NCBI RefSeq assembly: GCF_964272895.1
Contig: NZ_OZ186833.1
Coordinates: forward strand, 60,034 to 124,033
Length of the DNA: 64,000 nt
Source: Streptomyces sp. enrichment culture
GTDB lineage: Bacteria > Actinomycetota > Actinomycetes > Streptomycetales > Streptomycetaceae
Direction: 5' to 3'
Shown here: in pieces, positions 1-64,000 of the stretch
How positions within the stretch are numbered: position 1 is the stretch's first letter
Layout: the number at the start of each line of letters is the position of its first letter
The notes under the pieces: model-generated
The model's database searches: none
What the model was told of the DNA's origin: nothing
The model's input: the letters and a program-made list of their open reading frames with translations, nothing else
Made by a program: the position numbers and the translations under genes

Positions 1-1277
1 ACGGTGGGTGCCGAAGAGCTCCGCCGCCCTGGCCCGCCGGACCTCTCCGACCTCCGACGGCTCGAAGTAGTGGGCGAACGCCGTCGAGCGGCGCTCCGGC
101 GGCACATGCGGGCCGAGGCCGATCGCGGCCTCCGTCATGACCCGGTGGTGGAACCAGGCGGCCAGGCCCCAGTCGACGTTCCGCTTGCCGACCGGCCGCC
201 GCTCGGCCTCGTAGGTGTCCAGCAGGCCGTCGTCGGCGCGTCCGGAGAGCACCGCGGCCAGCTTCCAGGCGAGGTTGTGCACGTCCTGGATGCCGCCGTT
301 GAGACCGAGCCCGGTGGTGGGCGGCTGGCGGTGGGCGGCGTCGCCCACGATGAACACCCGCCCGACCCGGTAACGGTCGGCGAGGACGCCCTCGACGGTC
401 CACCGGGACACCTTGTGCACCGTCAGATCGAGGTCGGGCAGGCCCAGCACCTCACGCATGCGCTCGGCGACCGCCGCGTCGTCGGAGAGGTCCACGTCAC
501 CGAGGACGAAGGTCAGGCCCCACTCCTCGCACTGCCTGCCCCAGGTCGGCCCCATCTCCAGCAGCGCGGAGTTGAGGTCGGGGCGGTAGGGGTTGACGAA
601 CCAGGTCATCAAGGTGCCGTCGTGCCACCACTGCGACAGATCCGCGGAGAAGTACGCGGTGGTGACGTCGGCCATCTTCACCGTGCCCTGCATCCGCACA
701 CCCAGCTCCGGGCCGAGCGTGCGTCCGCCGTCGGCGGCGATGACGTACTGCGCCACGACCCGGTTGACGTCACCGGTGGTGAGGTCGCGGATCTCGGCGA
801 CGACCCGGTCTCCCTCCTCGGCGAAGGAGACCAGCTCGTGGGAGAAGAGCACGCGGCGGGGTTACGTTCCTCCGCCTTCCGGCGCAGGATCGGCTCCAGC
901 CTCAACTGCGGCAGCTTGAACGGCAGCACCGGGCCGTCGGCCGCGTACACCTCGGTCAGCGCGCCACCGCCGAACGCGTCCATCTCGTGGATCACCCGGC
1001 GGTCCAGGGGACCGTCGCCGGTCAGCGAGGTCTGCCAGCGCACCCGGCCGAACCGGTCGGTGGTGGAAGCCCGCTCCACCACGTCGTCGTAGAGGCCGTG
1101 CTGGCGAAAGACCTCCATCGTGCGTTGGTTGATGTAATGCGCTTTGGGCACGATCGACGTGTCCGTATGGCGCTCCACGAGCATGTGTCCCACACCGTGG
1201 TCCGAGAGAAAGATGGAGGCGGACAGGCCGCAGCCACCGCCGCCCACGATCAGAACCGGAACCTCGGTAACCTCCAT
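1..1277 (-). pseudogene. FAD-dependent aromatic monooxygenase (PheA/TfdB, RdmE-like) with a 1-nt frameshift near 858; runs off the window start
   Basis: N-terminal VLIVGGGGCG Rossmann motif in ORF 678-1277. After ...RRKAEERNP a second frame continues RVLFSHELVSF..VIAADGG..FIVGDAAHRQPPTTGLGLNGGIQDVHNLAWKLA without stops to position 1. Confidence 0.85.
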
Positions 1278-1540
1278 ATTCGGCCTTCCCTAAGGTGAGG
1301 GCCCACAGGTAGGGCGCCAGACGATCATGAAGAGCCTGTCGCCGACGGGCGGGCCGCGGAAACGGTTCAACCGACGTGCCGTCCCGGATACGGCAGTCGA
1401 CGCCACCATGGCGGCGGTCGACGCAGGCATGACGACACACCTCGGCCGATGCTGCGGTCCCAGCATCTGGCTCCGTGGTTGAGGCGCACTATCGAGCCGG
1501 TTGGTGCCGGCTTGGCGGCATCGGCGCACGGCCGCTGACC

Positions 1541-1577
1541 TCGAACAACCTCGAACACCCTCGGCTCGTGTCGAACA
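1541..1577 (+). promoter_or_regulatory. phased heptamer direct repeats TCGAACA in a divergent promoter region
   Basis: TCGAACA at 1541, 1551 and 1571, with TCGGCTC at 1561; 10-nt register. Confidence 0.45.
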
Positions 1578-1633
1578 CCGGACCGTCCGCGATCACCCGT
1601 TCGGGGCGGCCTGGCGAGGAAACGGCCCTCACC

Positions 1634-1660
1634 CGTCACATTCCGCGCGCACCCGCTGTC
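1634..1660 (+). promoter_or_regulatory. ECF41-type promoter motif CGTCACA-N16-TGTC upstream of the SnoaL gene
   Basis: Fits the recalled ECF41 consensus TGTCACA-n16-CGTC; 68 nt upstream of ATG 1728. Confidence 0.5.
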
Positions 1661-1727
1661 GACGTGATGGGCGGTGCCGTTCGTGGCACCGAGTCCCAGG
1701 CACTGCGAAAGAAGAAAGAGGAAAGCG

Positions 1728-2180
1728 ATGAATGACTTCCAGGCCATCGCGGACCGCGTCGAAATCGAGGCACTGCGCGGGGAGTTCACCGACGCCGTGA
1801 TGATGCGCGACTACGACCGCGTGGCGCGGCTCTTCACGGCGGACGGGGCGCTGCGGATGCCGAACATCCCCGTCGAACTGGAGGGCCCGGAGCAGATCCG
1901 CGCCTGGGGCCGGCGCGTACCGACGGTGCTGGACTTCCTCGTGCAGAACACCCACCCCGGCATGATCCGGCTCGACGGCGACACCGCTTCCGGCCGCGCG
2001 TACATGTCGGAGGTCGGGCGCGCCCTGAACGGCCGCTGCGGCATCAACTACGCCATCTATCATGATCGTTACCAGCGCACCGACGACGGCTGGAAGTTCA
2101 CCGAGCGGGTCTACGAGGTCCGCTACGAGGACACCTCACCGCTGACCGGCAATCCGCCGCGCCCGGCCGCGGACGCGTGA
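1728..2180 (+). CDS. SnoaL-like / NTF2-family protein
   Basis: DRVEIEALRGEF..RDYD..LFT.DG; YHDRYQRTDDGWKFTER pattern; purine-rich RBS before ATG 1728. Confidence 0.85.
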   Translation: MNDFQAIADRVEIEALRGEFTDAVMMRDYDRVARLFTADGALRMPNIPVELEGPEQIRAWGRRVPTVLDFLVQNTHPGMIRLDGDTASGRAYMSEVGRALNGRCGINYAIYHDRYQRTDDGWKFTERVYEVRYEDTSPLTGNPPRPAADA

Positions 2181-2400
2181 TCCATCGCACGACGACCTGT
2201 CCCCTCGGCCGCGATCGAGGGGGCCCGACCCTGCCGTGACCAGGAGCGGAACACCAGCCGCGATGCGACGGCGGTAGGAGCCGGCTCCGGTCGATCTTGA
2301 GTCCCGCTCCAGGCTGTCGAAAGCGGAGTGCAGAAGTCTGGGCGGGAGACCAGTAGCTGTTCGTCGCGTTACTTCGCGACATCTCTCGGGGGGAGATTGC

Positions 2401-3933
2401 ATGATCCAGCGCAGAACCGTCCTCAAGTCCGGGGCGGCTCTCACCGGCGCTCTGGGGGGCGCGGGCCTGCTGGTGCCCGCCGTGTCGGACGCGGCGCCCT
2501 CGTCAACGGCCGCGACGACCGTGACGGACCTCGACCCGACCACCATCCCGAAGTTCCAGCAGGCCATGCCGGTGCCCCAGGTGGTACAGCCGGCCTGGTC
2601 GTCCACCACCACCAGCTGCTACCCGATGACGATCGAAGAGGTGGACGCGCAGGTCATACCCGGGTACACGACACGGGTGTACGGCTTCAACGGCAGATGG
2701 CCGGGGCCGGTCATCAAGGAGACCGCCGGGCGCCGCGCGCTGGTCAGGCAGTACAACCTCCTGAACGTGCCGACCTCGATCCACCTGCACGGCGCCCATG
2801 TGCCCGAGAGCAGCGACGGCGGACCGATGGACCTCATCGAGTCGGGCGGCGCGAAGACGTACACGTACCCCAACAGCCAGCCGCACGCGAACCTGTGGTT
2901 CCACGACCACGCCCACCACCAGGAGTCGGAGACCGTCTACCGCGGCCTGACCGGGTTCTACCTGCTGACGGACTCCGTCGAGCAGCAGCTGAACCTGCCC
3001 TCGGGCGCGTACGACGTGCCCATCGCCATCCGCGACGCCCGCTTCGACAGCAACGGCCAGTTCATCTACCAGATGGGTGACCTCCGCCAGCGCACGGTGG
3101 TCCTCGCCAACGGCAAGGCGTGGCCCTACTTCAACGTCGCGGCCCGCAAGTACCGCTTCCGGCTGTACAACACCGCCAACCTCCGCTTCTTCACGCTGAA
3201 GCTGTCGGACGGCTCGGCCTTCCAGCAGATCGGCTCCGACGGGGGGCTGCTGGAGAAGCCGATCGAGGTCACCTCGGTGGCGCTGTCCCCCGGCGAGCGG
3301 GCCGACGTCGTCATCGACTTCTCCAAGTACCCGGCGGGCACGCAGCTGACGCTCCTCAACACGGCGACGATGGTCGCCGAGGACCCGGTGGCGCTGATCG
3401 GGAACGTCCTGCAGTTCCGGGTGGGCAACCCCGTCAGCGACACCAGCACGGTGCCGGCGACGCTGCGCACGCTGCCGCCGCTGGGCACGCCCACGGTCAG
3501 CCGCGAGTTCGTGCTGAGCATGGACGCGACCAACACCATGGGCTCGGCCCTGATCAACGGCAAGGCGTACGACCACAACCGCATCGACACCGAGATCGCC
3601 TACGGGGCCACGGAGATCTGGTCCGTGCGCAACGCCAACCTCCGGATGCCGCACAACTTCCACATGCACCTCGTGCAGTTCCGGGTCGTGGAACGCAACG
3701 GGCAGCCGGTCACGTCCGGCCCGGAGAGCGGCCTGAAGGACACGGTGGCCATCGCCCCCGGCGAGACGGTCAAGGTGCAGGCGACCTTCACCGGCTACGA
3801 GGGAACGTACGTCTACCACTGCCACATGTTCGACCACGCGGCGATGGGCATGATGGCGAACCTCCGGGTCAGCAAGTCCACCATCAGCGGTTCCACCGCC
3901 ACTCGACGGACGGGTGGCCGCTCCCTCAGATGA
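2401..3933 (+). CDS. Tat-exported three-domain multicopper oxidase (CotA/bilirubin oxidase/phenoxazinone synthase-like)
   Basis: IQRRTVLK twin-arginine signal; Cu ligands HLHG, WFHDH, HNFHMH, HCHMFDHAAMGM. Confidence 0.92.
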   Translation: MIQRRTVLKSGAALTGALGGAGLLVPAVSDAAPSSTAATTVTDLDPTTIPKFQQAMPVPQVVQPAWSSTTTSCYPMTIEEVDAQVIPGYTTRVYGFNGRWPGPVIKETAGRRALVRQYNLLNVPTSIHLHGAHVPESSDGGPMDLIESGGAKTYTYPNSQPHANLWFHDHAHHQESETVYRGLTGFYLLTDSVEQQLNLPSGAYDVPIAIRDARFDSNGQFIYQMGDLRQRTVVLANGKAWPYFNVAARKYRFRLYNTANLRFFTLKLSDGSAFQQIGSDGGLLEKPIEVTSVALSPGERADVVIDFSKYPAGTQLTLLNTATMVAEDPVALIGNVLQFRVGNPVSDTSTVPATLRTLPPLGTPTVSREFVLSMDATNTMGSALINGKAYDHNRIDTEIAYGATEIWSVRNANLRMPHNFHMHLVQFRVVERNGQPVTSGPESGLKDTVAIAPGETVKVQATFTGYEGTYVYHCHMFDHAAMGMMANLRVSKSTISGSTATRRTGGRSLR

Positions 3934-3976
3934 GAGCGGGACGGCCGGCGGACTCCGGCTGAAGAACCCCTTGAGG

Positions 3977-4021
3977 ACGGGTCGACGCAGCGACGGCACA
4001 AGCGGTCGCTCGTCGGCCCGT
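3977..4021 (+). terminator. imperfect stem-loop downstream of the multicopper oxidase
   Basis: ACGGGTCGACGCAGCGAC pairs with GTCGCTCGTCGGCCCGT around a 10-nt loop. Confidence 0.45.
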
Positions 4022-4084
4022 TCGGCCGTGAACGGCCTGCGGGGAGCGGGCGGACGGGCCGCCCGACCTGCGTCCCGTGACACA

Positions 4085-4154
4085 GGTCACCCGGACGGGA
4101 TATTGGCCTGCCGATGTCGCCCATGTCACTCTTACGGCACGCCTCCCCTGCCCA
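4085..4154 (+). promoter_or_regulatory. shared upstream motif, copy 1 (GGTCAC-N33-TGTCAC-N18-CTGCCCA), before adoK-metH-metF
   Basis: GGTCAC 4085, TGTCAC 4124, CTGCCCA 4148; same spacing as the copies at 17.7 kb and 43.2 kb. Confidence 0.65.
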
Positions 4155-4323
4155 GATCCCTTGCGGCACGGGCGAGTTGAACTCTGCTCCGGCCGCGGGC
4201 CGCATCGCCGCCCGCCGAGCCCCCGCTGAACCCCGCTCCGCCCCGAGGATCACCTCCGTGTGACGCCCGCAGGCGGAGCTTTTTCCGTTTCTGACACCGG
4301 CACCACGTTCAAGGAGTGCTTGC

Positions 4324-5303
4324 GTGCGTATCGCCGTGGCCGGGTCGATTGCGATCGACCAACTGATGGTGTTTCCCGGAAGCTTCGCCGACCAGCTGAT
4401 CGAAGGGCAGCTGGAGCATGTGTCCCTGTCGTTCCTCGCCGACCAGATGGAAGTGCGCAGAGGCGGGGTCGCCGCCAACATCGCCTTCGGACTCGGCCGA
4501 CTGGGCCTGACACCGTACCTGGTGGGCGCGGCAGGGGCCGACTTCGCCGAGTACGGCGCCTGGCTGCGGGCGGCCGGCGTGGACACGGACGCCGTGCGGA
4601 TCAGCGAGACCCTGCACACCGCCCGCTTCGTGTGCACCACGGACCGGGCGCAGAACCAGATCGCCACCTTCTACGCCGGTGCCATGGCCGAGGCCGCGAA
4701 GATCGACCTGGGTGCCGTGGCCGAACGCACCGGCGGCTTCGATCTCGTCCTCGTCGGCGCCGACGCCCCCGAGGCCATGCTGCGCCATACCGAGGCCGCC
4801 CATCGCGCGGGCATCCTGCTCGCCGCCGACCCCTCCCAGCAGCTCGCCCGCCTCGACGGACCGCAGGCCCGGCGCCTGGTCGACCGGGCACACCTGCTGT
4901 TCACCAACGAGTACGAGGCCGCCCTGCTGCGCGAGCGCACCGGCTGGAGCGAGCGGGACATCCTCGGCCGGGTCGGCACCTGGATCGTCACCCGCGGCGC
5001 CGAGGGCGTGTCGCTGTCGCGCTGCGGACAGCCCCGTACCGACATCCCGGCCGTACCGACGGAGCGCATCGCCGACCCGACCGGTGTCGGTGACGCGTTC
5101 CGGGCCGGGTTCCTCGCCGGCCTCGCCTGGGAGTGGTCCCCCGAGCGCGCGGCACGGCTCGGCTGCGCGCTGGCCTCCGTCGTCCTGGAGTCGGTCGGCA
5201 CACAGGAGTACAAGCTCCTCCCCGCCGACCTCCTGGAACGCCTGGAGCGCGCCTACGGCCGCGAGGCCGCCCTGGAGATCGAGCCACGTCTGGCAGGTGT
5301 GTC

Positions 5304-5307
<4 letters not shown>
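4324..5307 (+). CDS. adoK: adenosine kinase (PfkB family)
   Basis: MRIAVAGSIAID start, GGVAANIA, DPTGVGDAFRAG PfkB signature; coupled to metH. Confidence 0.88.
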
Positions 5308-8755
<3,448 letters not shown>

Positions 8756-8759
<4 letters not shown>

Positions 8760-9628
8760 GGGGGACGACGGGACCGACGCTGTCGTTCGAGTTCTTCCCG
8801 CCGAAGACCGCCAAGGGCGAGGAGAGCCTGTGGCGGGCCATTCGGCGGGTCGAACCGCTGGCGCCCGACTTCGTGTCCGTCACCTACGGCGCCGGCGGCT
8901 CCTCACGGCACCGGACCATCGAGGTGACCAAGCGGATCGTGTCCGAGACGACGCTGCGGCCGGTCGCGCACCTGACCGCGGTCGGGCACTCGGTGGCCGA
9001 GCTGCGGCGGATCATCGGGCAGTACGCCGACGCCGGCGTGCGCGATGTGCTCGTGCTGCGCGGGGACCCGCCCGGTGACCCCAAGGGGCCGTGGGAGCGG
9101 CATCCGCACGGGTTCGACTACGCCTACCAGCTCGTCGAACTGGTGCGGTCGCTGGGCGATTTCACCATTGGGGTCGCCGCGTTCCCGGAGAAGCACCCGC
9201 GCTCGCCCGACTGGGACAGCGACATCCGGCACTTCGTCGCCAAGTGCCGGGCGGGCGCGGACTACGCCATCACACAGATGTTCTTCGACGTGGAGGACTA
9301 TCTGCGGCTGCGCGACCGGGTCGTGGCCGCCGGCTGTGACGTGCCGATCATCCCGGAGATCATGCCGGCCACGGACGTACGCCAGATCCGGCGCTTCGCG
9401 GAGCTCTCCGACGCGGCGTTCCCCGAGGACCTCGCCCACCGTCTGGAGGGCGCCCGCGAGCGGCCCGAGGAGGCGCACGCGATCGGCGTCGAGTACGCCA
9501 CCGCCATGGCGGAGCGGCTGCTCGCCGAGGGCGCGCCCGGACTGCACTACATCACCCTCAACAAGTCCACGGCGGCCCTCGACATCCACCGCAACGTGCT
9601 GGACCGAAGGACCGTCCGCACCGGGTGA
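8756..9628 (+). CDS. metF: 5,10-methylenetetrahydrofolate reductase
   Basis: [31 protein letters not shown] motifs; ATG 8756 overlaps the metH stop. Confidence 0.96.
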
Positions 9629-9648
9629 TCCCGGCCACGCCCGGGCGC

Positions 9649-9675
9649 CGTCACACTTGGCGCGCGAGCACTGTC
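9649..9675 (+). promoter_or_regulatory. ECF41-type promoter motif CGTCACA-N16-TGTC just after metF
   Basis: Identical half-sites and spacing to the motif at 1634-1660. Confidence 0.5.
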
Positions 9676-9679
9676 ATAA

Positions 9680-9800
9680 GGGTGGAGACCGAGGGCACAC
9701 CTGCTCCCCCGTCAGGAAACCCGATCCGGGACCCCTCGGTCTCCACCCCCGAAAACGCGAAAAGTCCCGGCCGCATTCCAGATGCGGCCGGGACTTTTTT
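9680..9800 (+). ncRNA. candidate structured small RNA (or structured metF 3' UTR)
   Basis: Perfect 16-bp stem 9680-9695/9733-9748 enclosing two hairpins (CCTG-CTCCCCCGT-CAGG; CCCG-ATC-CGGG); preceded by a promoter motif and followed by a terminator. Confidence 0.4.
9760..9800. terminator. bidirectional intrinsic terminator between convergent metF and phzA/B
   Basis: 17-bp perfect stem AAAAGTCCCGGCCGCAT/ATGCGGCCGGGACTTTT, 5-nt loop, A- and T-tracts. Confidence 0.9.
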
Positions 9801-9817
9801 CGTGTCCGTCTCGAGGG

Positions 9818-10351
9818 TCAGCTGCTGGGGATCCAGTCCCGCTGGATGCGCGGGGTCTCGATGCTCAGCGAGCGCATGTGCTCGATCGGGTTGGTGTACT
9901 CGCGGCTGGAGACGATACGGCCGTCACTGAGGGTGAAGCCGTGGATGAAGTGGTTGCGGTAGTGGCCGTCGGGATAGCCGGGGAAGCGGATCGTGCCCTC
10001 GCCCTCGCACTCGACCCAGATGACCGCCGGGTCGTGCGTCTCGTAGATCTGCACGTTGAACCACAGCCAGTCCGGGAGCACCTTGAGGGACAGCTCACCG
10101 TGGTGCTTGAGGTTCTCGCGGCCCCTGACGACGATGGGACGGCCGATGTCGGTGTAGAAGAGGGCGGCGCTGCCGTCCTCGGTGTACAGGGTGTAGCGGT
10201 TGAGCCGAGCGTCGGGATCGGTGTCCAGGTACCTCTCCACCGCCTGGCGGTTGCGGGCCCGCAGGTCGTGGTGGTCGGTGAACGGGGACGGCGGCACAGG
10301 GCCTCTCGAGGGGTCGGAGGCCGTCGGGGAGGGAGCGGTAGCGGCAGTCAT
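9818..10351 (-). CDS. phzA: PhzA/B-family phenazine biosynthesis protein (second copy)
   Basis: RARNRQAVERYL, PDW.W.NV.I.ET.DP..IWVECEG.G, NHFIHGF, REYTNP; start may be 10351 or 10360. Confidence 0.9.
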   Translation of the reverse strand: MTAATAPSPTASDPSRGPVPPSPFTDHHDLRARNRQAVERYLDTDPDARLNRYTLYTEDGSAALFYTDIGRPIVVRGRENLKHHGELSLKVLPDWLWFNVQIYETHDPAVIWVECEGEGTIRFPGYPDGHYRNHFIHGFTLSDGRIVSSREYTNPIEHMRSLSIETPRIQRDWIPSS

Positions 10352-10364
10352 GGCGATCACGGCC

Positions 10365-11051
10365 TCACGGCTGGAGACGGCTGATGTGCCAGCCGTCGTC
10401 TGTACGGTCGTAGCGCAGCCGCTCGTGCAGCCGGTCCGTGCCGTTGGCCCAGAACTCCACCGAGGTCGGCTCGATCCGGTACGCCACGAACGTCTCGGGG
10501 CACGGCAGCGGCTGCCCGGTGGCGCCCAGCTCCAGCGCCTTGGCGCGCAGTTCCTCGAACTCGTCGAGGTCCCTGAACGGCTTGCTCTGCCGGGAGGCGG
10601 TGGTCATCGCGTGCGTGTAGACGGCCCGCTTGAACCACAGCGCCTCCGCCTCGGCGCGGGACAGCAGACGCACCGGCCCGGCCAGCGTGATCTGCTGGCT
10701 GGTCTCGCGCCAGTACAGGACCCCGGAGGCCCACGGGTTCTCGGCGAGCTCCCGGCCCTTGCGGCTGTCGGCGTGGGTGATGATGTCGATCCCGGCGGCC
10801 GACACGGCGTTGATCGCCACGATGCGCGAGGACGTGCGGCCCTGGGCATCGGCGGTCGCGAGGGCCAGGGCCCGCGGTTCGCGCACCTCGTTCGCCACGG
10901 CGTCCTGCAGCCACTGCACGAGCAGCCCCATCGGCTCGGCGGGCGGGGTGACGAACTCGGGGAAGTCCACCGCGAGGGTGGCCGTCATCGTCTCGGAACG
11001 GGTGCTGCCGGGGCCGGCGTGCGTCACCTTTCCGTTCGTTGCCTCAGACAT
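10365..11051 (-). CDS. phzG: phenazine FMN-dependent oxidase (PNPOx family)
   Basis: REPRALALATAD, SRKGRELAENPWASGVLYWRETSQQI, RLHERLRY; ATG 11051 overlaps the phzF stop. Confidence 0.93.
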   Translation of the reverse strand: MSEATNGKVTHAGPGSTRSETMTATLAVDFPEFVTPPAEPMGLLVQWLQDAVANEVREPRALALATADAQGRTSSRIVAINAVSAAGIDIITHADSRKGRELAENPWASGVLYWRETSQQITLAGPVRLLSRAEAEALWFKRAVYTHAMTTASRQSKPFRDLDEFEELRAKALELGATGQPLPCPETFVAYRIEPTSVEFWANGTDRLHERLRYDRTDDGWHISRLQP

Positions 11052-11880
11052 GCAGCACTCCTTCCAATGTGACGACACCATGGCCCGAGACCTCCACGGT
11101 CTCGACGTGGTCGCCCTCTCCGTGCACGAGAGCGCCCATGGGAGAGGGACGGCCGATCTCGACGCCCTGGGTGATCTCGATGTGTTCGCCGTAGGCGCCC
11201 AGGCCGTGGCGGGCGATGTGGATGGCGATGGGCCCGGCGGCGGAGCCGGTGGCGGCGTCCTCCACGACTCCGTACGCGGGCGAGAACATGCGGTTGCGCC
11301 ACCGCGTCCCGGACCCGGCGATGCAGTTCGTCGCCATGTCCGGGAAACGGGCCAGCGCACGGTGGTCCGGGTCCAGCTTGGACAGCGCCTCCACGCTCTC
11401 CAGGGTGACCAGGACATGGCGCGGGCCGTTGCGGTAGATCTCGACCGGGAGCGTCGAGGCACCGATGCCGAGCGCTTCGAGGAGTTCGTCCGCGCGGTCG
11501 AACGGCTCCCACACGGGCACCGGCTGGCGCATGCGGGTCGCCACGACCGTGCCGTTCTCCCGCTCCAGCTCGAACGGGATGATCCCCATGGCGGTCTCGA
11601 TCCGCAGCCGGTCCGCGTCCGTGCGCCGGCCCAGCGCGATGGCCGTGCCGAGCAACGGGTGGCCCGCGAAGGGGAGTTCGTTGACCGGGGTGAAGATCCG
11701 CACGTGGTGGTCCGCGCCCTGCTTGGGCTCCAGGACGAACGTGGTCTCCGAGAGGTTCATCTCCCGCGCGATGCGCTGCATCTGCTCGGCGGTCAGGTCG
11801 TCGCTGGCGAAGAACACCGCCACGGGATTGCCGGTGAGCGGCACCCGCGCGAACGCGTCGACGACGACGTACTGGTGCAT
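11044..11880 (-). CDS. phzF: trans-2,3-dihydro-3-hydroxyanthranilate isomerase
   Basis: VDAF..GNPVAV, RIFTPVNELPFAGHP, EDAATGSAAG. Confidence 0.96.
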   Translation of the reverse strand: MHQYVVVDAFARVPLTGNPVAVFFASDDLTAEQMQRIAREMNLSETTFVLEPKQGADHHVRIFTPVNELPFAGHPLLGTAIALGRRTDADRLRIETAMGIIPFELERENGTVVATRMRQPVPVWEPFDRADELLEALGIGASTLPVEIYRNGPRHVLVTLESVEALSKLDPDHRALARFPDMATNCIAGSGTRWRNRMFSPAYGVVEDAATGSAAGPIAIHIARHGLGAYGEHIEITQGVEIGRPSPMGALVHGEGDHVETVEVSGHGVVTLEGVLHV

Positions 11881-11925
11881 CTGTTCTCCCACTTGTCTTG
11901 GTGCTGCGGCCGATGGCCGCACAGG

Positions 11926-13836
11926 TCAGGCCGGGTCGGGGACGCGGTCCGGCACGACCAGACCGGCCAGGGCGGTGCCCAGGATGCGCGGCCCGTCCTG
12001 AGTGAGAACGGACTCCGGGTGGAACTGCATCGACGCGAAGCCGGGGCCCCGCAGGGCATGGACCTCGCCGGTCGCCGGATCACGGCTGACGCGGACCCGG
12101 CCCAGGCCCTCGGCGGTGAACTCGTCGTCCTCGCTGACGAGGGCGAAGGTGTTGTAGAAGCCGACGTGCTCGGCGCTGCCGAACAGGTCGATCCGCTTCT
12201 GCACCCCCTGGTTGGGCACCGTCCGGCGGCGCAGCGGCAGACCGAGCCCGAGGCCGAGGACCTGGTGGCTGAGGCACACGGCGAGGAACGGGCGCCGCTC
12301 ACGCAGCAGGGTGCCCACCGCGGTGTGCAGATGGTGCATCTTCGGGTGCGCCCTCTCCTGCGGGTCGCCCGGCCCCGGCCCCATGACGACCAGGTCGTGG
12401 CCCTCGAAGGCGTAGTCCTCGTCGAAGCGGCGGACCGTCACCCGCAGGCCGAGCGAGCGCAGCTGCTGGTCGAGCATGGAGGTGAAGGTGTCCTCGGCGT
12501 CCACGACCAGCACACTGCGCCCGGCCAGCTCCGGCCGGCCGGCCGCGAAGGCGTCGCGGCCCGCGAGCCAGAAGCCGGCGATGGAGTCGTTGCGCAGCCC
12601 GAGGGCCTCGCGCACGCTGGGGTGGTCGGCGAAGCGCTGCGGTCCGCCGCCGCCGAGGGCCGCGACGAGCCCGGCCGCCTTGGCGCGGGTCTCCGCGGCC
12701 TCGGAGGCCGGATCGGAGTGGCGCACGATGGTGGCGCCGACGCCGATCCGGAGCCGTCCGGCCGGGCTGATGTCCGCGGTGCGGATCAGGATCGCGGAGT
12801 CCATGACCCGCTCGCCGGCGTCGTCGCGGCCGATGAGCGCGGCGACCCCGCTGTAGTACTCGCGGCCGCCGGGCTCGAACTGGGCGATGGTGCGGCAGGC
12901 GCTCTCCAGCGGGCTGCCGGTGACGGTCGGCGCGAACATGGTCTCGCGCAGGATGTCGCGTACGTCGCGGTCGGTGCGGCCCTCGATGAAGTACTCGGTG
13001 TGCGCGACCCGGGCCATCTCCTTGAGGTAGGGCCCGACGACCCGGCCGCCCTCGGGGCAGATGCGGGCCATCATCTTCAGTTCCTCGTCGAGGACCATGT
13101 ACAGCTCGTCGGTCTCCTTGCGGTCGTCGAGGAACTCCAGGACGCCCGACAGGGTGGGGCCCGACGCCGGATAGCGGTACGTGCCGCTGATGGGGTTCAT
13201 CACGGCCGTACCGCCCTCGAGGCTGACGTGCCGCTCGGGCGAGGCGCCGACCAGGGTGCGGGTGCCGGTGTGCACCAGGAACGTCCAGTGGGCGCCGGAC
13301 TCGCCCTGCAGCAGCCGGCGGAACAGGGCCGGGGCGCTCAGCGGGCCGTGGTCGGTGATGTCGGCGACGAAGGTGCGCTTGATGACGAAGTTGGCGCCCT
13401 CGCCGGTGCCGATCATCTCCTTGACGATGCGGCGCACCAGGTCCTCGTAGGCGTCGTCGTCGACGTCGAAGCCGCCGCCGGCGAGCGTCGTGGGGACGTC
13501 CGGGATACGGGCGAGGGCCTCGGCGAGCGGCAGCCGCTGCTGGCCGGTGACGGTCATCGCCACGAGCGGTGTGCCGTCGTCGGCGCAGGCGAAACCGCGC
13601 TCGGACAGCTGCCGGTAGGGCATGAGGGCGAGGACCTCGTGCCGGGCGCCGGTGCCGGCGGCCGGGGCCGGGGGCAGCGGGATGTCGGCGAGGGTCGCGG
13701 GCTGGGACACGGTGCCCGTCAGGACCTCGACCGCGCCGGGGCCCGTGGTGGTGGGCCGGTGCAGCAGGGCGTAGGGCTGCGACGGTTCGTCCAGCACCTT
13801 CTGGAGCAGATCGGTGTGCGGATCGGCGTGCGTCAT
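11926..13836 (-). CDS. phzE: 2-amino-2-deoxyisochorismate synthase (MST plus GATase fusion)
   Basis: [32 protein letters not shown]; GATase GPGPG, AVCLSHQ, QFHPES. Confidence 0.96.
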
Positions 13837-14456
13837 GCGAACAGCCCCTTGACCGTGGTGACACGGGCACAGCGCTCGGCGGCGTAGGTGAGGGCCGAGC
13901 GGTGGTAGTCCTCGGAGAAATCGGCGGTGGCGTCGGCGACGAAGAACGGCTGGATGTCGTTGGTGAACGCGTCGACCGCGGTGGCCAGCACCCCGACATG
14001 GGCGTAGACGCCGCACAGGATCAGCTGGTCGCGGCCGGCGGCGCGCATCCGCTGGAGCAGGTCGGTGCGGAAGAAGGCGCTGTAACGCCACTTGGTCAGC
14101 AGCCAGTCCTCCTCGCCCGGTGCGAGGGCGTCGACCACCTGGCGGTCCTCGGGCGTGGCGCGCATACCGGGGCCCCAGAAGTCCTTGAGCAGACCGCGCT
14201 GTTCGTCGGTCATGCTGCCCGGCTGGGCGGTGTAGGCGACGGGGATGCCGAGCGCGGCGCACTGGTCGCGCAGCTGGGCCGCGCCTCGCACCAGGTCCTG
14301 GCGCAGCGGTTCGGGCAGCGGAGCGAGGAAGTAGCGCTGCATGTCGTGGACGAGAAGGACGGACCGGTCGGGTTCGGCCTTCCAGGACACGGCGGCCGAC
14401 GGCAGGTCGCCCTCGGTGGGCAGCGGGTACGCGGAGATGGAAGGTATGCCGGTCAT
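13833..14456 (-). CDS. phzD: isochorismatase-family ADIC hydrolase
   Basis: [27 protein letters not shown]. Confidence 0.96.
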
Positions 14457-14485
14457 GGCTCCAGTTCCTGGCTCGGGCAGGTGGC

Positions 14486-15673
14486 TCAGGCGGTCCAGGC
14501 GGAGATCACGGACACGGCCTGCCACGGGGTGAGGCGGGGGTCGCAGAACGAGGTGTAGCGCTCGCCCACGGAGTCGAGGTCGTCCTTGCAGCCGGCGCAC
14601 TCGGTGACGTCGTCGGGGGTGGTCTCCAGGTGCACCCCGCCGGGGACGCCGCCCGCGCCGCGCACGGCGTCGACGAACCGGGACAGCTCCAGGGAGATGG
14701 TCTCCACCATCCGCGTCTTGTGGCCGCTGGGCGCGGTGACGGTGTTGCCGTGCATGGGGTCGGTGAGCCAGATGGCGCTGTGGCCCGCGCCGCGCACGGC
14801 CTCGACGAGGCGCGGCAGCCGGTCGGCGACGACATCGGCGCCCATGCGGGCGATGAGGGTGAGCTTGCCCGGGTCGCGCCAGGGGTCCAGCCGCTCGCAC
14901 AGGGCCAGCAGTTCCTCGGGCTCCATGCCGGGGCCCACCTTGCACGCCACCGGGTTGGCGACCTGGGACAGCAGGGCGACATGGGCGCCGTCGACCTGGC
15001 GGGTGCGCTCGCCGATCCACGGCCAGTGTGTGGAGCCGAGGAACATGCGGCCCTGGTCGTCCATGCGCAGCATGGGGATCTCGTAGTCGAGGAGCAGTGC
15101 CTCGTGGCTCGTCCACACCAGCGGCTCGACGACGTCACGGCCCGCGGCGCGTTCACGCCAGCCCAGGTGTTCGATGATGTCGCTGGCGGCCATGTAGCCG
15201 GTGAGCATGCGCAGCGGGTCGGCCTGGCGGCTCTCCGGGTCGGCTTCCGGGCCGTTGACCATGTGGCCGCGGAACGAGGGCAGGGTGATGCCGTCGACGA
15301 CCTCGGTGTCGCTGGAGCGCGGCTTGGCGAACTGACCGGCGATGCGTCCAACGCGCAGCACGGGCTTGCCGGTGATCAGGCCGAGCGTCCCGGCGAGCAG
15401 GTCGAGCACCGCGGCCTTGCGCGCGACATGGCGGGGGGTGCATTCCTGGGGGTCCTCGGCGCAGTCTCCCGACTGCACCACCATGGCCTCACCGAGGGCC
15501 ACCTTGCCGAGCAGGGTGCGCATGGTGGCCACGTCGTCGGGGTGCACGAGGGTGGGGCGGGTCGCCAGTGCCTGGCTCACCCTGCTCAGTTGGGAGAGGT
15601 CGCTCCACTTGGGCTGCTGCACGGCCCCTCGGGCACGAATCTCCCGTATGACGTCTTTCACGACGTCCTTCAT
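14486..15673 (-). CDS. phzC: class II DAHP synthase
   Basis: [38 protein letters not shown]. Confidence 0.96.
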
Positions 15674-15726
15674 GTACGAACTCCGATCCCAACGGTGATG
15701 TCGTGCCGGTCAGGTGCTGCGCGGGG

Positions 15727-16215
15727 TCAGGTGGGTATGCCCTTGCGCTTGATCTCCGGGACGGGAATCCCGAGCGAGCGCAGCTGCTCGAACGGGTTCA
15801 TGAATTCGCGCTGCCGCTTGATCTTCCCGTTCTCGAATTCGAAGGAGTGCAGGAAGTGGTTCTCGTAGAAACCCTCGGGGTAGTCGGCGAAGCGGATCTT
15901 CCCGTGCCCGTCGCACTCCACCCAGAAGTGGTTGGGGTCGTCGGTCTCGAAGATCTTGACGTTGTACCACTCCCAGTCGGGGAAGCATTCCAGCGACCAG
16001 ACGGCGTGCTCGGCGAGGCGGTCCCTGCCGTTGATGACGATGGGGGCGCCGGTGTCGGTGGTCCACAGGCCGCCGCAGCCGTCCTCGGTGAACAGCTCGT
16101 GCCGACGCAGCCGGTCCTGCCCCTTGGTGTTCATGTACCGCTCGACGATGGCGCGGTTGCTGCGGCGCAGCTCCGCCTCGTCGCCGAATGCCCCGGAGGT
16201 GACGTTCTCGGACAC
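15727..16215 (-). CDS. phzB: phenazine biosynthesis protein PhzB
   Basis: DRLRRHELFTEDGCGGLWTTDTG, EHAVWSLECFPDWEW, REFMNP; GTG start. Confidence 0.95.
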   Translation of the reverse strand: MSENVTSGAFGDEAELRRSNRAIVERYMNTKGQDRLRRHELFTEDGCGGLWTTDTGAPIVINGRDRLAEHAVWSLECFPDWEWYNVKIFETDDPNHFWVECDGHGKIRFADYPEGFYENHFLHSFEFENGKIKRQREFMNPFEQLRSLGIPVPEIKRKGIPT

Positions 16216-16266
16216 TGACTGCTCCCTGTCTGTCTTTTCGTGTGTCTGTGCGCAGGAACTGGACGA

Positions 16267-16298
16267 ACAACAAAAGCGGCCCCGTGGCCGGGACCGCT
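16267..16298 (-). terminator. intrinsic terminator between aroC and phzB
   Basis: Minus strand AGCGGUCCCG-GCCA-CGGGGCCGCU followed by UUUGUUGUU. Confidence 0.7.
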
Positions 16299-16322
16299 CG
16301 ACTCTCGGTAGATCGGACGACG

Positions 16323-17507
16323 TCAGCGGATGGTCAGCCGGTCGAGGTACGAGGTGACGTTGCGCCGTGTCTCGGCCACGCTGTCGCCGCCGAACTTCTC
16401 CGCGACCGCGTCCGCGAGGACGAGCGCGACCATCGCCTCGGCGACGATGCCGGCCGCCGGCACCGCGGAGACGTCGGAGCGCTGGTGATGGGCCTGCGCG
16501 GGCTCCCCGGTGGTGACATCGATGGTCTTCAGCGCCCGCGGCACCGTCGCGATCGGCTTCATCGCCGCCCGCACCCGCAGCAGCTCACCGGTGGACAGGC
16601 CACCCTCCGTACCACCCGCGCGACCGGAGACACGCCGGATACCCTCGGGCGTCTTCACGATCTCGTCGTGCGCCTTGGAACCGGGGACACGGGCCAGCTC
16701 GAAACCGTCACCGATCTCCACGCCCTTGATGGCCTGGATGCCCATGAGCGCACCGGCCAGCCGCGCGTCCAGCTTGCGGTCCCAGTGCACATGGGAGCCG
16801 AGACCGACCGGCACGCCGTAGGCCAGCACCTCGACCACACCACCGAGGGTGTCACCGTCCTTGTGCGCCTGGTCCACCTCGGCCACCATCGCCTTCGACG
16901 CGTCGGCGTCCAGGCAGCGCAGCGGGTCGGCGTCCAGCTTCTCCACGTCGGCAGGCGTCGGGTAGACACCCTGCGGGGCCCTCACCGAGCACAGCTCGAC
17001 CACATGCGAGACGATCTCGATGCCGGCCGTCTCCTTCAGGTACGAGCGCGCGACCGCCCCCAGCGCGACGCGGGCCGCGGTCTCACGGGCGGAGGCACGC
17101 TCCAGGATCGGACGGGCCTCGTCGAAGCCGTACTTCTGCATGCCCGCCAGGTCCGCATGGCCCGGACGCGGCCGGGTCAGCGGGGCGTTACGGGCCAGTT
17201 CGGCGAGCTCGCCCGGATCCACCGGGTCGGCCGCCATGACCTTCTCCCACTTCGGCCACTCGGTGTTACCCACCATGATCGCGACCGGAGAGCCGAGAGT
17301 CAGGCCGTGCCGGACACCACCGAGAAAGGTGACCTCGTCCCGCTCGAACTTCATCCGCGCACCACGGCCGTAACCGAGCCGGCGCCGGGCCAGGTGATCC
17401 GCCACCATCTCCGTCGTGACCGGCACGCCGGCGGGAAGGCCCTCCAGCGTCGCCACCAGTGCGGGACCGTGCGACTCCCCCGCGGTCAGCCAGCGCAAGC
17501 TGCTCAA
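16323..17507 (-). CDS. aroC: chorismate synthase (cluster copy)
   Basis: [37 protein letters not shown]; TTG start after a GGGGGAG RBS. Confidence 0.96.
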
Positions 17508-17650
17508 TGGTGCTCCCCCGTGAAGTCGGTCCTCCTGGCCTTGTCGAAGCCGCCGGCGACTCCGAAATCGATGTCTCAAGGAGTCTCGCCCAGTGGCCGG
17601 AAACAGCCGATTGGGAGTTTCCTTCGCCGACCGACTCGCTGCCACGGAAA

Positions 17651-17726
17651 TGTTTTTGGGCAGGGGGGGCTCTCAGAAATCGTGACACAGGCAGCACCGG
17701 CCGACCAAGGGCACTCGGAGGTGACC
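17651..17726 (-). promoter_or_regulatory. shared upstream motif, copy 2, before the aroC-phz operon
   Basis: Minus strand GGTCAC-N33-TGTCACGATT-N14-CTGCCCAAAAACA; overlaps a GTGACC-TG-GGTCAC palindrome at 17721-17734. Confidence 0.7.
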
Positions 17727-17905
17727 TGGGTCACTTGACCAGCCACTATGGGTATGTGACGAGCCGTCAGGACGAAAGTGCGTACCCTAAATGACAGGGG
17801 GCGCGGAGCACGAACTTCCCTAGCGAACATCAAACGGTTCTTGAATTCCTCTCCATTCTGCCGGCGGGCGATAACTCGTGCGGGGCGGTGAGTGAAGTGC
17901 GCGCC

Positions 17906-18961
17906 TCAGAAGTAGCTGGGATGCCGGCGGCCCGTGCGGCCCCGGAACACCCACCAGCTCATCGTCTGGTACGCGAGGATCACCGGGATCAGCACCAGCC
18001 CGAAGCCGGTGAGGATCTTCAGCGTGGCGCCGTCCGTGACGGCCTCGTCGACGGTCAGGCCCGCCGTACCGTCCGCGCCGGCCAGCAGATACGGGTGCTG
18101 TCCCGCGCCGATGAGCAGCACCAGCAGGACGACCGCCAGACAGGTGCCCGCGAAGGCCCGCACGCGGTGCCCGCGCCCCACGGCCCACCAGGCGCCGGCG
18201 AGCACCGCCGCGATCAGGACGGCGAGGACCGCCCCCGTCGGGGCGTTGGCCAGATCCGCGCCCGCGCCGGACAGCGTCAGCAGCAGCGGCACGGCAGCCG
18301 CGGCACCCGTCGCCCGCAGCAGCACGGCACCCAGCCGCCGGGCCCGCGCGGCGGTGCCGGGGGCCCCGCGCAACGCGACGAAGCCCGCCCCATGGGCCCC
18401 GAGCAGCAGGGTGAAGGTCACGCCGCAGGACAGCACGAACGGCGAGAACACCTCGCCGAACCCCACATGGAAGGACCCGTCCGGCCGCCGCGGCACACCC
18501 CGCAGCAGCAGCCCCACGACGAGCCCCCAGCACACCGCGGGCACCACACCGCCGAACACGATCAGCGCCTCCCACCTGCGGCGCCCGGCCGCACTGCGGG
18601 CGCGCCGGCGCAACTGGATCGCGGCGTTGCCGACGACCAGACCGACGAGGACGGCCACGATCAGCGGGTACAGGCCGGACAGCAGAGTGCCCTCCAGATG
18701 CGGGAAGGCACCGAACATGACGCCGGCGAAGGCCACCAGCCAGACCTCGTTGCCCAGGAAGAACGGCGCCATGGCGTCGAGGGCGGCGTTGTCCGCGCCG
18801 CGCTCGCCCTCCCCGTCCCCGCCGCCGTCCCGCTCCTCGGAGCCGCGCAGGAAGGGGTGCAGCATCTGCACGCCGTAGTCGTAGCCGCCGAGCACGAAGT
18901 ACCCGGCCAGAAGCAGCCCGAGCAGGGCCAGCCAGAGGGTCTCCAGACTCATCTCGCTCAA
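17906..18961 (-). CDS. cydB: cytochrome bd ubiquinol oxidase subunit II
   Basis: GYFVLGGYDYG, PFFLGNEVWLV; multiple TM segments; start 18961 (TTG) or 18952 (ATG). Confidence 0.92.
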   Translation of the reverse strand: MSEMSLETLWLALLGLLLAGYFVLGGYDYGVQMLHPFLRGSEERDGGGDGEGERGADNAALDAMAPFFLGNEVWLVAFAGVMFGAFPHLEGTLLSGLYPLIVAVLVGLVVGNAAIQLRRRARSAAGRRRWEALIVFGGVVPAVCWGLVVGLLLRGVPRRPDGSFHVGFGEVFSPFVLSCGVTFTLLLGAHGAGFVALRGAPGTAARARRLGAVLLRATGAAAAVPLLLTLSGAGADLANAPTGAVLAVLIAAVLAGAWWAVGRGHRVRAFAGTCLAVVLLVLLIGAGQHPYLLAGADGTAGLTVDEAVTDGATLKILTGFGLVLIPVILAYQTMSWWVFRGRTGRRHPSYF

Positions 18962-19003
18962 CTTTCCGTCACGGGAGGGCAGTTCATGACGCCGGTCGGC
19001 GGC

Positions 19004-20275
19004 TCAGTAGGCGTGGACCACCTGCTTGTCCGCCGGGGCGGGCGGTTCGGCGGCACCCAGCTGGGTGGCGTCCGGCCCGCGGCGGGCGAAGCGGGTGATG
19101 AGGGTCCAGTTCACGACCGCCAGCGCGACGAAGACGGTGACGAACACGGCGCAGGAGACGACCAGGGAGGTCCTGCCGACGTGGGACAGCGCGTCCTCGA
19201 CGGTCAGCTCGCCGTAGATGATCCAGGGCTGCCGCCCGATCTCGCGGACGATCCAGCCGCCGATGGAGGCGATGAAGGGCAGCGGGATCATCGCCGTCAT
19301 CAGATAGGCCATGGGACGCCACTTCACCAGGCGGTCCTTCCACAGCAGGAAGACGGCGACGAAGGTGATGGTGGAGACGGTGTTGCCGAGGACCGACATC
19401 ACATCCATGGACACCCGCACCCAGTCCTGCCAGGGCACATAGTCGCCCGGACCGTAGGTCTCGGCCATCCGCGCCTGCACCGCGGCCACGTCGCCGCCCT
19501 CGATCAGGGCGTGCTTCATCGGCTGGGTGTCCTCGATGACGGGCTTCTGCAGCTCGCCGAGCACGACGACGAAGAACGAGGCGACCATGCTCACCCACAC
19601 CCCGATGCGCAACGAGCCGCGGAACAGCTCCGTCTCCTGGGTGCCGCGCGCGAAGTGCCAGGCGCTGAACCCGGCGACGAGGACACCGCCCGTGGTGAGC
19701 GCGCCGAGCGAGAGATGGGCCAGGGCCGTCAGGGACATCGAGTTGGTCAGCAGCGCGGTGAAGTCCGTGAGGTAGGCGACGCCGTCACGCACCTCGTAGC
19801 CGACGGGATGCTGCATGAAGCCGTTGGCGACCAGGATCCAGTAGCCCGAGGCGTACGCGGTCAGGGCGACCAGCCAGATGAGGGTGACATGGACGCCCCG
19901 GCGCAGCCGCCCCCAGCCGAAGATCCACATGCCGAGGAAGGTGGACTCGGCGAAGAACGCGATGAGCGTCTCCAGCGCCAGAGGGGCGCCGAAGACATTG
20001 CCCGCGAACTTGCTCAGGCCGCTCCAGCTGAGCCCGAACTGGAACTCCATCACGATGCCGGTGACGATGCCCACCGCGTAGTTGATGACGTAGAGCTGGC
20101 CCCAGAACCGCGTCATGCGCTCCCGCACGGCCCGCTTGGCGGGATCGCGGCTGTACGCCGCCCTGGTGTGCATGAACGCCACCAGCGGGACGAGGCCCAT
20201 CGTGAGGATCACGAACAGCCAGTGGATGCCGGTGGTGGCCGCGAACTGGAGTCGGGCCAGTTCCGCAGCGCTCAT
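19004..20275 (-). CDS. cydA: cytochrome bd ubiquinol oxidase subunit I (short Q-loop, 423 aa)
   Basis: LARLQFA..IHWLF, GIVMEFQFG, FFAESTFLG, ANGFMQHP, QPMK, REIGRQPW. Confidence 0.94.
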   Translation of the reverse strand: MSAAELARLQFAATTGIHWLFVILTMGLVPLVAFMHTRAAYSRDPAKRAVRERMTRFWGQLYVINYAVGIVTGIVMEFQFGLSWSGLSKFAGNVFGAPLALETLIAFFAESTFLGMWIFGWGRLRRGVHVTLIWLVALTAYASGYWILVANGFMQHPVGYEVRDGVAYLTDFTALLTNSMSLTALAHLSLGALTTGGVLVAGFSAWHFARGTQETELFRGSLRIGVWVSMVASFFVVVLGELQKPVIEDTQPMKHALIEGGDVAAVQARMAETYGPGDYVPWQDWVRVSMDVMSVLGNTVSTITFVAVFLLWKDRLVKWRPMAYLMTAMIPLPFIASIGGWIVREIGRQPWIIYGELTVEDALSHVGRTSLVVSCAVFVTVFVALAVVNWTLITRFARRGPDATQLGAAEPPAPADKQVVHAY

Positions 20276-20435
20276 GGTGCGACCTTCCTGGGCGACGGCG
20301 GCCGGTGGGGCTGCGGGGCCTCGCATCGCGCGCGCGGCCGACGGGCGGCGCCGCCCGTCATCTGTGCGGTGACCCCGCCGAAGATCATAGGGACAACCGC
20401 TTATGCGTATCCAAGACCTTATTTGCCATGTGATG

Positions 20436-20451
20436 ATGCCTCAAAAGGCAT
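20436..20451. promoter_or_regulatory. inverted repeat ATGCC-N6-GGCAT in the cydA/LysR divergent region; possible LysR site
   Basis: Direct reading; 16 nt upstream of the LysR start. Confidence 0.4.
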
Positions 20452-20466
20452 AAGGCGAGGTGGACG

Positions 20467-21399
20467 GTGGATCTGCGGCAACTGCGCTACTTCCAGACCG
20501 TCGCGCGCCACGAGCACATGAGCCGGGCCGCGGAGGAACTGCACGTCGCCCAGCCCGCGCTCAGCCGGACCATCGCCCGCCTGGAGGCCGACCTCGGCAC
20601 CGCGCTGTTCGACCGCAAGGGGCGCCGCATCCGCCTCAACCGGTACGGGGAGATGTTCCTGCGCCATGTCGACCGCGCCCTCAGCGAACTCGACGACGCC
20701 CGCAGGGCGCTGCGCGACGCCCGGGACACGGGGCTCGGGCGGGTCAGCATCGCCTGCGAGACACTGCTGACCATCACCCCGGTCCTCGGCGGCTTCCGGG
20801 AGGCGTGGCCGCACGCCGATGTACGGCTCTACCAGTCCAACGCGCGTGAGATGAGCCGCCAGTTGCAGGCCGGGAAGGTCGACTTCTGCGTCGCCTCCCA
20901 GCCGCTGGCCGGCACGGGCCTGGAGGCCGTCGAGCTCGCCCGGGAGGAGGTGCTGCTCGCGGTCCCGCGCGGGCACCGGCTCGACGGGCGCGACAGCGTG
21001 ACGATCCGCGAGATCGCCGGCGAGCCCTTCGTCACCACGCGGCCCGGACACTGGCAGCGCGCCCTGCTCGACCGGCTGTTCGCGGCGGAGGGGCTGGTCC
21101 CGCCGCTGTCCTGCGAGGCCGACGAGCCGGCCGCCATCCAGGATCTGATCAGTGTGGGCCTCGGCATCGGCCTCATCCCCGCGGTGTCCCGGCAGGCCGG
21201 CACGGACACGCACGTCCCGGTCGCCTGGGTCCATCTGGACGCCCCCGAGTGCCACCGCGTGCTCACCCTCGTGCACAGCCGTGACGCCTATCTGTCCGAG
21301 GCGGCCCTGAGATTCCGGGAGTTCGTCACCAGCAGGCCCTTCATGACCCACCACCTCCCCGACCTGCGCCGCGGCCGCGGGACCCAGCCGCACCCGTAA
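20467..21399 (+). CDS. LysR-family regulator (PpzY-like position)
   Basis: MDLRQLRYFQTVARHEHMSRAAEELHVAQPALSRTI HTH; divergent from cydAB. Confidence 0.95.
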   Translation: MDLRQLRYFQTVARHEHMSRAAEELHVAQPALSRTIARLEADLGTALFDRKGRRIRLNRYGEMFLRHVDRALSELDDARRALRDARDTGLGRVSIACETLLTITPVLGGFREAWPHADVRLYQSNAREMSRQLQAGKVDFCVASQPLAGTGLEAVELAREEVLLAVPRGHRLDGRDSVTIREIAGEPFVTTRPGHWQRALLDRLFAAEGLVPPLSCEADEPAAIQDLISVGLGIGLIPAVSRQAGTDTHVPVAWVHLDAPECHRVLTLVHSRDAYLSEAALRFREFVTSRPFMTHHLPDLRRGRGTQPHP

Positions 21400-21463
21400 C
21401 GCCGTAACGCCGTAGCGCCGTAACGTCGTAGCGCCATAGCTCCGTATCGCCGTGGCGCCGTGG
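21394..21463 (+). repeat. 8-nt tandem repeat (CCGTARCG), about 8.5 copies, starting at the LysR stop codon
   Basis: ccgtaacg ccgtaacg ccgtagcg ccgtaacg tcgtagcg ccatagct ccgtatcg ccgtggcg. Confidence 0.85.
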
Positions 21464-21501
21464 AGGCGGGATCCGTCGCGGGCGGCCGACCGGTCGGCGC
21501 G

Positions 21502-21528
21502 CGTCACATCCTCGTCCAGCGGATCGTC
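21502..21528 (+). promoter_or_regulatory. ECF41-type promoter motif CGTCACA-N16-CGTC overlapping the ECF gene stop, pointing antisense into it
   Basis: Direct reading; best match of the three motifs to the recalled ECF41 consensus. Confidence 0.35.
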
Positions 21529-22154
21529 CCTATCAGCCCGTCGACGATCTCCAGGGACAGGGCCGTCAGCGCCCTGCCGGTGCGGTCGCGGAAGACCGCG
21601 CCGGGGCGGCCGTTCACCGGCCGCGTGTCCATCGTCACGCCGATGCGCACGAGTGGCGGGACGATCGCGGCGAGCACCCGCGCCACCTGTTCCGCGCCCA
21701 CGATGCGCTGCGGCCAGGGCGGCGCCTGACCGCCGCCGTCGCTCGCCCTCGACACGGCCTCCACCAGCCGCCCGGCCGCCGCCTCCGAGCACCCCACGGC
21801 CGACGCGATCTCGGCCGGACCGCACCCCAGCACCTCATTGAGCACGAAGACCGCGCGCCCGAGCGGCGACAGCCGCTCCAGCAGCACCAGGGCCGCCGTG
21901 GTCAGCGGCTCCGCGAGATCCCGGCACTCCGCGGGATCGACGCAGCGCGGCCCGTCGCCCGCCGGATGCCGCATGGACAGCGCGATCCGGGTCACCGCGG
22001 CCGGCAGGAACTCCGGGCGCACGACAGGCGCGGCCTCGTACTGGAGCCACGCCTCGTGCACCGCCTTGTCCGCCTCGTCGGCGACGCCCAGGATGCGGTG
22101 GGCGAGGCAGAACAGCACGGGCCGTGACTCCCGGAACGCTTCGGCCCGGCTCAC
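21504..22154 (-). CDS. shortened ECF41/SigJ-like sigma factor (216 aa)
   Basis: F..RPVLF.LAHRILG..DEAD.AV.EAW; LLERLSPLGRAVFVL.EV; C-terminal DGGG..IVGAEQVAR..VNGRPG SnoaL-like remnant; GGGGGAGG RBS. Confidence 0.75.
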   Translation of the reverse strand: MSRAEAFRESRPVLFCLAHRILGVADEADKAVHEAWLQYEAAPVVRPEFLPAAVTRIALSMRHPAGDGPRCVDPAECRDLAEPLTTAALVLLERLSPLGRAVFVLNEVLGCGPAEIASAVGCSEAAAGRLVEAVSRASDGGGQAPPWPQRIVGAEQVARVLAAIVPPLVRIGVTMDTRPVNGRPGAVFRDRTGRALTALSLEIVDGLIGTIRWTRM

Positions 22155-22262
22155 GAGGCGCCTCCCCCCTGGATGGCGAGCCATGATGGCGGACGGGCCG
22201 TCGACGAGACGAGACGGCCCCGACACCTAGGACAGGCCACAGGCGGCGGACGTTCCGTCGGC

Positions 22263-22628
22263 TCAGCCCGTCGTGTGGTGTCCCGGCTCCGGCGGCAGGA
22301 TCAGCGTCGGCTCGACGACCACACGCGGTACGGCGGGCTCCTTGCGGGTCCAGGACACCGCGTGCCGGGCGCCGCGCTGCTGGCGCCAGTGGGCCTGCGC
22401 GAACACGACGGCGACATACGGGATGCCGACCGCGCCCACCAGGGCGCAGACCGCGACGACCGGCCAGCGGCTCCAGGTGAGGGCCATCACGACCACACAG
22501 GCGGTGCGGATCAGCATGGCCCCGAGGTAGCGGCGCTGGCGGCCGCGCAGATCGTGGGTCAGACCGGTCCGCGCGCGGGTGATGGACTCGGCGCGGGAGG
22601 TCTCCCGGCGCCAGAAGGTGGTGCTCAT
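22263..22628 (-). CDS. DUF3099-family small membrane protein
   Basis: SIT.AR..L..D..GRQRRY..AMLIRTAC..TM..IPYVAVV.A pattern. Confidence 0.75.
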   Translation of the reverse strand: MSTTFWRRETSRAESITRARTGLTHDLRGRQRRYLGAMLIRTACVVVMALTWSRWPVVAVCALVGAVGIPYVAVVFAQAHWRQQRGARHAVSWTRKEPAVPRVVVEPTLILPPEPGHHTTG

Positions 22629-22861
22629 CGGACCTCCGTGGGCGTTCCGGCGGGCACGGGCGTTTCCGGCGGCCGGGGAAGGACGGCGGGCGTGGGCGTT
22701 GCGGCACGGGCAGGGTGAGGGCGTCGCGGTGGGTGGGGGAGAGCGGGTGAGGGCGGGGGAGAGCGGGTGACGGCGTCGCTGCGGGCTCGGGAGGAAGCGG
22801 CGGGCGGGGATGTTGCGAGAGGCCGGGGCTGCGAGAAGCCGGGGGCTGCCACAGACCGGGG

Positions 22862-22948
22862 GCTGCGGGAGGCAGGGGTGTGGTGGGAGGCGGGGTGCTG
22901 CGGCAGGCAGGGATGTCGCGGCAGGCAGGGGCGCTGCGGCAGGCCGCG
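22862..22948. repeat. degenerate ~18-nt tandem repeat, about 5 copies
   Basis: gctgcggcaggcaggg-like units between qcrB and DUF3099. Confidence 0.55.
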
Positions 22949-23026
22949 GAAAGACGGCGGCGCGGGTGACCGTCCCCTGATCACCCGCGCCGCCCCTGGT
23001 CCGGCCCTCTGCGCCATGCCGCCAGG

Positions 23027-24745
23027 TCAGTGCAGTTCCTGCTGCTCCGTCTCCCGCGCCTCGGCACGGCTCTGGGCGCCGATCTTCGGCTGCCCGTTCG
23101 GCGAGCCGTGCCCGTTCGCGTGCTCGAAGTGCTCCAGCGCCTCGCGCATCTCCTCCAGCGTGGGCTTGGCGATCTGCCCGCCGTACAGCCAGCGGCTGAC
23201 CCGGTAGCGCAGCATCTGCTTGCGCGCCTTGGGGTTGGGCACACCGTCGCGTTCGGCGGCGGGCGCGGGCAGCGGCTTGTACTCGTGGCGGGCCAGCAGC
23301 GCGTACTCCTGCTGGCGGTCCAGGCGCTCGTGCACCTCGACGAACTCGCCGTGCGGCAGCCTGCGGATCCGGCCGGTCTCGCGGCCGTGCAGGAGCTTGT
23401 CGCGGTCCCGCCGCTGCAGGCCCAGACAGATCCGCCGGGTGATGATGTACGTCAGCGCCGGGACGACGAAGACTCCGATCCGGACCGACCAGGTGATCGA
23501 GTTCAGCGACAGGTGGAAGCGCTCGGCCAGGATGTCGTTGGAGCCACCGAAGAAGAGCACCAGGTACAGCGAGACGAACGCGACGCCGAACGCGGTCCGC
23601 GTGGGGTGGTCGCGCGGCCGGTCCAGGAGGTGGTGTTCCTCCTTGTCGCCGGTCACCCAGGCTTCGAGGAACGGCCACAGGGCGATCACGGCCATCATCA
23701 GGGTGGGCAGGATGACCGCGGGGATCAGCACGCCCATGTTGACGGTGTAGCCGCCCGGCAGCACGAACTCCCAGGCCGGCATGGCCCGCAGCGCGCCTTC
23801 CAGGAAGCCCATGTACCAGTCGGGCTGCGACCCCTGCGAGATCTGGTCGGACCGGTAGGGGCCGTACCTCCAGATCGGGTTGATCTGCGCGATGCCGGCC
23901 ATCAGGGCGAGCACACCGGTGACGAGGAAGAAGAACCCGCCCGCCTTGGCCGTGTAGTGCGGCATCAGAGGCTGGCCGACGACGTTCTTCTCGGTGCGGC
24001 CCGGACCCCGGAACTGGGTGTGCTTGTGGTAGAAGACCAGGATCAGGTGGATCGTCATCAGGGCGACGATGATGCCCGGCAGCAGCAGGATGTGGATGCT
24101 GTAGAACCGCGGGATGATGTCGGTGCCCGGGTACTCGCTGCCGAACAGCAGCATCGTCAGATACGTGCCGACCAGCGGGATGGCGAGTGTGATGCCCTCG
24201 GTGATGCGCAGACCGGTGCCCGAGAGCAGGTCGTCCGGGAGCGAGTAGCCGACGAAGCCCTCGAGGGTGACCACGACCAGCAGCACGAAGCCGATGAGCC
24301 AGTTCGCCTCACGCGGCTTGCGGAACGACCCGGTGAGGAAGTGGCGCAGTGTGTGGACACACAGGGCCGCGATCATGGTCAGCGCCGACCAGTGGTGCAG
24401 CTGGCGGATGAACAGGCCGCCGCGCACATCGAAGCTGATCTCGACCGTCGACTCGTACGCCCGCGACATCGGGATGCCCTGCAGGGGGGCGTGCGTGCCC
24501 TCGTACACGACCTCCGACATGCTCGGGTCGAAGAACATGGTGAGCCACACGCCGGTGAGCAGCAGCATGATGAAGCTGTAGAGCGCGATCTCACCGAACA
24601 TGAACGACCAGTGGTCGGGAAAGACCTTGCGGACCAGGAACCTGAAGTGGTAGATCCCGAGCCGTCCGTCCGCCCAGTCGGCGATCCGTTCGCCTCTAGG
24701 TGCCTCGGTGCGGGCACCAACTGGCGCTTCTTGGGTCGTGCTCAT
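23027..24745 (-). CDS. qcrB: cytochrome bc1 cytochrome b subunit, standalone paralogue
   Basis: KVFPDHWSF.FGEIALYSF, RQLHHWSA, GYSLPDDLLSG, HILLLP, SQPDWY; no qcrA or qcrC nearby. Confidence 0.96.
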   Translation of the reverse strand: MSTTQEAPVGARTEAPRGERIADWADGRLGIYHFRFLVRKVFPDHWSFMFGEIALYSFIMLLLTGVWLTMFFDPSMSEVVYEGTHAPLQGIPMSRAYESTVEISFDVRGGLFIRQLHHWSALTMIAALCVHTLRHFLTGSFRKPREANWLIGFVLLVVVTLEGFVGYSLPDDLLSGTGLRITEGITLAIPLVGTYLTMLLFGSEYPGTDIIPRFYSIHILLLPGIIVALMTIHLILVFYHKHTQFRGPGRTEKNVVGQPLMPHYTAKAGGFFFLVTGVLALMAGIAQINPIWRYGPYRSDQISQGSQPDWYMGFLEGALRAMPAWEFVLPGGYTVNMGVLIPAVILPTLMMAVIALWPFLEAWVTGDKEEHHLLDRPRDHPTRTAFGVAFVSLYLVLFFGGSNDILAERFHLSLNSITWSVRIGVFVVPALTYIITRRICLGLQRRDRDKLLHGRETGRIRRLPHGEFVEVHERLDRQQEYALLARHEYKPLPAPAAERDGVPNPKARKQMLRYRVSRWLYGGQIAKPTLEEMREALEHFEHANGHGSPNGQPKIGAQSRAEARETEQQELH

Positions 24746-24843
24746 CCCCGCGCGCCCTCCCCTCGCGTGCCGTGAATCGGCTGGAACCGTATCCATGCCT
24801 CACTCGGTCGGACAACCGCATACCCCTCGGACGCGGTAGTCAA

Positions 24844-24860
24844 CTCAAGTGATTCTTGAG
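24844..24860. promoter_or_regulatory. perfect inverted repeat CTCAAG-N5-CTTGAG upstream of qcrB
   Basis: Direct reading; 99 nt upstream of the qcrB ATG. Confidence 0.45.
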
Positions 24861-25086
24861 CGAGTTTCGAGCTGCCTGGGCGCACATTGGCCTCTTGCGT
24901 ACCTAACACGCCTGAAAAGCCCGCCCAGTTACCGGCCCGCACCCGCCTTCGGCCGGTCAAGTCGCCGTAAGCGGCGGCCAGTTGCTCCACTCTTTTCATG
25001 AACGACAGTGTAGTTGTCCCCTGTCCAGCGGCTTCGGCCGGGCCGGGCATTGCGGACCGCAGCCGAACGGTGGGCGCGGCCGCAGG

Positions 25087-26613
25087 TCAGCCGCTCGTGC
25101 CGCTGCGCCGCGCCGAGGAGTTCACGGCCCGTGGCCGGGCCGGGCCGCCGGAGATTCCGGTGGCGGGGGCGGCCGGTGCGGCACGGCGGCGCCGGGCGCC
25201 CTGGCCGTGGGTGGTGCTGGGCGGGGCCCCGAGCACCGGCCGGCGCGGGGCGCGCAGCACCGCGCGCAGTGCGTTGCGGCGCGGTCCGGTGGCGGGGGCG
25301 GTGATGTTCTGCAGGCGGTCGAGCAGCAGCCGGGCCGCGTCCTCGTCGGTGGTCGCCGCCGCGGCCAGCCGGGCCGTGCGGTGCCGGCCGATGCGGGCGC
25401 GCAGCCCGTCGGAGGGCAGGTCCGGGCCGGTCCCCGCCGCGCCGAGGCTGCGCAGGCTGGCCTGCCAGGTGGGCGCCAGATGCTGGGCGAGGGCCTGGCG
25501 CAGCCGGAAGCTGATGCCGGTGGCGGTGCCGTGGTCGGTCAGCACATGGTCGAGGACGAGGGCGCACTGCACGGCGAGCGTCATCCCGTGGCCGTGGGCC
25601 GGGTCCAGGGTGATGAAGGCGTCACCGACGACGAGGAACCGGTCGGGCCAGCGGCGCAGCCGTTCGTAGTGCCGCCAGCGGTTCTCGGTGCGGGTGCAGG
25701 CGTAGACCGGGCCGAGGGGAGTGGCGGCCTCGATGACCTCGCGCAGCAGCGGATGGCGCAGCTCGCCCGCGGCGCGCAGCAGGCCCTCGTGGTCGGTGGG
25801 CGGCGGGCTGCCGTCGCGGGCGCTGAGCGTCACCGACCAGCGGCCGCCCTCGACGGGGTGCAGCACGCCCTGGCGGGGGAGGTCGGGGGTGCCCATCAGC
25901 AGCAGGCTGCTGAAGTCGGCGACATGGCCGACCGGAGGCGCGAACACGGTCGAGGCGTAGGTGGTCGCCGTGCGGACGGCCGACTCCTGGGGTGTCCGGT
26001 AGCCGAGTTCGGACAGCCAGCGGGGGGCGCGTGAGCCGTGCCCGCCGGCGTCCACCACGAAGTCGGCGGGAATCAGGTGCCGGGGGCCCCAGCCGCCGGG
26101 TGCCCGCCGGTCACGGCCGCGCACCCACACGCCGGTGACGGTGTCGCCCCGGCCGGGGGCGAGGGAGACGGCCTCGAGCTCCTGGAGGAAGGTCACCTTC
26201 GGGTCGGCGTACAGCCGCTCGCGTACGACGGCGTCGATCAGGTCGCGGCCGGCGCTGAGCAGCGTGAGGCCGGCGTCGAAGCGGGGCAGCCAGCCGGCCG
26301 GGCCGAGCAGCAGCATGTCCTGCGGCACGCGGACGCGGACCGCGCCGGCGCCGGTGAGGTCGGCGACGATGCCCGGGAACAGCTGCTCCAGGCCCTGGTG
26401 CGCGGCGGGCATGAGGGTGTGGGTGTGCCGGGCCTGGGGCACGCCCCGGCGCCGCCCGGATCCGCGCGGCGGCCGGTCGCGCTCGATCACGGTGACCCGG
26501 TCCATGAAGTTGGCCAGGGCGCGGGCCGCGGTGAGCCCGGCGAGACCGGAGCCGATCACCACGGCGTGACCGTGGCCGCCGGCCCCGCCGACGGCTCCTG
26601 ACTCCCGTCTCAA
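25087..26613 (-). CDS. flavin-dependent monooxygenase, MonCI/Lsd18/XiaH epoxidase-like
   Basis: AVVIGSGLAG, VTVIERD, RGVPQARHTH, VVGDA..DP..G.GMT; TTG start. Confidence 0.75.
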   Translation of the reverse strand: MRRESGAVGGAGGHGHAVVIGSGLAGLTAARALANFMDRVTVIERDRPPRGSGRRRGVPQARHTHTLMPAAHQGLEQLFPGIVADLTGAGAVRVRVPQDMLLLGPAGWLPRFDAGLTLLSAGRDLIDAVVRERLYADPKVTFLQELEAVSLAPGRGDTVTGVWVRGRDRRAPGGWGPRHLIPADFVVDAGGHGSRAPRWLSELGYRTPQESAVRTATTYASTVFAPPVGHVADFSSLLLMGTPDLPRQGVLHPVEGGRWSVTLSARDGSPPPTDHEGLLRAAGELRHPLLREVIEAATPLGPVYACTRTENRWRHYERLRRWPDRFLVVGDAFITLDPAHGHGMTLAVQCALVLDHVLTDHGTATGISFRLRQALAQHLAPTWQASLRSLGAAGTGPDLPSDGLRARIGRHRTARLAAAATTDEDAARLLLDRLQNITAPATGPRRNALRAVLRAPRRPVLGAPPSTTHGQGARRRRAAPAAPATGISGGPARPRAVNSSARRSGTSG

Positions 26614-26959
26614 CTCCCGCCCCCCTCAAGCATGTTGGATCCATCATGCGGGGTGCGCCCCCGTTGCGGCAGGGAATTACGAGCCGCGCCGCATGGCCGC
26701 CCGCCCGCCCACGGCACCGGCGCCGCCGCACCGTGCCGGGGCGCTCGGCACGACACGCCTGGTGGGCGGCGGGAGCCGCCGCGACCCACGGCAGCGGTGC
26801 CGAGCCCGGCCGCGGGCCGATTCGAGCGACCGTCCGGCGATCCACGAGCAGACCTCCGGCAGACATCGAGCCCACGACACCGCACGCGGGACCACCACGA
26901 CCGCCGAGGGGGCCGGGGGCCGGCCACACGACCGGGGCCACGGATCGCCGCACGGCGGG

Positions 26960-27330
26960 TGTCACCGAATCGACCGCGGCTGCGGACACGGGGGATCACC
27001 GCATCCGGCGCGGCTGCCGGCATAGCGGGACCGCCGCCGAACCCCCCGCGGTTGCCGGTCCGGCAGAGATCACCGACCCCCCCCCGCGGCTGCCGGCATG
27101 GCGGGGACCGCCGCATCCGCCGCGGGCCCGGTATCGAGGGGTCACCGCATCGACCGCGGCTGCGGACACGGGGATCGCCGCATCCGGCGCGGCTGCCGGC
27201 CCGGCAGGGATCGCCGCCGAACCCCCCGCGGCTGCTGGCATAGGAGGCACCGCCGACCCCCCCCCCGCGGCTGCCGGCCCGGCAGGGCCGCCGCGGCTGC
27301 CGGCACCGCAGGGACCCTCGGCGCCATCGC
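26960..27330. repeat. complex GC-rich tandem array around the core CGCGGCTGCCGG (about 9 copies), with a ~60-nt block duplicated ~181 nt apart
   Basis: Cores at about 26974, 27009, 27047, 27085, 27155, 27188, 27227, 27267, 27293. Confidence 0.75.
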
Positions 27331-27412
27331 GCTCACCGGCACCGTCCAGAACCGTCCGCACCACCGCGGCCGGCGGGGCCGCCCCGCGGTCCCCGGTGGG
27401 CCGGTAGCGGTC

Positions 27413-28477
27413 TCACGCGTCGCGGTAGGCCACCCACTTGGCCATGTTCTTCAGCTCCTCCCGCCACACCGGGTCGATCGGGGCGTCGGCGATGGCCTTG
27501 CAGCCCCGCTCGACGAGGCCGGCGATGTGCCGCTCGACGTCGTCGGGGACCTTGGTCTCCAGGAGGTGACGGCGCACGTCGTCGGCGCTGTGCCCCGGCT
27601 CGGTGATCAGGGTGTGGATCGACTCGTCGCGCTGCATCGCCCAGCCCAGCAGGAGCGTCATCTTGTGCTGGCTGAAGTCGAGACCGGCGGGCTTGCCGGT
27701 GGTCGCGGAGTCCCCGAAGGCGTCCAGCAGGTCGTCCCGGAGCTGGAACGCCTCGCCCACCGCCTCGCCGTACTCCGCGAACGCGGGCGCGAGATCGGCG
27801 CGGCCCGCCACGCTCGCGCCGACGAGCAGGGGCCGGTGGATGGTGTAACGGCCGGACTTGATGACGGCGATCAGCCGCGACAGCCTCGGGTCGACCGAGA
27901 ACTCGGCGGCCGCCACCACGTCCATGTACTGGCCGATCAGCACCTCGGCGCGCAGCCTGTTCCACTCCTCGACGGCCGCCACCGGCGCCTCGGTCATCAA
28001 CTCGTCCGCGTAGACCAGGGCCAGGTCGCCGACGATGACGCCCACCCCCTCGCCGAACCGGCGCGACTCGCCCTGCCAGCCCCGCTCCTGGTGCACGGCG
28101 GTGTGCTTGGCGTGGACGGTCGGCAGTCCACGCCGCTGGCTGGAGTCGTCCAGGATGTCGTCGTGCACGAGCAGCGCGACGTGCAGCATCTCCAGGGCAG
28201 CCGCGGCCGCCACGATCCCTCGGTCGTCGGGGTCGCCCCCGGCCGCGAGATGACCGGCGATGCAGAAGGCGGGCCGGACGCGCTTGCCACCCGACGCCAT
28301 CAGCTCGGACAGCGCGTCGAAGGGCACGACCGACCGTTCGTCCACCTCCGCCCACGTGTCCCGCCCGGCGGAGAGCTGGGACCGCAGCCGGTCCTCCACG
28401 CGCTGCAGCAGGTCGGCGCTGGTGCGGCGCGCGAGGTCGGCCCCCTGGCCGGCGTCGTTGGTCACGTCGGGAGTCAC
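27413..28477 (-). CDS. trans-polyprenyl diphosphate synthase (GPP/FPP/GGPP)
   Basis: GGKRVRP, LVHDDILD..RRG, FQLRDDLLD; GTG start after GGAG. Confidence 0.93.
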   Translation of the reverse strand: MTPDVTNDAGQGADLARRTSADLLQRVEDRLRSQLSAGRDTWAEVDERSVVPFDALSELMASGGKRVRPAFCIAGHLAAGGDPDDRGIVAAAAALEMLHVALLVHDDILDDSSQRRGLPTVHAKHTAVHQERGWQGESRRFGEGVGVIVGDLALVYADELMTEAPVAAVEEWNRLRAEVLIGQYMDVVAAAEFSVDPRLSRLIAVIKSGRYTIHRPLLVGASVAGRADLAPAFAEYGEAVGEAFQLRDDLLDAFGDSATTGKPAGLDFSQHKMTLLLGWAMQRDESIHTLITEPGHSADDVRRHLLETKVPDDVERHIAGLVERGCKAIADAPIDPVWREELKNMAKWVAYRDA

Positions 28478-28923
28478 ACAAATCTCCTTGAGTAGATGTA
28501 CGGACATCGGTGCACCAGCAAAGCGGTGACGCTCAGCCGGTGCCGCAGGGCTCGGCCGCCGCGGGCCCTGACTTCAGGTGACCATGCCGACTTGGGGCGA
28601 ATCTGGAGTTCCCCTTTAGCGACGATCGACTGCGCATAGTGAACGTTGACACCCCGAACGAGCGCGTGGAAGCCTCCTTGTGCACCCATAGTTTCACGCC
28701 TTGGCCGCCGCATGGGCATGGAACGCGAGCACCGTATCCGCCGCACACATCAGGGCTGGCACGCGCCGGACCAGACCCGACTTTCTGCGCCGAAATTCCC
28801 CGGACGGTCCGTTCATCGGCGAGCGGCGTCCTTTCGGTGATTCTCGGCGTCTGCGATCAGCATGGGGGAATCTCTGTGTTTCCGGGATGGTCGCGGGACG
28901 AGCCACGACGTGAAGGAGCCTGA

Positions 28924-29553
28924 ATGGTGTATCACTTATGCCTCAGAAATCACAGCCAGGAACTCCCCGCAGCCACCGGGTCCGTCCTCTGCCGCTCCTG
29001 CATCAGGCAAGTGGAGAGCAACCTGCGCGCGCTTCCCGGCCTGTACCAGGAGAGCCTGCACCACGTAGCACCCATCGCCCGGCGGGTGAACCAGACCAGA
29101 GTGTCCGGCAGCCGCAACCGGGACCGCCTCGACCTGTCCGTGCTCGACGCCAGGAACAACATCATGACCATTCTGGAGTCATGGTCGGTGTTCGTCACGG
29201 AAAAGCTCGGAAATGACGCCCCCGCGCGATCGGTGCCCAACCTTTCGCGCTTTTTGCTGCGCCATCTCGAATGGCTCGTCGCACAGCCTCCGGCCGCCGA
29301 TTTCGCCGACGAGATCGACGGCCTGAGACTGGAATTGCTGCACACGATCGACCCCGCTCCGGGTGAACATCACGTGTCCAGCAGGGAGTGCGTCGTGGAC
29401 GACTGCACAGGGACGATCAACACCTCACCGCAACGTATCGGAAACACAGGAAAGAGAAGCATCCAGTGCAGCTCGGGACACACATGGGAAATGCACGAAT
29501 GGATCACTCTGCGTCCGCTCATGGAGCGGCAGCGGAAGGCCGTCAGCACATGA
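28924..29553 (+). CDS. OvmZ/PpzV-like Cys-rich putative regulator; TTA at codon 5
   Basis: LCRSC, LPGLYQE, ILESWS..V, FLLRHLEWL, C-terminal CVVDDC..CSSGH.W; coupled to a small HTH gene. Confidence 0.7.
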   Translation: MVYHLCLRNHSQELPAATGSVLCRSCIRQVESNLRALPGLYQESLHHVAPIARRVNQTRVSGSRNRDRLDLSVLDARNNIMTILESWSVFVTEKLGNDAPARSVPNLSRFLLRHLEWLVAQPPAADFADEIDGLRLELLHTIDPAPGEHHVSSRECVVDDCTGTINTSPQRIGNTGKRSIQCSSGHTWEMHEWITLRPLMERQRKAVST

Positions 29554-29732
29554 GCAGACCGCCACGCCACCGGCTGGTGCCCACGAACGTGGCCGCCCTC
29601 GCCGCAGGTGTGTCCGAGGCGACGATCCGCAAGTGGGTCAGCCGCGGCAAGATCACCCGGTACGGCAGGCCGGGCCGCTCCGAGTTCGACATCGACGAAC
29701 TGACCCAGATCGCGCTGAGCCGACAGCGCTGA
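29550..29732 (+). CDS. OvmW-like 60-aa HTH (MerR/excisionase-type) protein
   Basis: AALAAGVSEATIRKWVSRGKI; ATGA overlap with the upstream gene. Confidence 0.75.
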   Translation: MSRPPRHRLVPTNVAALAAGVSEATIRKWVSRGKITRYGRPGRSEFDIDELTQIALSRQR

Positions 29733-29849
29733 CACCACCGCCACATCACAAGTCGTAGCATCCGCGCAGGTCGGCGGGGTACCTGCGGGTGTGACCACGA
29801 CTACCCGATCGTCGGGCGCCAGTCAGCGGCGCCCGACGATCGGTGCTTG

Positions 29850-31286
29850 TCACCCGTGCGCCGAGGGCAGTGGCCGGGACAGCGCGCGGTCCGTCAAGGC
29901 ACCGGCCGCCCCGGTGTACGCCTCCGGCTCGAACAGGTCGGTCAGCCGGGCGTCGGCCGCCAAGGCTGCCGCCCGGTCGTCCTGCCGCAGCACCTCGGCC
30001 AGCGGCTCACCGGTGCGCGCCGACCGGGCGGACGCCTCGTTCAGCAGCTCGCGTGCCCGCGCCTTGCCCAGCAGCGGGGCGAGGACGGCAGCGATCCGCT
30101 CGGACACGATCTGCCCCCCGGTGAGCTCGGTGTTGGCGCGCATACGCGCCGGGTCCACCGCCAACTGGCCGACCAGTTCCACCGCCTGGTGCGCCGCCCC
30201 GCCCGCCAGCCGCAGCAGGGCGCGCAGCGGCTCCCACTCCGCGTGCCAGGCACCCGCGGAGCGCTCGTCCTCGCTCGGCAGACAGCCCAGCACCGTCGCC
30301 GCGAGCTGCGGCGCCTGCAGCGCGGCCGACCTGATGGCCGTCGCCAGCACCGGGTTGCGCTTGTGCGGCATCGCCGAGGACGCCCCCCGCCCACTGGGCG
30401 CCGGCTCGTGCACCTCACCGACCTCCGTCCGGGTCAGCGACAGCACATCGACGGCGATCTTGCCGAGCGCGCCGCACACGAACGCGGCGGCCACCGCCAC
30501 GTCCACGACCGGCGTACGCAGCACATGCCACGGCACCAGCGGTACGGCAAGCCCCAGTTCGGCGGCGAACGCCTCCGTCAGCTCCCGCACATACGCGGCC
30601 CGGTCCACGCCCGGCGCGAACTCCAGATACCCGGCCAGCGTGCCGGCCGCCCCACCGAGCTGCACGGGAAGCCCACCGGCGCTGAGCCGGTCCAGCTTCT
30701 CCACCGCGTCCAGCAGCAGATGCCGCCAGCCCGCCGCCTTCAGACCGAAGGTCGTGGGCACCGCGTGCAGGGCCAGCGTCCGGCCCGCCATCAGCGTGTC
30801 CCGGTGCTCGGCCGCCAGGACGGCCAGCGCCCCCTCGACGCGCTCCAGGTCCGCGCGGATCAGCCCGAGAGCCCGCCGGGCGACCAGCACGCTCCCCGTG
30901 TCGAGGATGTCCTGGCTGGTCGAACCGCGATGCACATACCCGGCCGCCTCCCCGTCCTGACGGGCCACCAGCGCGGTGAACTCCCGCACCAGCCCCACCA
31001 CCGGGTTGGCGGACTCGCGCGCCTGCCGCGCCAGGGCGACCAGGTCGAGCCGGTCGGCCCGCGCGGCCTCGGTGATCACCCGCGCGGCCGCCTCGGGCAC
31101 CGTCCCGAGCCGCGCCTGCGCCCGGCTCAGCGCCGCCTCGGCATCCAGCATGGCCTGCAGCCACGCCCTGTCGGACACCGCCGCCGAGACCGGGGTGTCC
31201 GCCCACACCGGAGACAGCAGACCGGCCTCCGGCGCCGCCCCGAGGCCGGGCGCCGCGTCCGCGGCGAAGCCGATGTCAGAGGGCAT
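29850..31286 (-). CDS. creD: nitrosuccinate lyase (CreD/Fur17-like; fumarase/ASL superfamily)
   Basis: HRGSTSQDI, GASSAMPHKRNP signature; overlaps the 3' end of the creE homologue. Confidence 0.85.
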   Translation of the reverse strand: MPSDIGFAADAAPGLGAAPEAGLLSPVWADTPVSAAVSDRAWLQAMLDAEAALSRAQARLGTVPEAAARVITEAARADRLDLVALARQARESANPVVGLVREFTALVARQDGEAAGYVHRGSTSQDILDTGSVLVARRALGLIRADLERVEGALAVLAAEHRDTLMAGRTLALHAVPTTFGLKAAGWRHLLLDAVEKLDRLSAGGLPVQLGGAAGTLAGYLEFAPGVDRAAYVRELTEAFAAELGLAVPLVPWHVLRTPVVDVAVAAAFVCGALGKIAVDVLSLTRTEVGEVHEPAPSGRGASSAMPHKRNPVLATAIRSAALQAPQLAATVLGCLPSEDERSAGAWHAEWEPLRALLRLAGGAAHQAVELVGQLAVDPARMRANTELTGGQIVSERIAAVLAPLLGKARARELLNEASARSARTGEPLAEVLRQDDRAAALAADARLTDLFEPEAYTGAAGALTDRALSRPLPSAHG

Positions 31287-33366
31287 GGGTGAGTCCTCCT
31301 GTGAGGTCTTTCCGTCCATACGCACCGACCCCGCCGGCCGGCACGCCCGCGCTGTCGCCTCCGTCCCGCTCGACCGGGCTGCCGGCTTCGCCCCGCTCGA
31401 CCGGGCTGCCGGCTTCGCCCCGCTCGACCGGGCTGCCGCCTTCACCTCGCTCGGCATCGCCCTCGAACCCGAGCGCCGCGCGGGCGATGGCGTCGGAGTC
31501 GGTGAGCGTCACGGAGTTCACGCCCGGCCGGATACCGGCCGCCGTCACCCAGTGCACCGACTCGGTCGGCACACCGAACGCGAAACGGCGCGGATGCGCC
31601 CGCCCGTCCGCGTCGAGCAGACGGAACGGCCGCTCGGTGACCGCCAGTCCGTCGGTCTCCCACCAGCCGCCGTCCCGCGTACGGATGCGGTATCCGCCGC
31701 ACTGCCCGGTCGCCAGCAGATGCCGCAGCAGCGGATCGCGCGTGCGCCGCAGCGTGATGTCCGGCAGCCGCGCCTCGACCAGCGCCTCCACCCGCACCTC
31801 CGAGCCCGGCACGAGCGGCGAGGAGGCCAGATATCCGCCGGAGCCGGCCACCACCCGCAGATCGGGGCCGACCACACGCAGCACACCGGCCTCGATCAGG
31901 GCCACCATCTCCTCCACCCGGCGGGCCGGCGGACCGATCGACAGATACGCGTTGAGCGGCGTGTACCAGCCGTCGAGATCGGCACGGTAGGAGTCACCGT
32001 GCAGCCCGCCGTGATCGACGGCCAGCCGGATCTCGTTGCGCAGATCCCGCAGCACATCGAGCGCCGCCTTCACCGGACCGCTGACGTTGCCGGAGCGGGC
32101 CTCGGCCACATCCTGGCGCAGATGGTCGAGCAGCCAGCCGGTGAAGTCCTGCGGCCCGCTGAACTCCCGGTCCCGGTAAGGGCGGGCGAGCAGGTCCCAG
32201 TCCCAGCGGTCCTTGTCCTCCAGGCCGTACGCCGTGAGCACCGCGTCGGTGTCCCGCGCGCCCCAGCCGGCCGCCAGGAAGTCCTCCTGGAACCGCCGCG
32301 CCTCCTCGGTGTGCCCGCGCGAGACGAGCAGCGTCCGGTAGTAGACGGTCTCGACCTCGCGGGCGATCAGCGGCCACAGATGCTCCTGGAAACCGAGCCC
32401 GGTCCGCCCGTGCGCCCGGCGCAGCGCGGCGATCCGCTCGACCGTGAGCAGCAGCGGTTCATGACGGCCGTGCGGGCCCTTCTCGTTCTCGCCCCGCGCC
32501 TGGTACGGCACACCGCGCCGCGAACCGGCGTACAGCCGCGGCTCCTGCCCCGAGGGCCGGTACACCAGCCGGCCGCCGGTGCGCGCGTAGGAGCCGCCGC
32601 GGCCGACGGTGAGCTCGGTCATGTAGTCGAAGAAGTTCAGCCCGAGCCCGCGCAGCAGCACCGTTCGGCCCGGCGCCAGCCCGGTCAGGTCGACGTCGGC
32701 GGGATTGGCCGGCGCCACATGGGTCAGACCCGCCTCCCGGACCCGGTCGAGGAACTCCCGCTCGGCGGCGTTAGCCGCGGCCGGCAGATGGCCCTGGCAC
32801 AGGATCACCGCGTCCAGTCCGTCCAGCACCGTTCCGTCGGCGAGCACCACCCGCTGGCGGGGTCCGCCCGGCGCGTCGGGGCCGTCGTCCAGGGACACGG
32901 CGAGGCCGGCGTGCGCGGTGACCGTCAGTCCGGCGGGCGCGCGTTCCAGCACCCGCCCGTACACCCACCGCAAGTAGTCCCCGTAGAAGGCGCGCGTCGG
33001 ATAGGTGTCGGGGCCCAGCGTGCGGGCCTCCTCGATCACATGGGCCGGATGGTCGTCGCCGAACTCCCCCGCGAGCAGAGCCACCGACCACTCGTACAGG
33101 CTCGGGCCGGGTTCCAGGGGACCGCGAAGGTCGACCGAGGCGTCGGTGAACACCGAGATCTGCCCGGCGACCGTGTTCATGAGCAGGTGACGAGACTGGT
33201 CGGTGCGCCACACTCTGCCGGGTCCCGGCGGGTAGGGGTCGACCACATGGACATGGGTGGTCCGTTGTTCGGGCTGTGAGCGGGCATTGGCGCACAGTCG
33301 CTCCAGCACGGAGAGCCCGCGGGGACCGGCGCCTATCACGCACACAGTGCGATGTGTCGTAGTCAT
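31276..33366 (-). CDS. creE: L-aspartate N-monooxygenase (CreE/Fur16-like)
   Basis: VIGAGPRGLSVLERL, LLMNTVAGQIS, YPTRAFYG.YL, RGLGLNFFD, GSRRGVPY.ARG, GVPTESVHW.TAAG.RPG. Confidence 0.9.
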   Translation of the reverse strand: MTTTHRTVCVIGAGPRGLSVLERLCANARSQPEQRTTHVHVVDPYPPGPGRVWRTDQSRHLLMNTVAGQISVFTDASVDLRGPLEPGPSLYEWSVALLAGEFGDDHPAHVIEEARTLGPDTYPTRAFYGDYLRWVYGRVLERAPAGLTVTAHAGLAVSLDDGPDAPGGPRQRVVLADGTVLDGLDAVILCQGHLPAAANAAEREFLDRVREAGLTHVAPANPADVDLTGLAPGRTVLLRGLGLNFFDYMTELTVGRGGSYARTGGRLVYRPSGQEPRLYAGSRRGVPYQARGENEKGPHGRHEPLLLTVERIAALRRAHGRTGLGFQEHLWPLIAREVETVYYRTLLVSRGHTEEARRFQEDFLAAGWGARDTDAVLTAYGLEDKDRWDWDLLARPYRDREFSGPQDFTGWLLDHLRQDVAEARSGNVSGPVKAALDVLRDLRNEIRLAVDHGGLHGDSYRADLDGWYTPLNAYLSIGPPARRVEEMVALIEAGVLRVVGPDLRVVAGSGGYLASSPLVPGSEVRVEALVEARLPDITLRRTRDPLLRHLLATGQCGGYRIRTRDGGWWETDGLAVTERPFRLLDADGRAHPRRFAFGVPTESVHWVTAAGIRPGVNSVTLTDSDAIARAALGFEGDAERGEGGSPVERGEAGSPVERGEAGSPVERDGGDSAGVPAGGVGAYGRKDLTGGLTHAL
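31366..31446 (-). repeat. 27-nt coding tandem repeat, 3 copies (ERGEAGSPV), in the creE C-terminal tail
   Basis: Units start at 31366, 31393, 31420. Confidence 0.9.
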
Positions 33367-33505
33367 GTTTCCTGTCTCTGCCGATGTCGAGGAACCGAGC
33401 CGGGCCGTGCGGGACCGCGCTGGACCTTCAAGGCGTCGAACAGACAGGTGCGTACGCCGTGACGGCCCGCCGGACAGCACCGGCGGGCCGTCACATGAGG
33501 GCGGG

Positions 33506-33970
33506 TCAGCCCAGGTAACGCTGGATCGTCGGGCTCAGCAGCTGGATCAGCTCCTCGCTGGAGGCCGACGCGATCGGTTCGAGCTTCACGATGTAGCGCA
33601 GCAGGACGACACCCCACACCTGCGCCGTCGCGGCGTTGATGTTGATCGGGGGCACGCCGATGTGCGCGGCCGCCTCGTGCAGGTCCATGCCCTCCACGCC
33701 GATGGCCTTGCCGGCCTGCGCGAACAGCTGCTTGTCGAGGAGCTGGCGCATCGCTGCGGCGCCCTGCTCGCTGTTGACCGCGGCCTGCAGCACACCGAGG
33801 AGCCTCGGCCGGGCCTGGGGGTCCTCCCACATGACGAAGGCGGCGCGCAGCAGCCCCTCGGCCAGCTGCTCGCGCGCGCCGGCCAGGGCGGTGGCACCGG
33901 CCTCGCCGAGCACCCCGCCGAGCTCGTTCACGGCTGCGGTCCCGGTGTCGGAATCGAAGGTTGCGGACAT
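33506..33970 (-). CDS. TetR C-terminal (ligand) domain-only protein, no HTH
   Basis: LLRAAF..WEDP..RP.L..VL.AA; VVLLRYIVKLEPIASASSEEL..L.PTIQRYL; strong AGGAGG RBS directly before the ATG. Confidence 0.75.
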   Translation of the reverse strand: MSATFDSDTGTAAVNELGGVLGEAGATALAGAREQLAEGLLRAAFVMWEDPQARPRLLGVLQAAVNSEQGAAAMRQLLDKQLFAQAGKAIGVEGMDLHEAAAHIGVPPININAATAQVWGVVLLRYIVKLEPIASASSEELIQLLSPTIQRYLG

Positions 33971-33981
33971 GTCTCCTCCTG

Positions 33982-35052
33982 TCAGGCGAGCTTGGTGGCG
34001 GACAGAACGGCTTCCACGGTGAGGGCGTGCGGCGGCAGGTTCGCCGGGTCGTCGGTGACGGCCTTGGTCACCTTGAAACCGGCCTCTTCGAGCCAGCTCT
34101 GCCACGTCGAGAGCTTCTGCGGGCCGCCCTGGCCCATCGTGCAGCCGATGAAGAAGCTGGGATAGAAATCGACGGTGTAGTTCTCGGTGTCGGTGATGTC
34201 CTCGGGGAACACCGGAACCAGCGCGTGCACCTGCGCACCGGGCTCCAGGGAGTCGTACACGCCCTTGAGGATCCGCAGTACGTCGCTCTTGTCGAACATG
34301 GGCAGGAAGTGCTTGATCAGCACGACGTCGAAGCCCTTGGGAACCTCTTCGAAGACATCGCCGCCGATGAACGCGCAGCGGTCCTCGACGCCGTGCGCCC
34401 GGAAGTTCTCCAGGCTCTCCTGCTCCTTCGCCGGAAGGTCGAAGTTGGTCACGTGCAGGCCGGGGGAGTCCTTCAGCCGCAGCGTGTTGATGGCCCCGAG
34501 CCCGGTGTTGCCGGCCAGGTCGAGCACCTTGGACCCGGCCGGGATGTCGACGTTCTCGAAGAACCAGGGGTCCACATGGGCGGTGACGGTGTTCATCAGC
34601 TTCGCCCACGGCTCGCGCAGCTCCGGCAGCTTGCCCAGTGCGCTGTAGAGGTCACCGTCGAGGCCGTACAGCTCCTTCAGACCGGCGACCGTGCCGGTGC
34701 GCACGCTCTCGGTGAGGTAGAACAGCTGGCGCAGCGTGACCGCCTTGATCATGTTCAGGTCGGCGAGGGCCTGCTGGAGCAGCTCGTCGGAGACACCGGC
34801 GAGCCCGTCCAGGGAGTAGGCGCCGGATTCCTCGTCGCGGGCGACGAAGCCCTCCTTGACCAGCAGGAGCAGCAACTGCTCCACGGCGTCCGGCTTCGCG
34901 CCGGCCACCTCGCCCAGCTCGGCCGCCGTCAGGCCGGGCCGGTCGCGCAGCGCGTCGATGATGCCCAGCTCGAAGCAGGACACCAGGGTCATGAACCGGG
35001 AGGGTCCCACCATGTAGTCACGGAATCGAGCGAGCGTGGCTTCCGGTGTCAT
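33982..35052 (-). CDS. SAM-dependent methyltransferase (Fur6/Fnq27-like)
   Basis: Dimerisation helix plus VLDLAGNTG, GGDVF, LIKHFL; context matches the fur gene order. Confidence 0.8.
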   Translation of the reverse strand: MTPEATLARFRDYMVGPSRFMTLVSCFELGIIDALRDRPGLTAAELGEVAGAKPDAVEQLLLLLVKEGFVARDEESGAYSLDGLAGVSDELLQQALADLNMIKAVTLRQLFYLTESVRTGTVAGLKELYGLDGDLYSALGKLPELREPWAKLMNTVTAHVDPWFFENVDIPAGSKVLDLAGNTGLGAINTLRLKDSPGLHVTNFDLPAKEQESLENFRAHGVEDRCAFIGGDVFEEVPKGFDVVLIKHFLPMFDKSDVLRILKGVYDSLEPGAQVHALVPVFPEDITDTENYTVDFYPSFFIGCTMGQGGPQKLSTWQSWLEEAGFKVTKAVTDDPANLPPHALTVEAVLSATKLA

Positions 35053-35247
35053 AGCAACCGAGCCCTTTCGGTGAGGGGAAGTGGTCTGTTGTGCAAGGCG
35101 CCCGGCAGACCCCGCCGGCCGGTCGGCCGCGGTCGGGCCGACGCGGCACGAGGCGAGCGGCGGGGGAGTGAGCGGGGAGCGGCGTGACGGGGGTGGCGCT
35201 GCTCCCCGCCGGCTTCGGGGCGGCGCCGACCGGCGCGGGCGGGCGGG

Positions 35248-36459
<1,212 letters not shown>

Positions 36460-36562
36460 GGCACTCCAAGACATGGGTGGGTGAACACAAGGAAAAAGCG
36501 CAGGTGGTGCGCCCGGACCCCGGGTCCGCGCACACCACCTGCGATCAGGTCGGGCACTTACC

Positions 36563-38149
36563 TCACGTGCGGTCCCGGATCCGGTCCTTGAGCCGGTCCG
36601 CCAGAGCCAGCCGCTGCACCTTCAGCGTGGCGGTGCGCGGCAGCTCGGCCTCCGGGATCTGCACCGGATCGGCCAGCTGCGGGAAGTCGGCCACGGCCGC
36701 CCGCCAGCGCGCCAGGTCCAGCGGCCTGTCGCCATGGGTGCAGATCACCGGGACCGCCTCGGAGTCGGGCCCCTGCACCACGACCAGCTCGCTCAGCTCG
36801 TCCAGCTTGCCGAGCACGACGTCCTCGATCTCCAGGGAGCTCTTCACCCCCGGGATCATGTCGACCTCGCGGTCCAGCATGTGCAGGCAGCCGAACTTGG
36901 TGAAGTAGCCGACGTCGCCGGTCCCCCACCACTCGCCCTTGCGGTTGCTGTCGTAGCGCTCCTGCTCGCCGTGGTACGTCTTGGCGATGCCCGGCCACGC
37001 GACCTCGATACGGCCGGGGTTCTGCTCGGTCGGACGCGACCCGTCGCGGCTGACGACACGGACCTTCGCCGCGCCCAGCGGCATCTGCCAGCCCACGCAC
37101 CGCCCGTTCGCCTTGTGGGCGGAGTGACGGAAGTAGGCCCGGCCGACCGCGGGCCCGACCTCGCTCTGGCCGTAGATCTGGAAGAACAGGGCGCCACGCC
37201 GGTAGGACGCCTTGAGCAGCTTGCTCATCGTGCCCGGGTGGATCGCGTCGAAGGTGCTGCTGAAGACCTTCACCGACCCGAACGGCGCCCGCGGGTCGTC
37301 GGCCAGCCCCTCCCACTCCATCAGCGAGTTCGGCAGGGCCTCGATGAGCACCGGCCGGTGCTCCAGCAGATGCTCGGCGACCACGGCCGGATCCGTCTCC
37401 CGCATCAGCAGGACCGGGTACTCCTTGAGCAGCGCCAGCGACATCGCCGCGACCATCCGCGAGTGCACGAACGGCACATGGATGGCGACCGTCTCCTTCT
37501 TGCGCAGCAGGGACAGCAGCCGCCACTGCGGCACGAGCCGGATGCCCTGGGTGCGCGGCGTGTGCACCACGAGCTTCGGGATGCCGGTGGTGCCGGAGGT
37601 GTGCGTGATGACCGCGGCCTCGTCGATCGGCCGGACCACCGGCTTGACCCGCGGCGAGCCCGCGAGGTCGCCCAGCGAGATCGACCCCGGCCGGTCGCCG
37701 GCCGAGGTGATCACCCGCTGGGTGAGGTCCGTCAGCGGCACGTCCGCCAGCAGATCCAGCTTCGTCCCGTCGGTGAGCAGCGTCGGCCGCCCCACCCGCT
37801 GCAGCAGCACACCCACGGTCGCGGGGTCCAGGGCCGGCGAGAGGTTCACGACGATGGCGCCGATACGGGAGACCGCGGCCGCGAGCATCCAGTGATCGGC
37901 GTTGGCCGTCTTGTAGATCACGACGTGGTCGTCGGGCCGGACCCCGGCCGCCCACAGCCGTGCGGCCAGATCGGCCACGTGCTCGGCGTACCGGGCGACC
38001 GTCAGCCGCCGCCCCGCCTCCGGCAGGACGTCCAGGTCATGGTCCAGGACGATCGGCGTCGACGGGTTCACGGCCGCGGCCATCTCCGGCAGGAGGCCGA
38101 TGTGAAGACCGCGCTTCTGTATCGATTGGTAGGCCACAGAGCCCTTCAT
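36563..38149 (-). CDS. ANL-superfamily AMP-forming ligase (Fur5-like, probable diazotase)
   Basis: [20 protein letters not shown] motifs; position in a fur-like operon. Confidence 0.8.
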
Positions 38150-38285
38150 GGGGACTGTCTCCTTTGCGGTGAGCGAATGGGCGTGCGGGCTGTCGCCGGC
38201 GCCGTGCGCGCTGTGCGGAACACACGACGGACACCGGGGACGCTGCGGCCCGTTGTGGATTGCGGGTGCCGGAACTGGCCGCGGA

Positions 38286-38336
38286 AAAGGCCGTGGCGGT
38301 GGCCGCCGGCAGAACCTGCCGGCGGCCACCGCCACG
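38286..38336 (-). terminator. strong hairpin after wrbA
   Basis: 21-bp perfect stem 38292-38312/38316-38336, followed on the minus strand by GCCUUUUCC. Confidence 0.75.
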
Positions 38337-38390
38337 ACCGGGGCTTCGACCCGCCGGCTCGCCTCGACCGAGGCGACGCCGGCCTACGGG

Positions 38391-39011
38391 TCAGGAGGCG
38401 CGGCCCGCCTTGATGGCGGCGGCGAACTCCACGACGCGGCGCGCCTGGTGACGGGCCGCCTCCAGGGTCACCTCGCTGGGGCCGCCCAGGCTGCCGCCCG
38501 GCCCCGAGACGTGCGAGACGCCGTACGGGTTGCCCGTCTGGGAATGGACCGGGTCGGTGTAGCCGGGCGGCACGATGATGCCGCCCCAGTGGTAGAAGGT
38601 GTTGCTCATCGCCAGGATGGTGGACTCCTGACCGCCATGGGCGGTACCGCTCGCGGTGAAGGCCGAGCACACCTTGTCGGCGAGCGTGCCCTGCTGCCAC
38701 AGCGGACCGGTGGTGTCGATGAACGCCTTCAGCTGGCTGGCCAGGTTCCCGAACCGGGTCGGGGAGCCGAACAGCAGCGCGTCCGCCCAGGCCACGTCCT
38801 CCAGAGCGGCCTCCTGGACATCGGCGGTGTCCTCGATGTGCCGGGCCCACGCCGGATTCGAGCCGATCGCCTCCGGCGGAGCCAGCTCACGGACCTTGCG
38901 CAGCCGCACGGTCGCACCGGCCTTCTCCGCGCCCTCTGCGGCGGCCTGCGCCAGGGCGTGGATGGTGCCGGTGGCGCTGTAGTAGATGATCGAGACGTTC
39001 ACGGGGGCCAT
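38391..39011 (-). CDS. wrbA: NAD(P)H:quinone oxidoreductase, WrbA type
   Basis: YYSATG, FGSPTRFGN, AHGGQEST, GNPYG. Confidence 0.92.
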   Translation of the reverse strand: MAPVNVSIIYYSATGTIHALAQAAAEGAEKAGATVRLRKVRELAPPEAIGSNPAWARHIEDTADVQEAALEDVAWADALLFGSPTRFGNLASQLKAFIDTTGPLWQQGTLADKVCSAFTASGTAHGGQESTILAMSNTFYHWGGIIVPPGYTDPVHSQTGNPYGVSHVSGPGGSLGGPSEVTLEAARHQARRVVEFAAAIKAGRAS

Positions 39012-39038
39012 CGGGGCTCCTTCTGTGTCTGCCGGCCG

Positions 39039-40034
39039 CTACCGGGCGACGACGACGGTGGCGGGCGGGGCCGAGTGGAACGAGATGTCCTCGAAGCCGG
39101 CCTTGACGAGCCAGTCGCGGTAGTCCGCCTGGCGCCAGGTGCTGCCGTGCTTGCTCTTCAGCAGCATCTCCGAGGCGAAGATCAGCGGGAACGCGGGGCC
39201 ACTGCGGTCGTCGTCGACGACGTAGTCGCAGACCACCAGGGCACCGCCCGGCTTGAGCGCCTGCCGGAGCCTGGTGAACACCTCCACGTTGTCCTCCGGT
39301 CCCTCCTGGTGCGCGATGTGGGAGTAGACCGCCACGTCGTACTGCGCGGTGCCGAAGTCGGTGGTGTGGAAGTCACCGTTGACCGTGGTGAACCGGTCGC
39401 CGACACCGTGCTCGTCCAGCAGCCGGCGGGCGATCGCGTTGATCGGCTCCCAGTCCAGCTGCGTGGCGCGGGCCGCCGGATTGCTCTGCAGCCAGATCCG
39501 CGAGTAGATGCCGGAACCGCCGCCCACGTCCAGGATCGACACCTCACCGGCGTCGGCCAGACCCAGCACCTCCGCGGCGATCCCCGCGGCCGGCACCGAC
39601 TGCGCGGCGATCGCCTTGACGATCTCCTCCCAGTGCCGGTTGTTCGCGACCTCCACGACCACGTCCTTGACCGGCCCGCCGACCTTGACCACCTCGGCCA
39701 GATCGGCCAGCGCGCCCATGTGGCTCAGCTTCAGCCGGGCGAAACGCGCCAGCGACACGGGAGTGTCCTCGACCAGGTAGAGCGCGGCCTCCGGCGTATT
39801 GCGGTAGCGGCCCTCGACCAGCTCGACCAGGCCCACACTGACCAGCCCGTCGAGCAGCGTCTGCGCGCCCCGCTCGGAGATCTCGGCGCGGGCGGCCAGC
39901 TCCGACGCCGTGCCCGCACCGTTCTCCAGATGGGTGAACAGCGAGTACGTGGACGCGGCGGCGAGGACACCGGTCGACCAGTAGCCGTTGATCAGCTGCA
40001 TGATGCGGTCGGGCGTCACCTGTTGATTCGTCAT
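39039..40034 (-). CDS. SAM-dependent methyltransferase (Fur4/Fnq9-like)
   Basis: ILDVGGGSG, GDFH, YSHIAH; N-terminal dimerisation domain. Confidence 0.85.
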   Translation of the reverse strand: MTNQQVTPDRIMQLINGYWSTGVLAAASTYSLFTHLENGAGTASELAARAEISERGAQTLLDGLVSVGLVELVEGRYRNTPEAALYLVEDTPVSLARFARLKLSHMGALADLAEVVKVGGPVKDVVVEVANNRHWEEIVKAIAAQSVPAAGIAAEVLGLADAGEVSILDVGGGSGIYSRIWLQSNPAARATQLDWEPINAIARRLLDEHGVGDRFTTVNGDFHTTDFGTAQYDVAVYSHIAHQEGPEDNVEVFTRLRQALKPGGALVVCDYVVDDDRSGPAFPLIFASEMLLKSKHGSTWRQADYRDWLVKAGFEDISFHSAPPATVVVAR

Positions 40035-41197
40035 GCCGCCCCTCCCAGGGCTCGGTTGGACGCCGAGTGGGTCCGCACCGCGCGGCGCAGGGCGGCCACG
40101 ACGCGCTCGACCTGATCCGGCGTGAGCTCCGCGTGCATGGGTATCGCCATCTGGCGGGCGAACAGATCCGCCGAGACGGGACACGTCTGCTTGGTCTCGA
40201 ACACGGGCTGCACATGCGCCGCGAACGTGCCGTGCCCGCAGCCGATGCCCTGGCCCCGCAGCTCGGCGGCGACCGCGGCACGGTCCACGCTCGCGTCCAG
40301 CGTCACCATGTACGTCTGCCAGGCGTGGGTGCGGTCCTGCGGCACCTGCGGCAGCGCCAGCAGCTCCTCGTCGGCGAGCAGCTCGCCGTACTGCGCGGCG
40401 ATCGCACTGCGCCGCTGGAGCAGCTCGTCGATCCGGCCGAGCTGCACCTGGAGGATCGCCGCGGCGATGTCGGACAGCTTGAAGTTGTAGCCGATCTCCG
40501 TGAACGTCGGGATCGGCAGGCCGACCACGTTGCCCATGTCGAAGATGGAGCCGATGCCGAAGGACGAGCGCAGCCGCACGTCCTTGCCGACCGCCGGATC
40601 ACGGGCGAGCAGCGCACCGCCCTCACCACTGCTGGCGCCCTTGCGCCCGTGGAAGGACAGACAGCCCACCTCGGCGAGCGCACCGGCCTGACGGCCCTGG
40701 TACGTCGCCCCGACCGCGCAGGCCGCGTCCTCCACGAGGAACAGCCCGTGCCGGTCGGCGATCGCCTGCAGCTCGGTGTAGTCGGCCGGCATGCCGACCG
40801 TGTCCACCGCGATCACCCCGACGGTGCGCGGGGTGACCAGATCGGCCACCGCCTGCGGGTCGATGGTGTACGTGTCGGGCCGTACGTCGGCGAAGACCGG
40901 CGTGGCGTCCATGTAGCGCACGGCCTGCGCGGGCGCCGGGAACCCGTAGTCGGCGACGATCACCTCGTCGCCGGGCTTGACGCCGAGCGCCAGCATCGCC
41001 AGATGCAGCGCGGCACCGCAGTTGCTCACCGCCACGGCGTCCGCGACACCGTACTTCTCGGCGAGCTGCGCCTCCAGCGCCTTGCCCTTGGGGCCCTGGC
41101 CGGCCGGCCAGCCGGAGGCGAACACCTCCGCGACGGCTTCCAGTTCCCGCTCACCCAGGCTCGCGTGAACCAGGGGGATCGATTCCACCGCGGTCAC
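40031..41197 (-). CDS. PLP aminotransferase, DegT/DnrJ fold (Fur3/NphE-like 8-aminoflaviolin synthase)
   Basis: VEDAACA, SFHGRK..SSGEGG, GYNFKLSD; GTG overlaps the momA stop. Confidence 0.88.
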   Translation of the reverse strand: MTAVESIPLVHASLGERELEAVAEVFASGWPAGQGPKGKALEAQLAEKYGVADAVAVSNCGAALHLAMLALGVKPGDEVIVADYGFPAPAQAVRYMDATPVFADVRPDTYTIDPQAVADLVTPRTVGVIAVDTVGMPADYTELQAIADRHGLFLVEDAACAVGATYQGRQAGALAEVGCLSFHGRKGASSGEGGALLARDPAVGKDVRLRSSFGIGSIFDMGNVVGLPIPTFTEIGYNFKLSDIAAAILQVQLGRIDELLQRRSAIAAQYGELLADEELLALPQVPQDRTHAWQTYMVTLDASVDRAAVAAELRGQGIGCGHGTFAAHVQPVFETKQTCPVSADLFARQMAIPMHAELTPDQVERVVAALRRAVRTHSASNRALGGAA

Positions 41198-41763
41198 CTC
41201 CTCTTCTGCTGCTCGTTCGTTTCCTGTCCGGGGATCCAGGTGGCCGACGGCGGGTCGTAGCGCAGCGGCGTCAGCTGGGTGACGTCGTAGCGCTTGCGCA
41301 TGTCCTCCACGGCCGCCGCGTCGACGGCGGTGCCGCGCGACCAGATCTCCGCGATCTCCTCGAAGTAGTCCTCGTGCACGGGCGACGGGAAGCACTGGAA
41401 GAGCATCGTCACCGGCTTGTCCGTGGCGTTGCGGAAGGCGTGCGGCATGCCCGGGGGCACGAACATGCAGCCGCCCGCGCCCGCCCGCACGACCTTCTGG
41501 CCGTCGGCGGACACCCACTTGTGCCAGTCGCTCTCCGTGCGCTCGGTCGGCTCGAAGCACAGCAGGTCGAGCTCGCCGTCCAGGACGTAGAAGAACTCCT
41601 GGGCGTCGCCGTGCACATGCGCTCCGACGTCGAATCCGGGTGGCACGAACACCTCGAAGATCGACACGGAGGAGCCCATCTCACGGGTGGCCTTGAAGGT
41701 CACCTCCTGTGCCGGGGTGATCAGTTTCCGCCCCGCCCCCGCCGGAAGGATGAGGTCAGTCAT
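41194..41763 (-). CDS. momA: cupin THN monooxygenase (flaviolin-forming)
   Basis: VGAHVH..AQEFFYVLDGE, FVPPG.PHAF; directly downstream of the type III PKS. Confidence 0.85.
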   Translation of the reverse strand: MTDLILPAGAGRKLITPAQEVTFKATREMGSSVSIFEVFVPPGFDVGAHVHGDAQEFFYVLDGELDLLCFEPTERTESDWHKWVSADGQKVVRAGAGGCMFVPPGMPHAFRNATDKPVTMLFQCFPSPVHEDYFEEIAEIWSRGTAVDAAAVEDMRKRYDVTQLTPLRYDPPSATWIPGQETNEQQKRR

Positions 41764-41796
41764 ACGTCTCGCTTCCTTGTTCCCTGCGAGGGGGCT

Positions 41797-42864
41797 TCAG
41801 AGGATGATCTGGGCGGACTCGTCGGCCCAGGTGCCCAGGGCCATCTCGGCGGTGATGCCGGGGCCGAATCCCGCGATCAGACCGGTGGCACCGGGCGCCG
41901 GGGTCTCCTCCTCCATCAGTCGGCGGGCGGCCTCCAGGACGACGGCGCTGGCGATGTTGCCGTACTCGGTCAGGGTCGACCAGCTGTGCCGGAACACATT
42001 GCGGTCGACCTCCAGGAACTTGGCGAGGTCGTCGAGGATGCGCGGACCGCCGGCGTGGATGATGTAGAAGTCGAGCTTGCCGGCGTCCCAGCTGTGGTCC
42101 TTGGCCAGCTCCCGCAGCACCGGCGCGAGCGGCTCCATGGTGCCCGGCACGCGGCGGTCCAGCTGGAAGTGGAACCCGGTGTCCTTGACGGCGTAGGAGA
42201 TCCAGTCCTCGGTGTGCGGGATCAGGTAGGAGGCGTTGCGCTCCAGCTCGATGCCCGTACCCCCGTTGCCCCGGACGACGGCGGCGGCGACCGCGTCACC
42301 GAACAGACCGTCGGACAGCAGCGAGCCGATGTCGTCGGCGGTCGGCTGGTAGCACAGCGAGCACAGCTCGCAGGAGACGATCAGCACGTTGCTGCCGGGG
42401 TGGGCCATGCAGAAGTCATGGGCCCGGTTGATCGCCGCCCCGCCGGCCGCGCAGCCCAGCTGGGCGATGGGGATCTGACGGGTGTCGGAGCGGAAGCCCA
42501 GCGTGTTGATCAGCCACGCGGTCAGCGACGGCATCAGGAAGCCGGTGCAGGACACGTAGATGATCGCGTCGATGTCACGGGCCGACAGGTCGGCGTTCTT
42601 CAGCGCCTGCTCGATGACCTCGGGCGTGCGCTTCTTCGACTCGACCTCGTAGATGCGGTTGCGCTCCTCGAAGCCCGGGTGCTTCAGCGTCTTCTCGATG
42701 GGCTGGACTATGTGCCGCTTCTGCACGCCCGTGTTGCGGATCAGACGAAGCGCTAAGGGAAGCTGCGGCTTGCCGGCGTGCGCCTGTTGGGCGAATTCCA
42801 GCGTCTCTTCCACGGTGATGATGTACTCCGGCGCACTCATCGCCGGCTTGCATAGCCTCGGCAT
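41797..42864 (-). CDS. rppA: type III PKS, 1,3,6,8-tetrahydroxynaphthalene synthase; contains a TTA codon
   Basis: PQLPLALRLI.NTGV, QLGCAAGG (Cys), IHAGGPRILD (His), GNIASA (Asn), GFGPGITAE. Confidence 0.95.
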   Translation of the reverse strand: MPRLCKPAMSAPEYIITVEETLEFAQQAHAGKPQLPLALRLIRNTGVQKRHIVQPIEKTLKHPGFEERNRIYEVESKKRTPEVIEQALKNADLSARDIDAIIYVSCTGFLMPSLTAWLINTLGFRSDTRQIPIAQLGCAAGGAAINRAHDFCMAHPGSNVLIVSCELCSLCYQPTADDIGSLLSDGLFGDAVAAAVVRGNGGTGIELERNASYLIPHTEDWISYAVKDTGFHFQLDRRVPGTMEPLAPVLRELAKDHSWDAGKLDFYIIHAGGPRILDDLAKFLEVDRNVFRHSWSTLTEYGNIASAVVLEAARRLMEEETPAPGATGLIAGFGPGITAEMALGTWADESAQIIL

Positions 42865-43167
42865 ATCTGAATCCACTTCTTTTGGGAGTCTCGACTGCAA
42901 GGGCAGTTGGGACGTCGAGCGGATGGCAGGCCGATCGCCCGCCTTCCTCGGTGGTTGTCGACGGGTTTCTTCACGGTGGCCCGGAGGCGCCCGCCGCTGA
43001 GGAGGCGGGCAGATACATCTCCCGGTGGAAAGCCGTACGCCCCTGACATCTGTCAGGGGCGTCGACGGCGAGGACTTCGGCTGCGGGAGGAGTTCAGACG
43101 GCTGTCGTGGGGGCTCGGTCCCGCCTGTCAGAACGGCGGATACGAACTCAATCCACTACCTTCCGGC

Positions 43168-43242
43168 TGTTTTTGGGCAGCGAAGGTGTGAGGGAATCGT
43201 GACACGTGCGGAGTACCGCAGCCAAGGCCGCTCTGGGTGACC
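43168..43242 (-). promoter_or_regulatory. shared upstream motif, copy 3, before the rppA operon
   Basis: TGTTTTTGGGCAG (43168-43180) and AATCGTGACAC (43195-43205) are identical to 17651-17663 and 17678-17688 with the same 14-nt spacer. Confidence 0.7.
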
Positions 43243-43484
43243 CACCTCACAGTCCACCGGTTTTCCAACCGGCGTCGAGCAGCGCCAGACGGGCGCCCGA
43301 TCCCGGCCCCGGACACCCGGAGCCCGCTCGGCCCCCCGCCCGCGCCTCCGGCCCCTCTACGAGCGGCATCGCCCCGCGGCGGCGGCATCGGCCCCGTCCG
43401 GGCCCCATTACCACGGGCGCGCCCGCCATCCTCAAGAAACAGCCCGATTCCGGCCCAGCGGCCCTGGAGCGCCGGGGAGGCGCC

Positions 43485-43503
43485 GGGGGGGGGCGGGGGG
43501 GGG
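43485..43503 (+). repeat. G9-C-G9 homopolymer tract
   Basis: Direct reading; intergenic. Confidence 0.8.
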
Positions 43504-43646
43504 TGACGAGAGGTGGCGAGAGGTGACGAAGGGATGGTGATGTCATGTTCATGACAAACACGGAGACGGGTGCGTATCCGCTCGCGCTGAGGGGGAGCCA
43601 TGTCAGTGCCTACTCAACCCACCCGACCAGGAGACCCGGAGAAGCC

Positions 43647-44279
43647 ATGAAGCTCGCCGTTTTCGGCGCCACGGGAGGCATCGGCCAGGAGATCGTCCGG
43701 CAGGCACTGGACGCGGGGCACCAGGTCACAGCAGTCGTACGAAACCCTGCCGGACTGACCGTCACCGGCGAGGCCCTGGAGGTGTTCCGCGCCGACCTGA
43801 CCGACCCCCGCGCCGTGCGCCCCGCGGTGGCCGGCCGGGAGGTGGTCCTGTCCGCCCTCGGTGCCCGCAGCCGCAAGGACGCCGGCGTCGCGACCCGGCT
43901 CACCCGCACGGTGCTGCGCGCCATGGAGGCGGAGGGCACCCGGCGCCTGCTGGTCGTGAGTGCCGCTCCGGTCGGCCCCGAGCCGAAGGACGACGGCCCC
44001 CTCGACCGTGTCGCGCGCCGCGTCGTCTCCGCCGTCCTCAAGGACACCTACGCCGATCTGCTGGAGATGGAGGCCGAGTTGGCCCGCAGCGCCACGGACT
44101 GGACGGTCGTACGCCCCCCGCGGTTGCAGAACAGACCGCTCACCGGCCGGTACCGCACGGTCGTCGGCGGGTTCCCGGCCAAGGGCCGCTTCGTGTCCCG
44201 CGCGGACGTGGCCCACGCCATGCTGGCGATGGCCGACGACCCGAGGACGGTGAAGCAGGGGATAGGCGTCGCCTACTAG
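43647..44279 (+). CDS. NAD(P)H-binding flavin reductase-like oxidoreductase (BVR-B/NmrA fold)
   Basis: MKLAVFGATGGIG, DWTVVRPPRL, SRADVAH. Confidence 0.88.
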   Translation: MKLAVFGATGGIGQEIVRQALDAGHQVTAVVRNPAGLTVTGEALEVFRADLTDPRAVRPAVAGREVVLSALGARSRKDAGVATRLTRTVLRAMEAEGTRRLLVVSAAPVGPEPKDDGPLDRVARRVVSAVLKDTYADLLEMEAELARSATDWTVVRPPRLQNRPLTGRYRTVVGGFPAKGRFVSRADVAHAMLAMADDPRTVKQGIGVAY

Positions 44280-44283
44280 AGCC

Positions 44284-46062
44284 TCAGTCCTTGATCTCGC
44301 AGATGGGGGCGCCGGAGGTGAGGGAGGCGCCGACGGCGGCCGTGATGGCCTCGACGGTGCCGTCCTTGTGGGCGTTGAGAGGCTGCTCCATCTTCATGGC
44401 CTCCAGAACGACGATCAGGTCCCCCTGCTTGACGCTCTGCCCCTCCTCGACGGCGACCTTGACGACGGTGCCCTGCATGGGGGAGGTGAGGGTGTCACCC
44501 GAGGCGGCGGGGCCGTGGGCGCGGGTGGTGCGTCGTGGCGGGCGGGCGCCGGCGGCCGGGCCGGTGCGGGTCCGGGACAGGACCAGGGAGTCGGGCAGGG
44601 AGACCTCCAGGCGTTTGCCGCCGACCTCGATGACGACGGTCTCCCGGCCGGCGTCCTCCTGCGCCGGTGTGCCGTCGGCGGGCGCGGTGAACGGGGGGAT
44701 GTCGTTGGTGAACTCGGTCTCGATCCAGCGGGTGTGCACGCGGAAGGGCCCGTCCTGGCCGTGGAGTTCGGGGGCGAAGGCGGGGTCGGTGACGACCTTG
44801 CGGTGGAACGGGATGGCGGTGGCCATGCCCTCGACGCGGAACTCGGCCAGGGCGCGCGCGGCGCGCTGCAGGGCCTGCTCACGGGTGGCGCCGGTGACGA
44901 TCAGCTTGGCGAGGAGGGAGTCCCACGCCGGGCCGATGACCGAGCCGGACTCCACGCCCGCGTCCAGGCGGACACCGGGGCCGGAGGGCGGGTCGAAGCG
45001 GGTGACCGTGCCGGGGGCCGGGAGGAAGCCCCGGCCCGGATCCTCGCCGTTGATACGGAACTCGAGGGAGTGGCCGCGCAGGGGAGGGTCGTCGTAGCCG
45101 AGCGGCTGGCCGTCGGCGATGCGGAACATCTCGCGGACCAGGTCGATGCCGGTGACCTCCTCGGTGACCGGGTGCTCCACCTGGAGACGGGTGTTGACCT
45201 CCAGGAAGGAGATCGTGCCGTCCTGGCCGACGAGGAATTCGCACGTGCCGGCGCCCTCGTAGCCGGCTTCCTTGAGGATGGCCTTGGAGGCGCGGTACAG
45301 CTCGGCCATCTGCTGGTCCGTCAGGAAGGGGGCGGGGGCCTCCTCGACGAGCTTCTGGTGGCGGCGCTGGAGGGAGCAGTCACGGGTGGAGACCACGACC
45401 ACGTTGCCGTGCTTGTCGGCGAGGCACTGGGTCTCCACGTGGCGGGGGCGGTCCAGGTAGCGCTCGACGAAGCACTCGCCGCGGCCGAAGGCGGCCACCG
45501 CCTCGCGGACCGCGGAGTCGTACAGCTCGGGGATCTCTTCCAGGGTGCGGGCGACCTTCAGACCGCGGCCACCGCCACCGAAGGCGGCCTTGATGGCGAT
45601 GGGCAGGCCGTGCTCCTCGGCGAAGGCGACGACCTCGCCGGTGCCGGAGACAGGGTCGGCGGTGCCGGCGACCAGCGGGGCGCCCGCGCGCTGCGCGATG
45701 TGCCGGGCGGCCACCTTGTCGCCGAGGTCCCGGATGGCCTGCGGCGGCGGGCCGATCCAGATCAGCCCGGCGTCCAGGACGGCCTGGGCGAACTCGGCGT
45801 TCTCGGAGAGGAAGCCGTAGCCGGGGTGGATCGCGTCGGCGCCGGACTCCTCGGCGGCCTTGAGGACCTTGCCGATGTCCAGGTAGCTGGTGGCCGGGGT
45901 GTCACCGCCCAGGGCGAACGCCTCGTCCGCCGCGCGGACATGCAGAGCGTCCCGGTCCGGGTCGGCGTAGACGGCGACGCTCGCGATCCCGGCGTCCCGG
46001 CAGGCACGGGCCACGCGGACAGCGATTTCACCACGGTTGGCGATGAGCACCTTGGTCAGCAT
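44284..46062 (-). CDS. accA: acyl-CoA carboxylase alpha subunit (biotin carboxylase plus BCCP)
   Basis: [38 protein letters not shown]. Confidence 0.97.
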
Positions 46063-47075
46063 GTCGGCTCCTGTATGTCGGTCGGTCCGGGTGACGTCGA
46101 ACGCGTCGACCCTCTGGGCGATGTGGCGGGTCTGCGCACCGGGGTGAACACCGCGTCGGCGCCCATGCCGTGAGCGCGGTGACGTCGGCGCCCGGTTGAC
46201 GCCGCCGGCCAGGACGCGGACGCCGCCGATGCCCTGCGCGGTGGTGTGCAGGGCGTCGAGAGCGCGCCGGACGGCGTGTTGCCGCGTTCCATGCGCAGGG
46301 CGGCGAGACGTTCGCCGCGCTCCTGCGGTTCGTTCGTGTGAAGAATCTCTCCGAGGCGGCCGTCCCGCCGCCCGCGCGCCGCACCGGGCGCGTCGAAACC
46401 GCTCGGTGGTACGGCAGAGCCGCCCCGCCGATCTTTGTGGCGCTGTGACACGTCTTCGCCGAGGAGGGTGGTTTGCATTCCGCGGGGCGTGCACCAGCCA
46501 ATGTCACGCAGTAGTGCGCGGGCAGCCAATTGTTCGGGCCGCCGGCCGTACTCGATCAGATCTCCGAGTGGGACAGGACTGCGGTTCCACCGAGATTAAA
46601 GCGATAGACATGCCTGTTCCATAATGACGCTTATCCTCTTCACTCGAGCAGGGTCTGTCAAGGGAGCTCAAGGAGTCCTGACGGCGCTCTTGAAATAACC
46701 ACCGGACGTGAAACATGACCGTCTCGGTGCAGGTTCCCTCAAGAAAAACACGTGCCCACATACGACATTCATGGGCAAACCGGACATCTCCCTGGCTTGG
46801 GCGATCCTTCGTTTCGGCCAAAACATTAGGTGGGCATTGAAATAGCAGTCCGGTGTCCTAAGACTGTTGGTGCGTTCACAAATTCAGCGAACGGCTGATC
46901 GGCGGCAATTCGAACCGCCGGGAATGTGCCACCAAAGGGGGAGTGCATTCGTGCACGTGTCATTCCTTTCCCATGGAGCGCCTTGCGCTTTCGGGGTTCC
47001 GTCCAGCATCGCCACATGCTGATCTCGCGCAACATCTCCATTGCAGCTCAGGGTGCGAAAACCGAAAGGTAAACG

Positions 47076-47861
47076 ATGCGCGTGCTTTTTGTGCTGGGTG
47101 ACGGCTGTGAGCCGGAATTTGGTACGCGAAAACTGAAGCGGTACGGGAACAAAATCTTCTTCGCGCACTCGGCGCAGCAGGCGCTGGCCATGCACACGGA
47201 AGCGGATTTCATCATCATCGATCTCGGGCTGACCGATGCGGACGGGCTGGAGGTCTGCCGGGCGATCCGCCAGGTCAGCGATACGCCGATGATCGCGGTG
47301 ACCGAACAGGGCGACGAACTCGAGCGGGTGCTCGGTCTGAAGGCGGGAGCGGACGACTGCATCGACCGCGGCTGCGGCATCCGCGAGCTGGTGGCCCGGA
47401 TCGAGGCCGTCACCCGGCGCAGCAGGGCGCGGCACGGCCCTTCCGGGAGCATCGTGTACGGGCCGCTGCGCATCGATCAGTCGGCCCGCGCGGCCTGGCT
47501 CGCCGGCGAGCCGATCAACCTGACCCGCAAGGAGTTCGACCTGCTGCTCACCCTGGCCTCCCGGCCCGGTGTCGTCCTCACCCGCAAGGAGCTGATGTCC
47601 CGCGTCTGGAACGACAGCTGGACCCGGGGACGGACGATCGACACGCACGTCAACAGCCTGCGGAGCAAGCTCGGTTCGAACAACTGGATAGTGACCGTCC
47701 GCGGGGTCGGCTTCCGGTTCGGCGAATGCGTCATGGACGCGCCCGCGCTCCCGGAGACTTCGGACACGACGGTGCCGGCCGGGCACCACCGTGCCGCTTC
47801 GCACGCCGTACCGCCCGCGGCCAGGCGGTCTGACCCGGCGCCCGCGGCCCAGGCGGTCTGA
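47076..47861 (+). CDS. orphan atypical OmpR-family response regulator (JadR1-like)
   Basis: IIDLGLTDADG receiver with degenerate acidic pocket and no conserved Lys-Pro; wHTH LTRKEFDLL..RTIDTHVNSLRSKLG..TVRGVGF; no kinase gene. Confidence 0.85.
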   Translation: MRVLFVLGDGCEPEFGTRKLKRYGNKIFFAHSAQQALAMHTEADFIIIDLGLTDADGLEVCRAIRQVSDTPMIAVTEQGDELERVLGLKAGADDCIDRGCGIRELVARIEAVTRRSRARHGPSGSIVYGPLRIDQSARAAWLAGEPINLTRKEFDLLLTLASRPGVVLTRKELMSRVWNDSWTRGRTIDTHVNSLRSKLGSNNWIVTVRGVGFRFGECVMDAPALPETSDTTVPAGHHRAASHAVPPAARRSDPAPAAQAV

Positions 47862-48003
47862 CCCACGCACCCCCGGCCCAGGCGGTCTGACCCCATCCGT
47901 GGCCCAGGCGGTCTGACCCCATCCGTGGCCCGGTCGGTCTGCCCCGCGCCCGTGGCCCGGTCGGTCGACCCGCATCCGTGGCCCGGTCGGTCTGCCCCGC
48001 GCC
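47819..48003. repeat. 26-29-nt tandem repeat, about 7 copies, containing the regulator stop codon (CAGGCGGTCTGA)
   Basis: Cores at 47823, 47851, 47880, 47906, about 47931, 47958, 47984. Confidence 0.85.
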
Positions 48004-48052
48004 GGCAGGCACAGCGGCAACCCGCGGCCAGGCGGCCCCCCCCCCGCGGTAC

Positions 48053-48949
48053 CTACGGTCCGGGGCGGCGGCCGCGTTCGGCCAGGGACTGCTGGGCGTC
48101 GCCCGCATGGTAGAAGGTCCGGCCGGCCGTACCGCGGCGGCGGCGCCAGCCCTTCTCGCTCGCCAGCCGGTACACGGTGCCGCGGGGCGCCTGCCACAGC
48201 CGGGATATGTCGGCCGCGGACAGCCACAACGAGGTGGCGGCCGCGGCGGTGCGCAGCGTGTCTCCGGCGGTGCTCCCCGGTGTGCGCTGCCGGCCGTCGT
48301 TCCGGGCGAGCCACTCGTGAAGTGCCCAGCGATGGCCGGGCGTAGCGGTGCAGACCACCTCCGGCGGCGTCCGGGAGTCCTGCACGGCCCGGACCACGAG
48401 GGTGCCCTCGCACCCCGCCAGCGGGCACCCGCCGACCGGCAGGCTCCGCTCGGACGGCGTGTCCACCACCCGCGCGGCCGCGCGCATCAGTCCCGCCACC
48501 TCCTCGACGAGGTCGCCGACGGCCTCGTGGCCGGACAGCCAGTCCAGGTGACGTAACAGGAATCCGGCGAGGGCGGGAACCTCGCGCCGCGGCGCGGCGG
48601 CGGCGCACTGCTCGGCCACCAGACCGCTCCAGGAGGCGAGTACGCGGGTGATGGCCGCGCGGGTCTCCACGGCCGCCGTATTGAGCGGCATTCCGGGCAT
48701 CGTCTGGCTGGAGGTGTGCTCCTCCCAGCGCCGGGTCCGGGAGCCCGCGAGGACGCGTCCGCACTCCTCGTACGCGTCCGGAAGCGCCACCAGCCAACGC
48801 GCCAGCCGTCCCGTGCAGCCGACGCAGAGCCGCGTTCTCCCTCGTGCGCCGGCGGTCCCGGCCGGCGTTCGGCGCCGCATTTCCCCGCAGCGGGGATTGG
48901 GGCAAAGAGCTTCTTCTTGTGCCGCGTGTCCGGTGTTCGACTGCCGCAT
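48053..48949 (-). CDS. OvmZ-like protein fused to a C-terminal OvmW-like HTH; contains a TTA codon
   Basis: LCVGC, LPDAYEE, VLASWSGLV, FLLRHLDWL, CPLAGC..C...GH.W, then WLSAADISRLWQAPRGTVYRLASEKGW; AAGGAG RBS. Confidence 0.7.
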   Translation of the reverse strand: MRQSNTGHAAQEEALCPNPRCGEMRRRTPAGTAGARGRTRLCVGCTGRLARWLVALPDAYEECGRVLAGSRTRRWEEHTSSQTMPGMPLNTAAVETRAAITRVLASWSGLVAEQCAAAAPRREVPALAGFLLRHLDWLSGHEAVGDLVEEVAGLMRAAARVVDTPSERSLPVGGCPLAGCEGTLVVRAVQDSRTPPEVVCTATPGHRWALHEWLARNDGRQRTPGSTAGDTLRTAAAATSLWLSAADISRLWQAPRGTVYRLASEKGWRRRRGTAGRTFYHAGDAQQSLAERGRRPGP

Positions 48950-49210
48950 CCGTGACTCCTTTCCGCGCGTTTTCGGTCCGTCGGCCATGATGGCCGCCGA
49001 ATCAGCGCCGGAGATCAGCCGTGCCGGAAACATGGCGAAGGCGTGCACGAGGCTGTTCACGAGCTGCACCGGGTTGTCGGCCGGTGCAGAAAAAGCGCCC
49101 GCGGCGCTGACACACAGCGGTGCCGCGCTTCACAGAAAATTGACAGTCGCGGGCGCTGCCGCCATCCGTGCGCGCATCCGGTGCGGGAAGGGACCCGCGG
49201 CCGGCGGGAA

Positions 49211-49316
49211 GCTCAGCCGCCGCGTGAATGCCGTCGTGGCTCAGCCGCCGCGTGTACGCCGCCCTGGCTCAGCCGCCGCGTGCAAGCGCCCTGGCTCAGC
49301 CGCCGTTGCTCAGCCG
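49211..49316. repeat. 28/28/27/14-nt spaced repeats of GCTCAGCCGCCG containing the marR stop codon
   Basis: Units at 49211, 49239, 49267, 49294, 49308. Confidence 0.8.
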
Positions 49317-49757
49317 GTGGTCGAGCACCCGCTGCAACAGGGCCGTCAGCTGCTTGCGCTCCGCGGGCGCCAGGGGGGTCAGGAGGCTGTCCTGCACCTC
49401 GGCCAAGGCGTGTTCGATGCGCTTGAGCTGCCGTACTCCGGCCTCAGTGATCGTGATGGTGTTGCGCCGCCGGTCCGCGGTGTCCACGTCGCGCACCACC
49501 AGACCGCCGCCGGCGAGCTCGTTGACCGCCTCCACGATGTAGCTGCGGTCGATCCCGCAGCGCCGGCCCAACTCGGCCTGGCTGAGCGGGCCGAACTCGT
49601 CGAGCGACGCCAGGAGCGCGAAGTCGTACCGCCGGGCGTCCACGGAAGTCAGCGCCTGGGAGACCAGACGGGCCGCGTGGGTGGCGATCTGGGTGACGAG
49701 CCAGCTGGGCGTGGCCTGCAGCCGGGCCGGAGCGTGGGAGATCGCCTTCATGGTCAC
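49296..49757 (-). CDS. MarR-family regulator
   Basis: GPLSQAELGRRCGIDRS..V..L...GLV.R..D..DRRR..ITIT.AG. Confidence 0.92.
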   Translation of the reverse strand: MTMKAISHAPARLQATPSWLVTQIATHAARLVSQALTSVDARRYDFALLASLDEFGPLSQAELGRRCGIDRSYIVEAVNELAGGGLVVRDVDTADRRRNTITITEAGVRQLKRIEHALAEVQDSLLTPLAPAERKQLTALLQRVLDHRLSNGG

Positions 49758-49792
49758 CGCAACACCGTACCAAGGGCGGACCGGGGTTAACT

Positions 49793-49833
49793 GTTGGTCA
49801 GACCCACGAACATGATACGTTGGTCAGGTCAAC
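49793..49833. promoter_or_regulatory. two imperfect palindromes, GTTGGTCAGACCCAC and GTTGGTCAGGTCAAC; probable MarR operators
   Basis: Copies at 49793-49807 and 49819-49833 between divergent marR and the NmrA gene. Confidence 0.6.
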
Positions 49834-49918
49834 GATTTGGGTGCGCCGCCGGGCCTGCCGCGTCGCCGTCCCGCCCGTCGCCCATCCCGCCGTCGCCCTG
49901 CCTGTTGGGAGCGAGTTC

Positions 49919-50743
49919 ATGATTCTGGTCACCGGCGCCACCGGTAACGTCGGCCGCAATGTCGTACTGCAGTTGCTGGAGGCGGGCGAGACGGTCCGGG
50001 CCCTCACGCGTGACCCCGAGAAGGCGGCGTTTCCCGCAGAGGTGGAAGTGGTCGCCGGAGACATCGCCGACCCGCAGAGCCTGCCGCCCGCGCTGAAGGG
50101 GGTGGACCGGGCCTTCCTGTTCCCCGTCTTCGGGCAGCTCGACGGCTTCCTGGACGTCGCCAAGGCATCCGGTGTGGAGCACATCGCCATGCTGTCGTCG
50201 TCGGCCATCGAGTTCGACGACCCCGGATTCATCGGCCAGGTGCATCTGGAGTGCGAGAACGCGGTGACGGGCTCCGGCATCCCGCGCACGTTCGTGCGGG
50301 CCGGCCTGTTCATGCTCAACGACCGCGGCTGGGCGCCGCAGATCCGGGCGACGGGCGTGGTGCGCACGGCGTACGGCACGGCCGCGGCCGCCCCCGTCGA
50401 CGAGCGGGACATCGCCGCGGTGGCGACCGCCTCGCTGCTGGACCCGCGGGACGGCAGTGTGCACAGCCTCACCGGCCCCGAGTCCCTGACCCAGATCGAC
50501 CGCGTCCGGATCATCGGCGAGGTGCTCGGCAAGCCGGTGGCGTTCGAGGAGCTGTCCCGCGAGGAGGCGTTGAGCCACCTCGTCCAGCAGATGCCGCCGG
50601 ACGCCGCCGAGTTCCTGCTGGACCAGCTCGCCTCCTGGCAGGGCGTCACCGCCGAGGTGCTGCCCACGGTCGAGCAGGTCACCGGCCGCCCCGCGCACAC
50701 CTACGCGCAGTGGGTCGAGCACCACGTGGCCGACTTCTCCTGA
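49919..50743 (+). CDS. NmrA-like NAD(P)H-binding atypical SDR
   Basis: MILVTGATGNVG, PVDERDIAAVA, LTGPESLT. Confidence 0.9.
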   Translation: MILVTGATGNVGRNVVLQLLEAGETVRALTRDPEKAAFPAEVEVVAGDIADPQSLPPALKGVDRAFLFPVFGQLDGFLDVAKASGVEHIAMLSSSAIEFDDPGFIGQVHLECENAVTGSGIPRTFVRAGLFMLNDRGWAPQIRATGVVRTAYGTAAAAPVDERDIAAVATASLLDPRDGSVHSLTGPESLTQIDRVRIIGEVLGKPVAFEELSREEALSHLVQQMPPDAAEFLLDQLASWQGVTAEVLPTVEQVTGRPAHTYAQWVEHHVADFS

Positions 50744-50769
50744 CGCGCGTCACCGCGGCCCCCGGCTGA

Positions 50770-50810
50770 GTCACGGGGTCGCGGGGTCGCGGAGTCGCGG
50801 AGTCGCGGCG
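50770..50810. repeat. 8-nt tandem repeat GTCGCGGR, about 5 copies
   Basis: gtcacggg gtcgcggg gtcgcgga gtcgcgga gtcgcggc. Confidence 0.7.
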
Positions 50811-51041
50811 TGAGAAAACACGGCCAGGAAAATCGCGGTGTGCGTGCCGAGCGGACGATTCCGCCGTCACGTACACCGCCCTTTTCCATGCCGGAAAAAC
50901 CTCCGTGAGCCTTTTTCGTCGGGCCCTGGCGGCCTGGCCCGACAAACCTGATGCCCGGATGCGCGTGGCGCGCATCCGGGCATCGGAGGAACAGCGGGAA
51001 CAGAGGAAACTGCGGTGGCGGGGAAATCCCGCCGCCGCGTT

Positions 51042-52430
51042 TCAGGAATGGTCGGCCGGAGGAATGTTGTGGTTGATCCGGAACATGTTCCCCGGGTCGT
51101 GCGCCGCCTTGATCCGCCGCAGCCGCGCGTAGTCCTCCGGGGCGTAGCCGCGGGCGACGTCCTCGACCGCGCTGTCGCTGCTGAACATGAAGGTCGGCAG
51201 CAGCCGTCCCGTGTCCCACCGGGCCAGCGAGTCGATCACCCGCTGCTCGGCCTTGCGGGCCCGCTCGGCCGCCTCCGTCCCCGGCTGCGCCGGCATGCTC
51301 ATGAACAGGTGGAAGCCGGCCTCGGGCACACCGAGAGCGCTGGGCACGGCCCCGGGCCGGGACAGCGCGCCGCCCAGATGACGGATCTCGACGCCTCCGG
51401 GCGGCAGGTGGCCGTGGTCGTGCCCGGCCACGTCCAGCAGGGCCTGCACCGCCGCCGCGTCCACGTCCCGCAGCAGGGCCGTCCGGGCCCAGGCCGGGGT
51501 CGGGCGGGGCGGGTCGAGGTAGATCTCGCCGACGCGGGTGTACGCCATGTCCTCGACGACGTCCCGCTCGGGGCCGAGCGCGCGCAGCGGCGCGACCAGC
51601 CGTTCCCCCTCCTCGGGCGTACCGGTGAAGGCGATCCGCACATGGATCAGGAACTTCCCGCGGTTGTGCTCGGGAACCGCCGGCAGATCCGGGAAGCGCA
51701 GCAGGATGACGGAGGAGGTCATCTCCTCCGGCTGGCCGCTCAGCCAGTCGAAGTACGCGGGCAGCACCTCGGCGGCCCGGCTGCCGGGGAAGAACAGGCC
51801 GCCGCCGTAGACGCGGGTCACCGGCACCAGGTCGATCTCGGCGGCGGTGACCACGCCGAAGTTGCCCCGGCCGCCGCGTACCGCCCAGAACAGGTCCGGC
51901 TCGCTGTCGGGGGTGACCGTGCGTACGTCGCCGTCCGCCGTGACCAGGTCGAAGGAGCGCACGCGGTGCGTCGCGAAACCGTAGGTGCGGCCCAGGACGG
52001 GCAGTCCGCCGCCGGTCAGGTAGCCCATGACGCCGACGGTGGGAGAGGAGCCGTTGAGCGGAGCCAGGCCGGCCTTCGCGGTCTGCGCCACCACGTCGCC
52101 CCAGACCAGACCGGCGCCGATGCGTGCGGTGCGGGCCGTGGCGTCGACCGACAGCTCCTTCATCCGCCGGGTGTTGACGACCACCGCGCCGTCGGCCGGT
52201 ACGGAGGCGCCGTGCCCGGCGGCGAGGACGGCGACCGGGGCACCGGCCCCGGAGGCGTACCGCACGGCGGCGGCGACGTCCGCCGCCGACTCGGCGAGTA
52301 CCACCGCAGAGGGTGCGTGGGCCACCGAGAGATTCCAGCCCGAGTGCTCCTCCTGGAACCCCTCGTCCTCGGGGAACAGGGTCCGGCCGGCCAGTTCGGC
52401 GGGCAGTCCTCCGGGGGAATGGATGCTCAC
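51042..52430 (-). CDS. berberine-bridge-type covalent-FAD oxidoreductase
   Basis: P.AVV.A.S..DVAAAV, AAGHG (His-FAD), GVMGY.TGGG, LFWAVRGG.GNFGVVT, K...DPGNMFR.NHNI. Confidence 0.9.
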   Translation of the reverse strand: MSIHSPGGLPAELAGRTLFPEDEGFQEEHSGWNLSVAHAPSAVVLAESAADVAAAVRYASGAGAPVAVLAAGHGASVPADGAVVVNTRRMKELSVDATARTARIGAGLVWGDVVAQTAKAGLAPLNGSSPTVGVMGYLTGGGLPVLGRTYGFATHRVRSFDLVTADGDVRTVTPDSEPDLFWAVRGGRGNFGVVTAAEIDLVPVTRVYGGGLFFPGSRAAEVLPAYFDWLSGQPEEMTSSVILLRFPDLPAVPEHNRGKFLIHVRIAFTGTPEEGERLVAPLRALGPERDVVEDMAYTRVGEIYLDPPRPTPAWARTALLRDVDAAAVQALLDVAGHDHGHLPPGGVEIRHLGGALSRPGAVPSALGVPEAGFHLFMSMPAQPGTEAAERARKAEQRVIDSLARWDTGRLLPTFMFSSDSAVEDVARGYAPEDYARLRRIKAAHDPGNMFRINHNIPPADHS

Positions 52431-52691
52431 GTCCAACCCTTTCTCTCTGCACGAAAAATCGGCCCGCAGACGTGTCCGTGATGCGGACCGCGGGGCGGAC
52501 TCGATTTTCATCGTACTGTTCGGCCGTCGCTCCGAGAAAGGAAGTGGGGTGGTTTTCCGGACAGCTTCGGGTGTTTTTCCACCGGACGCCGAATGCGATG
52601 CGTTCGGGAATGTGTGCGCGGCGGAAACGGAGCGCGGACGAAACGGCCGCGCGGGAATCCGGACGGACACCGCCGGAATTCCGCGGCCGCC

Positions 52692-53609
52692 TCAGCCGAC
52701 GGTCCGGCGCAGCAGGCACTCCTCCAGGAAGGCGAGCATCCTCAGGTGGTACGCCCGGGCCGCCCAGCCGAGGCTGATGTTGTGACCGGCGTCCGGCTGC
52801 CGGTCGACGCTGACGGGCGTGTGCCGCAGCAGTCGGGCGAGCTCGGACAGCGCCTGCGGATCGTGCCGCCAGCGCCGCTCGTGCTCGGCGAAGGTGAACC
52901 GGACGGGCACCCGCACCCGGGGGGCGAGCTGCTCCAGGGTCTTGGGCCAGGCGGGCAGTTCGGCCGCCTCGCGCGGGGGCATCGCGCTGCCCAGGGACTG
53001 CGCCAGGGTGAAGGTCCCCGGCGGGTAGAGGCCCAGCGGCCCCCAGTTGTTGCCGCGCAGCCTGCGCCTCCACAGCCCCGGCCCCGAGGTGTCCGCCTCG
53101 CCGGTGAACCGGTGGCCGCAGCCCGACACCGCGAGCCCGGCGAGCGGCAGTTCGTGGTGCCGGGCCGCGAGGGTCAGCGCCACCTTGCCGCCGTAGGAGT
53201 GCGCGAGGACGAACAGGGGCGTCCCGGTGGGTTGGGAGCCGAGGAAACCGGTCACCGCCCGGCTCAGCACGGCCGCCTGTTCCACCAGCGGCAGCCCCTC
53301 GGGCAGCCGCGCGGCCGACTGCCCGTAGCCCGGCCGGTCCACGGCGAGCACGGTCAGGCCGAGCTCGGCGCCGAGGGTGAGCAGGGACAGGCCGGGGGCG
53401 GCGGTCTGATGGAAGTAGCCGGCGCGCATACCGCCGCCGGGCACGGCCAGCACGACGGCGCGCGGCGCCTGCCGGCGGGGCTCGGCCAGCAGAGCGGACA
53501 GCCGAAGCCCACCGGACTTGAGGACGATCTCGCGCACCGCGGGGGACGAGGACCCGGCGGCAGACGCCGGGCGGCCGCGGCTGCGGACACCGACGGACGG
53601 CGACGACAT
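52692..53609 (-). CDS. alpha/beta hydrolase (thioesterase-like)
   Basis: VDRPGYG, AHSYGG nucleophile elbow, AGHNISL. Confidence 0.85.
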   Translation of the reverse strand: MSSPSVGVRSRGRPASAAGSSSPAVREIVLKSGGLRLSALLAEPRRQAPRAVVLAVPGGGMRAGYFHQTAAPGLSLLTLGAELGLTVLAVDRPGYGQSAARLPEGLPLVEQAAVLSRAVTGFLGSQPTGTPLFVLAHSYGGKVALTLAARHHELPLAGLAVSGCGHRFTGEADTSGPGLWRRRLRGNNWGPLGLYPPGTFTLAQSLGSAMPPREAAELPAWPKTLEQLAPRVRVPVRFTFAEHERRWRHDPQALSELARLLRHTPVSVDRQPDAGHNISLGWAARAYHLRMLAFLEECLLRRTVG

Positions 53610-53668
53610 GGTGGGACTCCTCCTGGGAGAAGGGTGCGAAGGAACGCCCGCGGCGCGACCGGGGGCCC

Positions 53669-54298
53669 TCATGCCGGCCGGGGCGCGGCGGACACCGCGG
53701 GGGTGCGGGCCCCGTGCGGATAGGGGTGGTGGACGCGGCCCTCCCGCAGCACCCTTCCCCACCAGTCCAGTTCGGCGAGGAGCAGCCGGGCCGCGGCCGT
53801 GCTGCCGACCGGGTCCGCGGGCCGGCCGTCGGCGTCGAAGAGCTGTCCCACGCCGTGGAAGCTGACCCCGTCCCGCACCGGCACCGCGTGCACCTCGCCG
53901 AAGACCTGCCGCAGCTGCTCGACCGCCCGCAGCCCGCCGGAGCGGCCCCCGTAGGAGACGAAGCCGACCGGCTTGGCCTGCCACTCGCTGTCGTGCCAGT
54001 CGACCGCGGTCTTCAACGTGGCCGGAAATGAGCGGTTGTACTCGGGGGTGACCACGACGAACACGTCCGCGCGGTCCAGCCGCGGGGTCAGACCCGCCAG
54101 GACCTCGCGGACCTCCGGCGGCGGCACCGCCACCGGTTCCGCGGGCAGCGGGTACTCGGCCAGGTCGACGACGTCCGTCTCCAGACCGTCGCACCGTCGC
54201 GCCGCCTCGGCGAACCAGCGGGCGACGGCCGTGCCGCTCCGTCCCGGCCTGCCGCTGCCGACCAGGACGGCCAGCCGCAAGGGGTCGTACCACATCAT
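53669..54298 (-). CDS. NADPH-dependent FMN reductase (LanZ4/UrdO/JadY-like)
   Basis: VLVGS.RPGR, VTPEYNRSFPATLK.A.D, VSYGG.SGG.RAVEQLR. Confidence 0.9.
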   Translation of the reverse strand: MMWYDPLRLAVLVGSGRPGRSGTAVARWFAEAARRCDGLETDVVDLAEYPLPAEPVAVPPPEVREVLAGLTPRLDRADVFVVVTPEYNRSFPATLKTAVDWHDSEWQAKPVGFVSYGGRSGGLRAVEQLRQVFGEVHAVPVRDGVSFHGVGQLFDADGRPADPVGSTAAARLLLAELDWWGRVLREGRVHHPYPHGARTPAVSAAPRPA

Positions 54299-54333
54299 CA
54301 GCCTTTCCACGACGGGGCGTACGGGCGGGGCGG

Positions 54334-55152
54334 TCAGGTGAAGTCGGCGACGTGGTCGGCCGCCCACTCGGCGAAGCCGCGGGCGGGCCTGCCGAGGTAG
54401 GGCTCGATCGGCGAGATCTCGTGCGGGCGGTCGACCAGGGCCGCGAACATGCGCAGCCGGGCCTCCACGGCGGCGGGCGGGATGCCCACCTCGGCCATCT
54501 CCTTGCGGGCCTCGTCGTGGCTGATCTCCTCGAACCGCACCGGCTTGCCGATCGCCTCGCCGATGATCCGGGCCCGGTCCGCGTAGGTGATGGACTCCGG
54601 GCCGCTGAACATCGGCTTGACGCCGAGCAGTTCGTCGGTGAGCAGGGCACGGGCCGCGAGGTCGGCGATGTCCCGCTCGTGCACCGGGGCCGAGTGGGCC
54701 CGGGCGAAGGGGCCGCGGGCCACTCCGGAGGTGCGGATCTGCTCCTTCCACTCCAGCGCGGTCACCGCCAGCCCGCCGGCGGGCTGCAGGGCGGTCCACT
54801 CCAGACCGGACTCCTCGATCTGACGTTCCAGGTCGCGGTGGCGTACGGCGATGGAGTTCTTCGGGTCGTCGTCGCGGGCCGAGTAGGAGGACAGGGCGAC
54901 GATGCGCCGCACGCCGTGCTCCCGGGCCCGGCGGATCACCTCGGCCGGGCCCTGCGGGAACGCGGCGAGGACGAAGAAGACCGCCTTGACGTCCTTCATG
55001 GGCAGCTCGTCGGTGCGCGCCACCTCCACGCCCTCGGGCAGCCGGGCCCGGTCCGGGTCGCGGGTCAGCGCGCGCACGCTCACCCCGGCCTTGAGCAGGA
55101 GGTCGACGAGAGGGCGGCCAACGTGTCCGGTGGCGCCGGTGACCAGTATCAC
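54334..55152 (-). CDS. NmrA-like NAD(P)H-binding protein (second copy)
   Basis: ILVTGATGHVG, PVHERDIADLA, SGPESIT. Confidence 0.88.
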   Translation of the reverse strand: MILVTGATGHVGRPLVDLLLKAGVSVRALTRDPDRARLPEGVEVARTDELPMKDVKAVFFVLAAFPQGPAEVIRRAREHGVRRIVALSSYSARDDDPKNSIAVRHRDLERQIEESGLEWTALQPAGGLAVTALEWKEQIRTSGVARGPFARAHSAPVHERDIADLAARALLTDELLGVKPMFSGPESITYADRARIIGEAIGKPVRFEEISHDEARKEMAEVGIPPAAVEARLRMFAALVDRPHEISPIEPYLGRPARGFAEWAADHVADFT

Positions 55153-55228
55153 GGGTGTCTCCCAGGTGAGTTCGTCGGTGTCCGGGGTCGATGCGGCGGC
55201 GGGCGCCGCGGGGATTCGCCGGGTGGCG

Positions 55229-56767
55229 TCAGCCCGTCAGGCCGCGCGTGTAGTCCAGGCCGGCGGGCTCGAACTGCACGACGGCGTGGCTGGCCACCGA
55301 GCGCACATCGCGCCAGAACCGCTGCAGCGGGTGCCGGTCGTCCTGGGCCCGGGTGCCGCCGGCCCGCAGCAGCGCGTCCACCGCCTCCACCAGCAGTTCC
55401 AGGGCGAGCGCCGCGTCACGGCGGCTGCGGCGGACGAGCACGGGGTTGAGCCGTCCGGTGTCGGCGGTCTCGGCGACCCGCAGCAGCAGCAGCTGGGCCG
55501 CGTCGATCAGGCCGGCGGCGCGGGCGTAGCCGATCTGATACGCCTGCCCGGATGCCTCGCGCGGGCCGGTCGCGGGGACCGTGGTGGCGGGGGCCGCGGC
55601 CCGCAGGGCGCCCAGTGCCGCGCCGAGCGCCGGCGCCACGAAGGTCAGGCCGTTGACCGCCAGGGTGGGCAGCGGCGGACCGGACACGCCCACCACCCGG
55701 CCCTTCATCGCGTCCTCGCGCAGGCAGGTGCGGTACTCCGGAACCAGGACGTCGTCCAGCACGAGGGTGTGGCTGCCGGTGCCCCGCATGCCGAGCGAGT
55801 GCCAGGTGTCCCGGTGGCCGAAGTCCGCGCGGGGCACCAGGAAGAACCGCAGCGGTCCGCCGCCCTGTCCGGGCGGGCCGGCGGGGGCGGGACCGGCCAG
55901 CAGGGCCCAGTCGGCGTACTCGACACCGCTGACGAACGTCCACTCGCCGGACAGCCGCCAGCCGCCCTCGACCGGTACGGCCGTGCCGAGCGGCTTGTTG
56001 ACCACGCACACCCGGGCGTCGGGCCCGTCCGCCCAGACCTCGGCCTGCGCCTTCTCGGGCAGACAGGCGACGTACCGGGCGGCGAACGCGAACAGCGAGG
56101 CCAGCCAGGCCGTGGAGGCGCAGTCGGCGCCCAACACCGCGAGGTGGCGCACCAGTTCGGCGTACCCGCGCGGCTCCCCGCCGCGCTCGCGCGGTACGAA
56201 CCAGCGGGCGAACCCGGCCGAGGTCAGGGCCTCGACCACCTCCGGCGTCACACGCCGGCCGGTGTCCGCCGGGCCGGCCTGCGCCGCGGCCAGCACCGCC
56301 GCGTCCCGCACCGGCGCCGGCGGCCAGGGGGCCGGGTCGGCGGCGGCCGGTTCGGGCCGCTCGGCCAGCAGGTCGCGCCCCTGCGGGCTCTGCAGCGCCG
56401 CTTTCGTCTCGAAGGACGTGAGGTGGACGAGGGCGCCGTCGGGGGAGTGCACCGTGGCGGGTCCGGAGCCGGTGTAGGAGTCGCCCTCGCGTACGGCGTC
56501 GACCGTGACGCGGACGTGTCCGGGCATGCCGGTGACGGCCGGGTCGAGGGTCTCGATGAAGGAGTACGCGAAGCCCCGGTCGGTCGGCCGCCAGGTGCCC
56601 CGGCCGCTGCTGAACGGCGTGACCAGGGTGACGGTCCCGTCGGGCAGGAAGGAGATCGTGAACGGGTCCGACTGCCCGTCGTGGTCGGCCGTGCCGGTCC
56701 ACACCCCGACCGGGGCCGAGGGCGAGCCGAGGGCGGAGTCGGCGGAGTCGTGGATGCCTGTCGTCAT
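55229..56767 (-). CDS. acyl-CoA dehydrogenase-fold flavin monooxygenase (LanZ5/HsaA-like) with an extra ~125-aa N-terminal beta-rich domain
   Basis: C.STAWLA, GEW.FVSG..YADW, DTW...GMRGTGSHT, LQRFWRD....SH; N-terminal extension rich in T/V/G. Confidence 0.85.
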   Translation of the reverse strand: MTTGIHDSADSALGSPSAPVGVWTGTADHDGQSDPFTISFLPDGTVTLVTPFSSGRGTWRPTDRGFAYSFIETLDPAVTGMPGHVRVTVDAVREGDSYTGSGPATVHSPDGALVHLTSFETKAALQSPQGRDLLAERPEPAAADPAPWPPAPVRDAAVLAAAQAGPADTGRRVTPEVVEALTSAGFARWFVPRERGGEPRGYAELVRHLAVLGADCASTAWLASLFAFAARYVACLPEKAQAEVWADGPDARVCVVNKPLGTAVPVEGGWRLSGEWTFVSGVEYADWALLAGPAPAGPPGQGGGPLRFFLVPRADFGHRDTWHSLGMRGTGSHTLVLDDVLVPEYRTCLREDAMKGRVVGVSGPPLPTLAVNGLTFVAPALGAALGALRAAAPATTVPATGPREASGQAYQIGYARAAGLIDAAQLLLLRVAETADTGRLNPVLVRRSRRDAALALELLVEAVDALLRAGGTRAQDDRHPLQRFWRDVRSVASHAVVQFEPAGLDYTRGLTG

Positions 56768-56782
56768 GCTGACCATCCCTAG

Positions 56783-56824
56783 AAAAAGTACAAGCGGTCA
56801 TTTATGATCGGGCGTACATTTTTT
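56783..56824. promoter_or_regulatory. long imperfect palindrome, probable TetR operator between the divergent monooxygenase and MFS genes
   Basis: AAAAAGTACAAGCGGTCAT-TT-ATGATCGGGCGTACATTTTT. Confidence 0.6.
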
Positions 56825-56893
56825 GGCTCCCGTGTGGTCCCGGGAATTCCTGCGCCGGGCCGGGAGGGGTCCCACCGGAAGAGTGGAGGAGCT

Positions 56894-58423
56894 ATGTCCG
56901 TGGACGACCGGCCCGTGGCCGCCGAGGCGGCACCCGGGCAGCCCGGCGGACGGCAAGGCTTAGTCCTGGCGGTCCTCGCCACGGCACAGGTCATGATCAT
57001 TCTGGACAGCACGATCATGAACATCGCGCTGCCCAGCATCCAGCGCGATCTCGGCGTCAGCAGCGGCGCCCTCGCCTGGATCGTCACCGCGTACGTGCTG
57101 TCCTTCGGCGGCCTGCTGCTGATCGGCGGACGCGCCGGTGACATCTACGGCCGCCTGCGGGTGTTCCGCCTCGGCATCGTCGTCTTCACCCTGGCCTCCC
57201 TCGTCGGCGGCCTCGCACCGAACGAGGGCGTGCTCATCGCCGCCCGCGCCGCCCAGGGACTCGGCGGCGCCCTCGTCTCCCCGGCCGTCGTCGCGCTGAT
57301 CGCGGCGAACTTCCCCGAGGGACCCGCACGCAACCGGGCCATGGGCGTGTACGGCTCGATGAACGGCGTCGGCTCCACCCTCGGCCTGCTGCTCGGCGGC
57401 GTGCTCACCGCCTACCTGGACTGGCGCTGGGTGCTCCTCGTCAACGTGCCCGTCGGCGCCGCCGTGGTCTGGGGCACCCGGCTGCTGCGCGACCCCGGCC
57501 GGCACACGGGCCGCCTCGACGTGCCCGGCGCGGTCACCGGCACCATCGGCCTGACCTCCCTGGTGTACGGACTCACCCGCGGCGGCGAGGAAGGCTGGTC
57601 GGACGCGGTGGCCGTCGCCTCGCTCGGCAGTGCCGCCGTCCTGCTCGCCGTGTTCCTCGCGGTCCAGGCGCGCAGCGGCCACCCGATGATGCCGCTGCGG
57701 CTGCTGCGCGACCGCAACCGCAGCGGCGGCTACGCCACGATGCTGCTCATCGGCGCGGGCATGTTCGCGATGTACTACTTCCTCACCCTGTACATGCAGC
57801 AGATCCTCGGCTACTCCGCGATGCGCACCGGACTGGCGTATCTCCCGCTGAGCCTCGGCATGTTCGTCTCCGGCGGCTTCCTCGCCCCACGCCTGGTGGG
57901 CCTGCTGCCCACCCGGGCCGTGACCGGGCCGGGACTGGCGCTCAGCGCGCTCGGCGTGCTGTGGCTCGGCACCCTGACGCCGGACTCGGCGTACCTCACC
58001 CACCTCGCCCCGGCGATGCTGATGACCTCGGTCGGGCTCGGCCTGTGCTTCATGCCGCTGACGGTCCGCATCGTCAGCGGCGTCCCCCCGCAGGAGACCG
58101 GCATCGCCGCCGGGGTCCTCACCACGGCGAGCCAGGTGGGCGGCGCCGTGGGGCTGGCCTTCCTGCCGGGCATCGCCACGGCCACGGCCGAGGACCGGCT
58201 GGCGGGCGCCCCGGACGCCCTGCTGCGGGCCCTCGCCACCGACGACCAGGGGCTGCTGAGCCGGGCGGCCGACGCCCTCACCCACGGATACGGCACGGCG
58301 TTCCGCGTCGTGGCCGTCCTGTACGCCGTGGCCCTGGTGACCGTCGTGGCCGTGGTCACCGCCAAGGGGCCGCGGGCCGCCCGGCCGGAAGAACAGCCCG
58401 CGCAGCAGCGGGCGCAGGCATAG
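56894..58423 (+). CDS. DHA2 (EmrB/QacA) MFS efflux pump; TTA codon near the N-terminus
   Basis: LDSTIMNIALPSIQ, GGRAGD..GR, ARAAQGLGGA, W.W..LVNVP; about 14 TM. Confidence 0.95.
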   Translation: MSVDDRPVAAEAAPGQPGGRQGLVLAVLATAQVMIILDSTIMNIALPSIQRDLGVSSGALAWIVTAYVLSFGGLLLIGGRAGDIYGRLRVFRLGIVVFTLASLVGGLAPNEGVLIAARAAQGLGGALVSPAVVALIAANFPEGPARNRAMGVYGSMNGVGSTLGLLLGGVLTAYLDWRWVLLVNVPVGAAVVWGTRLLRDPGRHTGRLDVPGAVTGTIGLTSLVYGLTRGGEEGWSDAVAVASLGSAAVLLAVFLAVQARSGHPMMPLRLLRDRNRSGGYATMLLIGAGMFAMYYFLTLYMQQILGYSAMRTGLAYLPLSLGMFVSGGFLAPRLVGLLPTRAVTGPGLALSALGVLWLGTLTPDSAYLTHLAPAMLMTSVGLGLCFMPLTVRIVSGVPPQETGIAAGVLTTASQVGGAVGLAFLPGIATATAEDRLAGAPDALLRALATDDQGLLSRAADALTHGYGTAFRVVAVLYAVALVTVVAVVTAKGPRAARPEEQPAQQRAQA

Positions 58424-58474
58424 CCACCGCGGCGGCACCACCCAGCAACCGTCCCCGGACAAGGAGGCAGCGCA

Positions 58475-59149
58475 GTGATCTCCCGCGTCGACGAAACACC
58501 CCAGCACAAGCCGACGGCGAGCACCCCGATGGTGGTGCCGCGGCCCGACGGCAAGGGTGAGCGCACTCGTCGCCGCATCCTCCTCGCGGCCCGCCGCGTC
58601 TTCGGCGAGTACGGCTACGAGCGGGCGACCATCCGCCTGATCGCCGAGGCCGCCGACGCGCACAAGTCGTCCGTGATGCAGTACTTCGGCACCAAGGAGC
58701 AGCTGTTCAGGGAGGCGGTCCACTTCGAGATCCCGATCGACGAGCTGACCACGCCGGACCCGGTGAGCAGTGCGGAGAACTACCTGCGCACCATGCTGGG
58801 CCGGTGGGCGACCAGCCCGGACAGCCCGATGGCGGTCCTGGTGCGCACCAGCATGACCAGTGAGATGGCGGCCGAGGAGCTGCGCCGACTGGTCACCGAC
58901 CAGTCCACCGAGGCCATCGCCCAGCACATCGACCTGCCCGACGCGCGGGTCCGGGCCGGCCTGTTCTCCGTGATCATGTTCGGCATCGCCAGCGGACGCT
59001 ACCTGCTGCGCATCCCCGACGTCAGCGAGCCGGACCTGGAGGACATCGTCCGGGTGGCCGCGCCGGTGATCCGCACCCTGATCGCCGGCGAGGACAAGCC
59101 GGAGAACTCCTGCACGACGGCCCAGCAGGAGGCGTCCGAGCAGGACTGA
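58475..59149 (+). CDS. TetR-family regulator
   Basis: TRRRIL.AAR..F...GYERATIR.IA..A....S.V..YFGTKEQLF. Confidence 0.93.
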   Translation: MISRVDETPQHKPTASTPMVVPRPDGKGERTRRRILLAARRVFGEYGYERATIRLIAEAADAHKSSVMQYFGTKEQLFREAVHFEIPIDELTTPDPVSSAENYLRTMLGRWATSPDSPMAVLVRTSMTSEMAAEELRRLVTDQSTEAIAQHIDLPDARVRAGLFSVIMFGIASGRYLLRIPDVSEPDLEDIVRVAAPVIRTLIAGEDKPENSCTTAQQEASEQD

Positions 59150-59189
59150 GACACGCCGGGCCCGCGCCACGACCACGGCACGCGCCCGG

Positions 59190-59690
59190 CCCCTCCGCAC
59201 CGGCCGGAGCGCCCCGCCTCCGCGACTGCGGCGCGCGGCCGGTGCGTTCGGGCCGGGTCAGGGTGCCCCGCTTCCGGGACCGTGGCACGTGGCCGCCCCC
59301 TTGGCACCGGCCGGGGTTGCCCCGCCTCCGTGACTGCGGCGCGTGGCCGGTGCGTTCGGGCCGGGTCAGGGTGCCCTGCCTCCGGGACCGTGGCACGTGG
59401 CCGCCCCCTTGGCACCGGCCGGGGTTGCCCCGCCTCCGTGACTGCGGCGCGTGCCCGGCTCGTTCGCACCGGCCGGGGCGCCCTGCCTCCGTGACCGCGG
59501 AGCATGCTCGGCCCGTTCGCACCAGCCGGGGCGCCCTGCCTCCACAACTGCGCCGCACGCCCGCCCCGTTCCCGCCGATCCAGGCGCCCCGCCTCCGCAA
59601 CCGCGCCGCGCGCCCGCCGGCGTCCCCGCCGACCAGGCGCCGGCCCCCGTGGCGCCACCTCCGGGGCGCCCCTTCCCTGGCGCCCCCTCC
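59190..59690. repeat. 53-54-nt tandem array (about 8-9 units) with a 108-nt higher-order dimer
   Basis: GCCCYGCCTCCG cores at 59211, 59265, 59319, 59373, 59427, 59480, 59533, 59586. Confidence 0.9.
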
Positions 59691-59691
59691 G

Positions 59692-60702
59692 TCAGCCCCG
59701 GCCCGCCGTCACCCGGCCGTCCGTCGCGCCGAGCCGTGCCAGTCGGTCCAGCGCCGTCTGCCAGGCGCCCCAGCAGTCCTGGCGTTCGTCGGGGAGCATG
59801 CAGACCACCTCGCTGCGGCCGGAGCGGACGGCCGGGTGCCGGCGGGCCGGCGCGGACAGGGACATGCCCGGTCCCGTCTCGACGAGGAGGTGGTCACCGG
59901 AATCCAGCAGCTTCGACAGAGCCTCCCAGTACAGCACCGGCTCGGCCATCTGACCGGCCCAGAAGGCCGGGTCCACGGCCTCGCGTGCGGTGACCGTCCG
60001 ACCGGTGCGCGCCGAGAGGATCGGGATCCGCGGCGGATGCAGCGGCTCCGCGGCCACCGCCTCCTGGAACGCGAGCGCCGCCTCCCGCAGCGCCGGCGAG
60101 TGCCACGGCTCGGTCGCCCGGACCCGCCGGGCCACCAGACCGGCGGCGCGCAGCGCCTGCTCGGTGCGCGCCAAGGACGCTTCGGGCCCGGCCAGGATCG
60201 TCTGCGTGGGCGCGTTGACCGCGCCGACGGCCACGCCGTGCCGTACGTCCTGCGCATCGAGCCACGGCCGTATCCGCTCCGGCGCGGCGGCGACGGCGAG
60301 CATGCCGCCGGCGGGCGCCGCGGACAGCGAGCCCGAGCGGGCCAGCAGGATGCGGGCCGCGCTCGGCAGGTCGAAGACACCGGCCAGAGCCGCCGCGGCC
60401 AGCTCGCCGATGCTGTGCCCGAGGAGCACCGCCGGGCGCAGCCCGAGCTGCTGCAGGACCCGGCCGACGCCGTAGCCGATGGCGAACAGCAGCGGCTGCG
60501 CCCGCCGCCCGTCGTCCAGCGGCAGCGCCGGCGCGTCACCGAGCCAGTCCTCACGGATCTGCGCGCCCGGCCGGCCCATCAGATCCAGCACCTCGTCCAC
60601 GGCGACACGGAAGAGGGGCTCTCGTTGGTACAGCGGTACCGCCATGCGCGGGTACTGCGCCCCCTGACCGGGGAGCAGCAGCGCGACGGGACGTTCGGCC
60701 AT
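59692..60702 (-). CDS. standalone acyltransferase (DpsD/AknF-like type II PKS accessory AT)
   Basis: LLPGQGAQ, AQPLLFA, GHSIGE, VNAP, EPWHS. Confidence 0.88.
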   Translation of the reverse strand: MAERPVALLLPGQGAQYPRMAVPLYQREPLFRVAVDEVLDLMGRPGAQIREDWLGDAPALPLDDGRRAQPLLFAIGYGVGRVLQQLGLRPAVLLGHSIGELAAAALAGVFDLPSAARILLARSGSLSAAPAGGMLAVAAAPERIRPWLDAQDVRHGVAVGAVNAPTQTILAGPEASLARTEQALRAAGLVARRVRATEPWHSPALREAALAFQEAVAAEPLHPPRIPILSARTGRTVTAREAVDPAFWAGQMAEPVLYWEALSKLLDSGDHLLVETGPGMSLSAPARRHPAVRSGRSEVVCMLPDERQDCWGAWQTALDRLARLGATDGRVTAGRG

Positions 60703-60780
60703 GGGGGTCTCCGTCACAGGTCTGGGAGAAGGGTGAAGGCGCGGGCGCAACAGGGCCGCGGGCGCGGGAACGGACGGCCC

Positions 60781-60978
60781 TCAGTGCCGCCAGCTGCGCG
60801 GTGAGCCGTACCCGGCGCGCCGCTCGGGCCGCTGCCAGCGGACGGCCGGCGGGTGCGCCCGCTCGGGCGGCCCGTCCGCGCCGGCCAGTGCCAGCAGCAG
60901 GGCGAGGACCGCGGCGATCTCCTCCCGCGCGGCGTGTCCCCGCTCGACACGCAGGACGTCTGCGACGGCCGTCGACAT
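60781..60978 (-). CDS. acyl-CoA carboxylase epsilon subunit
   Basis: LRVERGHAAREEIAAVLALL..W.R....GY..P.SW; follows the beta subunit. Confidence 0.88.
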   Translation of the reverse strand: MSTAVADVLRVERGHAAREEIAAVLALLLALAGADGPPERAHPPAVRWQRPERRAGYGSPRSWRH

Positions 60979-61078
60979 CGTGAACTCCTTTCAGGGGCGG
61001 GCCCCTTGGGACCGCGGGGCCCGCGGGACACATACGCGGGCGGCTCGGCGTGCGGGCCGCCGCACGGCGCGGGCGTGC

Positions 61079-62623
61079 TCACTGCGGCGGATTGCCGTGC
61101 TTGCGGTGCGGCAGTTCCGCGTGCTTGGTGCGCAGCATGTGCAGCGACCCGATCAGGATCCGGCGGGTCTCGGACGGGTCGATCACCTCGTCGATCAGCC
61201 CGCGCTCGGCGGCGTAGTACGGGTGCATCAACTCGGTCCGGTACTCCTTGACCCGCCGGGCGCGCACCGCCTCCGGGTCGTCGGCCTCGGCGATCTGCCG
61301 CCGGAAGATGACGTTGGCGGCGCCCTCCGCGCCCATCACGGCGATCTCGTTGGTGGGCCAGGCGTAGGTGAGGTCCGCCCCGATGGACTGGGAGTCCATG
61401 ACGATGTAGGCGCCCCCGTATGCCTTGCGCAGCACCAGGGAGATCCGGGGCGTGGTCGCGTTGCAGTACGCGTACAGGAGTTTGGCGCCGTGCCGGATGA
61501 TGCCGCCGTGCTCCTGGTCGACGCCGGGCAGGAAGCCCGGCACGTCCAGCAGCGTGACGATCGGGATGTTGAAGGCGTCGCACAGCTGCACGAACCGCGC
61601 GGCCTTCTCGGACGCGTGGATGTCCAGCACGCCCGCCAGCACCTGCGGTTGGTTCGCGACGATGCCCACGACCTGGCCGTCCAGCCGGGCCAGCGCGCAG
61701 ATGATGTTGCGCGCCCAGCGGTCGTGGACCTCGAGAAGCTCGCCGTCGTCGACGATCTCCTCGATCACCGCCCGCATGTCGTACGGCCGGTTGCCGTCCT
61801 CCGGCACCAGCTCCAGCAGTGCGTCGGTACGCCGGTCGGGCGAGTCCGACGACACGGTCATCGGGGGCAGTTCGCGGTTGTTGGACGGCAGCAGGGACAG
61901 CAGGTAGCGCACCTCGGCCAGGCAGGTCTCCTCGTCGTCGTGGACGAAGTGGGCGACCCCGGAGGCCGCGGCGTGCACATCGGCGCCGCCCAGCCCGTCG
62001 TGACCGATCTCCTCGCCCGTGACGGCCTTGACGACGTCCGGGCCGGTGATGAACATCTGCGAGGTGCCCCGCACCATGAACACGAAGTCCGTCAGCGCGG
62101 GGCTGTAGGCCGCACCGCCGGCGCACGGACCCAGCATCACACTGATCTGCGGGATCACACCCGAAGCCCTGGTGTTGCGCTGGAAGATCCCGCCATAGCC
62201 GGCGAGCGCCGAGACGCCCTCCTGGATACGCGCACCCGCACCGTCGTTCAGCGACACCAGCGGAGCCCCGGCCGCGATGGCCATGTCCATGATCTTGTGG
62301 ATCTTCGTCGCATGGGCCTCACCCAGCGCACCACCGAAGATCCGGAAGTCATGCGCGTACACGAAGACCGTCCGGCCGTCCACCGTGCCCCAGCCGGTGA
62401 TCACACCGTCGGTGTACGGCCTCTTCGTCTCCAGCCCGAAACCGGTCGCCCGGTGCCGGCGCAGCGACTCCACCTCGTGGAAGGAACCCTTGTCCAGCAG
62501 CAGACCGATCCGTTCGCGGGCGGTCAGCTTGCCCTTGGCGTGCTGCGCCTCAGTGGCCCGCTCGCTCGGCCCGCGCAACACCTGTTCGCGCAGCGCCTGC
62601 AGTTCCGCAACTCGGGAGAACAT
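61079..62623 (-). CDS. pccB: acyl-CoA carboxylase beta (carboxyltransferase) subunit
   Basis: KGKLTARERI, GGARIQEG-type motif, GPCAGGAAY, RKAYGGAY, KHGNPP. Confidence 0.96.
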   Translation of the reverse strand: MFSRVAELQALREQVLRGPSERATEAQHAKGKLTARERIGLLLDKGSFHEVESLRRHRATGFGLETKRPYTDGVITGWGTVDGRTVFVYAHDFRIFGGALGEAHATKIHKIMDMAIAAGAPLVSLNDGAGARIQEGVSALAGYGGIFQRNTRASGVIPQISVMLGPCAGGAAYSPALTDFVFMVRGTSQMFITGPDVVKAVTGEEIGHDGLGGADVHAAASGVAHFVHDDEETCLAEVRYLLSLLPSNNRELPPMTVSSDSPDRRTDALLELVPEDGNRPYDMRAVIEEIVDDGELLEVHDRWARNIICALARLDGQVVGIVANQPQVLAGVLDIHASEKAARFVQLCDAFNIPIVTLLDVPGFLPGVDQEHGGIIRHGAKLLYAYCNATTPRISLVLRKAYGGAYIVMDSQSIGADLTYAWPTNEIAVMGAEGAANVIFRRQIAEADDPEAVRARRVKEYRTELMHPYYAAERGLIDEVIDPSETRRILIGSLHMLRTKHAELPHRKHGNPPQ

Positions 62624-63588
62624 CAGGCGGCTCCCTCGGCCGCCGGCCGCACCAGGGCGTTCACGGTCGTCTTCATCTGCTGCGCGTCCGTGGTGCGCAG
62701 CGTCGTCACGCCGGGCTCGATCCGCGTGCACAGGCCGCTGAGCGCCTTGCCCTGGCCCACCTCCACGAACCGGTCCACACCGGCGGCCGTCATGTGCCGC
62801 ACCGCGTCCGTCCACAGCACCCGCCCGGTGAGCTGGGCCTGCAGGCACTGTCTGGCCTCGGCCCCGCTGGTGACCAGGGTCCCGCCGGTGCCCGAGTACA
62901 GCGGCACCGCCGGGTCGCAGAACTCCACCTCCGCCAGCGCCGCGGCGAACTCCGGGGCCACCCGGCCCATCAGACTGCAGTGCGCCGGGCCGCCGATGCG
63001 CAGCACGACCACCCGGTCGGCGCCCGCCGTGCCCACCAGCTGCACCAGCCGGTCCACCCCGGCCACCTGCCCGGAGACGACCACCTGGGTCGGGTCGTTG
63101 TGGTTCGCGATCTCCACCACACAGGCCGTCTCCTCGGCCGCCTGCGTGCACAGCTCCTCCACCTGAGGCAGTGTCAGGCCCAGTACGGCCGCCATGCGGC
63201 CCGGCACGGACTCGGTCACCGACGCCATCAGCTCGCCACGCACCTGCACCACGCGCAGCGCGTCCCTCCAGTCCAGCACGCCCGCACACACCAGGGCCGC
63301 GAACTCGCCCAGGCTGTGCCCGGCGACCGCGTCCGGCGCGGCCCCATGGGACCGCAGCACATCGAGCGCGGCCACGCTGGTCAGCAGCATGGCCGGCTGG
63401 GTGACGCGCATGTCGGCCAGTGCCTCGGCCGGGCCCTCGAAGCACAGTGTGGTGATCGGCATGCCGAGCAGTTCGTCGGCGGGCGCGTAGTAGGTGTCGA
63501 TCAGATACGGCCACTGCTTGGCGAGGTCGAGCCCCATGCCCACCCGCTGCGAGCCCTGGCCCGGAAAGACGAAAGCGGTCCTGCCCAT
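62623..63588 (-). CDS. fabD: malonyl-CoA:ACP transacylase (cluster copy)
   Basis: FVFPGQGSQ, TQPA, GHSLGE, R in VQVRGELM, PAHCSLM. Confidence 0.9.
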   Translation of the reverse strand: MGRTAFVFPGQGSQRVGMGLDLAKQWPYLIDTYYAPADELLGMPITTLCFEGPAEALADMRVTQPAMLLTSVAALDVLRSHGAAPDAVAGHSLGEFAALVCAGVLDWRDALRVVQVRGELMASVTESVPGRMAAVLGLTLPQVEELCTQAAEETACVVEIANHNDPTQVVVSGQVAGVDRLVQLVGTAGADRVVVLRIGGPAHCSLMGRVAPEFAAALAEVEFCDPAVPLYSGTGGTLVTSGAEARQCLQAQLTGRVLWTDAVRHMTAAGVDRFVEVGQGKALSGLCTRIEPGVTTLRTTDAQQMKTTVNALVRPAAEGAA

Positions 63589-63635
63589 GCTGGTTCTCCC
63601 TGGTGAACGTGTCGGTGGAGCGTGGGCCGGCCAGG

Positions 63636-64000
63636 TCACAGAAGCGTGCCGCCGGTGGCGTCGACGAAGGCACCCGTGATCCAGCGGGAGGCGTCGGAGG
63701 CGAGGAAGGCGACGACGTCCGCGATGTCCGACGGTTCGCCCACGCGGTTGAAGGCGGACAGCTGGGCCATGAACTGCACGGCCTGCGGATCGTCGAAGAT
63801 CTCGCCGCCGTTGTTCGTCACCCCGGGGGCCACGCTGTTGACGGTGATGCCGCGCCCGGCCAGGTGCTTGGCGTAGTGCCGGGCCATGGTCTCCACGGCA
63901 CCCTTGGTCATCGCGTACGCGATCTCCTCGGGGTTGGCGAACCGGGTGAGCCCCGAGGTGATGTTGATGATCCGGCCGCCGTCGCGCAGGGTGCGCAGCG
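63636..64000 (-). CDS. SDR ketoreductase, LanV/UrdMred-like (5' part outside the window)
   Basis: GRIINITSGLTR.ANP..IAYAMTKGA, ITVNSVAPG.T.NG, FLASDASRWITGAFVDATGGTLL. Confidence 0.85.
   Translation of the reverse strand, partial: LRTLRDGGRIINITSGLTRFANPEEIAYAMTKGAVETMARHYAKHLAGRGITVNSVAPGVTNNGGEIFDDPQAVQFMAQLSAFNRVGEPSDIADVVAFLASDASRWITGAFVDATGGTLL

Follow-up and report, generated by a model that had tools for sequence, protein, structure and literature searches.

Clusters that combine phenazine and THN-meroterpenoid genes have been described in several Streptomyces strains (PMC12814520, PMC3326630, PMC11969235, PMC11776366). Both fnq/epz (Streptomyces cinnamonensis DSM 1042) and mfq (Streptomyces sp. 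S4.7 / S. niveus SCSIO 3406) place a phz core beside a type III PKS THN cassette (PMC12814520, PMC3326630). Each also contains a LysR-cydAB block, genes of the SAM cycle and regulators of the SARP and OvmZ types, and draws on a common isoprenoid supply. Comparable genes are found in the nph (naphterpin)/lav (lavanducyanin core) system of Streptomyces sp. CL190 and in the fur (furaquinocin) cluster of Streptomyces sp. KO-3988, for which the route through nitrite, diazotisation and reductive deamination, including the biochemistry of Fur16 and Fur17, has been published (PMC11969235). The angucycline clusters pga/cab (gaudimycin), urd and lan/jad follow the order oxygenase E, cyclase F, KS-alpha, CLF, ACP, KR and ARO/CYC, and the auricin plasmid pSA3239 of S. 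lavendulae CCM 3239 is a linear replicon carrying an angucycline-type cluster under butyrolactone/SARP/ARR regulation (PMC8910723).

Here, we analysed a stretch of 64,000 nucleotides (hereafter the window), the central 64 kb of a linear plasmid of 140,871 bp. The assembly consists of only two contigs, a 7.5-Mb chromosome and the plasmid contig C2, whose coordinates are used for flanks outside the window. The two ends of C2 are inverted copies of each other (94% over 580 bp) and are similar to the telomere of the chromosome. The plasmid carries ParA-like and D5_N primase genes and, in its left part, an AfsA-type signalling system and several SARPs; its cargo is mostly secondary metabolism. Genes were called and annotated with a GC3 frame plot, Pfam, NCBIfam with equivalog or family cut-offs and PDB sequence matches, and repeats with TRF. 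The components named in an initial annotation of the window, a phz core, a fur-like cassette with CreD/CreE and an angucycline tail, were all found where expected by frame plot and Pfam. That annotation had read them as one integrated three-pathway supercluster. The likelier reading is that the window holds two abutting units, a phenazine and THN-meroterpenoid cluster (Unit A) beside a separate angucyclinone cluster (Unit B). The linear-plasmid replicon, a mevalonate operon and an ABBA prenyltransferase left of the window, and the assignment of a supposed reductase gene to a fusion protein are new relative to the earlier annotation.

Phenazine and THN-meroterpenoid genes of Unit A

Unit A extends from the left flank to about window position 43.2 kb and belongs to the type already described as fnq/epz, mfq and nph/lav. 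At the left window edge, and running past it, lies a gene for an FAD-dependent aromatic monooxygenase (1..1247, minus strand). Its Pfam FAD_binding_3 matches fall in two frames, and it is broken by one frameshift near 858, where a tblastn alignment with the 590-aa NBC_00663 orthologue changes frame at residue 140. Two tailoring genes conserved with the phz/THN unit follow on the plus strand, encoding a SnoaL/NTF2-like protein (1674-2180) and a multicopper oxidase (2401-3933) that are 84% and 75% identical to their NBC_00663 plasmid orthologues, and then a SAM-regeneration operon, adoK-metH-metF (4324..9628, plus strand), recognized by its PfkB, five MetH and MTHFR domains. The phenazine core operon (9818..17507, minus strand) comprises aroC, phzA/B, phzC (a class II DAHP synthase), phzD, phzE, phzF, phzG and a second phzA/B. 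Both PhzA/B copies match PF03284 (300 and 206 bits, cut-off 24), PhzG passes the NCBIfam equivalog NF038138 (309 > 270 bits) and PhzF the family TIGR00654 (196 > 76 bits); PhzE, with fused chorismate-binding and GATase domains, lies in this same operon as the PhzD isochorismatase, PhzF isomerase and PhzG oxidase (Pfam). The operon is 84% identical at the nucleotide level to those of the NBC_00019 and NBC_00663 plasmids. In contrast to fnq/epz and mfq, the window showed neither a phenazine prenyltransferase nor a gene of the PhzM/PhzS type.

The next block, cydB-cydA (minus strand) with a divergent LysR regulator gene (plus strand; 17906..21399), also occurs, as ppzY and ppzZ1/Z2, in S. anulatus and S. 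cinnamonensis, where it is part of the endophenazine clusters (PMC3326630). It is followed on the minus strand by genes for a Sigma-like protein, a DUF3099 protein and an extra cytochrome b (21504..24601), the last 59% identical to the chromosomal qcrB product of which it is a paralogue; the same trio lies on the NBC_00663 plasmid. Further right are an FAD-dependent oxidoreductase gene (25087-26613, minus strand), a GC-rich repeat tract (26961-27294, TRF) and a polyprenyl diphosphate synthase gene (27413-28507, minus strand), both genes assigned with Pfam and NCBIfam. A short OvmZ-like gene (28924-29553, plus strand) has no Pfam match and is 31% identical to a second copy at 48053-49129; the family has been described (PMC8910723, PMC3326630). 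The small OvmW-like gene that ends at 29732 on the same strand is a call of the initial annotation alone.

The nitrite genes and the THN cassette occupy the right part of Unit A, all on the minus strand. A CreD/Fur16-like nitrosuccinate lyase (29850-31325) reaches 709 bits with the NCBIfam equivalog NF052556 (cut-off 650), and a CreE/Fur17-like flavoprotein (31276 to about 33350, the nitrite-pair block ending at 33480) matches PDB 8cp2 with E 2e-201. The THN cassette, including an HTH-less TetR_C protein, spans 33506..42864 (Pfam). Its operon (33982-42864) reads rppA, cupin, aminotransferase, methyltransferase, WrbA, AMP-ligase, metK and methyltransferase, the enzymes corresponding to Fur1, Fur2/MomA, Fur3, Fur4, a Fur5-type diazotase (the AMP-ligase) and Fur6 (the last methyltransferase). 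RppA matches 1U0M (E 3e-171), with the Cupin_2 and DegT genes next to it in the same operon, and the last methyltransferase matches Fur6 (8HAR, E 1e-171). The AMP-ligase has a weak NCBIfam match to the AvaA6 diazotase, as has been reported for Fur5 itself (PMC11969235). Gene order thus matches Fur1-6, with Fur16/17, and the cassette differs from fur of KO-3988 in the insertion of WrbA and metK and in its NphB-like rather than Fur7 prenyltransferase. In terms of nph, the CreD/E pair equates to NphK/L and the Fur5 homologue to NphH. An assignment of three NAD(P)-binding proteins as AvaA7 diazo reductases was discarded; their weak scores (about 28-36 bits, cut-off 400) were taken as generic Rossmann-fold similarity.

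The prenyl supply lies mainly outside the window. A mevalonate operon that, like that of CL190, includes an NphT7-like gene is located at C2 36754-44614, and an ABBA aromatic prenyltransferase (PF11468) about 91% identical to NphB (1ZB6) at C2 47994-48917. Within the window, the prenyl diphosphate supply that had been proposed amounts to a single polyprenyl synthase. A second ABBA prenyltransferase, elsewhere on the chromosome, recalls the scattered lavP of CL190, a different strain.

Judging from characterised orthologues, the phz operon would convert chorismate into the phenazine core, aided by the extra aroC and DAHP synthase copies. RppA would produce THN, and oxidation and amination would yield 8-amino-flaviolin. 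Nitrite from the CreD/CreE-type enzymes would allow the predicted Fur5-type AMP-dependent diazotase, present in the same cassette, to diazotise the amine for its loss as N2. The two methyltransferases would act next, supplied by metK-adoK-metH-metF, and the NphB-like prenyltransferase would attach a prenyl chain derived from the plasmid mevalonate operon.

Genes of the CreD/CreE type have a further association, with the N-N bond chemistry of diazofluorenes that derive from angucyclines. The pair might accordingly serve the angucycline branch, and with it a diazo compound resembling kinamycin or lomaiviticin, instead of THN deamination, and the angucycline oxygenase of Unit B does also resemble FlsO1. 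However, the pair directly adjoins the THN operon on the same strand and keeps its place beside the THN genes in NBC_00663, a plasmid for which the matches listed include no close relative of the Unit B arm. Moreover, Unit B showed no aminotransferase gene, no gene for hydrazine formation and none for ring contraction of the AlpJ/AlpK type, and Fur16/17, Fnq20/21 and NphK/L play exactly the THN-deamination role (PMC11969235). Given the linkage to the THN operon in relatives and the lack of ring-contraction and hydrazine genes in Unit B, we rejected this diazofluorene assignment as extremely improbable.

A shared upstream element and the boundary between the units

A bipartite element, TGTTTTTGGGCAG-N14-AATCGTGACAC, occurs three times on the plasmid and not once on the 7.5-Mb chromosome. 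The copies sit upstream of three operons, mevalonate, aroC-phz (17651..17688) and rppA (43168..43205), and the element is conserved in relatives, including NBC_00663; it is absent from the angucycline arm and from that arm's relatives. This common upstream sequence suggests common control of the mevalonate, aroC-phz and rppA operons.

Gene content follows the same division. Orthologues on the NBC_00663 plasmid exist for 38 of 55 genes called in the interval C2 36-106 kb; most of them are 66-94% identical, and these matches end at rppA: the phz/THN/mevalonate set is conserved on other plasmids that far and no further. The same phz and THN co-cluster is present on the NBC_00019, NBC_00028 and S. 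camelliae plasmids, and the THN cassette is collinear with NBC_00663 and with the relatives G401 and G402, in both of which adoK comes after the THN operon. Signs of co-regulation and co-inheritance, in the form of a common element and a conserved gene set, were thus found for phz, THN and mevalonate and not for the angucycline arm. From these sequence comparisons, the phenazine and THN-meroterpenoid genes form one conserved and probably co-regulated unit.

Homology with NBC_00663, G401 and G402 stops at about 43.0-43.2 kb. The phz/THN unit has its boundary just past the rppA-upstream element, and the two functional units abut at about window 43.2-43.6 kb. The first genes beyond the boundary encode a NAD(P)H-binding protein (plus strand) and AccA (biotin carboxylase and BCCP, minus strand; 43647..46062, Pfam); no counterpart of either was found beside rppA in relatives. 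Since accA is a multi-copy gene, we considered whether the three-part contiguity reflects a false link between a chromosome arm and the plasmid. The assemblies of relatives do break inside accA and pccB, and AccA is 88% identical to its chromosomal copy. Against such an artefact, which we regard as very unlikely, the genome is in just two contigs with telomere-like sequence at both C2 ends, the two accA copies, at 88% identity, are rather dissimilar for a collapse in an assembly like this, and the accA flanks are unique on both sides.

Angucycline genes of Unit B

Unit B begins at about window 43.6 kb, stops 4 kb before the right telomere and is, in our judgement, probably a self-contained angucyclinone cluster. 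Beyond the junction genes lie an atypical OmpR-type response regulator (plus strand), whose receiver is without the N-terminal acidic pair, and a convergent gene for a long Aur1O/OvmZ-family protein (minus strand, 48053-49129; together 47076..49129, Pfam), an ARR-Aur1O partnership that has been described (PMC8910723). They are followed by genes for a MarR regulator, an NmrA-like reductase and a BBE-type flavoprotein (49296..52436, Pfam); the last is related to the mitomycin radical oxidase (McrA-like; PDB 9r43, E 5e-122), and is present in G402 and absent in G401. A minus-strand block (52692..56776) encodes an alpha/beta hydrolase, an NADPH-dependent FMN reductase, an NmrA-like protein and an HsaA/XiaF-type two-component flavin monooxygenase (Pfam; PDB matches 3afe, 2rfq and 5lvu), and an MFS exporter and a TetR regulator are encoded on the plus strand (56894..59149, Pfam).

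The precursor genes at 59692..63588 (minus strand, Pfam) encode a divergent acyltransferase, an ACC epsilon subunit, a carboxyltransferase (pccB) and a FabD-type malonyl-CoA:ACP transacylase. Against the NCBIfam fabD cut-off of 261 bits, the acyltransferase at 62623-63588 scores 289 and that at 59692-60717 scores 110. The fabD of the initial annotation therefore holds for the former and not for the latter. Its reading as a housekeeping duplicate was dropped, since just one of the acyltransferases belongs to the FabD class and neither exceeds about 32% identity to the chromosomal loci matched.

The window ends within a minus-strand gene (63636..64000) that continues past it. What had been called a stand-alone LanV-like SDR is indeed an SDR domain; it belongs, however, to an 800-aa UrdM/PgaM-type oxygenase-reductase, of which it is the C-terminal part, and not to a separate gene. 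The full product contains FAD_binding_3, Rng_hyd_C and adh_short domains; residues 12-503 match CabE/PgaE, and residues 546-800 match 4osp, 6ypz and 4kwh and resemble UrdM-, PgaM- and LanV-type reductases. An internal ATG is preceded by an AGGAGG site, an internal start for the reductase.

A type II PKS had been anticipated to the right of the window, and KS-alpha, CLF and ACP are indeed encoded at C2 132023-134848, 8-11 kb beyond. The right-flank core is in canonical angucycline order: KS-alpha, CLF, ACP, KR and didomain ARO/CYC span C2 130178-134848, a JadI/LanF/UrdF-type cyclase (PF04673, E 6e-40) lies directly upstream of KS-alpha at C2 134818-135156, and the core includes the PgaE/CabE-like oxygenase (CabE match, E 3e-193). 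Unit B shares with pga/cab, urd and lan/jad this gene order and oxygenase, the fusion with its internal reductase start, jadJ/jadN-like carboxylase genes and the ARR and Aur1O-type regulator pair. Unlike those clusters, it has no glycosyltransferase or deoxysugar genes, and it has in addition a P450 with ferredoxin and reductase, the HsaA-type oxygenase, the McrA-like flavoprotein and the second, non-FabD acyltransferase. By analogy with characterised orthologues, a pga/cab/urd-type core with its own malonyl-CoA supply, regulators and exporter, free of sugar genes, would make an angucyclinone. Among the plasmid matches listed, pSA3239 shows about 75% nucleotide identity over the PKS core; its partner clusters and gene complement differ. 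KS-alpha is at most 78% identical to that of any of the 14 genomes compared.

Linkage of the arms and meaning of the replicon

All three arms occur in one genome in the two closest relatives, NPDC048521 and NPDC048514, and on the S. camelliae plasmid, and some selective or functional link is therefore possible. Adjacency is another matter. Among 401 sampled species, phzA/B and rppA are co-located in five, and no close KS-alpha lies beside the co-located genes in those genomes; nor did an adjacent copy of the angucycline arm with phz/THN come to light in that sample. No close relative of the arm was found on the NBC_00663 plasmid among the plasmid matches listed. Unit B is collinear with contigs of NPDC048521 and NPDC048514 (87-91% nucleotide identity, from C2 136 kb into accA), and the G401 and G402 angucycline contigs both reach accA, breaking about 100 bp inside it. 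In NPDC048514, rppA (position 338 kb) lies on a contig of 668 kb and phz (315 kb) on one of 442 kb, and the angucycline module is clearly set apart from both. In NPDC048521, angucycline and THN genes lie on different contigs, the angucycline contig ending inside accA and the THN contig beginning inside a pccB copy, so the two arms may or may not be linked there. A join was suggested by the short distances, 15 kb and 9 kb, between these genes and their contig ends; it is made less likely by NPDC048514, in which the region upstream of that pccB copy is unrelated to the angucycline arm. Nucleotide identity of rpoB is a uniform 94-95% to all four genomes compared.

The duplicated housekeeping genes bear on the same point. 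They are, as had been noted, genuine duplicates, with amino acid identities to the chromosomal copies of 98.7% (aroC), 92% (metH), 90% (metK), 88% (accA), 87.5% (pccB), 64% (metF) and 60% (adoK). They do not form the precursor supply common to three pathways that had been proposed; rather, they sort by arm: SAM genes go with THN, phz is accompanied by aroC and phzC, and the angucycline module has accA with it and pccB, epsilon and FabD inside it. RppA also consumes malonyl-CoA, so the accA and pccB genes could serve both units.

This last point, with accA exactly at the junction, would fit an integrated supercluster of three co-regulated, redox-active branches with pooled precursors and cross-branch hybrids or synergy, as would the contiguity of the arms on a single small replicon, their co-occurrence in relatives, and the AfsA-type system and SARPs, which could act plasmid-wide. 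Yet the conserved cis-element is missing from the angucycline arm and its relatives, the regulator set of each unit is typical of its own class, module boundaries are sharp, the arms are unlinked in NPDC048514, and neither the junction nor Unit B shows an evident coupling enzyme. We consider such integration unlikely. As its sequence indicates, the angucycline arm, with its own regulators and apart from THN/phz in NPDC048514, behaves as an independent module, and the step from adjacency to an integrated supercluster with cross-branch hybrids is not supported. Quite unlikely, too, is that the plasmid acts as a single mobile arsenal of redox-active compounds, with all three product classes (phenazine, naphthoquinone, angucyclinone) induced jointly by its butyrolactone/SARP/ARR circuitry and the host protected by the extra cytochrome bd and cytochrome b and by the McrA-like oxidase; in that case, cross-branch products such as prenylated or phenazine-coupled angucyclinones would form through a promiscuous NphB-type prenyltransferase.

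In conclusion, the two-unit plasmid is not a new kind of system: its co-cluster type is already known, as the initial annotation had recognized (PMC12814520, PMC3326630), and its angucycline cluster is ordinary-looking. It differs from fnq/epz and mfq in its linear plasmid, its NphB-type prenyltransferase and the abutting angucycline cluster, and a neighbouring position on a linear plasmid of Streptomyces argues weakly for functional integration. The replicon is a practical genome-mining target, with a predicted nph-type meroterpenoid, a phenazine and a sugar-free angucyclinone with unusual extra oxygenases on 141 kb that could be cured, transferred or cloned piecewise. The bipartite element, for its part, offers a concrete handle on the co-regulation of known meroterpenoid/phenazine superclusters, a question left open by the mfq study.

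Replicon and gene content

The genome comprises two contigs, and the window (G+C ~70%) corresponds to positions 60034-124033 of the smaller one, C2 (140,871 bp). The two ends of C2 form an inverted match over 580 bp at 94% and look similar to the right end of the chromosomal contig, C1 (7.54 Mb); from its sequence, C2 is read as a linear plasmid. Left of the window, C2 14343-36619 encodes a plasmid backbone and regulatory island (ParA-like protein, D5_N primase), with an AfsA-type signalling set (AfsA and an SDR), three SARPs, TetR-type receptors, a third pccB copy, a thioesterase and a 1167-aa condensation-domain protein.

Genes were called by third-position GC and assigned with Pfam. An FAD monooxygenase gene (window 1-1247), adjoined by MFS and SnoaL genes, is cut by the left window edge. 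When compared with the 590-aa orthologue encoded by the NBC_00663 plasmid, it is split by one frameshift near 858, which would mean that the gene is a pseudogene or that a base was miscalled within a GC-rich run. The left part of the window continues with a SnoaL-like protein, a multicopper oxidase and adoK-metH-metF, followed by the minus-strand operon aroC-phzA/B-C-D-E-F-G-A/B, cydBA with a divergent LysR, a sigma-like gene, a DUF3099 gene and an extra cytochrome b. Genes for an FAD oxidoreductase, a polyprenyl synthase and an OvmZ-like protein then precede the CreD-like and CreE-like genes and an operon encoding RppA, a cupin, an aminotransferase, a methyltransferase, WrbA, an AMP-ligase, MetK and a second methyltransferase. 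Right of this operon lie an NAD(P)-binding protein, accA, an OmpR-type regulator, a protein without Pfam family, MarR and NmrA; a BBE-type flavoprotein, a hydrolase, an FMN reductase, an NmrA-like protein and an acyl-CoA-dehydrogenase-fold oxygenase; and MFS, TetR, acyltransferase, ACC-epsilon, carboxyltransferase and acyltransferase genes, with the C-terminal part of an SDR at the right edge. Pfam, NCBIfam and structure matches thus bore out the components named in the initial annotation, a phz core, a THN (tetrahydroxynaphthalene) operon with CreDE and an angucycline tail. Of the two acyltransferases, just one belongs to the FabD class. GC-rich tandem arrays, mostly intergenic, were observed at window 59171-59641 (54-nt period, ~8 copies), 47814-48003 (26 nt, 7 copies), 26961-27294 (180/39 nt), 31347-31453 (27 nt, 4 copies; inside the CreD/CreE overlap region) and 49211-49305 (28 nt).

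The supply genes described as duplicated are indeed second copies of chromosomal genes. In tblastn searches against the chromosome, amino-acid identity was 98.7% for aroC, 92% for metH, 90% for metK, 88% for accA and 87.5% for pccB, and lower for metF (64%), adoK (60%) and qcrB (59%). Plasmid aroC (window 16323-17507) and its chromosomal counterpart share 98.5% nucleotide identity over the coding sequence only, with flanks lacking homology, suggesting that gene conversion between the two replicons took place recently.

The phenazine-THN unit and its shared element

The phenazine-THN unit extends from the left flank to ~43.2 kb of the window. PhzG and PhzF passed NCBIfam cut-offs, and the CreD-like protein scored above the "nitrosuccinate lyase" equivalog cut-off. 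RppA matched the Streptomyces coelicolor THN synthase structure 1U0M (E 3e-171), the distal methyltransferase of its operon matched Fur6 (8HAR, E 1e-171), and the CreE-like protein matched 8cp2 (E 2e-201). The flank left of the window provides an NphT7-like gene and a mevalonate operon, together with a SARP (C2 45097-46239), a sigma factor and an ABBA prenyltransferase that shares ~91% identity with NphB from Streptomyces sp. CL190.

By analogy with characterised orthologues and the published route (PMC11969235), THN would be converted to 8-amino-flaviolin, the amine of which would be diazotised by CreD/E-derived nitrite and then lost reductively. Two methylations would follow, with NphB-type prenylation as the last scaffold step, while the phz operon would build the phenazine core in parallel. 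In CL190, later phenazine steps are encoded away from the core cluster (PMC11776366), and they may likewise be encoded elsewhere in this genome. The chromosome encodes a second ABBA prenyltransferase (C1 2838612-2839469) that shares 41% identity with the NphB-like enzyme and is a candidate for prenylating the phenazine, by analogy with lavP, which lies scattered in CL190.

An ebo operon (inositol-3-phosphate synthase, TIM-barrel proteins, EboA, TatD, EboE, nucleotide pyrophosphatase) and a ScyD/E-like gene (C2 49604-57778) adjoin the unit, and the NBC_00663 plasmid has the same neighbours; a role in the export of prenylated products is conceivable. Also kept on that plasmid, as a 153-aa gene following metK, is a 154-aa protein (window 33506-33970) consisting of a TetR C-terminal domain without HTH.

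The regulators of the unit, namely the SARP, the LysR with cydAB and a short OvmZ-type protein, are known from ppz/epz/mfq clusters (PMC3326630, PMC12814520). In addition, a bipartite element, TTTTnGGGCAG-N14-AAATnGTGACAC, occurs at three plasmid sites, each upstream of an operon of this unit: aroC-phz (window 17651-17688), rppA (window 43168-43205) and, left of the window, the mevalonate operon (C2 44725-44760). Within this genome it is plasmid-only, with no chromosomal copy, and NBC_00663 and NPDC048521 conserve it at equivalent positions. The phz/THN/mevalonate unit is marked out by this shared element, which is probably a common operator or promoter.

The angucycline arm

The angucycline arm runs from ~43.6 kb rightward past the window edge to C2 136.7 kb (~33 kb in all); beyond the edge, genes for a ferredoxin reductase, an FAD monooxygenase, a ferredoxin, a P450, ARO/CYC, KR, ACP, CLF and KS-alpha are followed by a JadI/UrdF-type cyclase and a PgaE/CabE-like oxygenase (E 3e-193 to CabE). 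The KS, CLF and ACP expected right of the window are therefore present, ruling out their absence, which had been named beforehand as refutation. The SDR at the window end, initially annotated as LanV-like, is the C-terminal domain of an 800-aa UrdM/PgaM-type oxygenase-reductase (C2 123669-126071, window 63636 onward). Residues 12-503 of this fusion match CabE/PgaE, and residues 546-800 match UrdM-, PgaM- and LanV-type reductases. In PgaM, the reductase domain is translated separately; an internal ATG (Met549) preceded by AGGAGG is consistent with the same behavior here.

The pga/cab-type core would produce an angucyclinone aglycone, on which the P450 and the two-component oxygenase would carry out further oxidations. 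No glycosyltransferase or sugar genes were found among the genes called in the arm. Among proteins of solved structure, the BBE-type flavoprotein (window 51042-52436) is closest to mitomycin radical oxidase (9r43, E 5e-122), which suggests hydroquinone re-oxidation, as self-protection or tailoring. Its gene is found in NPDC048514 and is missing from the NPDC048521 locus, which is collinear in other respects. At window 47076-49129, an atypical response regulator (ARR) gene (47076-47861) is convergent with that of a long Aur1O-family protein, a pairing reported for angucycline clusters (PMC8910723); it fits the ARR plus long-Aur1O subclass, not an OvmZ-OvmW fusion. The window's two OvmZ-family proteins share 31% identity.

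Arrangement in related Streptomyces

The closest relatives of the angucycline arm are contigs of NPDC048521 (91% nucleotide identity) and NPDC048514 (87%); their collinearity starts at C2 136 kb and extends leftward into accA, inside which each contig breaks. Both genomes also have phz and the THN cassette (RppA 92% identical), with adoK after the THN operon, indicating that the SAM genes belong to the THN arm. In NPDC048514, the THN cassette (at 338 of 668 kb) and phz (at 315 of 442 kb) lie mid-contig, away from the angucycline arm, and a pccB-SARP block, not that arm, is found upstream of rppA.

The phz operon adjoins the THN cassette on plasmids of NBC_00663, NBC_00019 and NBC_00028, and on that of S. 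camelliae ~11 kb separates them. Within the 50 kb of the NBC_00663 plasmid that were read, orthologues were found for 38 of the 55 genes called in C2 36-106 kb (most 66-94% identical), in rearranged order and with matches ending at rppA. Among 401 sampled Streptomyces species, 63 have PhzA/B, in five of them no more than ~35 kb from a THN synthase; a close KS-alpha nearby is lacking in all five.

The integrated three-part supercluster initially proposed is not supported: the conserved phz/THN set stops at rppA, the bipartite element is not present in the angucycline arm or in that arm's relatives, and the parts are separate in NPDC048514. We found no published description of the three-part arrangement, and the data searched yielded no other contiguous case. 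The two-part phz and THN cluster is already termed a "supercluster" in the literature, and angucycline clusters on linear plasmids are already known. Taken together, the evidence favours a juxtaposition of two modules rather than a new integrated system.

Follow-up and report, generated by a model that had tools for sequence, protein, structure and literature searches.

A rare structured RNA element beside Streptomyces phenazine clusters is a candidate ECF41-associated small RNA

The window that we analysed, a 64,000-nt stretch of DNA (G000:C2:60034-124033), belongs to a plasmid-like contig of 140,871 bp and 71% GC, the second contig (C2) of a 7.68-Mb Streptomyces-type genome (G000). Within it, a candidate RNA gene sits in the 189-bp gap separating the convergent genes metF and phzA/B (Table 1). 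The metF stop codon (TGA, 9626-9628) lies 21 nt 5' of a promoter motif, P3, that precedes the RNA, and the stop codon of phzA/B is at 9818 on the opposite strand. The phenazine operon runs in the order aroC (TTG start at 17507), phzA/B2, DAHP synthase, phzE-like, phzF, phzG (10365-11039) and phzA/B, so that aroC is the first gene of a co-directional phz array.

Table 1 Coordinates of the features discussed, in window positions unless prefixed with C2 (contig positions)
Feature	Position	Strand	Evidence and context
metF (methylenetetrahydrofolate reductase)	8765..9628	+	Pfam MTHFR 1.6e-96
Predicted ECF41-type promoter P3	9649..9675	+	-35 CGTCACA (9649-9655), 16-nt spacer, -10 TGTC (9672-9675)
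Predicted three-way-junction RNA core	9680..9748	+	Folds with z of about -10; two homologues (G265, G435) by covariance model
Predicted single-stranded C/A-rich linker, 11 nt, CCGAAAACGCG	9749..9759	+	Unpaired probability 0.8-1.0
Predicted bidirectional intrinsic terminator	9760..9800	both	17-bp stem (9760-9776 with 9782-9798), 5-nt loop
phzA/B, last phenazine operon gene, convergent with the RNA	9818..10360	-	Pfam PHZA_PHZB 3.1e-61
aroC Shine-Dalgarno region ACGGGGGAGCA	17511..17521	-	11 nt complementary to 9702-9712
Shortened SigJ/ECF41-like sigma gene, 216 aa	21504..22154	-	NCBIfam SigX4 116 bits versus a cutoff of 323
Motif site P1	C2:59478-59503	-	Precedes the gene of a 499-aa MFS transporter by 49 nt; full TGTCACA
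Motif site P2 (CGTCACA-N16-TGTC)	1634..1660	+	68 nt upstream of a SnoaL_4 gene (ATG 1728), followed by a multicopper oxidase
Motif site P4	C2:46860-46886		About 35 nt ahead of the start codon (ATG) of the gene for a 329-aa SigJ-like sigma factor

The published ECF41 promoter signature is TGTCACA-n16(+/-1)-CGTC, in which TGTT and TGTC also occur as -10 elements and transcription starts at a G (PMC3426412). The -35 element of P3 agrees with the TGTCACA consensus at 6 of 7 bases, its spacer is exactly 16 nt and its -10 element is one of the listed variants. Across the whole genome, we found 10 occurrences of GTCACA-N16-TGTC, 4 of them on the 141-kb contig, where ~0.11 would be expected (~35-fold enrichment); this expectation was the same whether taken from the chromosomal rate or from third-order Markov simulations. 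In 300 such simulations, 3 or more sites never arose, and the Poisson probability of 3 or more is 2e-4. Three of the 4 sites are noncoding, P4 overlaps only an over-long open reading frame from a crude gene call, and P1 and P2 are correctly oriented relative to the MFS and SnoaL_4 genes. The initial annotation had read 9649-9675 as an ECF41-type promoter, and both the fit to the published consensus and spacing and the enrichment of the motif on the contig bear this reading out at the level of sequence.

At least 5 ECF41-like sigma genes lie on the contig, including the shortened one within the window, and P3 is therefore not assignable to a single sigma factor. The best candidate is a 329-aa SigJ-like protein (C2:46921-47911), whose best NCBIfam matches are SigJ (191.7 bits) and SigX4, the ECF41 group. 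P3 and P4, the site upstream of this gene, are identical over 15 bases across the -35 region (CCGTCACACTTGGCG), and it is because P3 shares this region with the protein's own promoter that we name it as our best guess. The shortened 216-aa protein is a possible cognate but not the best candidate.

Downstream of P3, the sequence is predicted to fold into a compact structure. A perfect 16-bp outer stem, in which GGGTGGAGACCGAGGG (9680-9695) pairs with CCCTCGGTCTCCACCC (9733-9748), encloses two hairpins: hairpin 1 at 9700-9716 (CCTG / CTCCCCCGT / CAGG), with the C-rich loop CUCCCCCGU at 9704-9712, and hairpin 2 at 9720-9730 (CCCG / ATC / CGGG). The fold has an energy of -78 to -83 kcal/mol and z scores of -9.7 to -10.5 against dinucleotide shuffles. 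The C-rich loop is predicted to be partly accessible, with an opening energy of 5.6 kcal/mol and unpaired probabilities of 0.2-0.95. Past the linker, the terminator ends in six U on the forward strand (T9795-T9800) and in a U-rich tail, UUUUCGCGUUUUCG, on the reverse strand. Because U-rich tracts flank it on both sides, the predicted terminator also serves the convergent phz operon and is thus common to the candidate RNA, metF read-through and that operon. The features listed in the initial annotation (promoter motif, stem, hairpins, terminator and an 11-nt identity with the aroC start region) are all in place, and an ECF41-type promoter appears to drive a short, structured and terminated RNA.

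Two other readings of the region were considered and rejected. For a repeat or MITE, the 16-nt stem arm would need another paired copy, and the genome has none; for a small open reading frame, a start codon is absent and indels among the homologues described below break every frame. A search of the genome contigs for the exact stem pattern likewise gave 0 matches. Searching Rfam over the window returned nothing at gathering score, 6C included.

We ran a single-sequence covariance model of 9678-9755 on 400 genomes of the genus and on 80 phzA/B loci. A homologue was recovered from each set: G265:C1:8118-8177 among the genomes, and L049:4970-5046 among the loci, the latter corresponding to G435:C35:7227-7303 of Streptomyces sp. 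NPDC029674. The copies score 37-61 bits (G265:C1:8112-8186) and 44-89 bits (G435:C35:7227-7303), and each has a phzA/B gene within ~1-1.5 kb. The family is rare: of the 400 other Streptomyces genomes sampled, 399 lack it, as do 49 of 50 further genomes that bear phz genes. BLAST against 40 relatives and the 400 genus genomes matched only the metF and phzA/B ends, besides one weak match, which was the G265 copy and was later confirmed as a real homologue. In the PLSDB plasmids, neither the intergenic region nor the G265 or G435 element had a match. Scanning metagenomes with the hairpin-1 17-mer gave 120 loci, and the covariance model, run on 80 of these, produced one dubious match (L147, 27 bits) that carries no promoter motif. 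Further covariance-model matches in genomes G048, G135 and G040 were set aside as chance, as they fall within coding sequence and have no C-rich loop.

An ECF41-type motif stands directly 5' of each homologue (CCTCACA-N16-CGTC in G265 and CCTCACG-N16-CGTC in G435). The -10 element is 8 nt from the conserved stem core GGAGACCGAG in both G000 and G265, and the stem starts ~4-5 nt past the -10 element in G000 and, with its extended stem, in G435. Given this matching spacing, the predicted transcript would start at the stem or a few bases away from it in all three genomes. Folding gave the same three-way junction, ~11-nt linker and GC hairpin in 3 of 3 members, with z scores of -10.5, -7.3 and -4.1.

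The outer stem carries compensatory changes at 7 of 16 pairs, and 98.5% of cells are paired in the three-sequence alignment, which is model-fitted and leans towards the covariance model; all compensatory changes come from G435. Only 1 of 500 column shuffles reached the observed covariation values, and slid controls fell to 34-56% paired. The stem of hairpin 1 is invariant and its loop nearly so (CUCCCCCGU, UUCCCCCGU and UUCCCCCGG; consensus YUCCCCCGK), and the loop of hairpin 2 reads AUC, CCG or UG across the members. The structured RNA proposed in the initial annotation matches no Rfam family, but our own model, applied across phz clusters, recovered two homologues with a covarying outer stem and a conserved C-rich loop. 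In aggregate, these comparisons support the element as a member of a rare conserved family beside some Streptomyces phenazine clusters.

Every change in the stem is from one Watson-Crick pair to another and no G-U pairs are present; both strands therefore fold, and the pairs by themselves do not mark one of them as the RNA and are compatible with a palindrome at the DNA level. Under such a reading, the element would be a DNA palindrome, or a stabiliser or auxiliary terminator in the metF 3' UTR, and the promoter-like motif would be unused here. Its position agrees with this, 52 nt past the metF stop and between convergent genes, where long hairpins are common, and the genome holds 364 perfect inverted repeats with stems of at least 14 bp, 293 of them noncoding; those with a stem of at least 16 bp and a loop of at least 20 nt number only 9 in 7.68 Mb. 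Against it, a canonical terminator already lies 11 nt downstream of the element, which is moreover missing after metF in genome G221 and in strain Ru71. In G435, the upstream gene, a polyprenyl synthetase gene, has its own hairpin and U8 terminator 5' of the promoter motif. The motif also keeps a fixed distance from the element in 3 of 3 genomes, and the conservation of the C-rich loop is strand-specific. We therefore regard a role confined to the metF 3' UTR or to the DNA as quite unlikely.

A second alternative arises from the gene order in G265. In G000 and G435, promoter motif and downstream hairpin are followed by a convergent gene, which in G435 is a multicopper oxidase. G265 is the exception, in that promoter and element are followed by a strong 19-bp GC hairpin and, ~170 nt on, by a co-directional wrbA-like FMN reductase gene. 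The element might accordingly act in cis, as an attenuator or riboswitch-like 5' leader of a gene under ECF41 control (this one, for example), with the G000 and G435 copies orphaned by rearrangement. Oxidoreductases are classic ECF41 targets, and read-through in G265 is possible, since no U-tract follows the downstream hairpin there (nor in G435) and the wrbA-like gene comes next. Strain Ru71 can be read both ways: at the corresponding site, wrbA comes after metF and converges on phzA/B, which places a wrbA gene at this position, but the element is missing. The G000 copy has a canonical terminator at its end, and only 1 of 3 members occupies a leader position. As the other two stand free of any co-directional downstream gene and yet keep the structure through seven compensatory changes, the comparison favours an independent small RNA over a leader, and we consider the latter improbable.

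The G265 cluster also bears on the company that the RNA keeps. There, a promoter motif of the same type precedes genes for a 166-aa membrane protein, an ECF41 sigma factor and an MFS transporter. The sigma factor is a canonical ECF41 of 312 aa with WIPEP and NPEKL motifs, and its orthologue in G000 is encoded at C2:6408-7262 (65% identity); the transporter is the orthologue of the G000 MFS pump (60% identity). From the motif ahead of sigma and MFS genes in G265, it follows that the RNA probably travels with an ECF41 regulon on a subset of phenazine clusters.

What such an RNA might act on is suggested by its loop. The initial annotation had singled out aroC, as TGCTCCCCCGT (9702-9712) is identical to forward-strand positions 17511-17521 and therefore complementary to the aroC Shine-Dalgarno region, ACGGGGGAGCA, which lies 3 nt ahead of the TTG start. 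It accordingly proposed a dedicated trans-acting repressor, whose loop would occlude the aroC ribosome-binding site and throttle the supply of chorismate and phenazine. The match is perfect over 11 nt, aroC heads the co-directional phz array, and with hairpin 1 alone aroC ranks 3 of 107 among start regions on the plasmid. In the predicted pairing, an 11-bp core is set against opening costs of 5.6 and 4.3 kcal/mol, with a favourable estimated net energy. The modelled pairing is thus energetically reasonable but not distinctive, because G-rich Shine-Dalgarno sequences (GGGGGAG/GGGGGAA) are frequent in these clusters.

Genome-wide, such a match is ordinary. The 36-nt junction interior has 178 perfectly complementary sites of at least 11 nt (136 of 11 nt, 34 of 12 nt, 7 of 13 nt and 1 of 15 nt), and several of the longer sites (12-15 nt) fall at credible start regions. 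Among start regions in 35-nt windows, aroC comes 266th of 4227; with wide windows and unconstrained duplex energies, an uninformative measure that yields unrealistically long GC duplexes, it ranks 2111 of 5340. The related clusters weigh further against a dedicated role. We did not find aroC in the sequenced cluster regions of G265 and G435, where the RNA is present and the first phz gene is a phzA/B paralogue. Within the first 30 kb of G265, no start region is complementary to the loop at 9 nt or more, and the first phz gene of G435 offers only ~6 nt. Sequence complementarity would make aroC only one among several equally good target candidates, and we judge a dedicated aroC repressor unlikely. 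Of the initial proposal, then, the ECF41-driven structured RNA is supported, by motif enrichment, a conserved regulon and covariation, and the aroC repressor, as a specific or conserved function, is not.

A comparative search for targets on the three contigs found no orthologous start region that pairs well in all three. Candidates shared by two genomes each were the multicopper oxidase Shine-Dalgarno region and phzA/B2 (G000 and G435), a KAS III gene (G000 and G265) and an ABBA prenyltransferase gene (G265 and G435). For the prenyltransferase, a loop base that is U or G stands opposite a target base of A or C in G265 and G435, a match that the G000 paralogues do not reproduce; this may be read as a single intermolecular covariation and is suggestive. 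A generic anti-Shine-Dalgarno role of the C-rich loop is plausible. Building on this, we can picture a self-contained ECF41 stress circuit in some Streptomyces phenazine/meroterpenoid clusters, in which the sigma factor would activate an efflux pump and oxidases and an anti-Shine-Dalgarno small RNA would lower the translation of pathway genes (aroC here, the ABBA prenyltransferase in G265 and G435). We hold this fuller picture to be possible but doubtful.

The lack of a conserved mRNA target in the three-contig search also fits an RNA that binds something other than mRNA, either sequestering an RNA-binding regulator or sensing a phenazine or quinone metabolite through its junction. The stems of hairpins 1 and 2 and the loop are invariant rather than covarying, which would suit sequence-specific recognition. 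With three sequences, though, invariance cannot be told from short divergence, and no candidate partner is at hand. The C-rich loops of actinobacterial small RNAs pair with mRNAs (PMC6486639), and we consider binding of a protein or small molecule very unlikely.

For the independent small RNA, trans pairing with Shine-Dalgarno regions is the most likely action, judged from the anatomy of the element and by analogy with 6C. Our main reading is that 9649-9800 is an independently transcribed small RNA gene of ~118-121 nt, dependent on a sigma factor and with a loop that pairs in trans with G-rich Shine-Dalgarno sequences; we give this about an even chance of being right. What the sequences show are the features themselves, the enriched motif, the conserved element and the covarying stem; transcription, its start site, dependence on a sigma factor and a base-pairing function are our inferences. 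A plasmid-encoded SigJ/ECF41-like sigma factor, at best the 329-aa protein of C2:46921-47911, would recognise CGTCACA-N16-TGTC and start transcription at ~9680-9683, so that the transcript would begin with the 16-bp stem. This stem would close a three-way junction displaying the conserved C-rich loop CUCCCCCGU, and the shared bidirectional terminator would end the RNA at ~9800. The RNA would thereby join an MFS efflux pump, a SnoaL/multicopper-oxidase operon and a sigma gene in one regulon. With the sigma factor active, this loop would bind G-rich Shine-Dalgarno sequences (GGGGGAG/GGGGGAA) in trans and chaperone-free, lowering the translation of at least one mRNA.

To our knowledge, post-transcriptional control within Streptomyces antibiotic clusters is almost unexplored, and ECF41 sigma factors are widespread. 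If the fuller circuit pictured above is real, ECF41 regulons would gain their first non-coding member, and Streptomyces secondary metabolism its first conserved family of cluster-specific small RNAs. With its promoter, structure and covariation, the RNA would add a new RNA family in a phylum with few mechanistically understood small RNAs. A conserved small RNA in a cluster-borne regulon would also give ECF41 sigma factors a repressing arm, and would offer a compact handle on how producers balance the production of redox-active phenazines against self-protection. Its practical value would be modest, although the element could become a small knob in pathway engineering.

Small RNAs that depend on ECF sigma factors are known from enterobacteria, where the sigma-E-dependent MicA, RybB and MicL provide a repressing arm for an activation-only sigma factor. 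MicL has its own promoter near the upstream gene and a terminator in common with that gene. By analogy, the RNA described here may be a small RNA in an ECF regulon acting as the repressing arm. It differs in that the sigma factor would be ECF41/SigJ-like, carrying a fused C-terminal domain and lacking an anti-sigma factor, and in that there is no Hfq and no sequence relation. Published ECF41 regulons comprise only the adjacent COE (carboxymuconolactone decarboxylase / oxidoreductase / epimerase) gene (Wecke et al. 2012, PMC3426412). Similar to autoregulated ECF41 loci (PMC3426412), a sister motif lies upstream of the SigJ-like sigma gene; unlike in the published regulons, copies of the motif here, spread over 23 kb, precede an MFS pump gene, a non-coding RNA and a SnoaL-multicopper-oxidase operon.

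The closest functional comparison is with the 6C small RNA of Actinobacteria (M. tuberculosis B11/6C), whose C-rich loops bind several mRNAs with no need of a chaperone (PMC6486639). Both RNAs are small and structured, with a C-rich loop as the presumed pairing site for G-rich mRNA and no Hfq-type chaperone. In contrast to the two C-rich hairpins of 6C, the element presents one five-C loop, set within a three-way junction that a stem of 10-16 bp closes. It is also very rare, is located within a biosynthetic cluster of an accessory replicon and is preceded by an ECF41-type promoter motif. Rfam searched over 9550-9900 at E values up to 10 did not match it to 6C, and the G265 and G435 copies were likewise without a match. 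The best Rfam score for our sequence came from the alphaproteobacterial ar14 (RF02344), with 23.6 bits where the gathering score is 58.8; ar14 belongs to a different phylum, and the likeness, a CCUCC-type loop hairpin followed by a terminator hairpin, is one of architecture only.

Together with the promoters listed in the table, that of the small RNA, a candidate structured RNA gene between the convergent metF and phzA/B genes, completes a set of four bearing the ECF41-type motif GTCACA-N16-TGTC on C2, the 141-kb plasmid-like second contig of the Streptomyces genome under study (G000). These four promoters form a putative ECF41-type regulon. A related motif, CCTCACA-N15/16-CGTC, is borne in G265, a Streptomyces genome with a homologue of the RNA element, by the orthologue of the G000 MFS gene and by an ECF41-type sigma gene. 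This single contig of G000 also carries at least five ECF41/SigJ-like sigma genes, two of which look shortened (the 216-aa gene within the window and the one at C2:13136-13540).

ECF41-type promoters and ECF41/SigJ-like sigma genes on contig C2 of G000
Feature	Location	Gene served or remark
ECF41-type promoter	window 1634-1660	SnoaL_4-multicopper-oxidase operon
ECF41-type promoter	C2:59478-59503, outside window	MFS efflux pump gene
ECF41-type promoter	C2:46860-46886, outside window	329-aa SigJ-like sigma gene
Sigma gene	C2:2195-2827	
Sigma gene	C2:6408-7262	
Sigma gene	C2:13136-13540	seemingly shortened
Sigma gene	C2:46921-47911	
Sigma gene	C2:81540-82187 (window 21507-22154)	216 aa, seemingly shortened

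Motif occurrences extend beyond this set. GTCACA-N16-CGTC at window 21503-21528 (+) overlaps the stop codon of the opposite-strand 216-aa sigma gene and may act as an antisense promoter or simply match by chance within coding sequence. At C2:4412 and C2:11668 the motif takes a second form, CCTCACATTCCGG-N10-TGTC, and in Streptomyces sp. NPDC029674 (L049) CCTCACA-N16-CGTC (G435:C35:8598-8623, +) is oriented into the phzA/B 3' end on the antisense strand.

The metF-phzA/B gap holds only the RNA element in the window and is filled by a wrbA-like FMN reductase in Streptomyces sp. Ru71 (L036 3560-4400); in G265 such a reductase comes after the RNA element (L116 2889-3503). The junction is a hot spot of rearrangement.

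At the window start, an FAD-dependent monooxygenase (FAD_binding_3; 1-1289, -) is divided over two overlapping frames (681-1289 and 4-861), a split that suggests a frameshift, pseudogene or assembly error.

Inverted repeats also occur elsewhere in G000. Two long perfect hairpins on contig C1 (1264907-1264979 and 3336547-3336608) have the arm GCAGTTCCCCGCGCCCC in common and appear to belong to a family of dispersed intergenic repeats that has nothing to do with the small RNA. In noncoding C2:16477-16538, 26 nt separate the arms of a perfect 18-bp inverted repeat (TGATTACGCCGTAATCAC ... GTGATTACGGCGTAATCA); because each arm encloses a near-palindrome of its own, the repeat may serve as an operator or in replication or partition.

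Follow-up and report, generated by a model that had tools for sequence, protein, structure and literature searches.

An oriented sequence module heads four operons of one hybrid meroterpenoid/phenazine gene cluster in Streptomyces sp. enrichment culture, and with a rough probability of 0.85-0.9 it is a shared transcription-control module. The window referred to here is the whole stretch of DNA that was analysed, 64,000 nucleotides long (C2:60034-124033), in a genome consisting of two contigs, C1 (7.54 Mb) and C2 (141 kb), 7.68 Mb together. From three boxes seen in this window, GGTCAC, TGTCAC and CTGCCCA, the preliminary description had proposed a single cis-regulatory module shared, in one orientation, by otherwise unrelated operons, and sequence analysis supports that central claim. 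The 38-nt pattern TGTTTTTGGGCAG-N14-AATCGTGACAC is exact at both 17651-17688, upstream of aroC-phz, and 43168-43205, upstream of rppA; a third match is absent from the 64-kb window even when 3 mismatches are allowed, and none arises in 100 shuffles. Upstream of adoK, ATGTCACTCTT-N14-CTGCCCA lies in transcript orientation at 4123-4154, as had been described. The distance from GGTCAC to TGTCAC in the three window copies (33, 32 and 33 nt) is likewise as claimed, and CTGCCCA stands approximately 150 nt (aroC), 310 nt (rppA) and 170 nt (adoK) before the start codon, which fits the range of about 150-310 nt given earlier. All three copies are intergenic, each directed at its operon (Table 1).

Table 1. 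Module copies, their parts, target operons and candidate regulatory genes in the window.
Feature	Position	Strand	Basis or remark
aroC-phz module copy	17635..17734	-	palindrome to 3′ arm of leader inverted repeat; pattern and profile matches, aligned with 84 others
aroC copy, palindrome GTGACCCAGGTCAC	17721..17734	-	right arm = GGTCAC; about -62 to -49 in proposed parse
aroC copy, -35-like hexamer TTGGTC	17703..17708	-	family consensus TTGGCG
aroC copy, TGT-CACGAT, proposed extended -10 (TGn + hexamer)	17679..17687	-	contains the TGTCAC of the preliminary description
aroC copy, CTGCCCAAAAACA box	17651..17663	-	about +9 to +21 if start is ~7 nt after -10
rppA (THN) module copy	43152..43250	-	pattern, profile, alignment
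rppA copy, degenerate palindrome	43237-43250	-	
rppA copy, TTGGCT	43220-43225	-	
rppA copy, TGTCACGAT	43196-43204	-	
rppA copy, CTGCCCAAAAACA	43168-43180	-	
rppA copy, 3′ arm GGTAGTGGA	43152-43160	-	
adoK-metH-metF (SAM cycle) module copy	4077..4176	+	pattern, profile, alignment
adoK copy, palindrome GTGACACAGGTCAC	4077-4090	+	
adoK copy, TTGGCC	4103-4108	+	
adoK copy, TGTCACTCT	4124-4132	+	
adoK copy, CTGCCCA	4148-4154	+	
Target operon 1: adoK (PfkB kinase), metH, metF	4324..9628	+	Pfam
Target operon 2: aroC, phzB, phzC (DAHP synthase), phzD, phzE, phzF, phzG, phzA	9818..17507	-	Pfam
Target operon 3: rppA, cupin, aminotransferase, methyltransferase, flavodoxin-like, AMP-ligase, metK, O-methyltransferase	at least 33982..42864	-	Pfam; every gene on same strand, downstream of module
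rppA (type III PKS), first gene of long same-strand operon	41797-42864	-	Pfam
ovmZ-like gene, 209 aa, Cys-rich, TTA at codon 5	28924..29553	+	no Pfam family
ovmW-like gene, 60 aa, MerR/HTH_17-type helix-turn-helix	29550..29732	+	ATGA overlap with ovmZ stop

An exact-pattern search of the whole genome with TGTCAC-N18-CTGCCCA gives 4 matches, all on C2 and 0 on C1, and the longer form containing GGTCAC likewise occurs 4 times, always on C2. A profile search with many copies returns the same four sites at E <=1e-19, the best match on C1 having E = 1.2. The motif thus has just four sites, all on C2, and the operons that it marks belong to a single hybrid meroterpenoid/phenazine cluster. The fourth copy lies outside the window, about 15.3 kb to its left at C2:44731-44798 (-), so the earlier statement that there is no other full copy holds for the window itself. 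This copy stands upstream of a mevalonate operon of seven genes, which encode GHMP kinases, a diphosphomevalonate decarboxylase, a type-2 IPP isomerase-like protein, HMG-CoA reductase, HMG-CoA synthase and a KAS III-like protein. The assignment of the motif to the SAM, phenazine and THN operons was thus correct but incomplete, as it also heads the prenyl-donor operon, and the four targets comprise the polyketide core, the phenazine core, the prenyl donor and the methyl donor supply. Similarity between the copies reaches approximately 100-150 nt, well past the three boxes. An Orf2/ABBA prenyltransferase gene is also found near the mevalonate operon.

The exact-pattern search was extended to 400 genomes of the genus, where true copies were found in 12 other genomes, mostly 2-4 per genome and about 10 kb apart; a reversed-pattern control gave approximately 0.1 matches per genome (401 genomes). 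Scanning a species-level genome collection added many more named records of Streptomyces, Kitasatospora and Streptacidiphilus, including S. aculeolatus and S. antibioticus DSM 40234. We aligned 85 distinct copies from these three genera, in which the module spans about 100 bp in a fixed order and orientation. It opens with a palindrome, GTGAC-N4-GTCAC, found with at most 2 substitutions in 75 of the 85 copies and separated by 12 bp (64/85) from a -35-like hexamer, TTGGCG, that is exact in 53/85, with TTG nearly invariant. A spacer of 17-18 bp (84/85) leads to a CACNNT hexamer, present in 85/85 with A2 and T6 invariant and preceded by TGT. After this -10-like hexamer comes a conserved stretch, TTC.GCACGCCT.CC, and the downstream box, ending in a nearly invariant CTGCCCAAAA, is followed by a gap of about 15 nt and a 3′ arm, GGCRGNGGATTGAG, past which conservation fades at around +70. 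CTGCCC is invariant and CCCTGCCCAAAA nearly invariant in the alignment, in part by construction of the search. The three boxes first described are therefore conserved, although their reading has to be revised: GGTCAC is the right arm of the palindrome, TGTCAC combines the TGn with the first three bases of the -10-like hexamer, and CTGCCCA, the third box, lies downstream of the -10 at approximately +9 to +19. TTGGCG, as conserved as the boxes that were listed, had been overlooked.

The orientation of the module with respect to genes is preserved, a same-strand homologue of a cluster gene starting within 3 kb downstream in 23 of 26 copies and within about 630 nt in 20. Downstream of the 85 copies lie rppA (27), mevalonate kinase (MVA; 20), ABBA prenyltransferase (13), cupin (2), aroC (2), adoK (1), polyprenyl synthase (1) and aminotransferase (1) genes, with 18 unassigned. 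Since the copy before the adoK operon is the sole one of its kind and few copies precede aroC, it appears that a meroterpenoid regulon took in the SAM-cycle and phenazine operons at a later stage. The module is neither frequent genome-wide nor unconserved in orthologues, with 4 copies in this genome and occurrences in dozens of Streptomyces species. The alternatives of similarity by chance, and of a repeat or mobile element that spread recently and is devoid of regulatory role, are effectively refuted: their only support is that the sequence is repeated, while the shuffles yielded no match, copies occupy orthologous positions before the same operon types in dozens of species and are always gene-directed, and across genomes copies of the same operon type are slightly more alike (67% identity) than copies of different types (62.5%).

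The order of these elements resembles that of extended -10 promoters of the sigma-70 type, with TTGnnn-17/18 bp-TGn-nAnnnT and a dyad centred at about -55. In the proposed parse, each copy would be the control region of an activator-dependent, housekeeping-type (sigma-HrdB/sigma-70) promoter, where the palindrome, centred at about -55, would be followed by 12 bp, TTGGCG, 17-18 bp and TGn-CACNNT. The extended -10 would keep the critical A-11 and T-7 and otherwise be poor, while transcription would start about 7 nt past the -10, near a conserved GCAC, with CCCTGCCCAAAA forming an early transcribed box at approximately +8 to +19. A strict sigma-70 consensus scan (TTGACN, 16-18 bp, TANNNT) finds no promoter at the aroC copy, and we therefore take the promoters to be weak rather than absent. 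In contrast to ordinary extended -10 promoters, position -12 is C and not T, invariance covers the whole of TGTCAC and so exceeds the requirements of sigma, and a further conserved box is present at about +8 to +19. This -35/-10 parse is probably correct.

Comparison with more distant relatives of the cluster bears on the parse. The loci examined surround genes for OvmW-like proteins of 58-70% identity to the small helix-turn-helix protein encoded in the window, and belong to other cluster types, several of them syntenic with type II PKS-like genes. Grouped around ovmW are 14 sister sites of the form TTGACN-N14/15-TGTCAC(G/A)CT-TTT..CGGCGG, each with a same-strand ORF downstream and most carrying (C/A)TG(T)GCCC 18-21 nt past TGTCAC. 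TTGAC-N16-TGTCACNNT matches in 89 of 400 genomes, with 22 matches in 11 genomes lying no more than about 21 kb from an ovmW-like gene; the genomes having at least 3 such matches on one contig (G056, G069, G207, G272 and G318) all carry ovmW on that contig, commonly with one sister site about 200 nt downstream of ovmW. Because TTGACN in the sister sites is near consensus (TTGACA) at equal spacing, the upstream hexamer can be regarded as a genuine -35, which supports the sigma-70-type parse. The same comparison identifies TGTCAC plus the TGCCC box as the family-wide signature, with the palindrome specific to the meroterpenoid subfamily.

A second parse, TGTCAC-N18-CTGCCC, fits a -35/N18/-10-like geometry equally well, and here TGTCAC would be the -35 and CTGCCC the -10 of an alternative sigma factor, either ECF41-like or a split sigma-like OvmZ/OvmW, with the start in the A run after CTGCCC. 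ECF41-type -35 elements are TGTCACA, two ECF-like genes are encoded nearby, and the interdependence of OvmZ and OvmW recalls two-subunit sigma factors. However, while the consensus of ECF41 (SigJ-type), TGTCACA-N16-CGTC, shares with the module the hexamer TGTCAC and the presence of ECF/SnoaL sigma genes nearby, CGTC at N16-18 occurs in 0/85 copies and TGTCACA in 4/85, so the altered ECF41 proposed earlier as a reader of TGTCAC fails its own consensus. The spacer between TGTCAC and CTGCCC is itself conserved, unlike that of ECF promoters, and the extra TTGGCG hexamer is foreign to them; T9 of TGTCACNNT is invariant and TTGGCG/TTGACN stands exactly 15 bp upstream, as expected of a sigma-70-type -35/extended -10. 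Orthologues of the ECF-like sigma lie near the module in just 3 other genomes, which speaks against it as a general factor, and the predicted model of OvmZ is without a sigma-like fold. Deletion of the sigma-SnoaL gene mfqQ in the related mfq hybrid cluster also left meroterpenoid production unaffected (PMC12814520). Recognition by an alternative sigma factor is accordingly quite improbable.

The most likely shared factor would instead be the cluster-encoded, translationally coupled OvmZ/OvmW pair, found in the window at 28924-29732. OvmW gives weak HTH_17/MerR matches and OvmZ belongs to no Pfam family, as described for the family (PMC11264864). Such a pair adjoins the module in 24 retrieved loci, frequently with ovmZ-ovmW before the module and the MVA operon after it, and the module-adjacent homologues have 77-89% (OvmW) and 49-66% (OvmZ) identity. 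Within the 400-genome sample, the module is found in all 22 genomes whose OvmW-like protein reaches or exceeds 72% identity (72-90%), in 12 by exact pattern and in 10 by profile with R1, a sequence-only covariance model of the module used for profile searching. At 58-70% identity the module is present in 1/20 genomes, 11 kb from its ovmW, and it is found in 0/30 genomes tested that lack an OvmW-like protein, two marginal matches having E ~0.008. This co-occurrence is partly confounded by shared membership of the cluster. In three genomes (G076, G336 and G275) the ABBA-prenyltransferase clusters are small and have no rppA, MVA or phz in their vicinity, yet both variant modules and ovmZ/ovmW are present, which makes the regulator separable from the biosynthetic genes. 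Among the three factors named by the preliminary description, OvmZ/OvmW is thus strongly favoured by cross-genome co-occurrence, whereas the LysR regulator, whose orthologue lies near the module in only one other genome, and ECF41 are unsupported.

The literature on this family agrees with such a role. OvmZ and OvmW are interdependent activators that, when co-expressed, switch on PovmOI in S. coelicolor, and they cross-activate a silent angucyclinone cluster in another species (PMC9440138, PMC11264864). OvmZ/OvmW pairs have been recorded in 387 actinobacterial entries, mostly type II and type III PKS clusters and including 75 type III PKS clusters (PMC11264864), and short OvmZ homologues coupled to OvmW are known from the nap, epa, phz and tyl clusters (PMC8910723). 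Deletion of ppzV, which encodes an OvmZ homologue related to Fnq22, NapU1, Fur18 and EpzV, abolished prenylated phenazines and kept the phenazine core, and its authors proposed that PpzV activates the prenyltransferase and/or mevalonate genes (PMC3326630); this prenylation-only phenotype would fit modules placed before prenyltransferase and mevalonate genes. As in the known systems (PovmOI and the S. neyagawaensis angucyclinone cluster), a domain-less, Cys-rich protein is coupled here to a helix-turn-helix protein of 60-80 aa; in known pairs both proteins are required, together activating the promoters of biosynthetic operons even heterologously, and the homologues NapU1, Fur18, Fnq22 and EpzV/PpzV sit in meroterpenoid and phenazine clusters (PMC11264864, PMC8910723, PMC3326630). 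What sets the present system apart is that a candidate cis-element can be defined for it from sequence. The papers on OvmZ/OvmW describe no DNA target (PMC9440138, PMC11264864, PMC8910723), and the literature searched holds no published binding site or promoter motif for any member of the family; nor did a search by gene names and conserved promoter motif return a description of the element, in keeping with its having been called uncharacterised. The boxes also resemble no ARE, Rex, AdpA or PHO operator consensus to our knowledge.

A cluster-linked SARP is the other activator to be weighed. It could be the direct activator, either the SARP encoded at C2:30791-31576 or the one beside the MVA module, with OvmZ(/OvmW) as a helper or lower tier in the manner of TylS/TylU. 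As at SARP-dependent promoters (ActII-ORF4, DnrI, AfsR, TylS), a cluster-wide element is found on several operons, a SARP is linked to most of the clusters, and the core promoters are weak and in need of a pathway-specific activator. SARP boxes are heptamer direct repeats that have 11-bp phasing and overlap the -35, whereas the module is without such repeats and is most conserved at and after the -10: autocorrelation of the profile reveals no 10-12 bp-phased direct repeats around the -35, the strongest offsets being 39, 25, 45 and 20 bp. Contig C2 has four SARP genes, one of them divergent from the MVA module. Orthologues of the SARP at C2:30791-31576, of 76-92% identity, do lie on the cluster contig in 19/22 module-bearing genomes; yet orthologues of at least 75% identity also occur in five module-negative genomes, and the ABBA-only genomes combine the module and ovmZ/ovmW with no linked SARP orthologue (none in G275, megabases away in G076 and G336). 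The SARP beside the MVA module (C2 ~45.3-46.2 kb) was rejected as a general factor, its orthologues occurring in only 8/22 module-bearing genomes and frequently lying megabases away from the cluster. For tylosin biosynthesis, TylU has been proposed as a helper of the SARP TylS (PMC8910723), and in the mfq hybrid cluster overexpression of the SARP alone co-activates both pathways, while the small helix-turn-helix gene overexpressed alone has no effect and the sigma-SnoaL protein is dispensable for the meroterpenoid (PMC12814520). On the other side, OvmZ and OvmW by themselves activate their target promoter in S. coelicolor (PMC9440138). The mfq results would be compatible with a cascade from SARP to OvmZ/OvmW or with co-activation. 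A SARP as the direct activator is unlikely, and a cluster-linked SARP as partner of, or tier above, OvmZ/OvmW is possible.

The module could also be an operator, with a TetR- or MarR-type cluster repressor bound at the palindrome and/or the start box and the operons co-derepressed. A perfect 5-N4-5 palindrome and a conserved element over the presumed start are classical repressor positions, and both TetR- and MarR-family genes are present in the window, but no TetR/MarR orthologue consistently accompanies the module, and the ABBA-only variants and the sister promoters keep the core but lack the palindrome. The genetics of OvmZ homologues moreover indicates activation (PMC3326630, PMC11264864), which leaves repression a very improbable account.

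Our preferred reading, which we hold at somewhat better than even odds and which is drawn from sequence comparison, is that these are sigma-HrdB-type promoters, weak and with an extended -10, on which TGTCAC and (C)TGCCC confer dependence on OvmZ/OvmW, the palindrome being accessory. OvmW would be the 60-aa MerR/HTH_17-type DNA binder and OvmZ its Cys-rich partner, the family-wide TGTCAC and (C)TGCCC would most likely be their recognition determinants, and the palindrome would be an accessory site of the meroterpenoid subfamily. We infer the site of OvmZ/OvmW binding, as we do the transcription start, the sigma factor and the assignment of protein to box. The four promoters would drive the mevalonate, SAM-cycle, shikimate/phenazine and THN operons, and with four operons under like promoters one signal would turn on core, prenyl-donor and methyl-donor supply together, a single factor presumably activating all four. 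OvmZ itself has no sequence homologue in the PDB, and its AlphaFold model (pLDDT 72) gave no significant Foldseek match, leaving both a TetR-like nature, as suggested in print, and a sigma-like fold unsupported.

The best-conserved stretch of the module follows the -10, which is not the usual position for a classical activator, and is its least explained feature. A tentative and rather unlikely variant is that OvmZ/OvmW is no classical upstream activator at all, TGTCAC (over the -10) and (C)TGCCC (at about +10) being its determinants, and acts at or after promoter melting. The pair could appropriate sigma or form a split sigma-like specificity factor, or it could grip the first ~45 nt of the nascent leader, where holding a CCCUGCCCAAAA hairpin could license elongation through the long biosynthetic operons. 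Were such melting-stage action to be true, it would represent a new mode of pathway-specific activation, common to several hundred actinobacterial gene clusters.

A related proposal is that the part downstream of TGTCAC acts mainly as RNA, a 5′-terminal hairpin bound by a protein or ligand that controls elongation, antitermination or stability. The candidate is a 9-bp hairpin, YNCCCUGCC / GGCRGNGGR, with a CAAAA-containing loop. Its pairing (72%) exceeds that of slid controls (36-56%), as do its double-sided changes (32 against 18 +/- 4 in shuffles) and its covariation score (0.152 against 0.125 +/- 0.009) the shuffled values; many of its pairs are U.G and G.U, workable on the sense strand only, it is seen in many single-sequence folds, and the leaders run to 150-310 nt, with conservation extending to about +70. 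RNAalifold, on the other hand, finds no structure common to the aligned leaders from +1 to +52 or from +37 to +105, leader folding z-scores are weak (about -0.8) and equal on both strands, and the middle pair of the hairpin is unpaired in 58/89 sequences. Rfam 15, run over the whole window, gives nothing at gathering score, and its E-value mode a lone chance match of 16.6 bits (gathering score 37.8) on the palindrome; no terminator-like element was found, the distance from module to start codon varies widely, and the sister promoters that accompany distant ovmZ/ovmW pairs show no evident counterpart of the hairpin. As the hairpin beats its controls while RNAalifold, z-scores and sister promoters stand against it, an RNA role for the leader is possible but unproven, and one as its main function highly doubtful. 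Two further structures were rejected. The -35/spacer segment has no folding signal, a hairpin UUGGCG...CGCCAA suggested there by eye having z ~0 on both strands, and a longer covarying stem built out from the palindrome is not borne out, the flanking pairs being 41-81% complementary with no clear covariation. The palindrome core looks like a sequence-specific dyad rather than a structure.

The module is a pathway-specific promoter motif, a known type of element, and is unusual in that its probable specificity elements lie at and after the -10. It illustrates how a hybrid cluster may be wired, one promoter module being set on the polyketide core, the phenazine core, the mevalonate (prenyl donor) supply and the SAM cycle (methyl donor). 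OvmZ/OvmW has already been used to wake silent clusters, and the module offers a concrete candidate target whose boxes are defined, whose geometry is fixed and of which natural variants exist; it can also help genome mining to locate operon starts in such clusters and, as a set, can supply co-regulated promoter parts for refactoring. Two candidate forms of the cis-element emerge from sequence comparison, a meroterpenoid form (TTGGCG, palindrome, CTGCCCAAAA) and a sister form (TTGACN-N15-TGTCACRCT; TTGACN/TGTCACGCT-type), and these forms, each specific to its subfamily, could be exchanged and combined with their own or with foreign regulator pairs. Many genomes also contain a different site, conserved widely and in single copy, TTGAC(G/T)GCC...CTGTCACGAT, which has the same -35/TGTCACGAT layout in another conserved, non-cluster context.

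The cluster-encoded regulator pair favoured as the factor acting on the shared promoter module consists of an ovmZ-like gene joined by an ATGA overlap to an ovmW-like gene of 60 aa. Because codon 5 of the ovmZ-like gene is a rare TTA, this gene is probably bldA-dependent; a leucine at this position is absent from the homologues in other genomes. To the left of the window lie four SARP genes, three of them in tandem, and the third tandem gene has orthologues (76-92%) that are linked to most of the related clusters.

Coordinates of regulatory genes and of sites discussed in the text
Feature	Position	Remark
ovmZ-like and ovmW-like gene pair	window 28924-29732	
TTA codon of ovmZ-like gene	window 28936-28938	codon 5
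Three tandem SARP genes	C2:27694-31576	left of window
Third tandem SARP gene	C2:30791-31576	
Fourth SARP gene	C2 ~45316-46230	left of window; divergent from mevalonate-operon module
Unlinked single-copy site	G317:C10:364403	example
Unlinked single-copy site	G373:C1:1509776	example
Unlinked single-copy site	G296:C1:1291723	example
DUF3800-XI sRNA match	window 17723-17744	on palindrome

How these elements are arranged differs among genomes. At four loci (L170, L172, L173 and L174, from genomes G296, G283, G223 and G191, respectively), a mevalonate kinase gene directly follows ovmZ-ovmW after a gap of ~76 nt that holds no module, the modules of these genomes being located at other cluster positions; ovmZ-ovmW appear to be co-transcribed with the mevalonate operon. 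The 12.1-Mb contig G106:C1 carries two mirrored sets of module, ovmW and linked SARP gene, one at each end (~219 kb and ~11.905 Mb), and the whole cluster is therefore contained within the terminal inverted repeats. Distant ovmZ/ovmW pairs (L179, L180 and L182; OvmW identity 66-69%) are neighboured by homologues of genes at C2:130-136 kb, the right end of the contig that carries the window; no module is found at that end, and the genome of the window contains no second ovmZ/ovmW pair.

A pattern search of the 400-genome Streptomyces sample also returned a single-copy site, TTGAC(G/T)GCC..CGACCGGCG(A/G)CTGTCACGAT, which is kept across many genomes and is unlinked to ovmW, with the same -35/TGTCACGAT arrangement as the ovmW-linked promoters. 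On the palindrome of the module, Rfam gave a weak match to the DUF3800-XI sRNA; at 16.6 bits (E = 0.16) it falls below the family's gathering score, 37.8, and it was judged to be due to chance. The module consensus (alignment A3, 85 copies) has internal symmetry: GTCACT is directly repeated with an offset of 39 bp, its two copies lying near -53 and -14 relative to the proposed transcription start, and TTGGC at -36 forms an imperfect inverted repeat with GCCCAA at +11.

Follow-up and report, generated by a model that had tools for sequence, protein, structure and literature searches.

A cluster-linked QcrB paralogue with a DUF3099 partner in THN-meroterpenoid clusters of Streptomyces: a candidate for self-protection by target replacement

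The window analysed here, a stretch of 64,000 nucleotides, sits on the second replicon (C2; 140,871 bp) of a Streptomyces genome and carries a paralogue of qcrB together with a DUF3099 gene, a flavin-dependent epoxidase gene and an enclosing block of tetrahydroxynaphthalene (THN) meroterpenoid genes (Table 1). An earlier sequence-only reading had described a full-length cytochrome b gene unaccompanied by qcrA or qcrC, with its own upstream palindrome and a DUF3099 gene downstream, and each element of that description stood up to homology searches and exact matching. The maximal open reading frame of the paralogue spans 23027-24796 on the minus strand, and translation likely starts at Met18 to give 572 amino acids, the length also given in the public product call. 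The frame matches Pfam Cytochrom_B_N_2 at 4.7e-62, the whole protein scores 747 bits against NCBIfam bc1_QcrB_actin (NF050120), above the cut-off of 500, and residues 52-513 align to mycobacterial QcrB structures at about 1e-171 (PDB homology to solved mycobacterial and corynebacterial QcrB). By these homology criteria, the product is a full-length actinobacterial QcrB. The haem ligands His134/His148 and His235/His250, four bis-His residues in b6-type spacing, are invariant in a 30-sequence alignment, and the PDWY motif and the equivalents of Tyr164 and Glu314 of the quinol-oxidation site are all kept. Likewise, dN/dS in the clade of cluster-linked copies (about 0.39) is close to that of the housekeeping copies (0.33), a rough NG86 estimate under strong GC3 bias that is useful solely as a comparison between the two groups.

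Table 1. Features of the qcrB module and its surroundings, in window coordinates
Feature	Coordinates	Strand	Basis
Divergent cydB and cydA and LysR regulator (context, outside the module)	17906..21399	.	Equivalent to ppzZ2, ppzZ1, ppzY
DUF3099 gene; 121-aa protein, two predicted transmembrane helices	22263..22628	-	PF11298, 9.5e-18
qcrB paralogue, cluster-linked cytochrome b of menaquinol:cytochrome c reductase	23027..24745	-	Pfam, NCBIfam, PDB homology, 61% identity to chromosomal qcrB
Conserved upstream block with promoter-like hexamers	24786..24843	-	DNA alignment of 13 upstream regions
Perfect palindrome CTCAAG-N5-CTTGAG, candidate operator adjoining the qcrB promoter region on its upstream side	24844..24860	.	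Exact match
Flavin-dependent epoxidase (MonCI/Lsd18-like), upstream neighbour of qcrB	25087..26613	-	PDB MonCI 9e-62, Lsd18/LasC 1e-57
THN-meroterpenoid genes enclosing the module	27413..42900	-	Pfam, NCBIfam; same gene set around orthologues
Polyprenyl synthase	27413-28507	-	THN-meroterpenoid block
CreD-like	29850-31457	-	THN-meroterpenoid block
CreE-like	31276-33480	-	THN-meroterpenoid block
O-methyltransferases, MetK	within 27413..42900	-	THN-meroterpenoid block
Fur5-like ligase	36563-38335	-	THN-meroterpenoid block
WrbA-type quinone reductase	38391-39011	-	THN-meroterpenoid block
Fur3-like aminotransferase	about 40031-41200	-	THN-meroterpenoid block
MomA-like cupin	41194-41763	-	THN-meroterpenoid block
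Type III PKS	41797-42900	-	THN-meroterpenoid block

The usual partners of qcrB are missing from its surroundings. A tblastn search with the chromosomal QcrA and QcrC returned the chromosomal copies only; the 141-kb replicon carries neither gene, and the neighbours of the paralogue are biosynthetic genes rather than those of a qcrCAB operon or a cta setting. The paralogue would therefore have to work with chromosomal QcrA and QcrC. The housekeeping qcrB is intact at 2.08 Mb of the chromosome (C1), in the context ctaE-qcrC-qcrA-qcrB, and alignment with this copy, as the sequence-only reading had proposed, gave an identity of 61%.

The DUF3099 protein scores 64.6 bits against PF11298, above the gathering cut-off of 23.2, and a GGAGG ribosome-binding site precedes its start codon. 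Of 12 assessable genomes, 11 have its gene directly 3' of qcrB, at 65-77% identity; for the chromosomal DUF3099 the identity is only 38-52%. The neighbourhood of the chromosomal gene (tyrS and other non-respiratory genes) gave no functional clue, and a search of solved structures at E <= 1 returned no DUF3099 relative. Upstream of qcrB, the palindrome CTCAAGNNNNNCTTGAG occurs against a shuffled-sequence expectation of 0.06 matches, is unique on the plasmid and has no exact copy in the 7.5-Mb chromosome, and the same or a near-identical palindrome occupies the equivalent place upstream of qcrB orthologues. The conserved block beside it holds putative promoter hexamers, TTGTCC (24815-24810) and TACGGT (24791-24786; TAGCGT in the orthologues), separated by an 18-nt spacer, and in the orthologues it also holds a third half-site, ACTTGAG. 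A generic sigma-70 promoter and terminator scan of 21400-25200 yielded nothing useful, and the conserved block is a putative promoter.

Genes of this qcrB clade lie within THN meroterpenoid clusters of the 8-aminoflaviolin type, typically in the order CreE-CreD-epoxidase-QcrB-DUF3099-THNS-MomA-Fur3-Fur5, and qcrB is placed amid core biosynthetic genes in an order conserved across orthologous loci. Among 300 Streptomyces genomes, the clade was found in 13, a Fur3-like aminotransferase in 27 and both in 11 (odds ratio 93, p = 2.5e-11), and 16 of the 27 Fur3-type clusters lack the module. No close homologue of the epoxidase was found in the 16 Fur3-positive genomes without the qcrB clade. The epoxidase adjoins qcrB orthologues in 11 of 14 loci, the pairwise distances of the two proteins correlate (rho 0.53), and qcrB, DUF3099 and the MonCI/Lsd18-like epoxidase are jointly present or jointly absent. 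The module is also often carried on linear plasmids, and it occurs in 20 plasmid records; for example, a 101-kb linear plasmid of S. xanthophaeus bears the full cluster. These distributions support the view that the paralogue belongs to the cluster as one of its conserved, built-in genes and is not a stray.

The THN-meroterpenoid gene set of the window matches the table published for the furaquinocin cluster of Streptomyces sp. Je 1-369, in which the cytochrome b gene is Orf25 (PMC9686526). The SAM-recycling gene arrangement of that cluster is said to be identical to that of FNQ I in S. cinnamonensis DSM 1042 (PMC9686526); the cytochrome b gene that the sequence-only reading placed in the fnq cluster is matched by Orf25 in the Je 1-369 cluster, and for fnq itself by this indirect statement of the authors. 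Orf23-Orf25 of this furaquinocin K/L cluster were listed in the annotation table without a proposed function (PMC9686526), and the present cluster differs from it in being a hybrid with phenazine genes, in residing on a 141-kb replicon and in its rearranged gene order. Because the fur cluster of strain KO-3988 has no counterpart of Orf23-25 (PMC9686526) and a study of the furaquinocin pathway mentions no cytochrome (PMC11969235), the module appears dispensable for biosynthesis.

The phylogeny of cluster-linked QcrB that the sequence-only reading had suggested placed the paralogue in a separate, well-supported and monophyletic clade (SH-aLRT 99) of about 84 protein clusters, which is confined to Streptomyces, stands apart from housekeeping QcrB and branches outside the housekeeping clade of Streptomyces and Kitasatospora. 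Roughly half of the 300 Streptomyces genomes contain at least two QcrB matches, and there are at least two further lineages of lone QcrB, one of which adjoins ctaD2 and PAS/GAF-SpoIIE regulators and, judging from this neighbourhood, would correspond to QcrB3. As an earlier caveat had it, lone paralogues are indeed known from S. coelicolor, namely QcrB2 (SCO7120) and QcrB3 (SCO7236) (PMC7931247). Like the present gene, these encode full-length cytochromes b without their own qcrA or qcrC, and the co-purification of QcrB3 with bcc-aa3 supercomplex components is an earlier case of a lone paralogue entering the complex and shows that subunit substitution is feasible (PMC7931247). Unlike them, the cluster clade forms a separate branch, does not lie beside a ctaD paralogue, is paired with DUF3099 and the epoxidase, and resides inside a biosynthetic cluster. 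No COX1 gene was found near the paralogue, and its clade is apart from the ctaD2-linked sequences, although the ef-helix motif is common to both; the ctaD2-linked lineage sampled here carries the motif GFLEG(A/S)LR. Among the matches listed in a contig search for related loci, most were housekeeping copies and at least three were clade members. One clade member, from S. monashensis, adjoins PKS/NRPS genes without DUF3099 or THN genes.

The menaquinol-oxidation (Qp) pocket was compared with that of M. tuberculosis QcrB, numbered as in PDB 7e1v. The two Leu residues of SQPDWYMGFLEGAL, present in the paralogue, align with T313 and A317, as the sequence-only reading had stated, and Leu occupies both positions in 84 of 84 clade representatives. 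Streptomyces housekeeping QcrB instead has Ala, Ser, Thr or Pro at the T313-equivalent, in contrast to the clade-invariant Leu; at the A317-equivalent it has Ile or Val, with Ile in M. smegmatis. The proposed analogy with Q203 resistance is weakened, since Ala or Ser is the existing state of Streptomyces housekeeping copies at the site where T313A confers resistance; as Streptomyces housekeeping QcrB differs from M. tuberculosis at both positions, the Q203 resistance logic is not directly transferable. In an ungapped register from PEWY to Arg, the two positions would correspond to F278 and L282 of yeast cytochrome b, where changes give atovaquone resistance (PMC7391622). Clade-discriminating substitutions fall at 6 of 17 published Q203/TB47 contacts in the Qp site (PMC8616580) as compared with 62 of 459 positions overall (p = 0.018), a modest enrichment over a list derived from a synthetic drug. 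Position 342 (Phe versus Leu) was dropped as a discriminating site, its alignment having differed between two MAFFT runs. The ctaD2-linked lone lineage, which is not cluster-linked, also has the Leu-x-x-Ala-Leu signature along with several further Qp residues, so the pocket of the cluster clade is probably an inheritance and not the outcome of selection against this product.

The reading preferred here, at a probability of roughly one half, is that the chromosomal bcc-aa3 supercomplex takes up a QcrB isoform insensitive to the product, thereby shielding the respiration of the producer from its own quinone product. Under this reading, the paralogue would be a catalytically competent cytochrome b isoform, expressed together with the two-helix DUF3099 membrane protein from its own operator-controlled promoter, and would take the place of housekeeping QcrB alongside the chromosomally encoded QcrA, QcrC and aa3 components of the supercomplex. 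The Qp pocket of the isoform, unlike that of housekeeping Streptomyces QcrB, would then allow respiration to continue despite the product. The inhibitor would be the prenylated hydroxy- or methoxy-naphthoquinone product of the cluster, or its intermediates, which resemble menaquinone and the classical hydroxynaphthoquinone inhibitors of the Qo site. Supercomplex assembly, an inhibitory effect of the product on bcc, and resistance itself are all steps that we infer from sequence, and the travelling of the module with a MonCI-like epoxidase suggests that the epoxidase-dependent meroterpenoid subclass is the one calling for protection.

Resistance-guided mining tools, ARTS among them, build on self-resistance by target duplication, of which the extra proteasome beta-subunit SalI, the novobiocin-cluster GyrB-R and the platensimycin-cluster FabF variants are examples. 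The present locus supplies a divergent second copy in addition to the intact chromosomal housekeeping gene, and that copy co-localises with one cluster type across genomes. It resembles such genes in being a divergent copy of a central, druggable housekeeping protein that lies within a cluster and is inherited with it across species and plasmids. Its ligand-pocket residues differ from those of the housekeeping copy, but the ctaD2-linked lineage outside clusters has the same states. The locus departs from such genes in that QcrB is one subunit of a membrane supercomplex needing host QcrA, QcrC and aa3, that its DUF3099 partner is uncharacterised and that the evidence here comes from sequence. 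A literature search found nothing linking furaquinocin-type compounds to bc1/bcc inhibition, and neither a cluster-encoded cytochrome b resistance gene nor a QcrB in a self-resistance role. Against a need for protection count cytochrome bd, which offers Streptomyces a respiratory bypass, the 16 of 27 Fur3-type clusters that lack the module, and the S. monashensis clade member away from THN genes. Telacebec (Q203) with M. tuberculosis QcrB, and hydroxynaphthoquinones such as atovaquone with cytochrome b, involve this very pocket, and inhibitor sensitivity is governed by identical ef-helix positions (T313/A317, equated with yeast F278/L282; PMC8616580, PMC7391622), but there the changes are point mutations selected by synthetic drugs.

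Other explanations draw on the same observations. The furaquinocin pathway passes via hydroquinone intermediates that must finish as quinones (PMC11969235), and the paralogue, with DUF3099 and host QcrA and QcrC, might form a membrane oxidase that passes electrons from pathway hydroquinones to the respiratory chain, or might set the quinone/hydroquinone state for epoxidase-dependent late steps. The strict co-occurrence and correlated distances of qcrB and the MonCI-like epoxidase, the WrbA-type quinone reductase in the same cluster and the retention of every catalytic Qp residue all fit this redox role, for which ppzZ1 and ppzZ2, cytochrome bd genes that lie in a cluster and affect the yield of prenylated phenazines (PMC3326630), offer a precedent by argument. 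We nevertheless consider it unlikely. NAD(P)H is the electron source of MonCI-family flavin epoxidases, which work without a cytochrome; strain KO-3988 completes the pathway with no such module (PMC9686526, PMC11969235); a full Q-cycle subunit would be excessive machinery for a hydroquinone that auto-oxidises; and the Qp pocket of the cluster clade also occurs outside it. That same shared pocket signature, common to the ctaD2-linked lineage, would suit a condition-specific respiratory isoform like QcrB3 (for a state such as stationary phase, spores or low oxygen) that hitch-hikes on a mobile cluster or plasmid and is unrelated to the target of the product. Lone paralogues are common in the 300 genomes, there are other lone lineages, including the one beside ctaD2 and PAS/GAF-SpoIIE regulators, and QcrB3 has been proposed to be spore-specific (PMC7931247). 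A hitch-hiking isoform is nonetheless improbable, as it leaves unexplained the conserved placement between core biosynthetic genes on chromosomes and many plasmids, the close coupling to a single tailoring enzyme in both presence and absence, and the odds ratio with Fur3-type clusters.

The left half of the hybrid cluster invites a further explanation, in which the paralogue and cydAB would adapt respiration to redox-cycling prenylated phenazines. In the window, qcrB and DUF3099 do sit between the THN genes and a LysR-cydAB-phz block, and on one further plasmid (G296) phz genes lie within 10 kb of a clade qcrB. The cydB-cydA-LysR genes, however, are part of the phenazine sub-cluster and are equivalent to ppzZ2, ppzZ1 and ppzY in the endophenazine cluster of S. 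anulatus (PMC3326630); the CydA of the window is 33% identical to the chromosomal copy. Phz genes are absent within 20 kb at 12 of 14 other loci, cydAB and LysR were never linked to qcrB orthologues in the other genomes examined, and cydAB-like genes, but no cytochrome b, appear among the genes published for ppz and epz (PMC3326630). On this distribution the phenazine/cydAB linkage was rejected, and the explanation itself is very improbable. The original suggestion of a link to a prenyl-naphthoquinone or a phenazine product consequently stands on the side of the THN/8-aminoflaviolin genes and the MonCI-like epoxidase and falls, by gene neighbourhoods, on the side of phenazines.

Extended to the family, self-protection by target replacement would make the trio of qcrB, DUF3099 and epoxidase the mark of a plasmid-borne THN-meroterpenoid subclass whose product is a natural Qp-site inhibitor of bcc, with an insensitive cytochrome b swapped in and DUF3099 as a new partner or assembly factor, a proposal that we make tentatively, at somewhat less than even odds. 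If true, target-directed genome mining would gain QcrB as a further entry on its short list of resistance markers, and some 84 clusters would be at hand for it. A self-resistance role of the paralogue would also identify bcc cytochrome b as the target of a family of naphthoquinone meroterpenoids with a poorly defined mode of action. As an antimycobacterial target, the bcc complex has clinical validation, and the tuberculosis drug candidate telacebec is directed at it; natural Qp-site ligands together with a naturally insensitive pocket would therefore inform inhibitor design and resistance prediction. Whichever reading holds, DUF3099 gains its first consistent functional association, with cytochrome b, the trio provides a testable unit that separates two subclasses of Fur3-type clusters, and alternative QcrB isoforms of Streptomyces can be recruited into mobile biosynthetic clusters.

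The window (G000:C2:60034-124033) lies on C2, the 140,871-bp second replicon of a strain (genome G000) with a 7.54-Mb chromosome, and its cluster is a hybrid of a phenazine half and a tetrahydroxynaphthalene (THN)-meroterpenoid half. One ORF encodes a full-length actinobacterial QcrB (Pfam 4.7e-62; NCBIfam bc1_QcrB_actin 747 bits, cut-off 500; solved QcrB chains at about 1e-171), and its start is placed at Met18 because the product called in public data (P0002) has 572 aa. G000 has only two cytochrome b genes; the other is chromosomal (ctaE-qcrC-qcrA-qcrB) and 61% identical to the window copy when the two are aligned. Neither qcrA nor qcrC was found on the whole of C2, bearing out the sequence-only reading of a lone, full-length cytochrome b with a DUF3099 gene downstream and a palindrome upstream. 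The four haem-ligand histidines (spacings of 14 and 15 residues), PDWY, and the Tyr164 and Glu314 equivalents (M. tuberculosis numbering) are invariant, and rough dN/dS values were 0.39 for the cluster clade (the window copy and its close orthologues) and 0.33 for housekeeping copies.

Features of the cluster and related loci (plain coordinates are window positions)
Feature	Position	Strand	Details
PhzF, PhzE; DAHP synthase; chorismate synthase; SAM-recycling genes	left half of cluster		phenazine half
Type III PKS (THNS), MomA-like cupin, Fur3-like aminotransferase, Fur5-like ligase, CreE/CreD nitrite pair, methyltransferases, MetK, polyprenyl synthase	right half of cluster		THN-meroterpenoid half
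ABBA prenyltransferase, mevalonate genes	C2:37.9-48.9 kb		just left of window
CTGAAGAACCCCTTGAG	3959-3975		one-mismatch palindrome copy
Plasmid CydA	19004-20326		440 aa (short)
ECF41/SigJ-like sigma gene	21504-22226		adjoins DUF3099
Four sigma paralogues	C2:2198-2830, 6447-7256, 13139-13564, 46856-47386		25-47% identity
DUF3099 gene	22263-22628	-	PF11298, 9.5e-18; 121 aa; two hydrophobic helices
qcrB-DUF3099 gap	22629-23026		398 nt
qcrB ORF	23027-24796	-	23027-24745 from Met18
Palindrome CTCAAG-N5-CTTGAG	24844-24860		upstream of qcrB
MonCI/Lsd18-like epoxidase	25087-26613	-	
Epoxidase paralogue	G000:C1:5894641-5896218		chromosomal, 69% identity
Doubled cluster, G106	C1:210016-211689; 11913121-11914794		two mirror-symmetric copies

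In a sample of 300 Streptomyces genomes, housekeeping QcrB (the chromosomal qcrCAB copy) was present in all 300 at 58-64% identity to the window copy, and an orthologue at 70-83% formed a discrete set of 13. Together with two named strains, these 13 constitute a single clade in the maximum-likelihood tree (SH-aLRT 99), apart from the housekeeping copies. The clade branches outside that containing the housekeeping QcrB of Streptomyces and Kitasatospora, so the gene is a paralogue of long standing or was acquired by transfer, and is no recent duplicate. At ≥68% identity, a large protein database holds some 84 cluster representatives, all from Streptomyces and parted from the housekeeping group by a gap in identity. 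The most divergent member (L055/L056 in G257; protein named Streptomyces boninensis) is 68-70% identical.

The clade is tied to THN-meroterpenoid clusters. The aminotransferase diagnostic of 8-aminoflaviolin pathways (Fur3-like) is encoded by 27 of the 300 genomes, among them 11 of the 13 that are clade-positive (odds ratio 93, p = 2.5e-11); where contigs permit checking, its distance from qcrB is 3-18 kb. Gene-order maps share a recurrent one-strand core of CreE, CreD, FAD enzyme, QcrB, DUF3099, THNS, MomA, Fur3 and Fur5. DUF3099 directly follows qcrB in 11 of 12 assessable loci, and the linked copies share 65-77% identity with that of the window, versus only 38-52% for each genome's chromosomal DUF3099. 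The FAD enzyme upstream, a homologue of the polyether epoxidases MonCI (9e-62) and Lsd18/LasC, is found with qcrB at 11 of 14 loci. QcrB pairwise distances correlate best with those of the epoxidase (rho 0.53), then DUF3099 (rho 0.39), and not with those of CreD, CreE or MomA, while 16 Fur3-positive, clade-negative genomes have neither a linked QcrB paralogue nor a close homologue of the epoxidase. Since its members co-occur, are absent together and have correlated distances, the trio is an accessory unit defining a subclass, about 40%, of Fur3-type clusters.

Twenty plasmid records carry the module, including a 101-kb linear S. xanthophaeus plasmid on which an aromatic prenyltransferase and a complete mevalonate pathway are annotated among the neighbouring genes. 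In G106 the cluster, with qcrB, DUF3099 and Fur3, is present twice, in mirror symmetry close to the two ends of a 12.1-Mb chromosome, suggesting that it is doubled by terminal inverted repeats. L055/L056 shares its locus with CreD, CreE, MetK, MetH, a pfkB kinase, DUF3099 (13 kb off) and the epoxidase (17 kb off) and lacks THNS, MomA and Fur3, so it may be a different nitrite-dependent cluster with the same module. For the clade member at L077 (Streptomyces monashensis MUSC 1, NZ_MLYO01000023.1; 80% identity), DUF3099, the epoxidase and THN genes are absent within 10 kb, and the upstream palindrome is missing too; this qcrB follows an HTH/MarR regulator and precedes LysE and MFS exporters, and PKS (AT-ACP) and NRPS (C-A-PCP) genes are 3-4 kb away. 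The chromosomal epoxidase paralogue of G000 stands alone, and its surroundings hold no further homologues of cluster genes. In orthologous loci the qcrB-DUF3099 gap is about 100-200 nt long (199 nt on the S. xanthophaeus plasmid), against 398 nt in the window, where no feature was recognised in it.

The upstream palindrome (0.06 matches expected from shuffles) has zero copies in the 7.5-Mb chromosome. Orthologue upstream regions have it in common, together with an extra ACTTGAG half-site and promoter-like hexamers, which indicates a predicted dedicated, regulated promoter for qcrB inside the cluster. The one-mismatch copy, the only one on the plasmid, sits between a multicopper oxidase gene and a pfkB/metH SAM-recycling operon and may be a second site for the same regulator.

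With numbering fixed by PDB 7e1v_N (S304 Q305 P306 D307 F308 Y309 M310 M311 W312 T313 E314 G315 L316 A317 R318), the two leucines of SQPDWYMGFLEGALR do align with T313 and A317. Leucine occupies both positions in 84/84 clade representatives (ef-helix MGFLEGALR in 82/84), and housekeeping copies, with MGF(S/A/T/P)EGL(I/V)R, do not share it. Clade-discriminating substitutions fall at 6 of 17 published Q203 (telacebec)/TB47 contacts in Qp, the menaquinol-oxidation site (179, 184, 187, 304, 313, 317; PMC8616580), versus 62 of all 459 positions (one-sided Fisher p = 0.018), and a further group lies in the cd1 helix (156-159). In an ungapped PEWY-to-Arg register, T313 and A317 would correspond to yeast F278 and L282, where changes give atovaquone resistance (PMC7391622). 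The proposed analogy with Q203 resistance does not transfer, because Streptomyces housekeeping QcrB already has Ala or Ser where T313A gives resistance; the leucine signature also recurs outside clusters.

Specifically, a second lone-QcrB lineage (L158, L160 and L162 in G279, G249 and G025), not in a biosynthetic cluster, has the ef-helix motif GFLEG(A/S)LR and shares I178, A179, S304, L313, A/S316 and L317 with the cluster clade; only the cd1 states V156, T157 and L158 are peculiar to the latter. These common states suggest that the cluster clade arose by recruitment from a lineage of alternative isoforms that already existed. The second lineage always adjoins a cytochrome c oxidase subunit I (COX1/CtaD) paralogue, with a PAS/GAF-SpoIIE-HATPase regulator directly upstream at L162, and is probably of the S. 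coelicolor QcrB3/CtaD2 type. S. coelicolor does have two lone QcrB paralogues, in line with the caveat of the sequence-only reading; one of them, QcrB3, is recovered together with supercomplex components on purification and has been put forward as a substitute for QcrB (PMC7931247). A third lone-QcrB lineage (L165, L166, L066, L070 and L071 in G177, G015, G078, G275 and G076; motif GFAEGMVR) forms the sister group of the housekeeping clade; its G177 copy is close to the end of the chromosome and has a SpoIIE-type regulator and a penicillin amidase gene as neighbours.

As a general rule, a paralogue of a central target that is embedded in a cluster is a resistance gene. This rule and the menaquinone-like hydroxynaphthoquinone chemistry, together with a Qp pocket unlike the housekeeping one, the absence of qcrA and qcrC from the plasmid, the precedent set by QcrB3 and the gene being dispensable for biosynthesis, favour self-protection by subunit replacement, at a probability of roughly 0.5: the paralogue would replace the housekeeping QcrB subunit, protecting the producer from its own hydroxynaphthoquinone-type product. 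A redox or biosynthetic role, tied to hydroquinone intermediates and the epoxidase, is unlikely, and a hitch-hiking physiological isoform slightly more so. Protection against the phenazine branch is very improbable: cydAB and LysR, which have their counterparts in the endophenazine cluster as ppzZ1, ppzZ2 and ppzY (PMC3326630), adjoin qcrB/DUF3099 in the window but are linked to the clade in no other mapped locus. Of the prenyl-naphthoquinone or phenazine link originally proposed, gene linkage supports the naphthoquinone side, through the THN genes, and not the phenazine side. Plasmid CydA is 33% identical to chromosomal CydA, and its Pfam match is in two stretches, the best spanning profile positions 1-250 of 418. 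Unlike the S. anulatus ppz cluster, the window showed no cydCD-like transporter genes beside cydAB; chorismate synthase comes next.

In the published furaquinocin K/L cluster of Streptomyces sp. Je 1-369, Orf23-25 are without equivalents in the KO-3988 fur cluster, the SAM-recycling gene arrangement is stated to match that of the FNQ I cluster, and a cytochrome b gene is tabulated with no function proposed (PMC9686526); a furaquinocin pathway study makes no mention of a cytochrome (PMC11969235). The literature searched held no description of QcrB conferring resistance from within a biosynthetic cluster, and the cytochrome b gene tabulated in one such cluster was never interpreted. If confirmed, self-protection by the qcrB paralogue would be a further case of target-duplication self-resistance, a well-known class, and DUF3099 would be an unusual partner in it.
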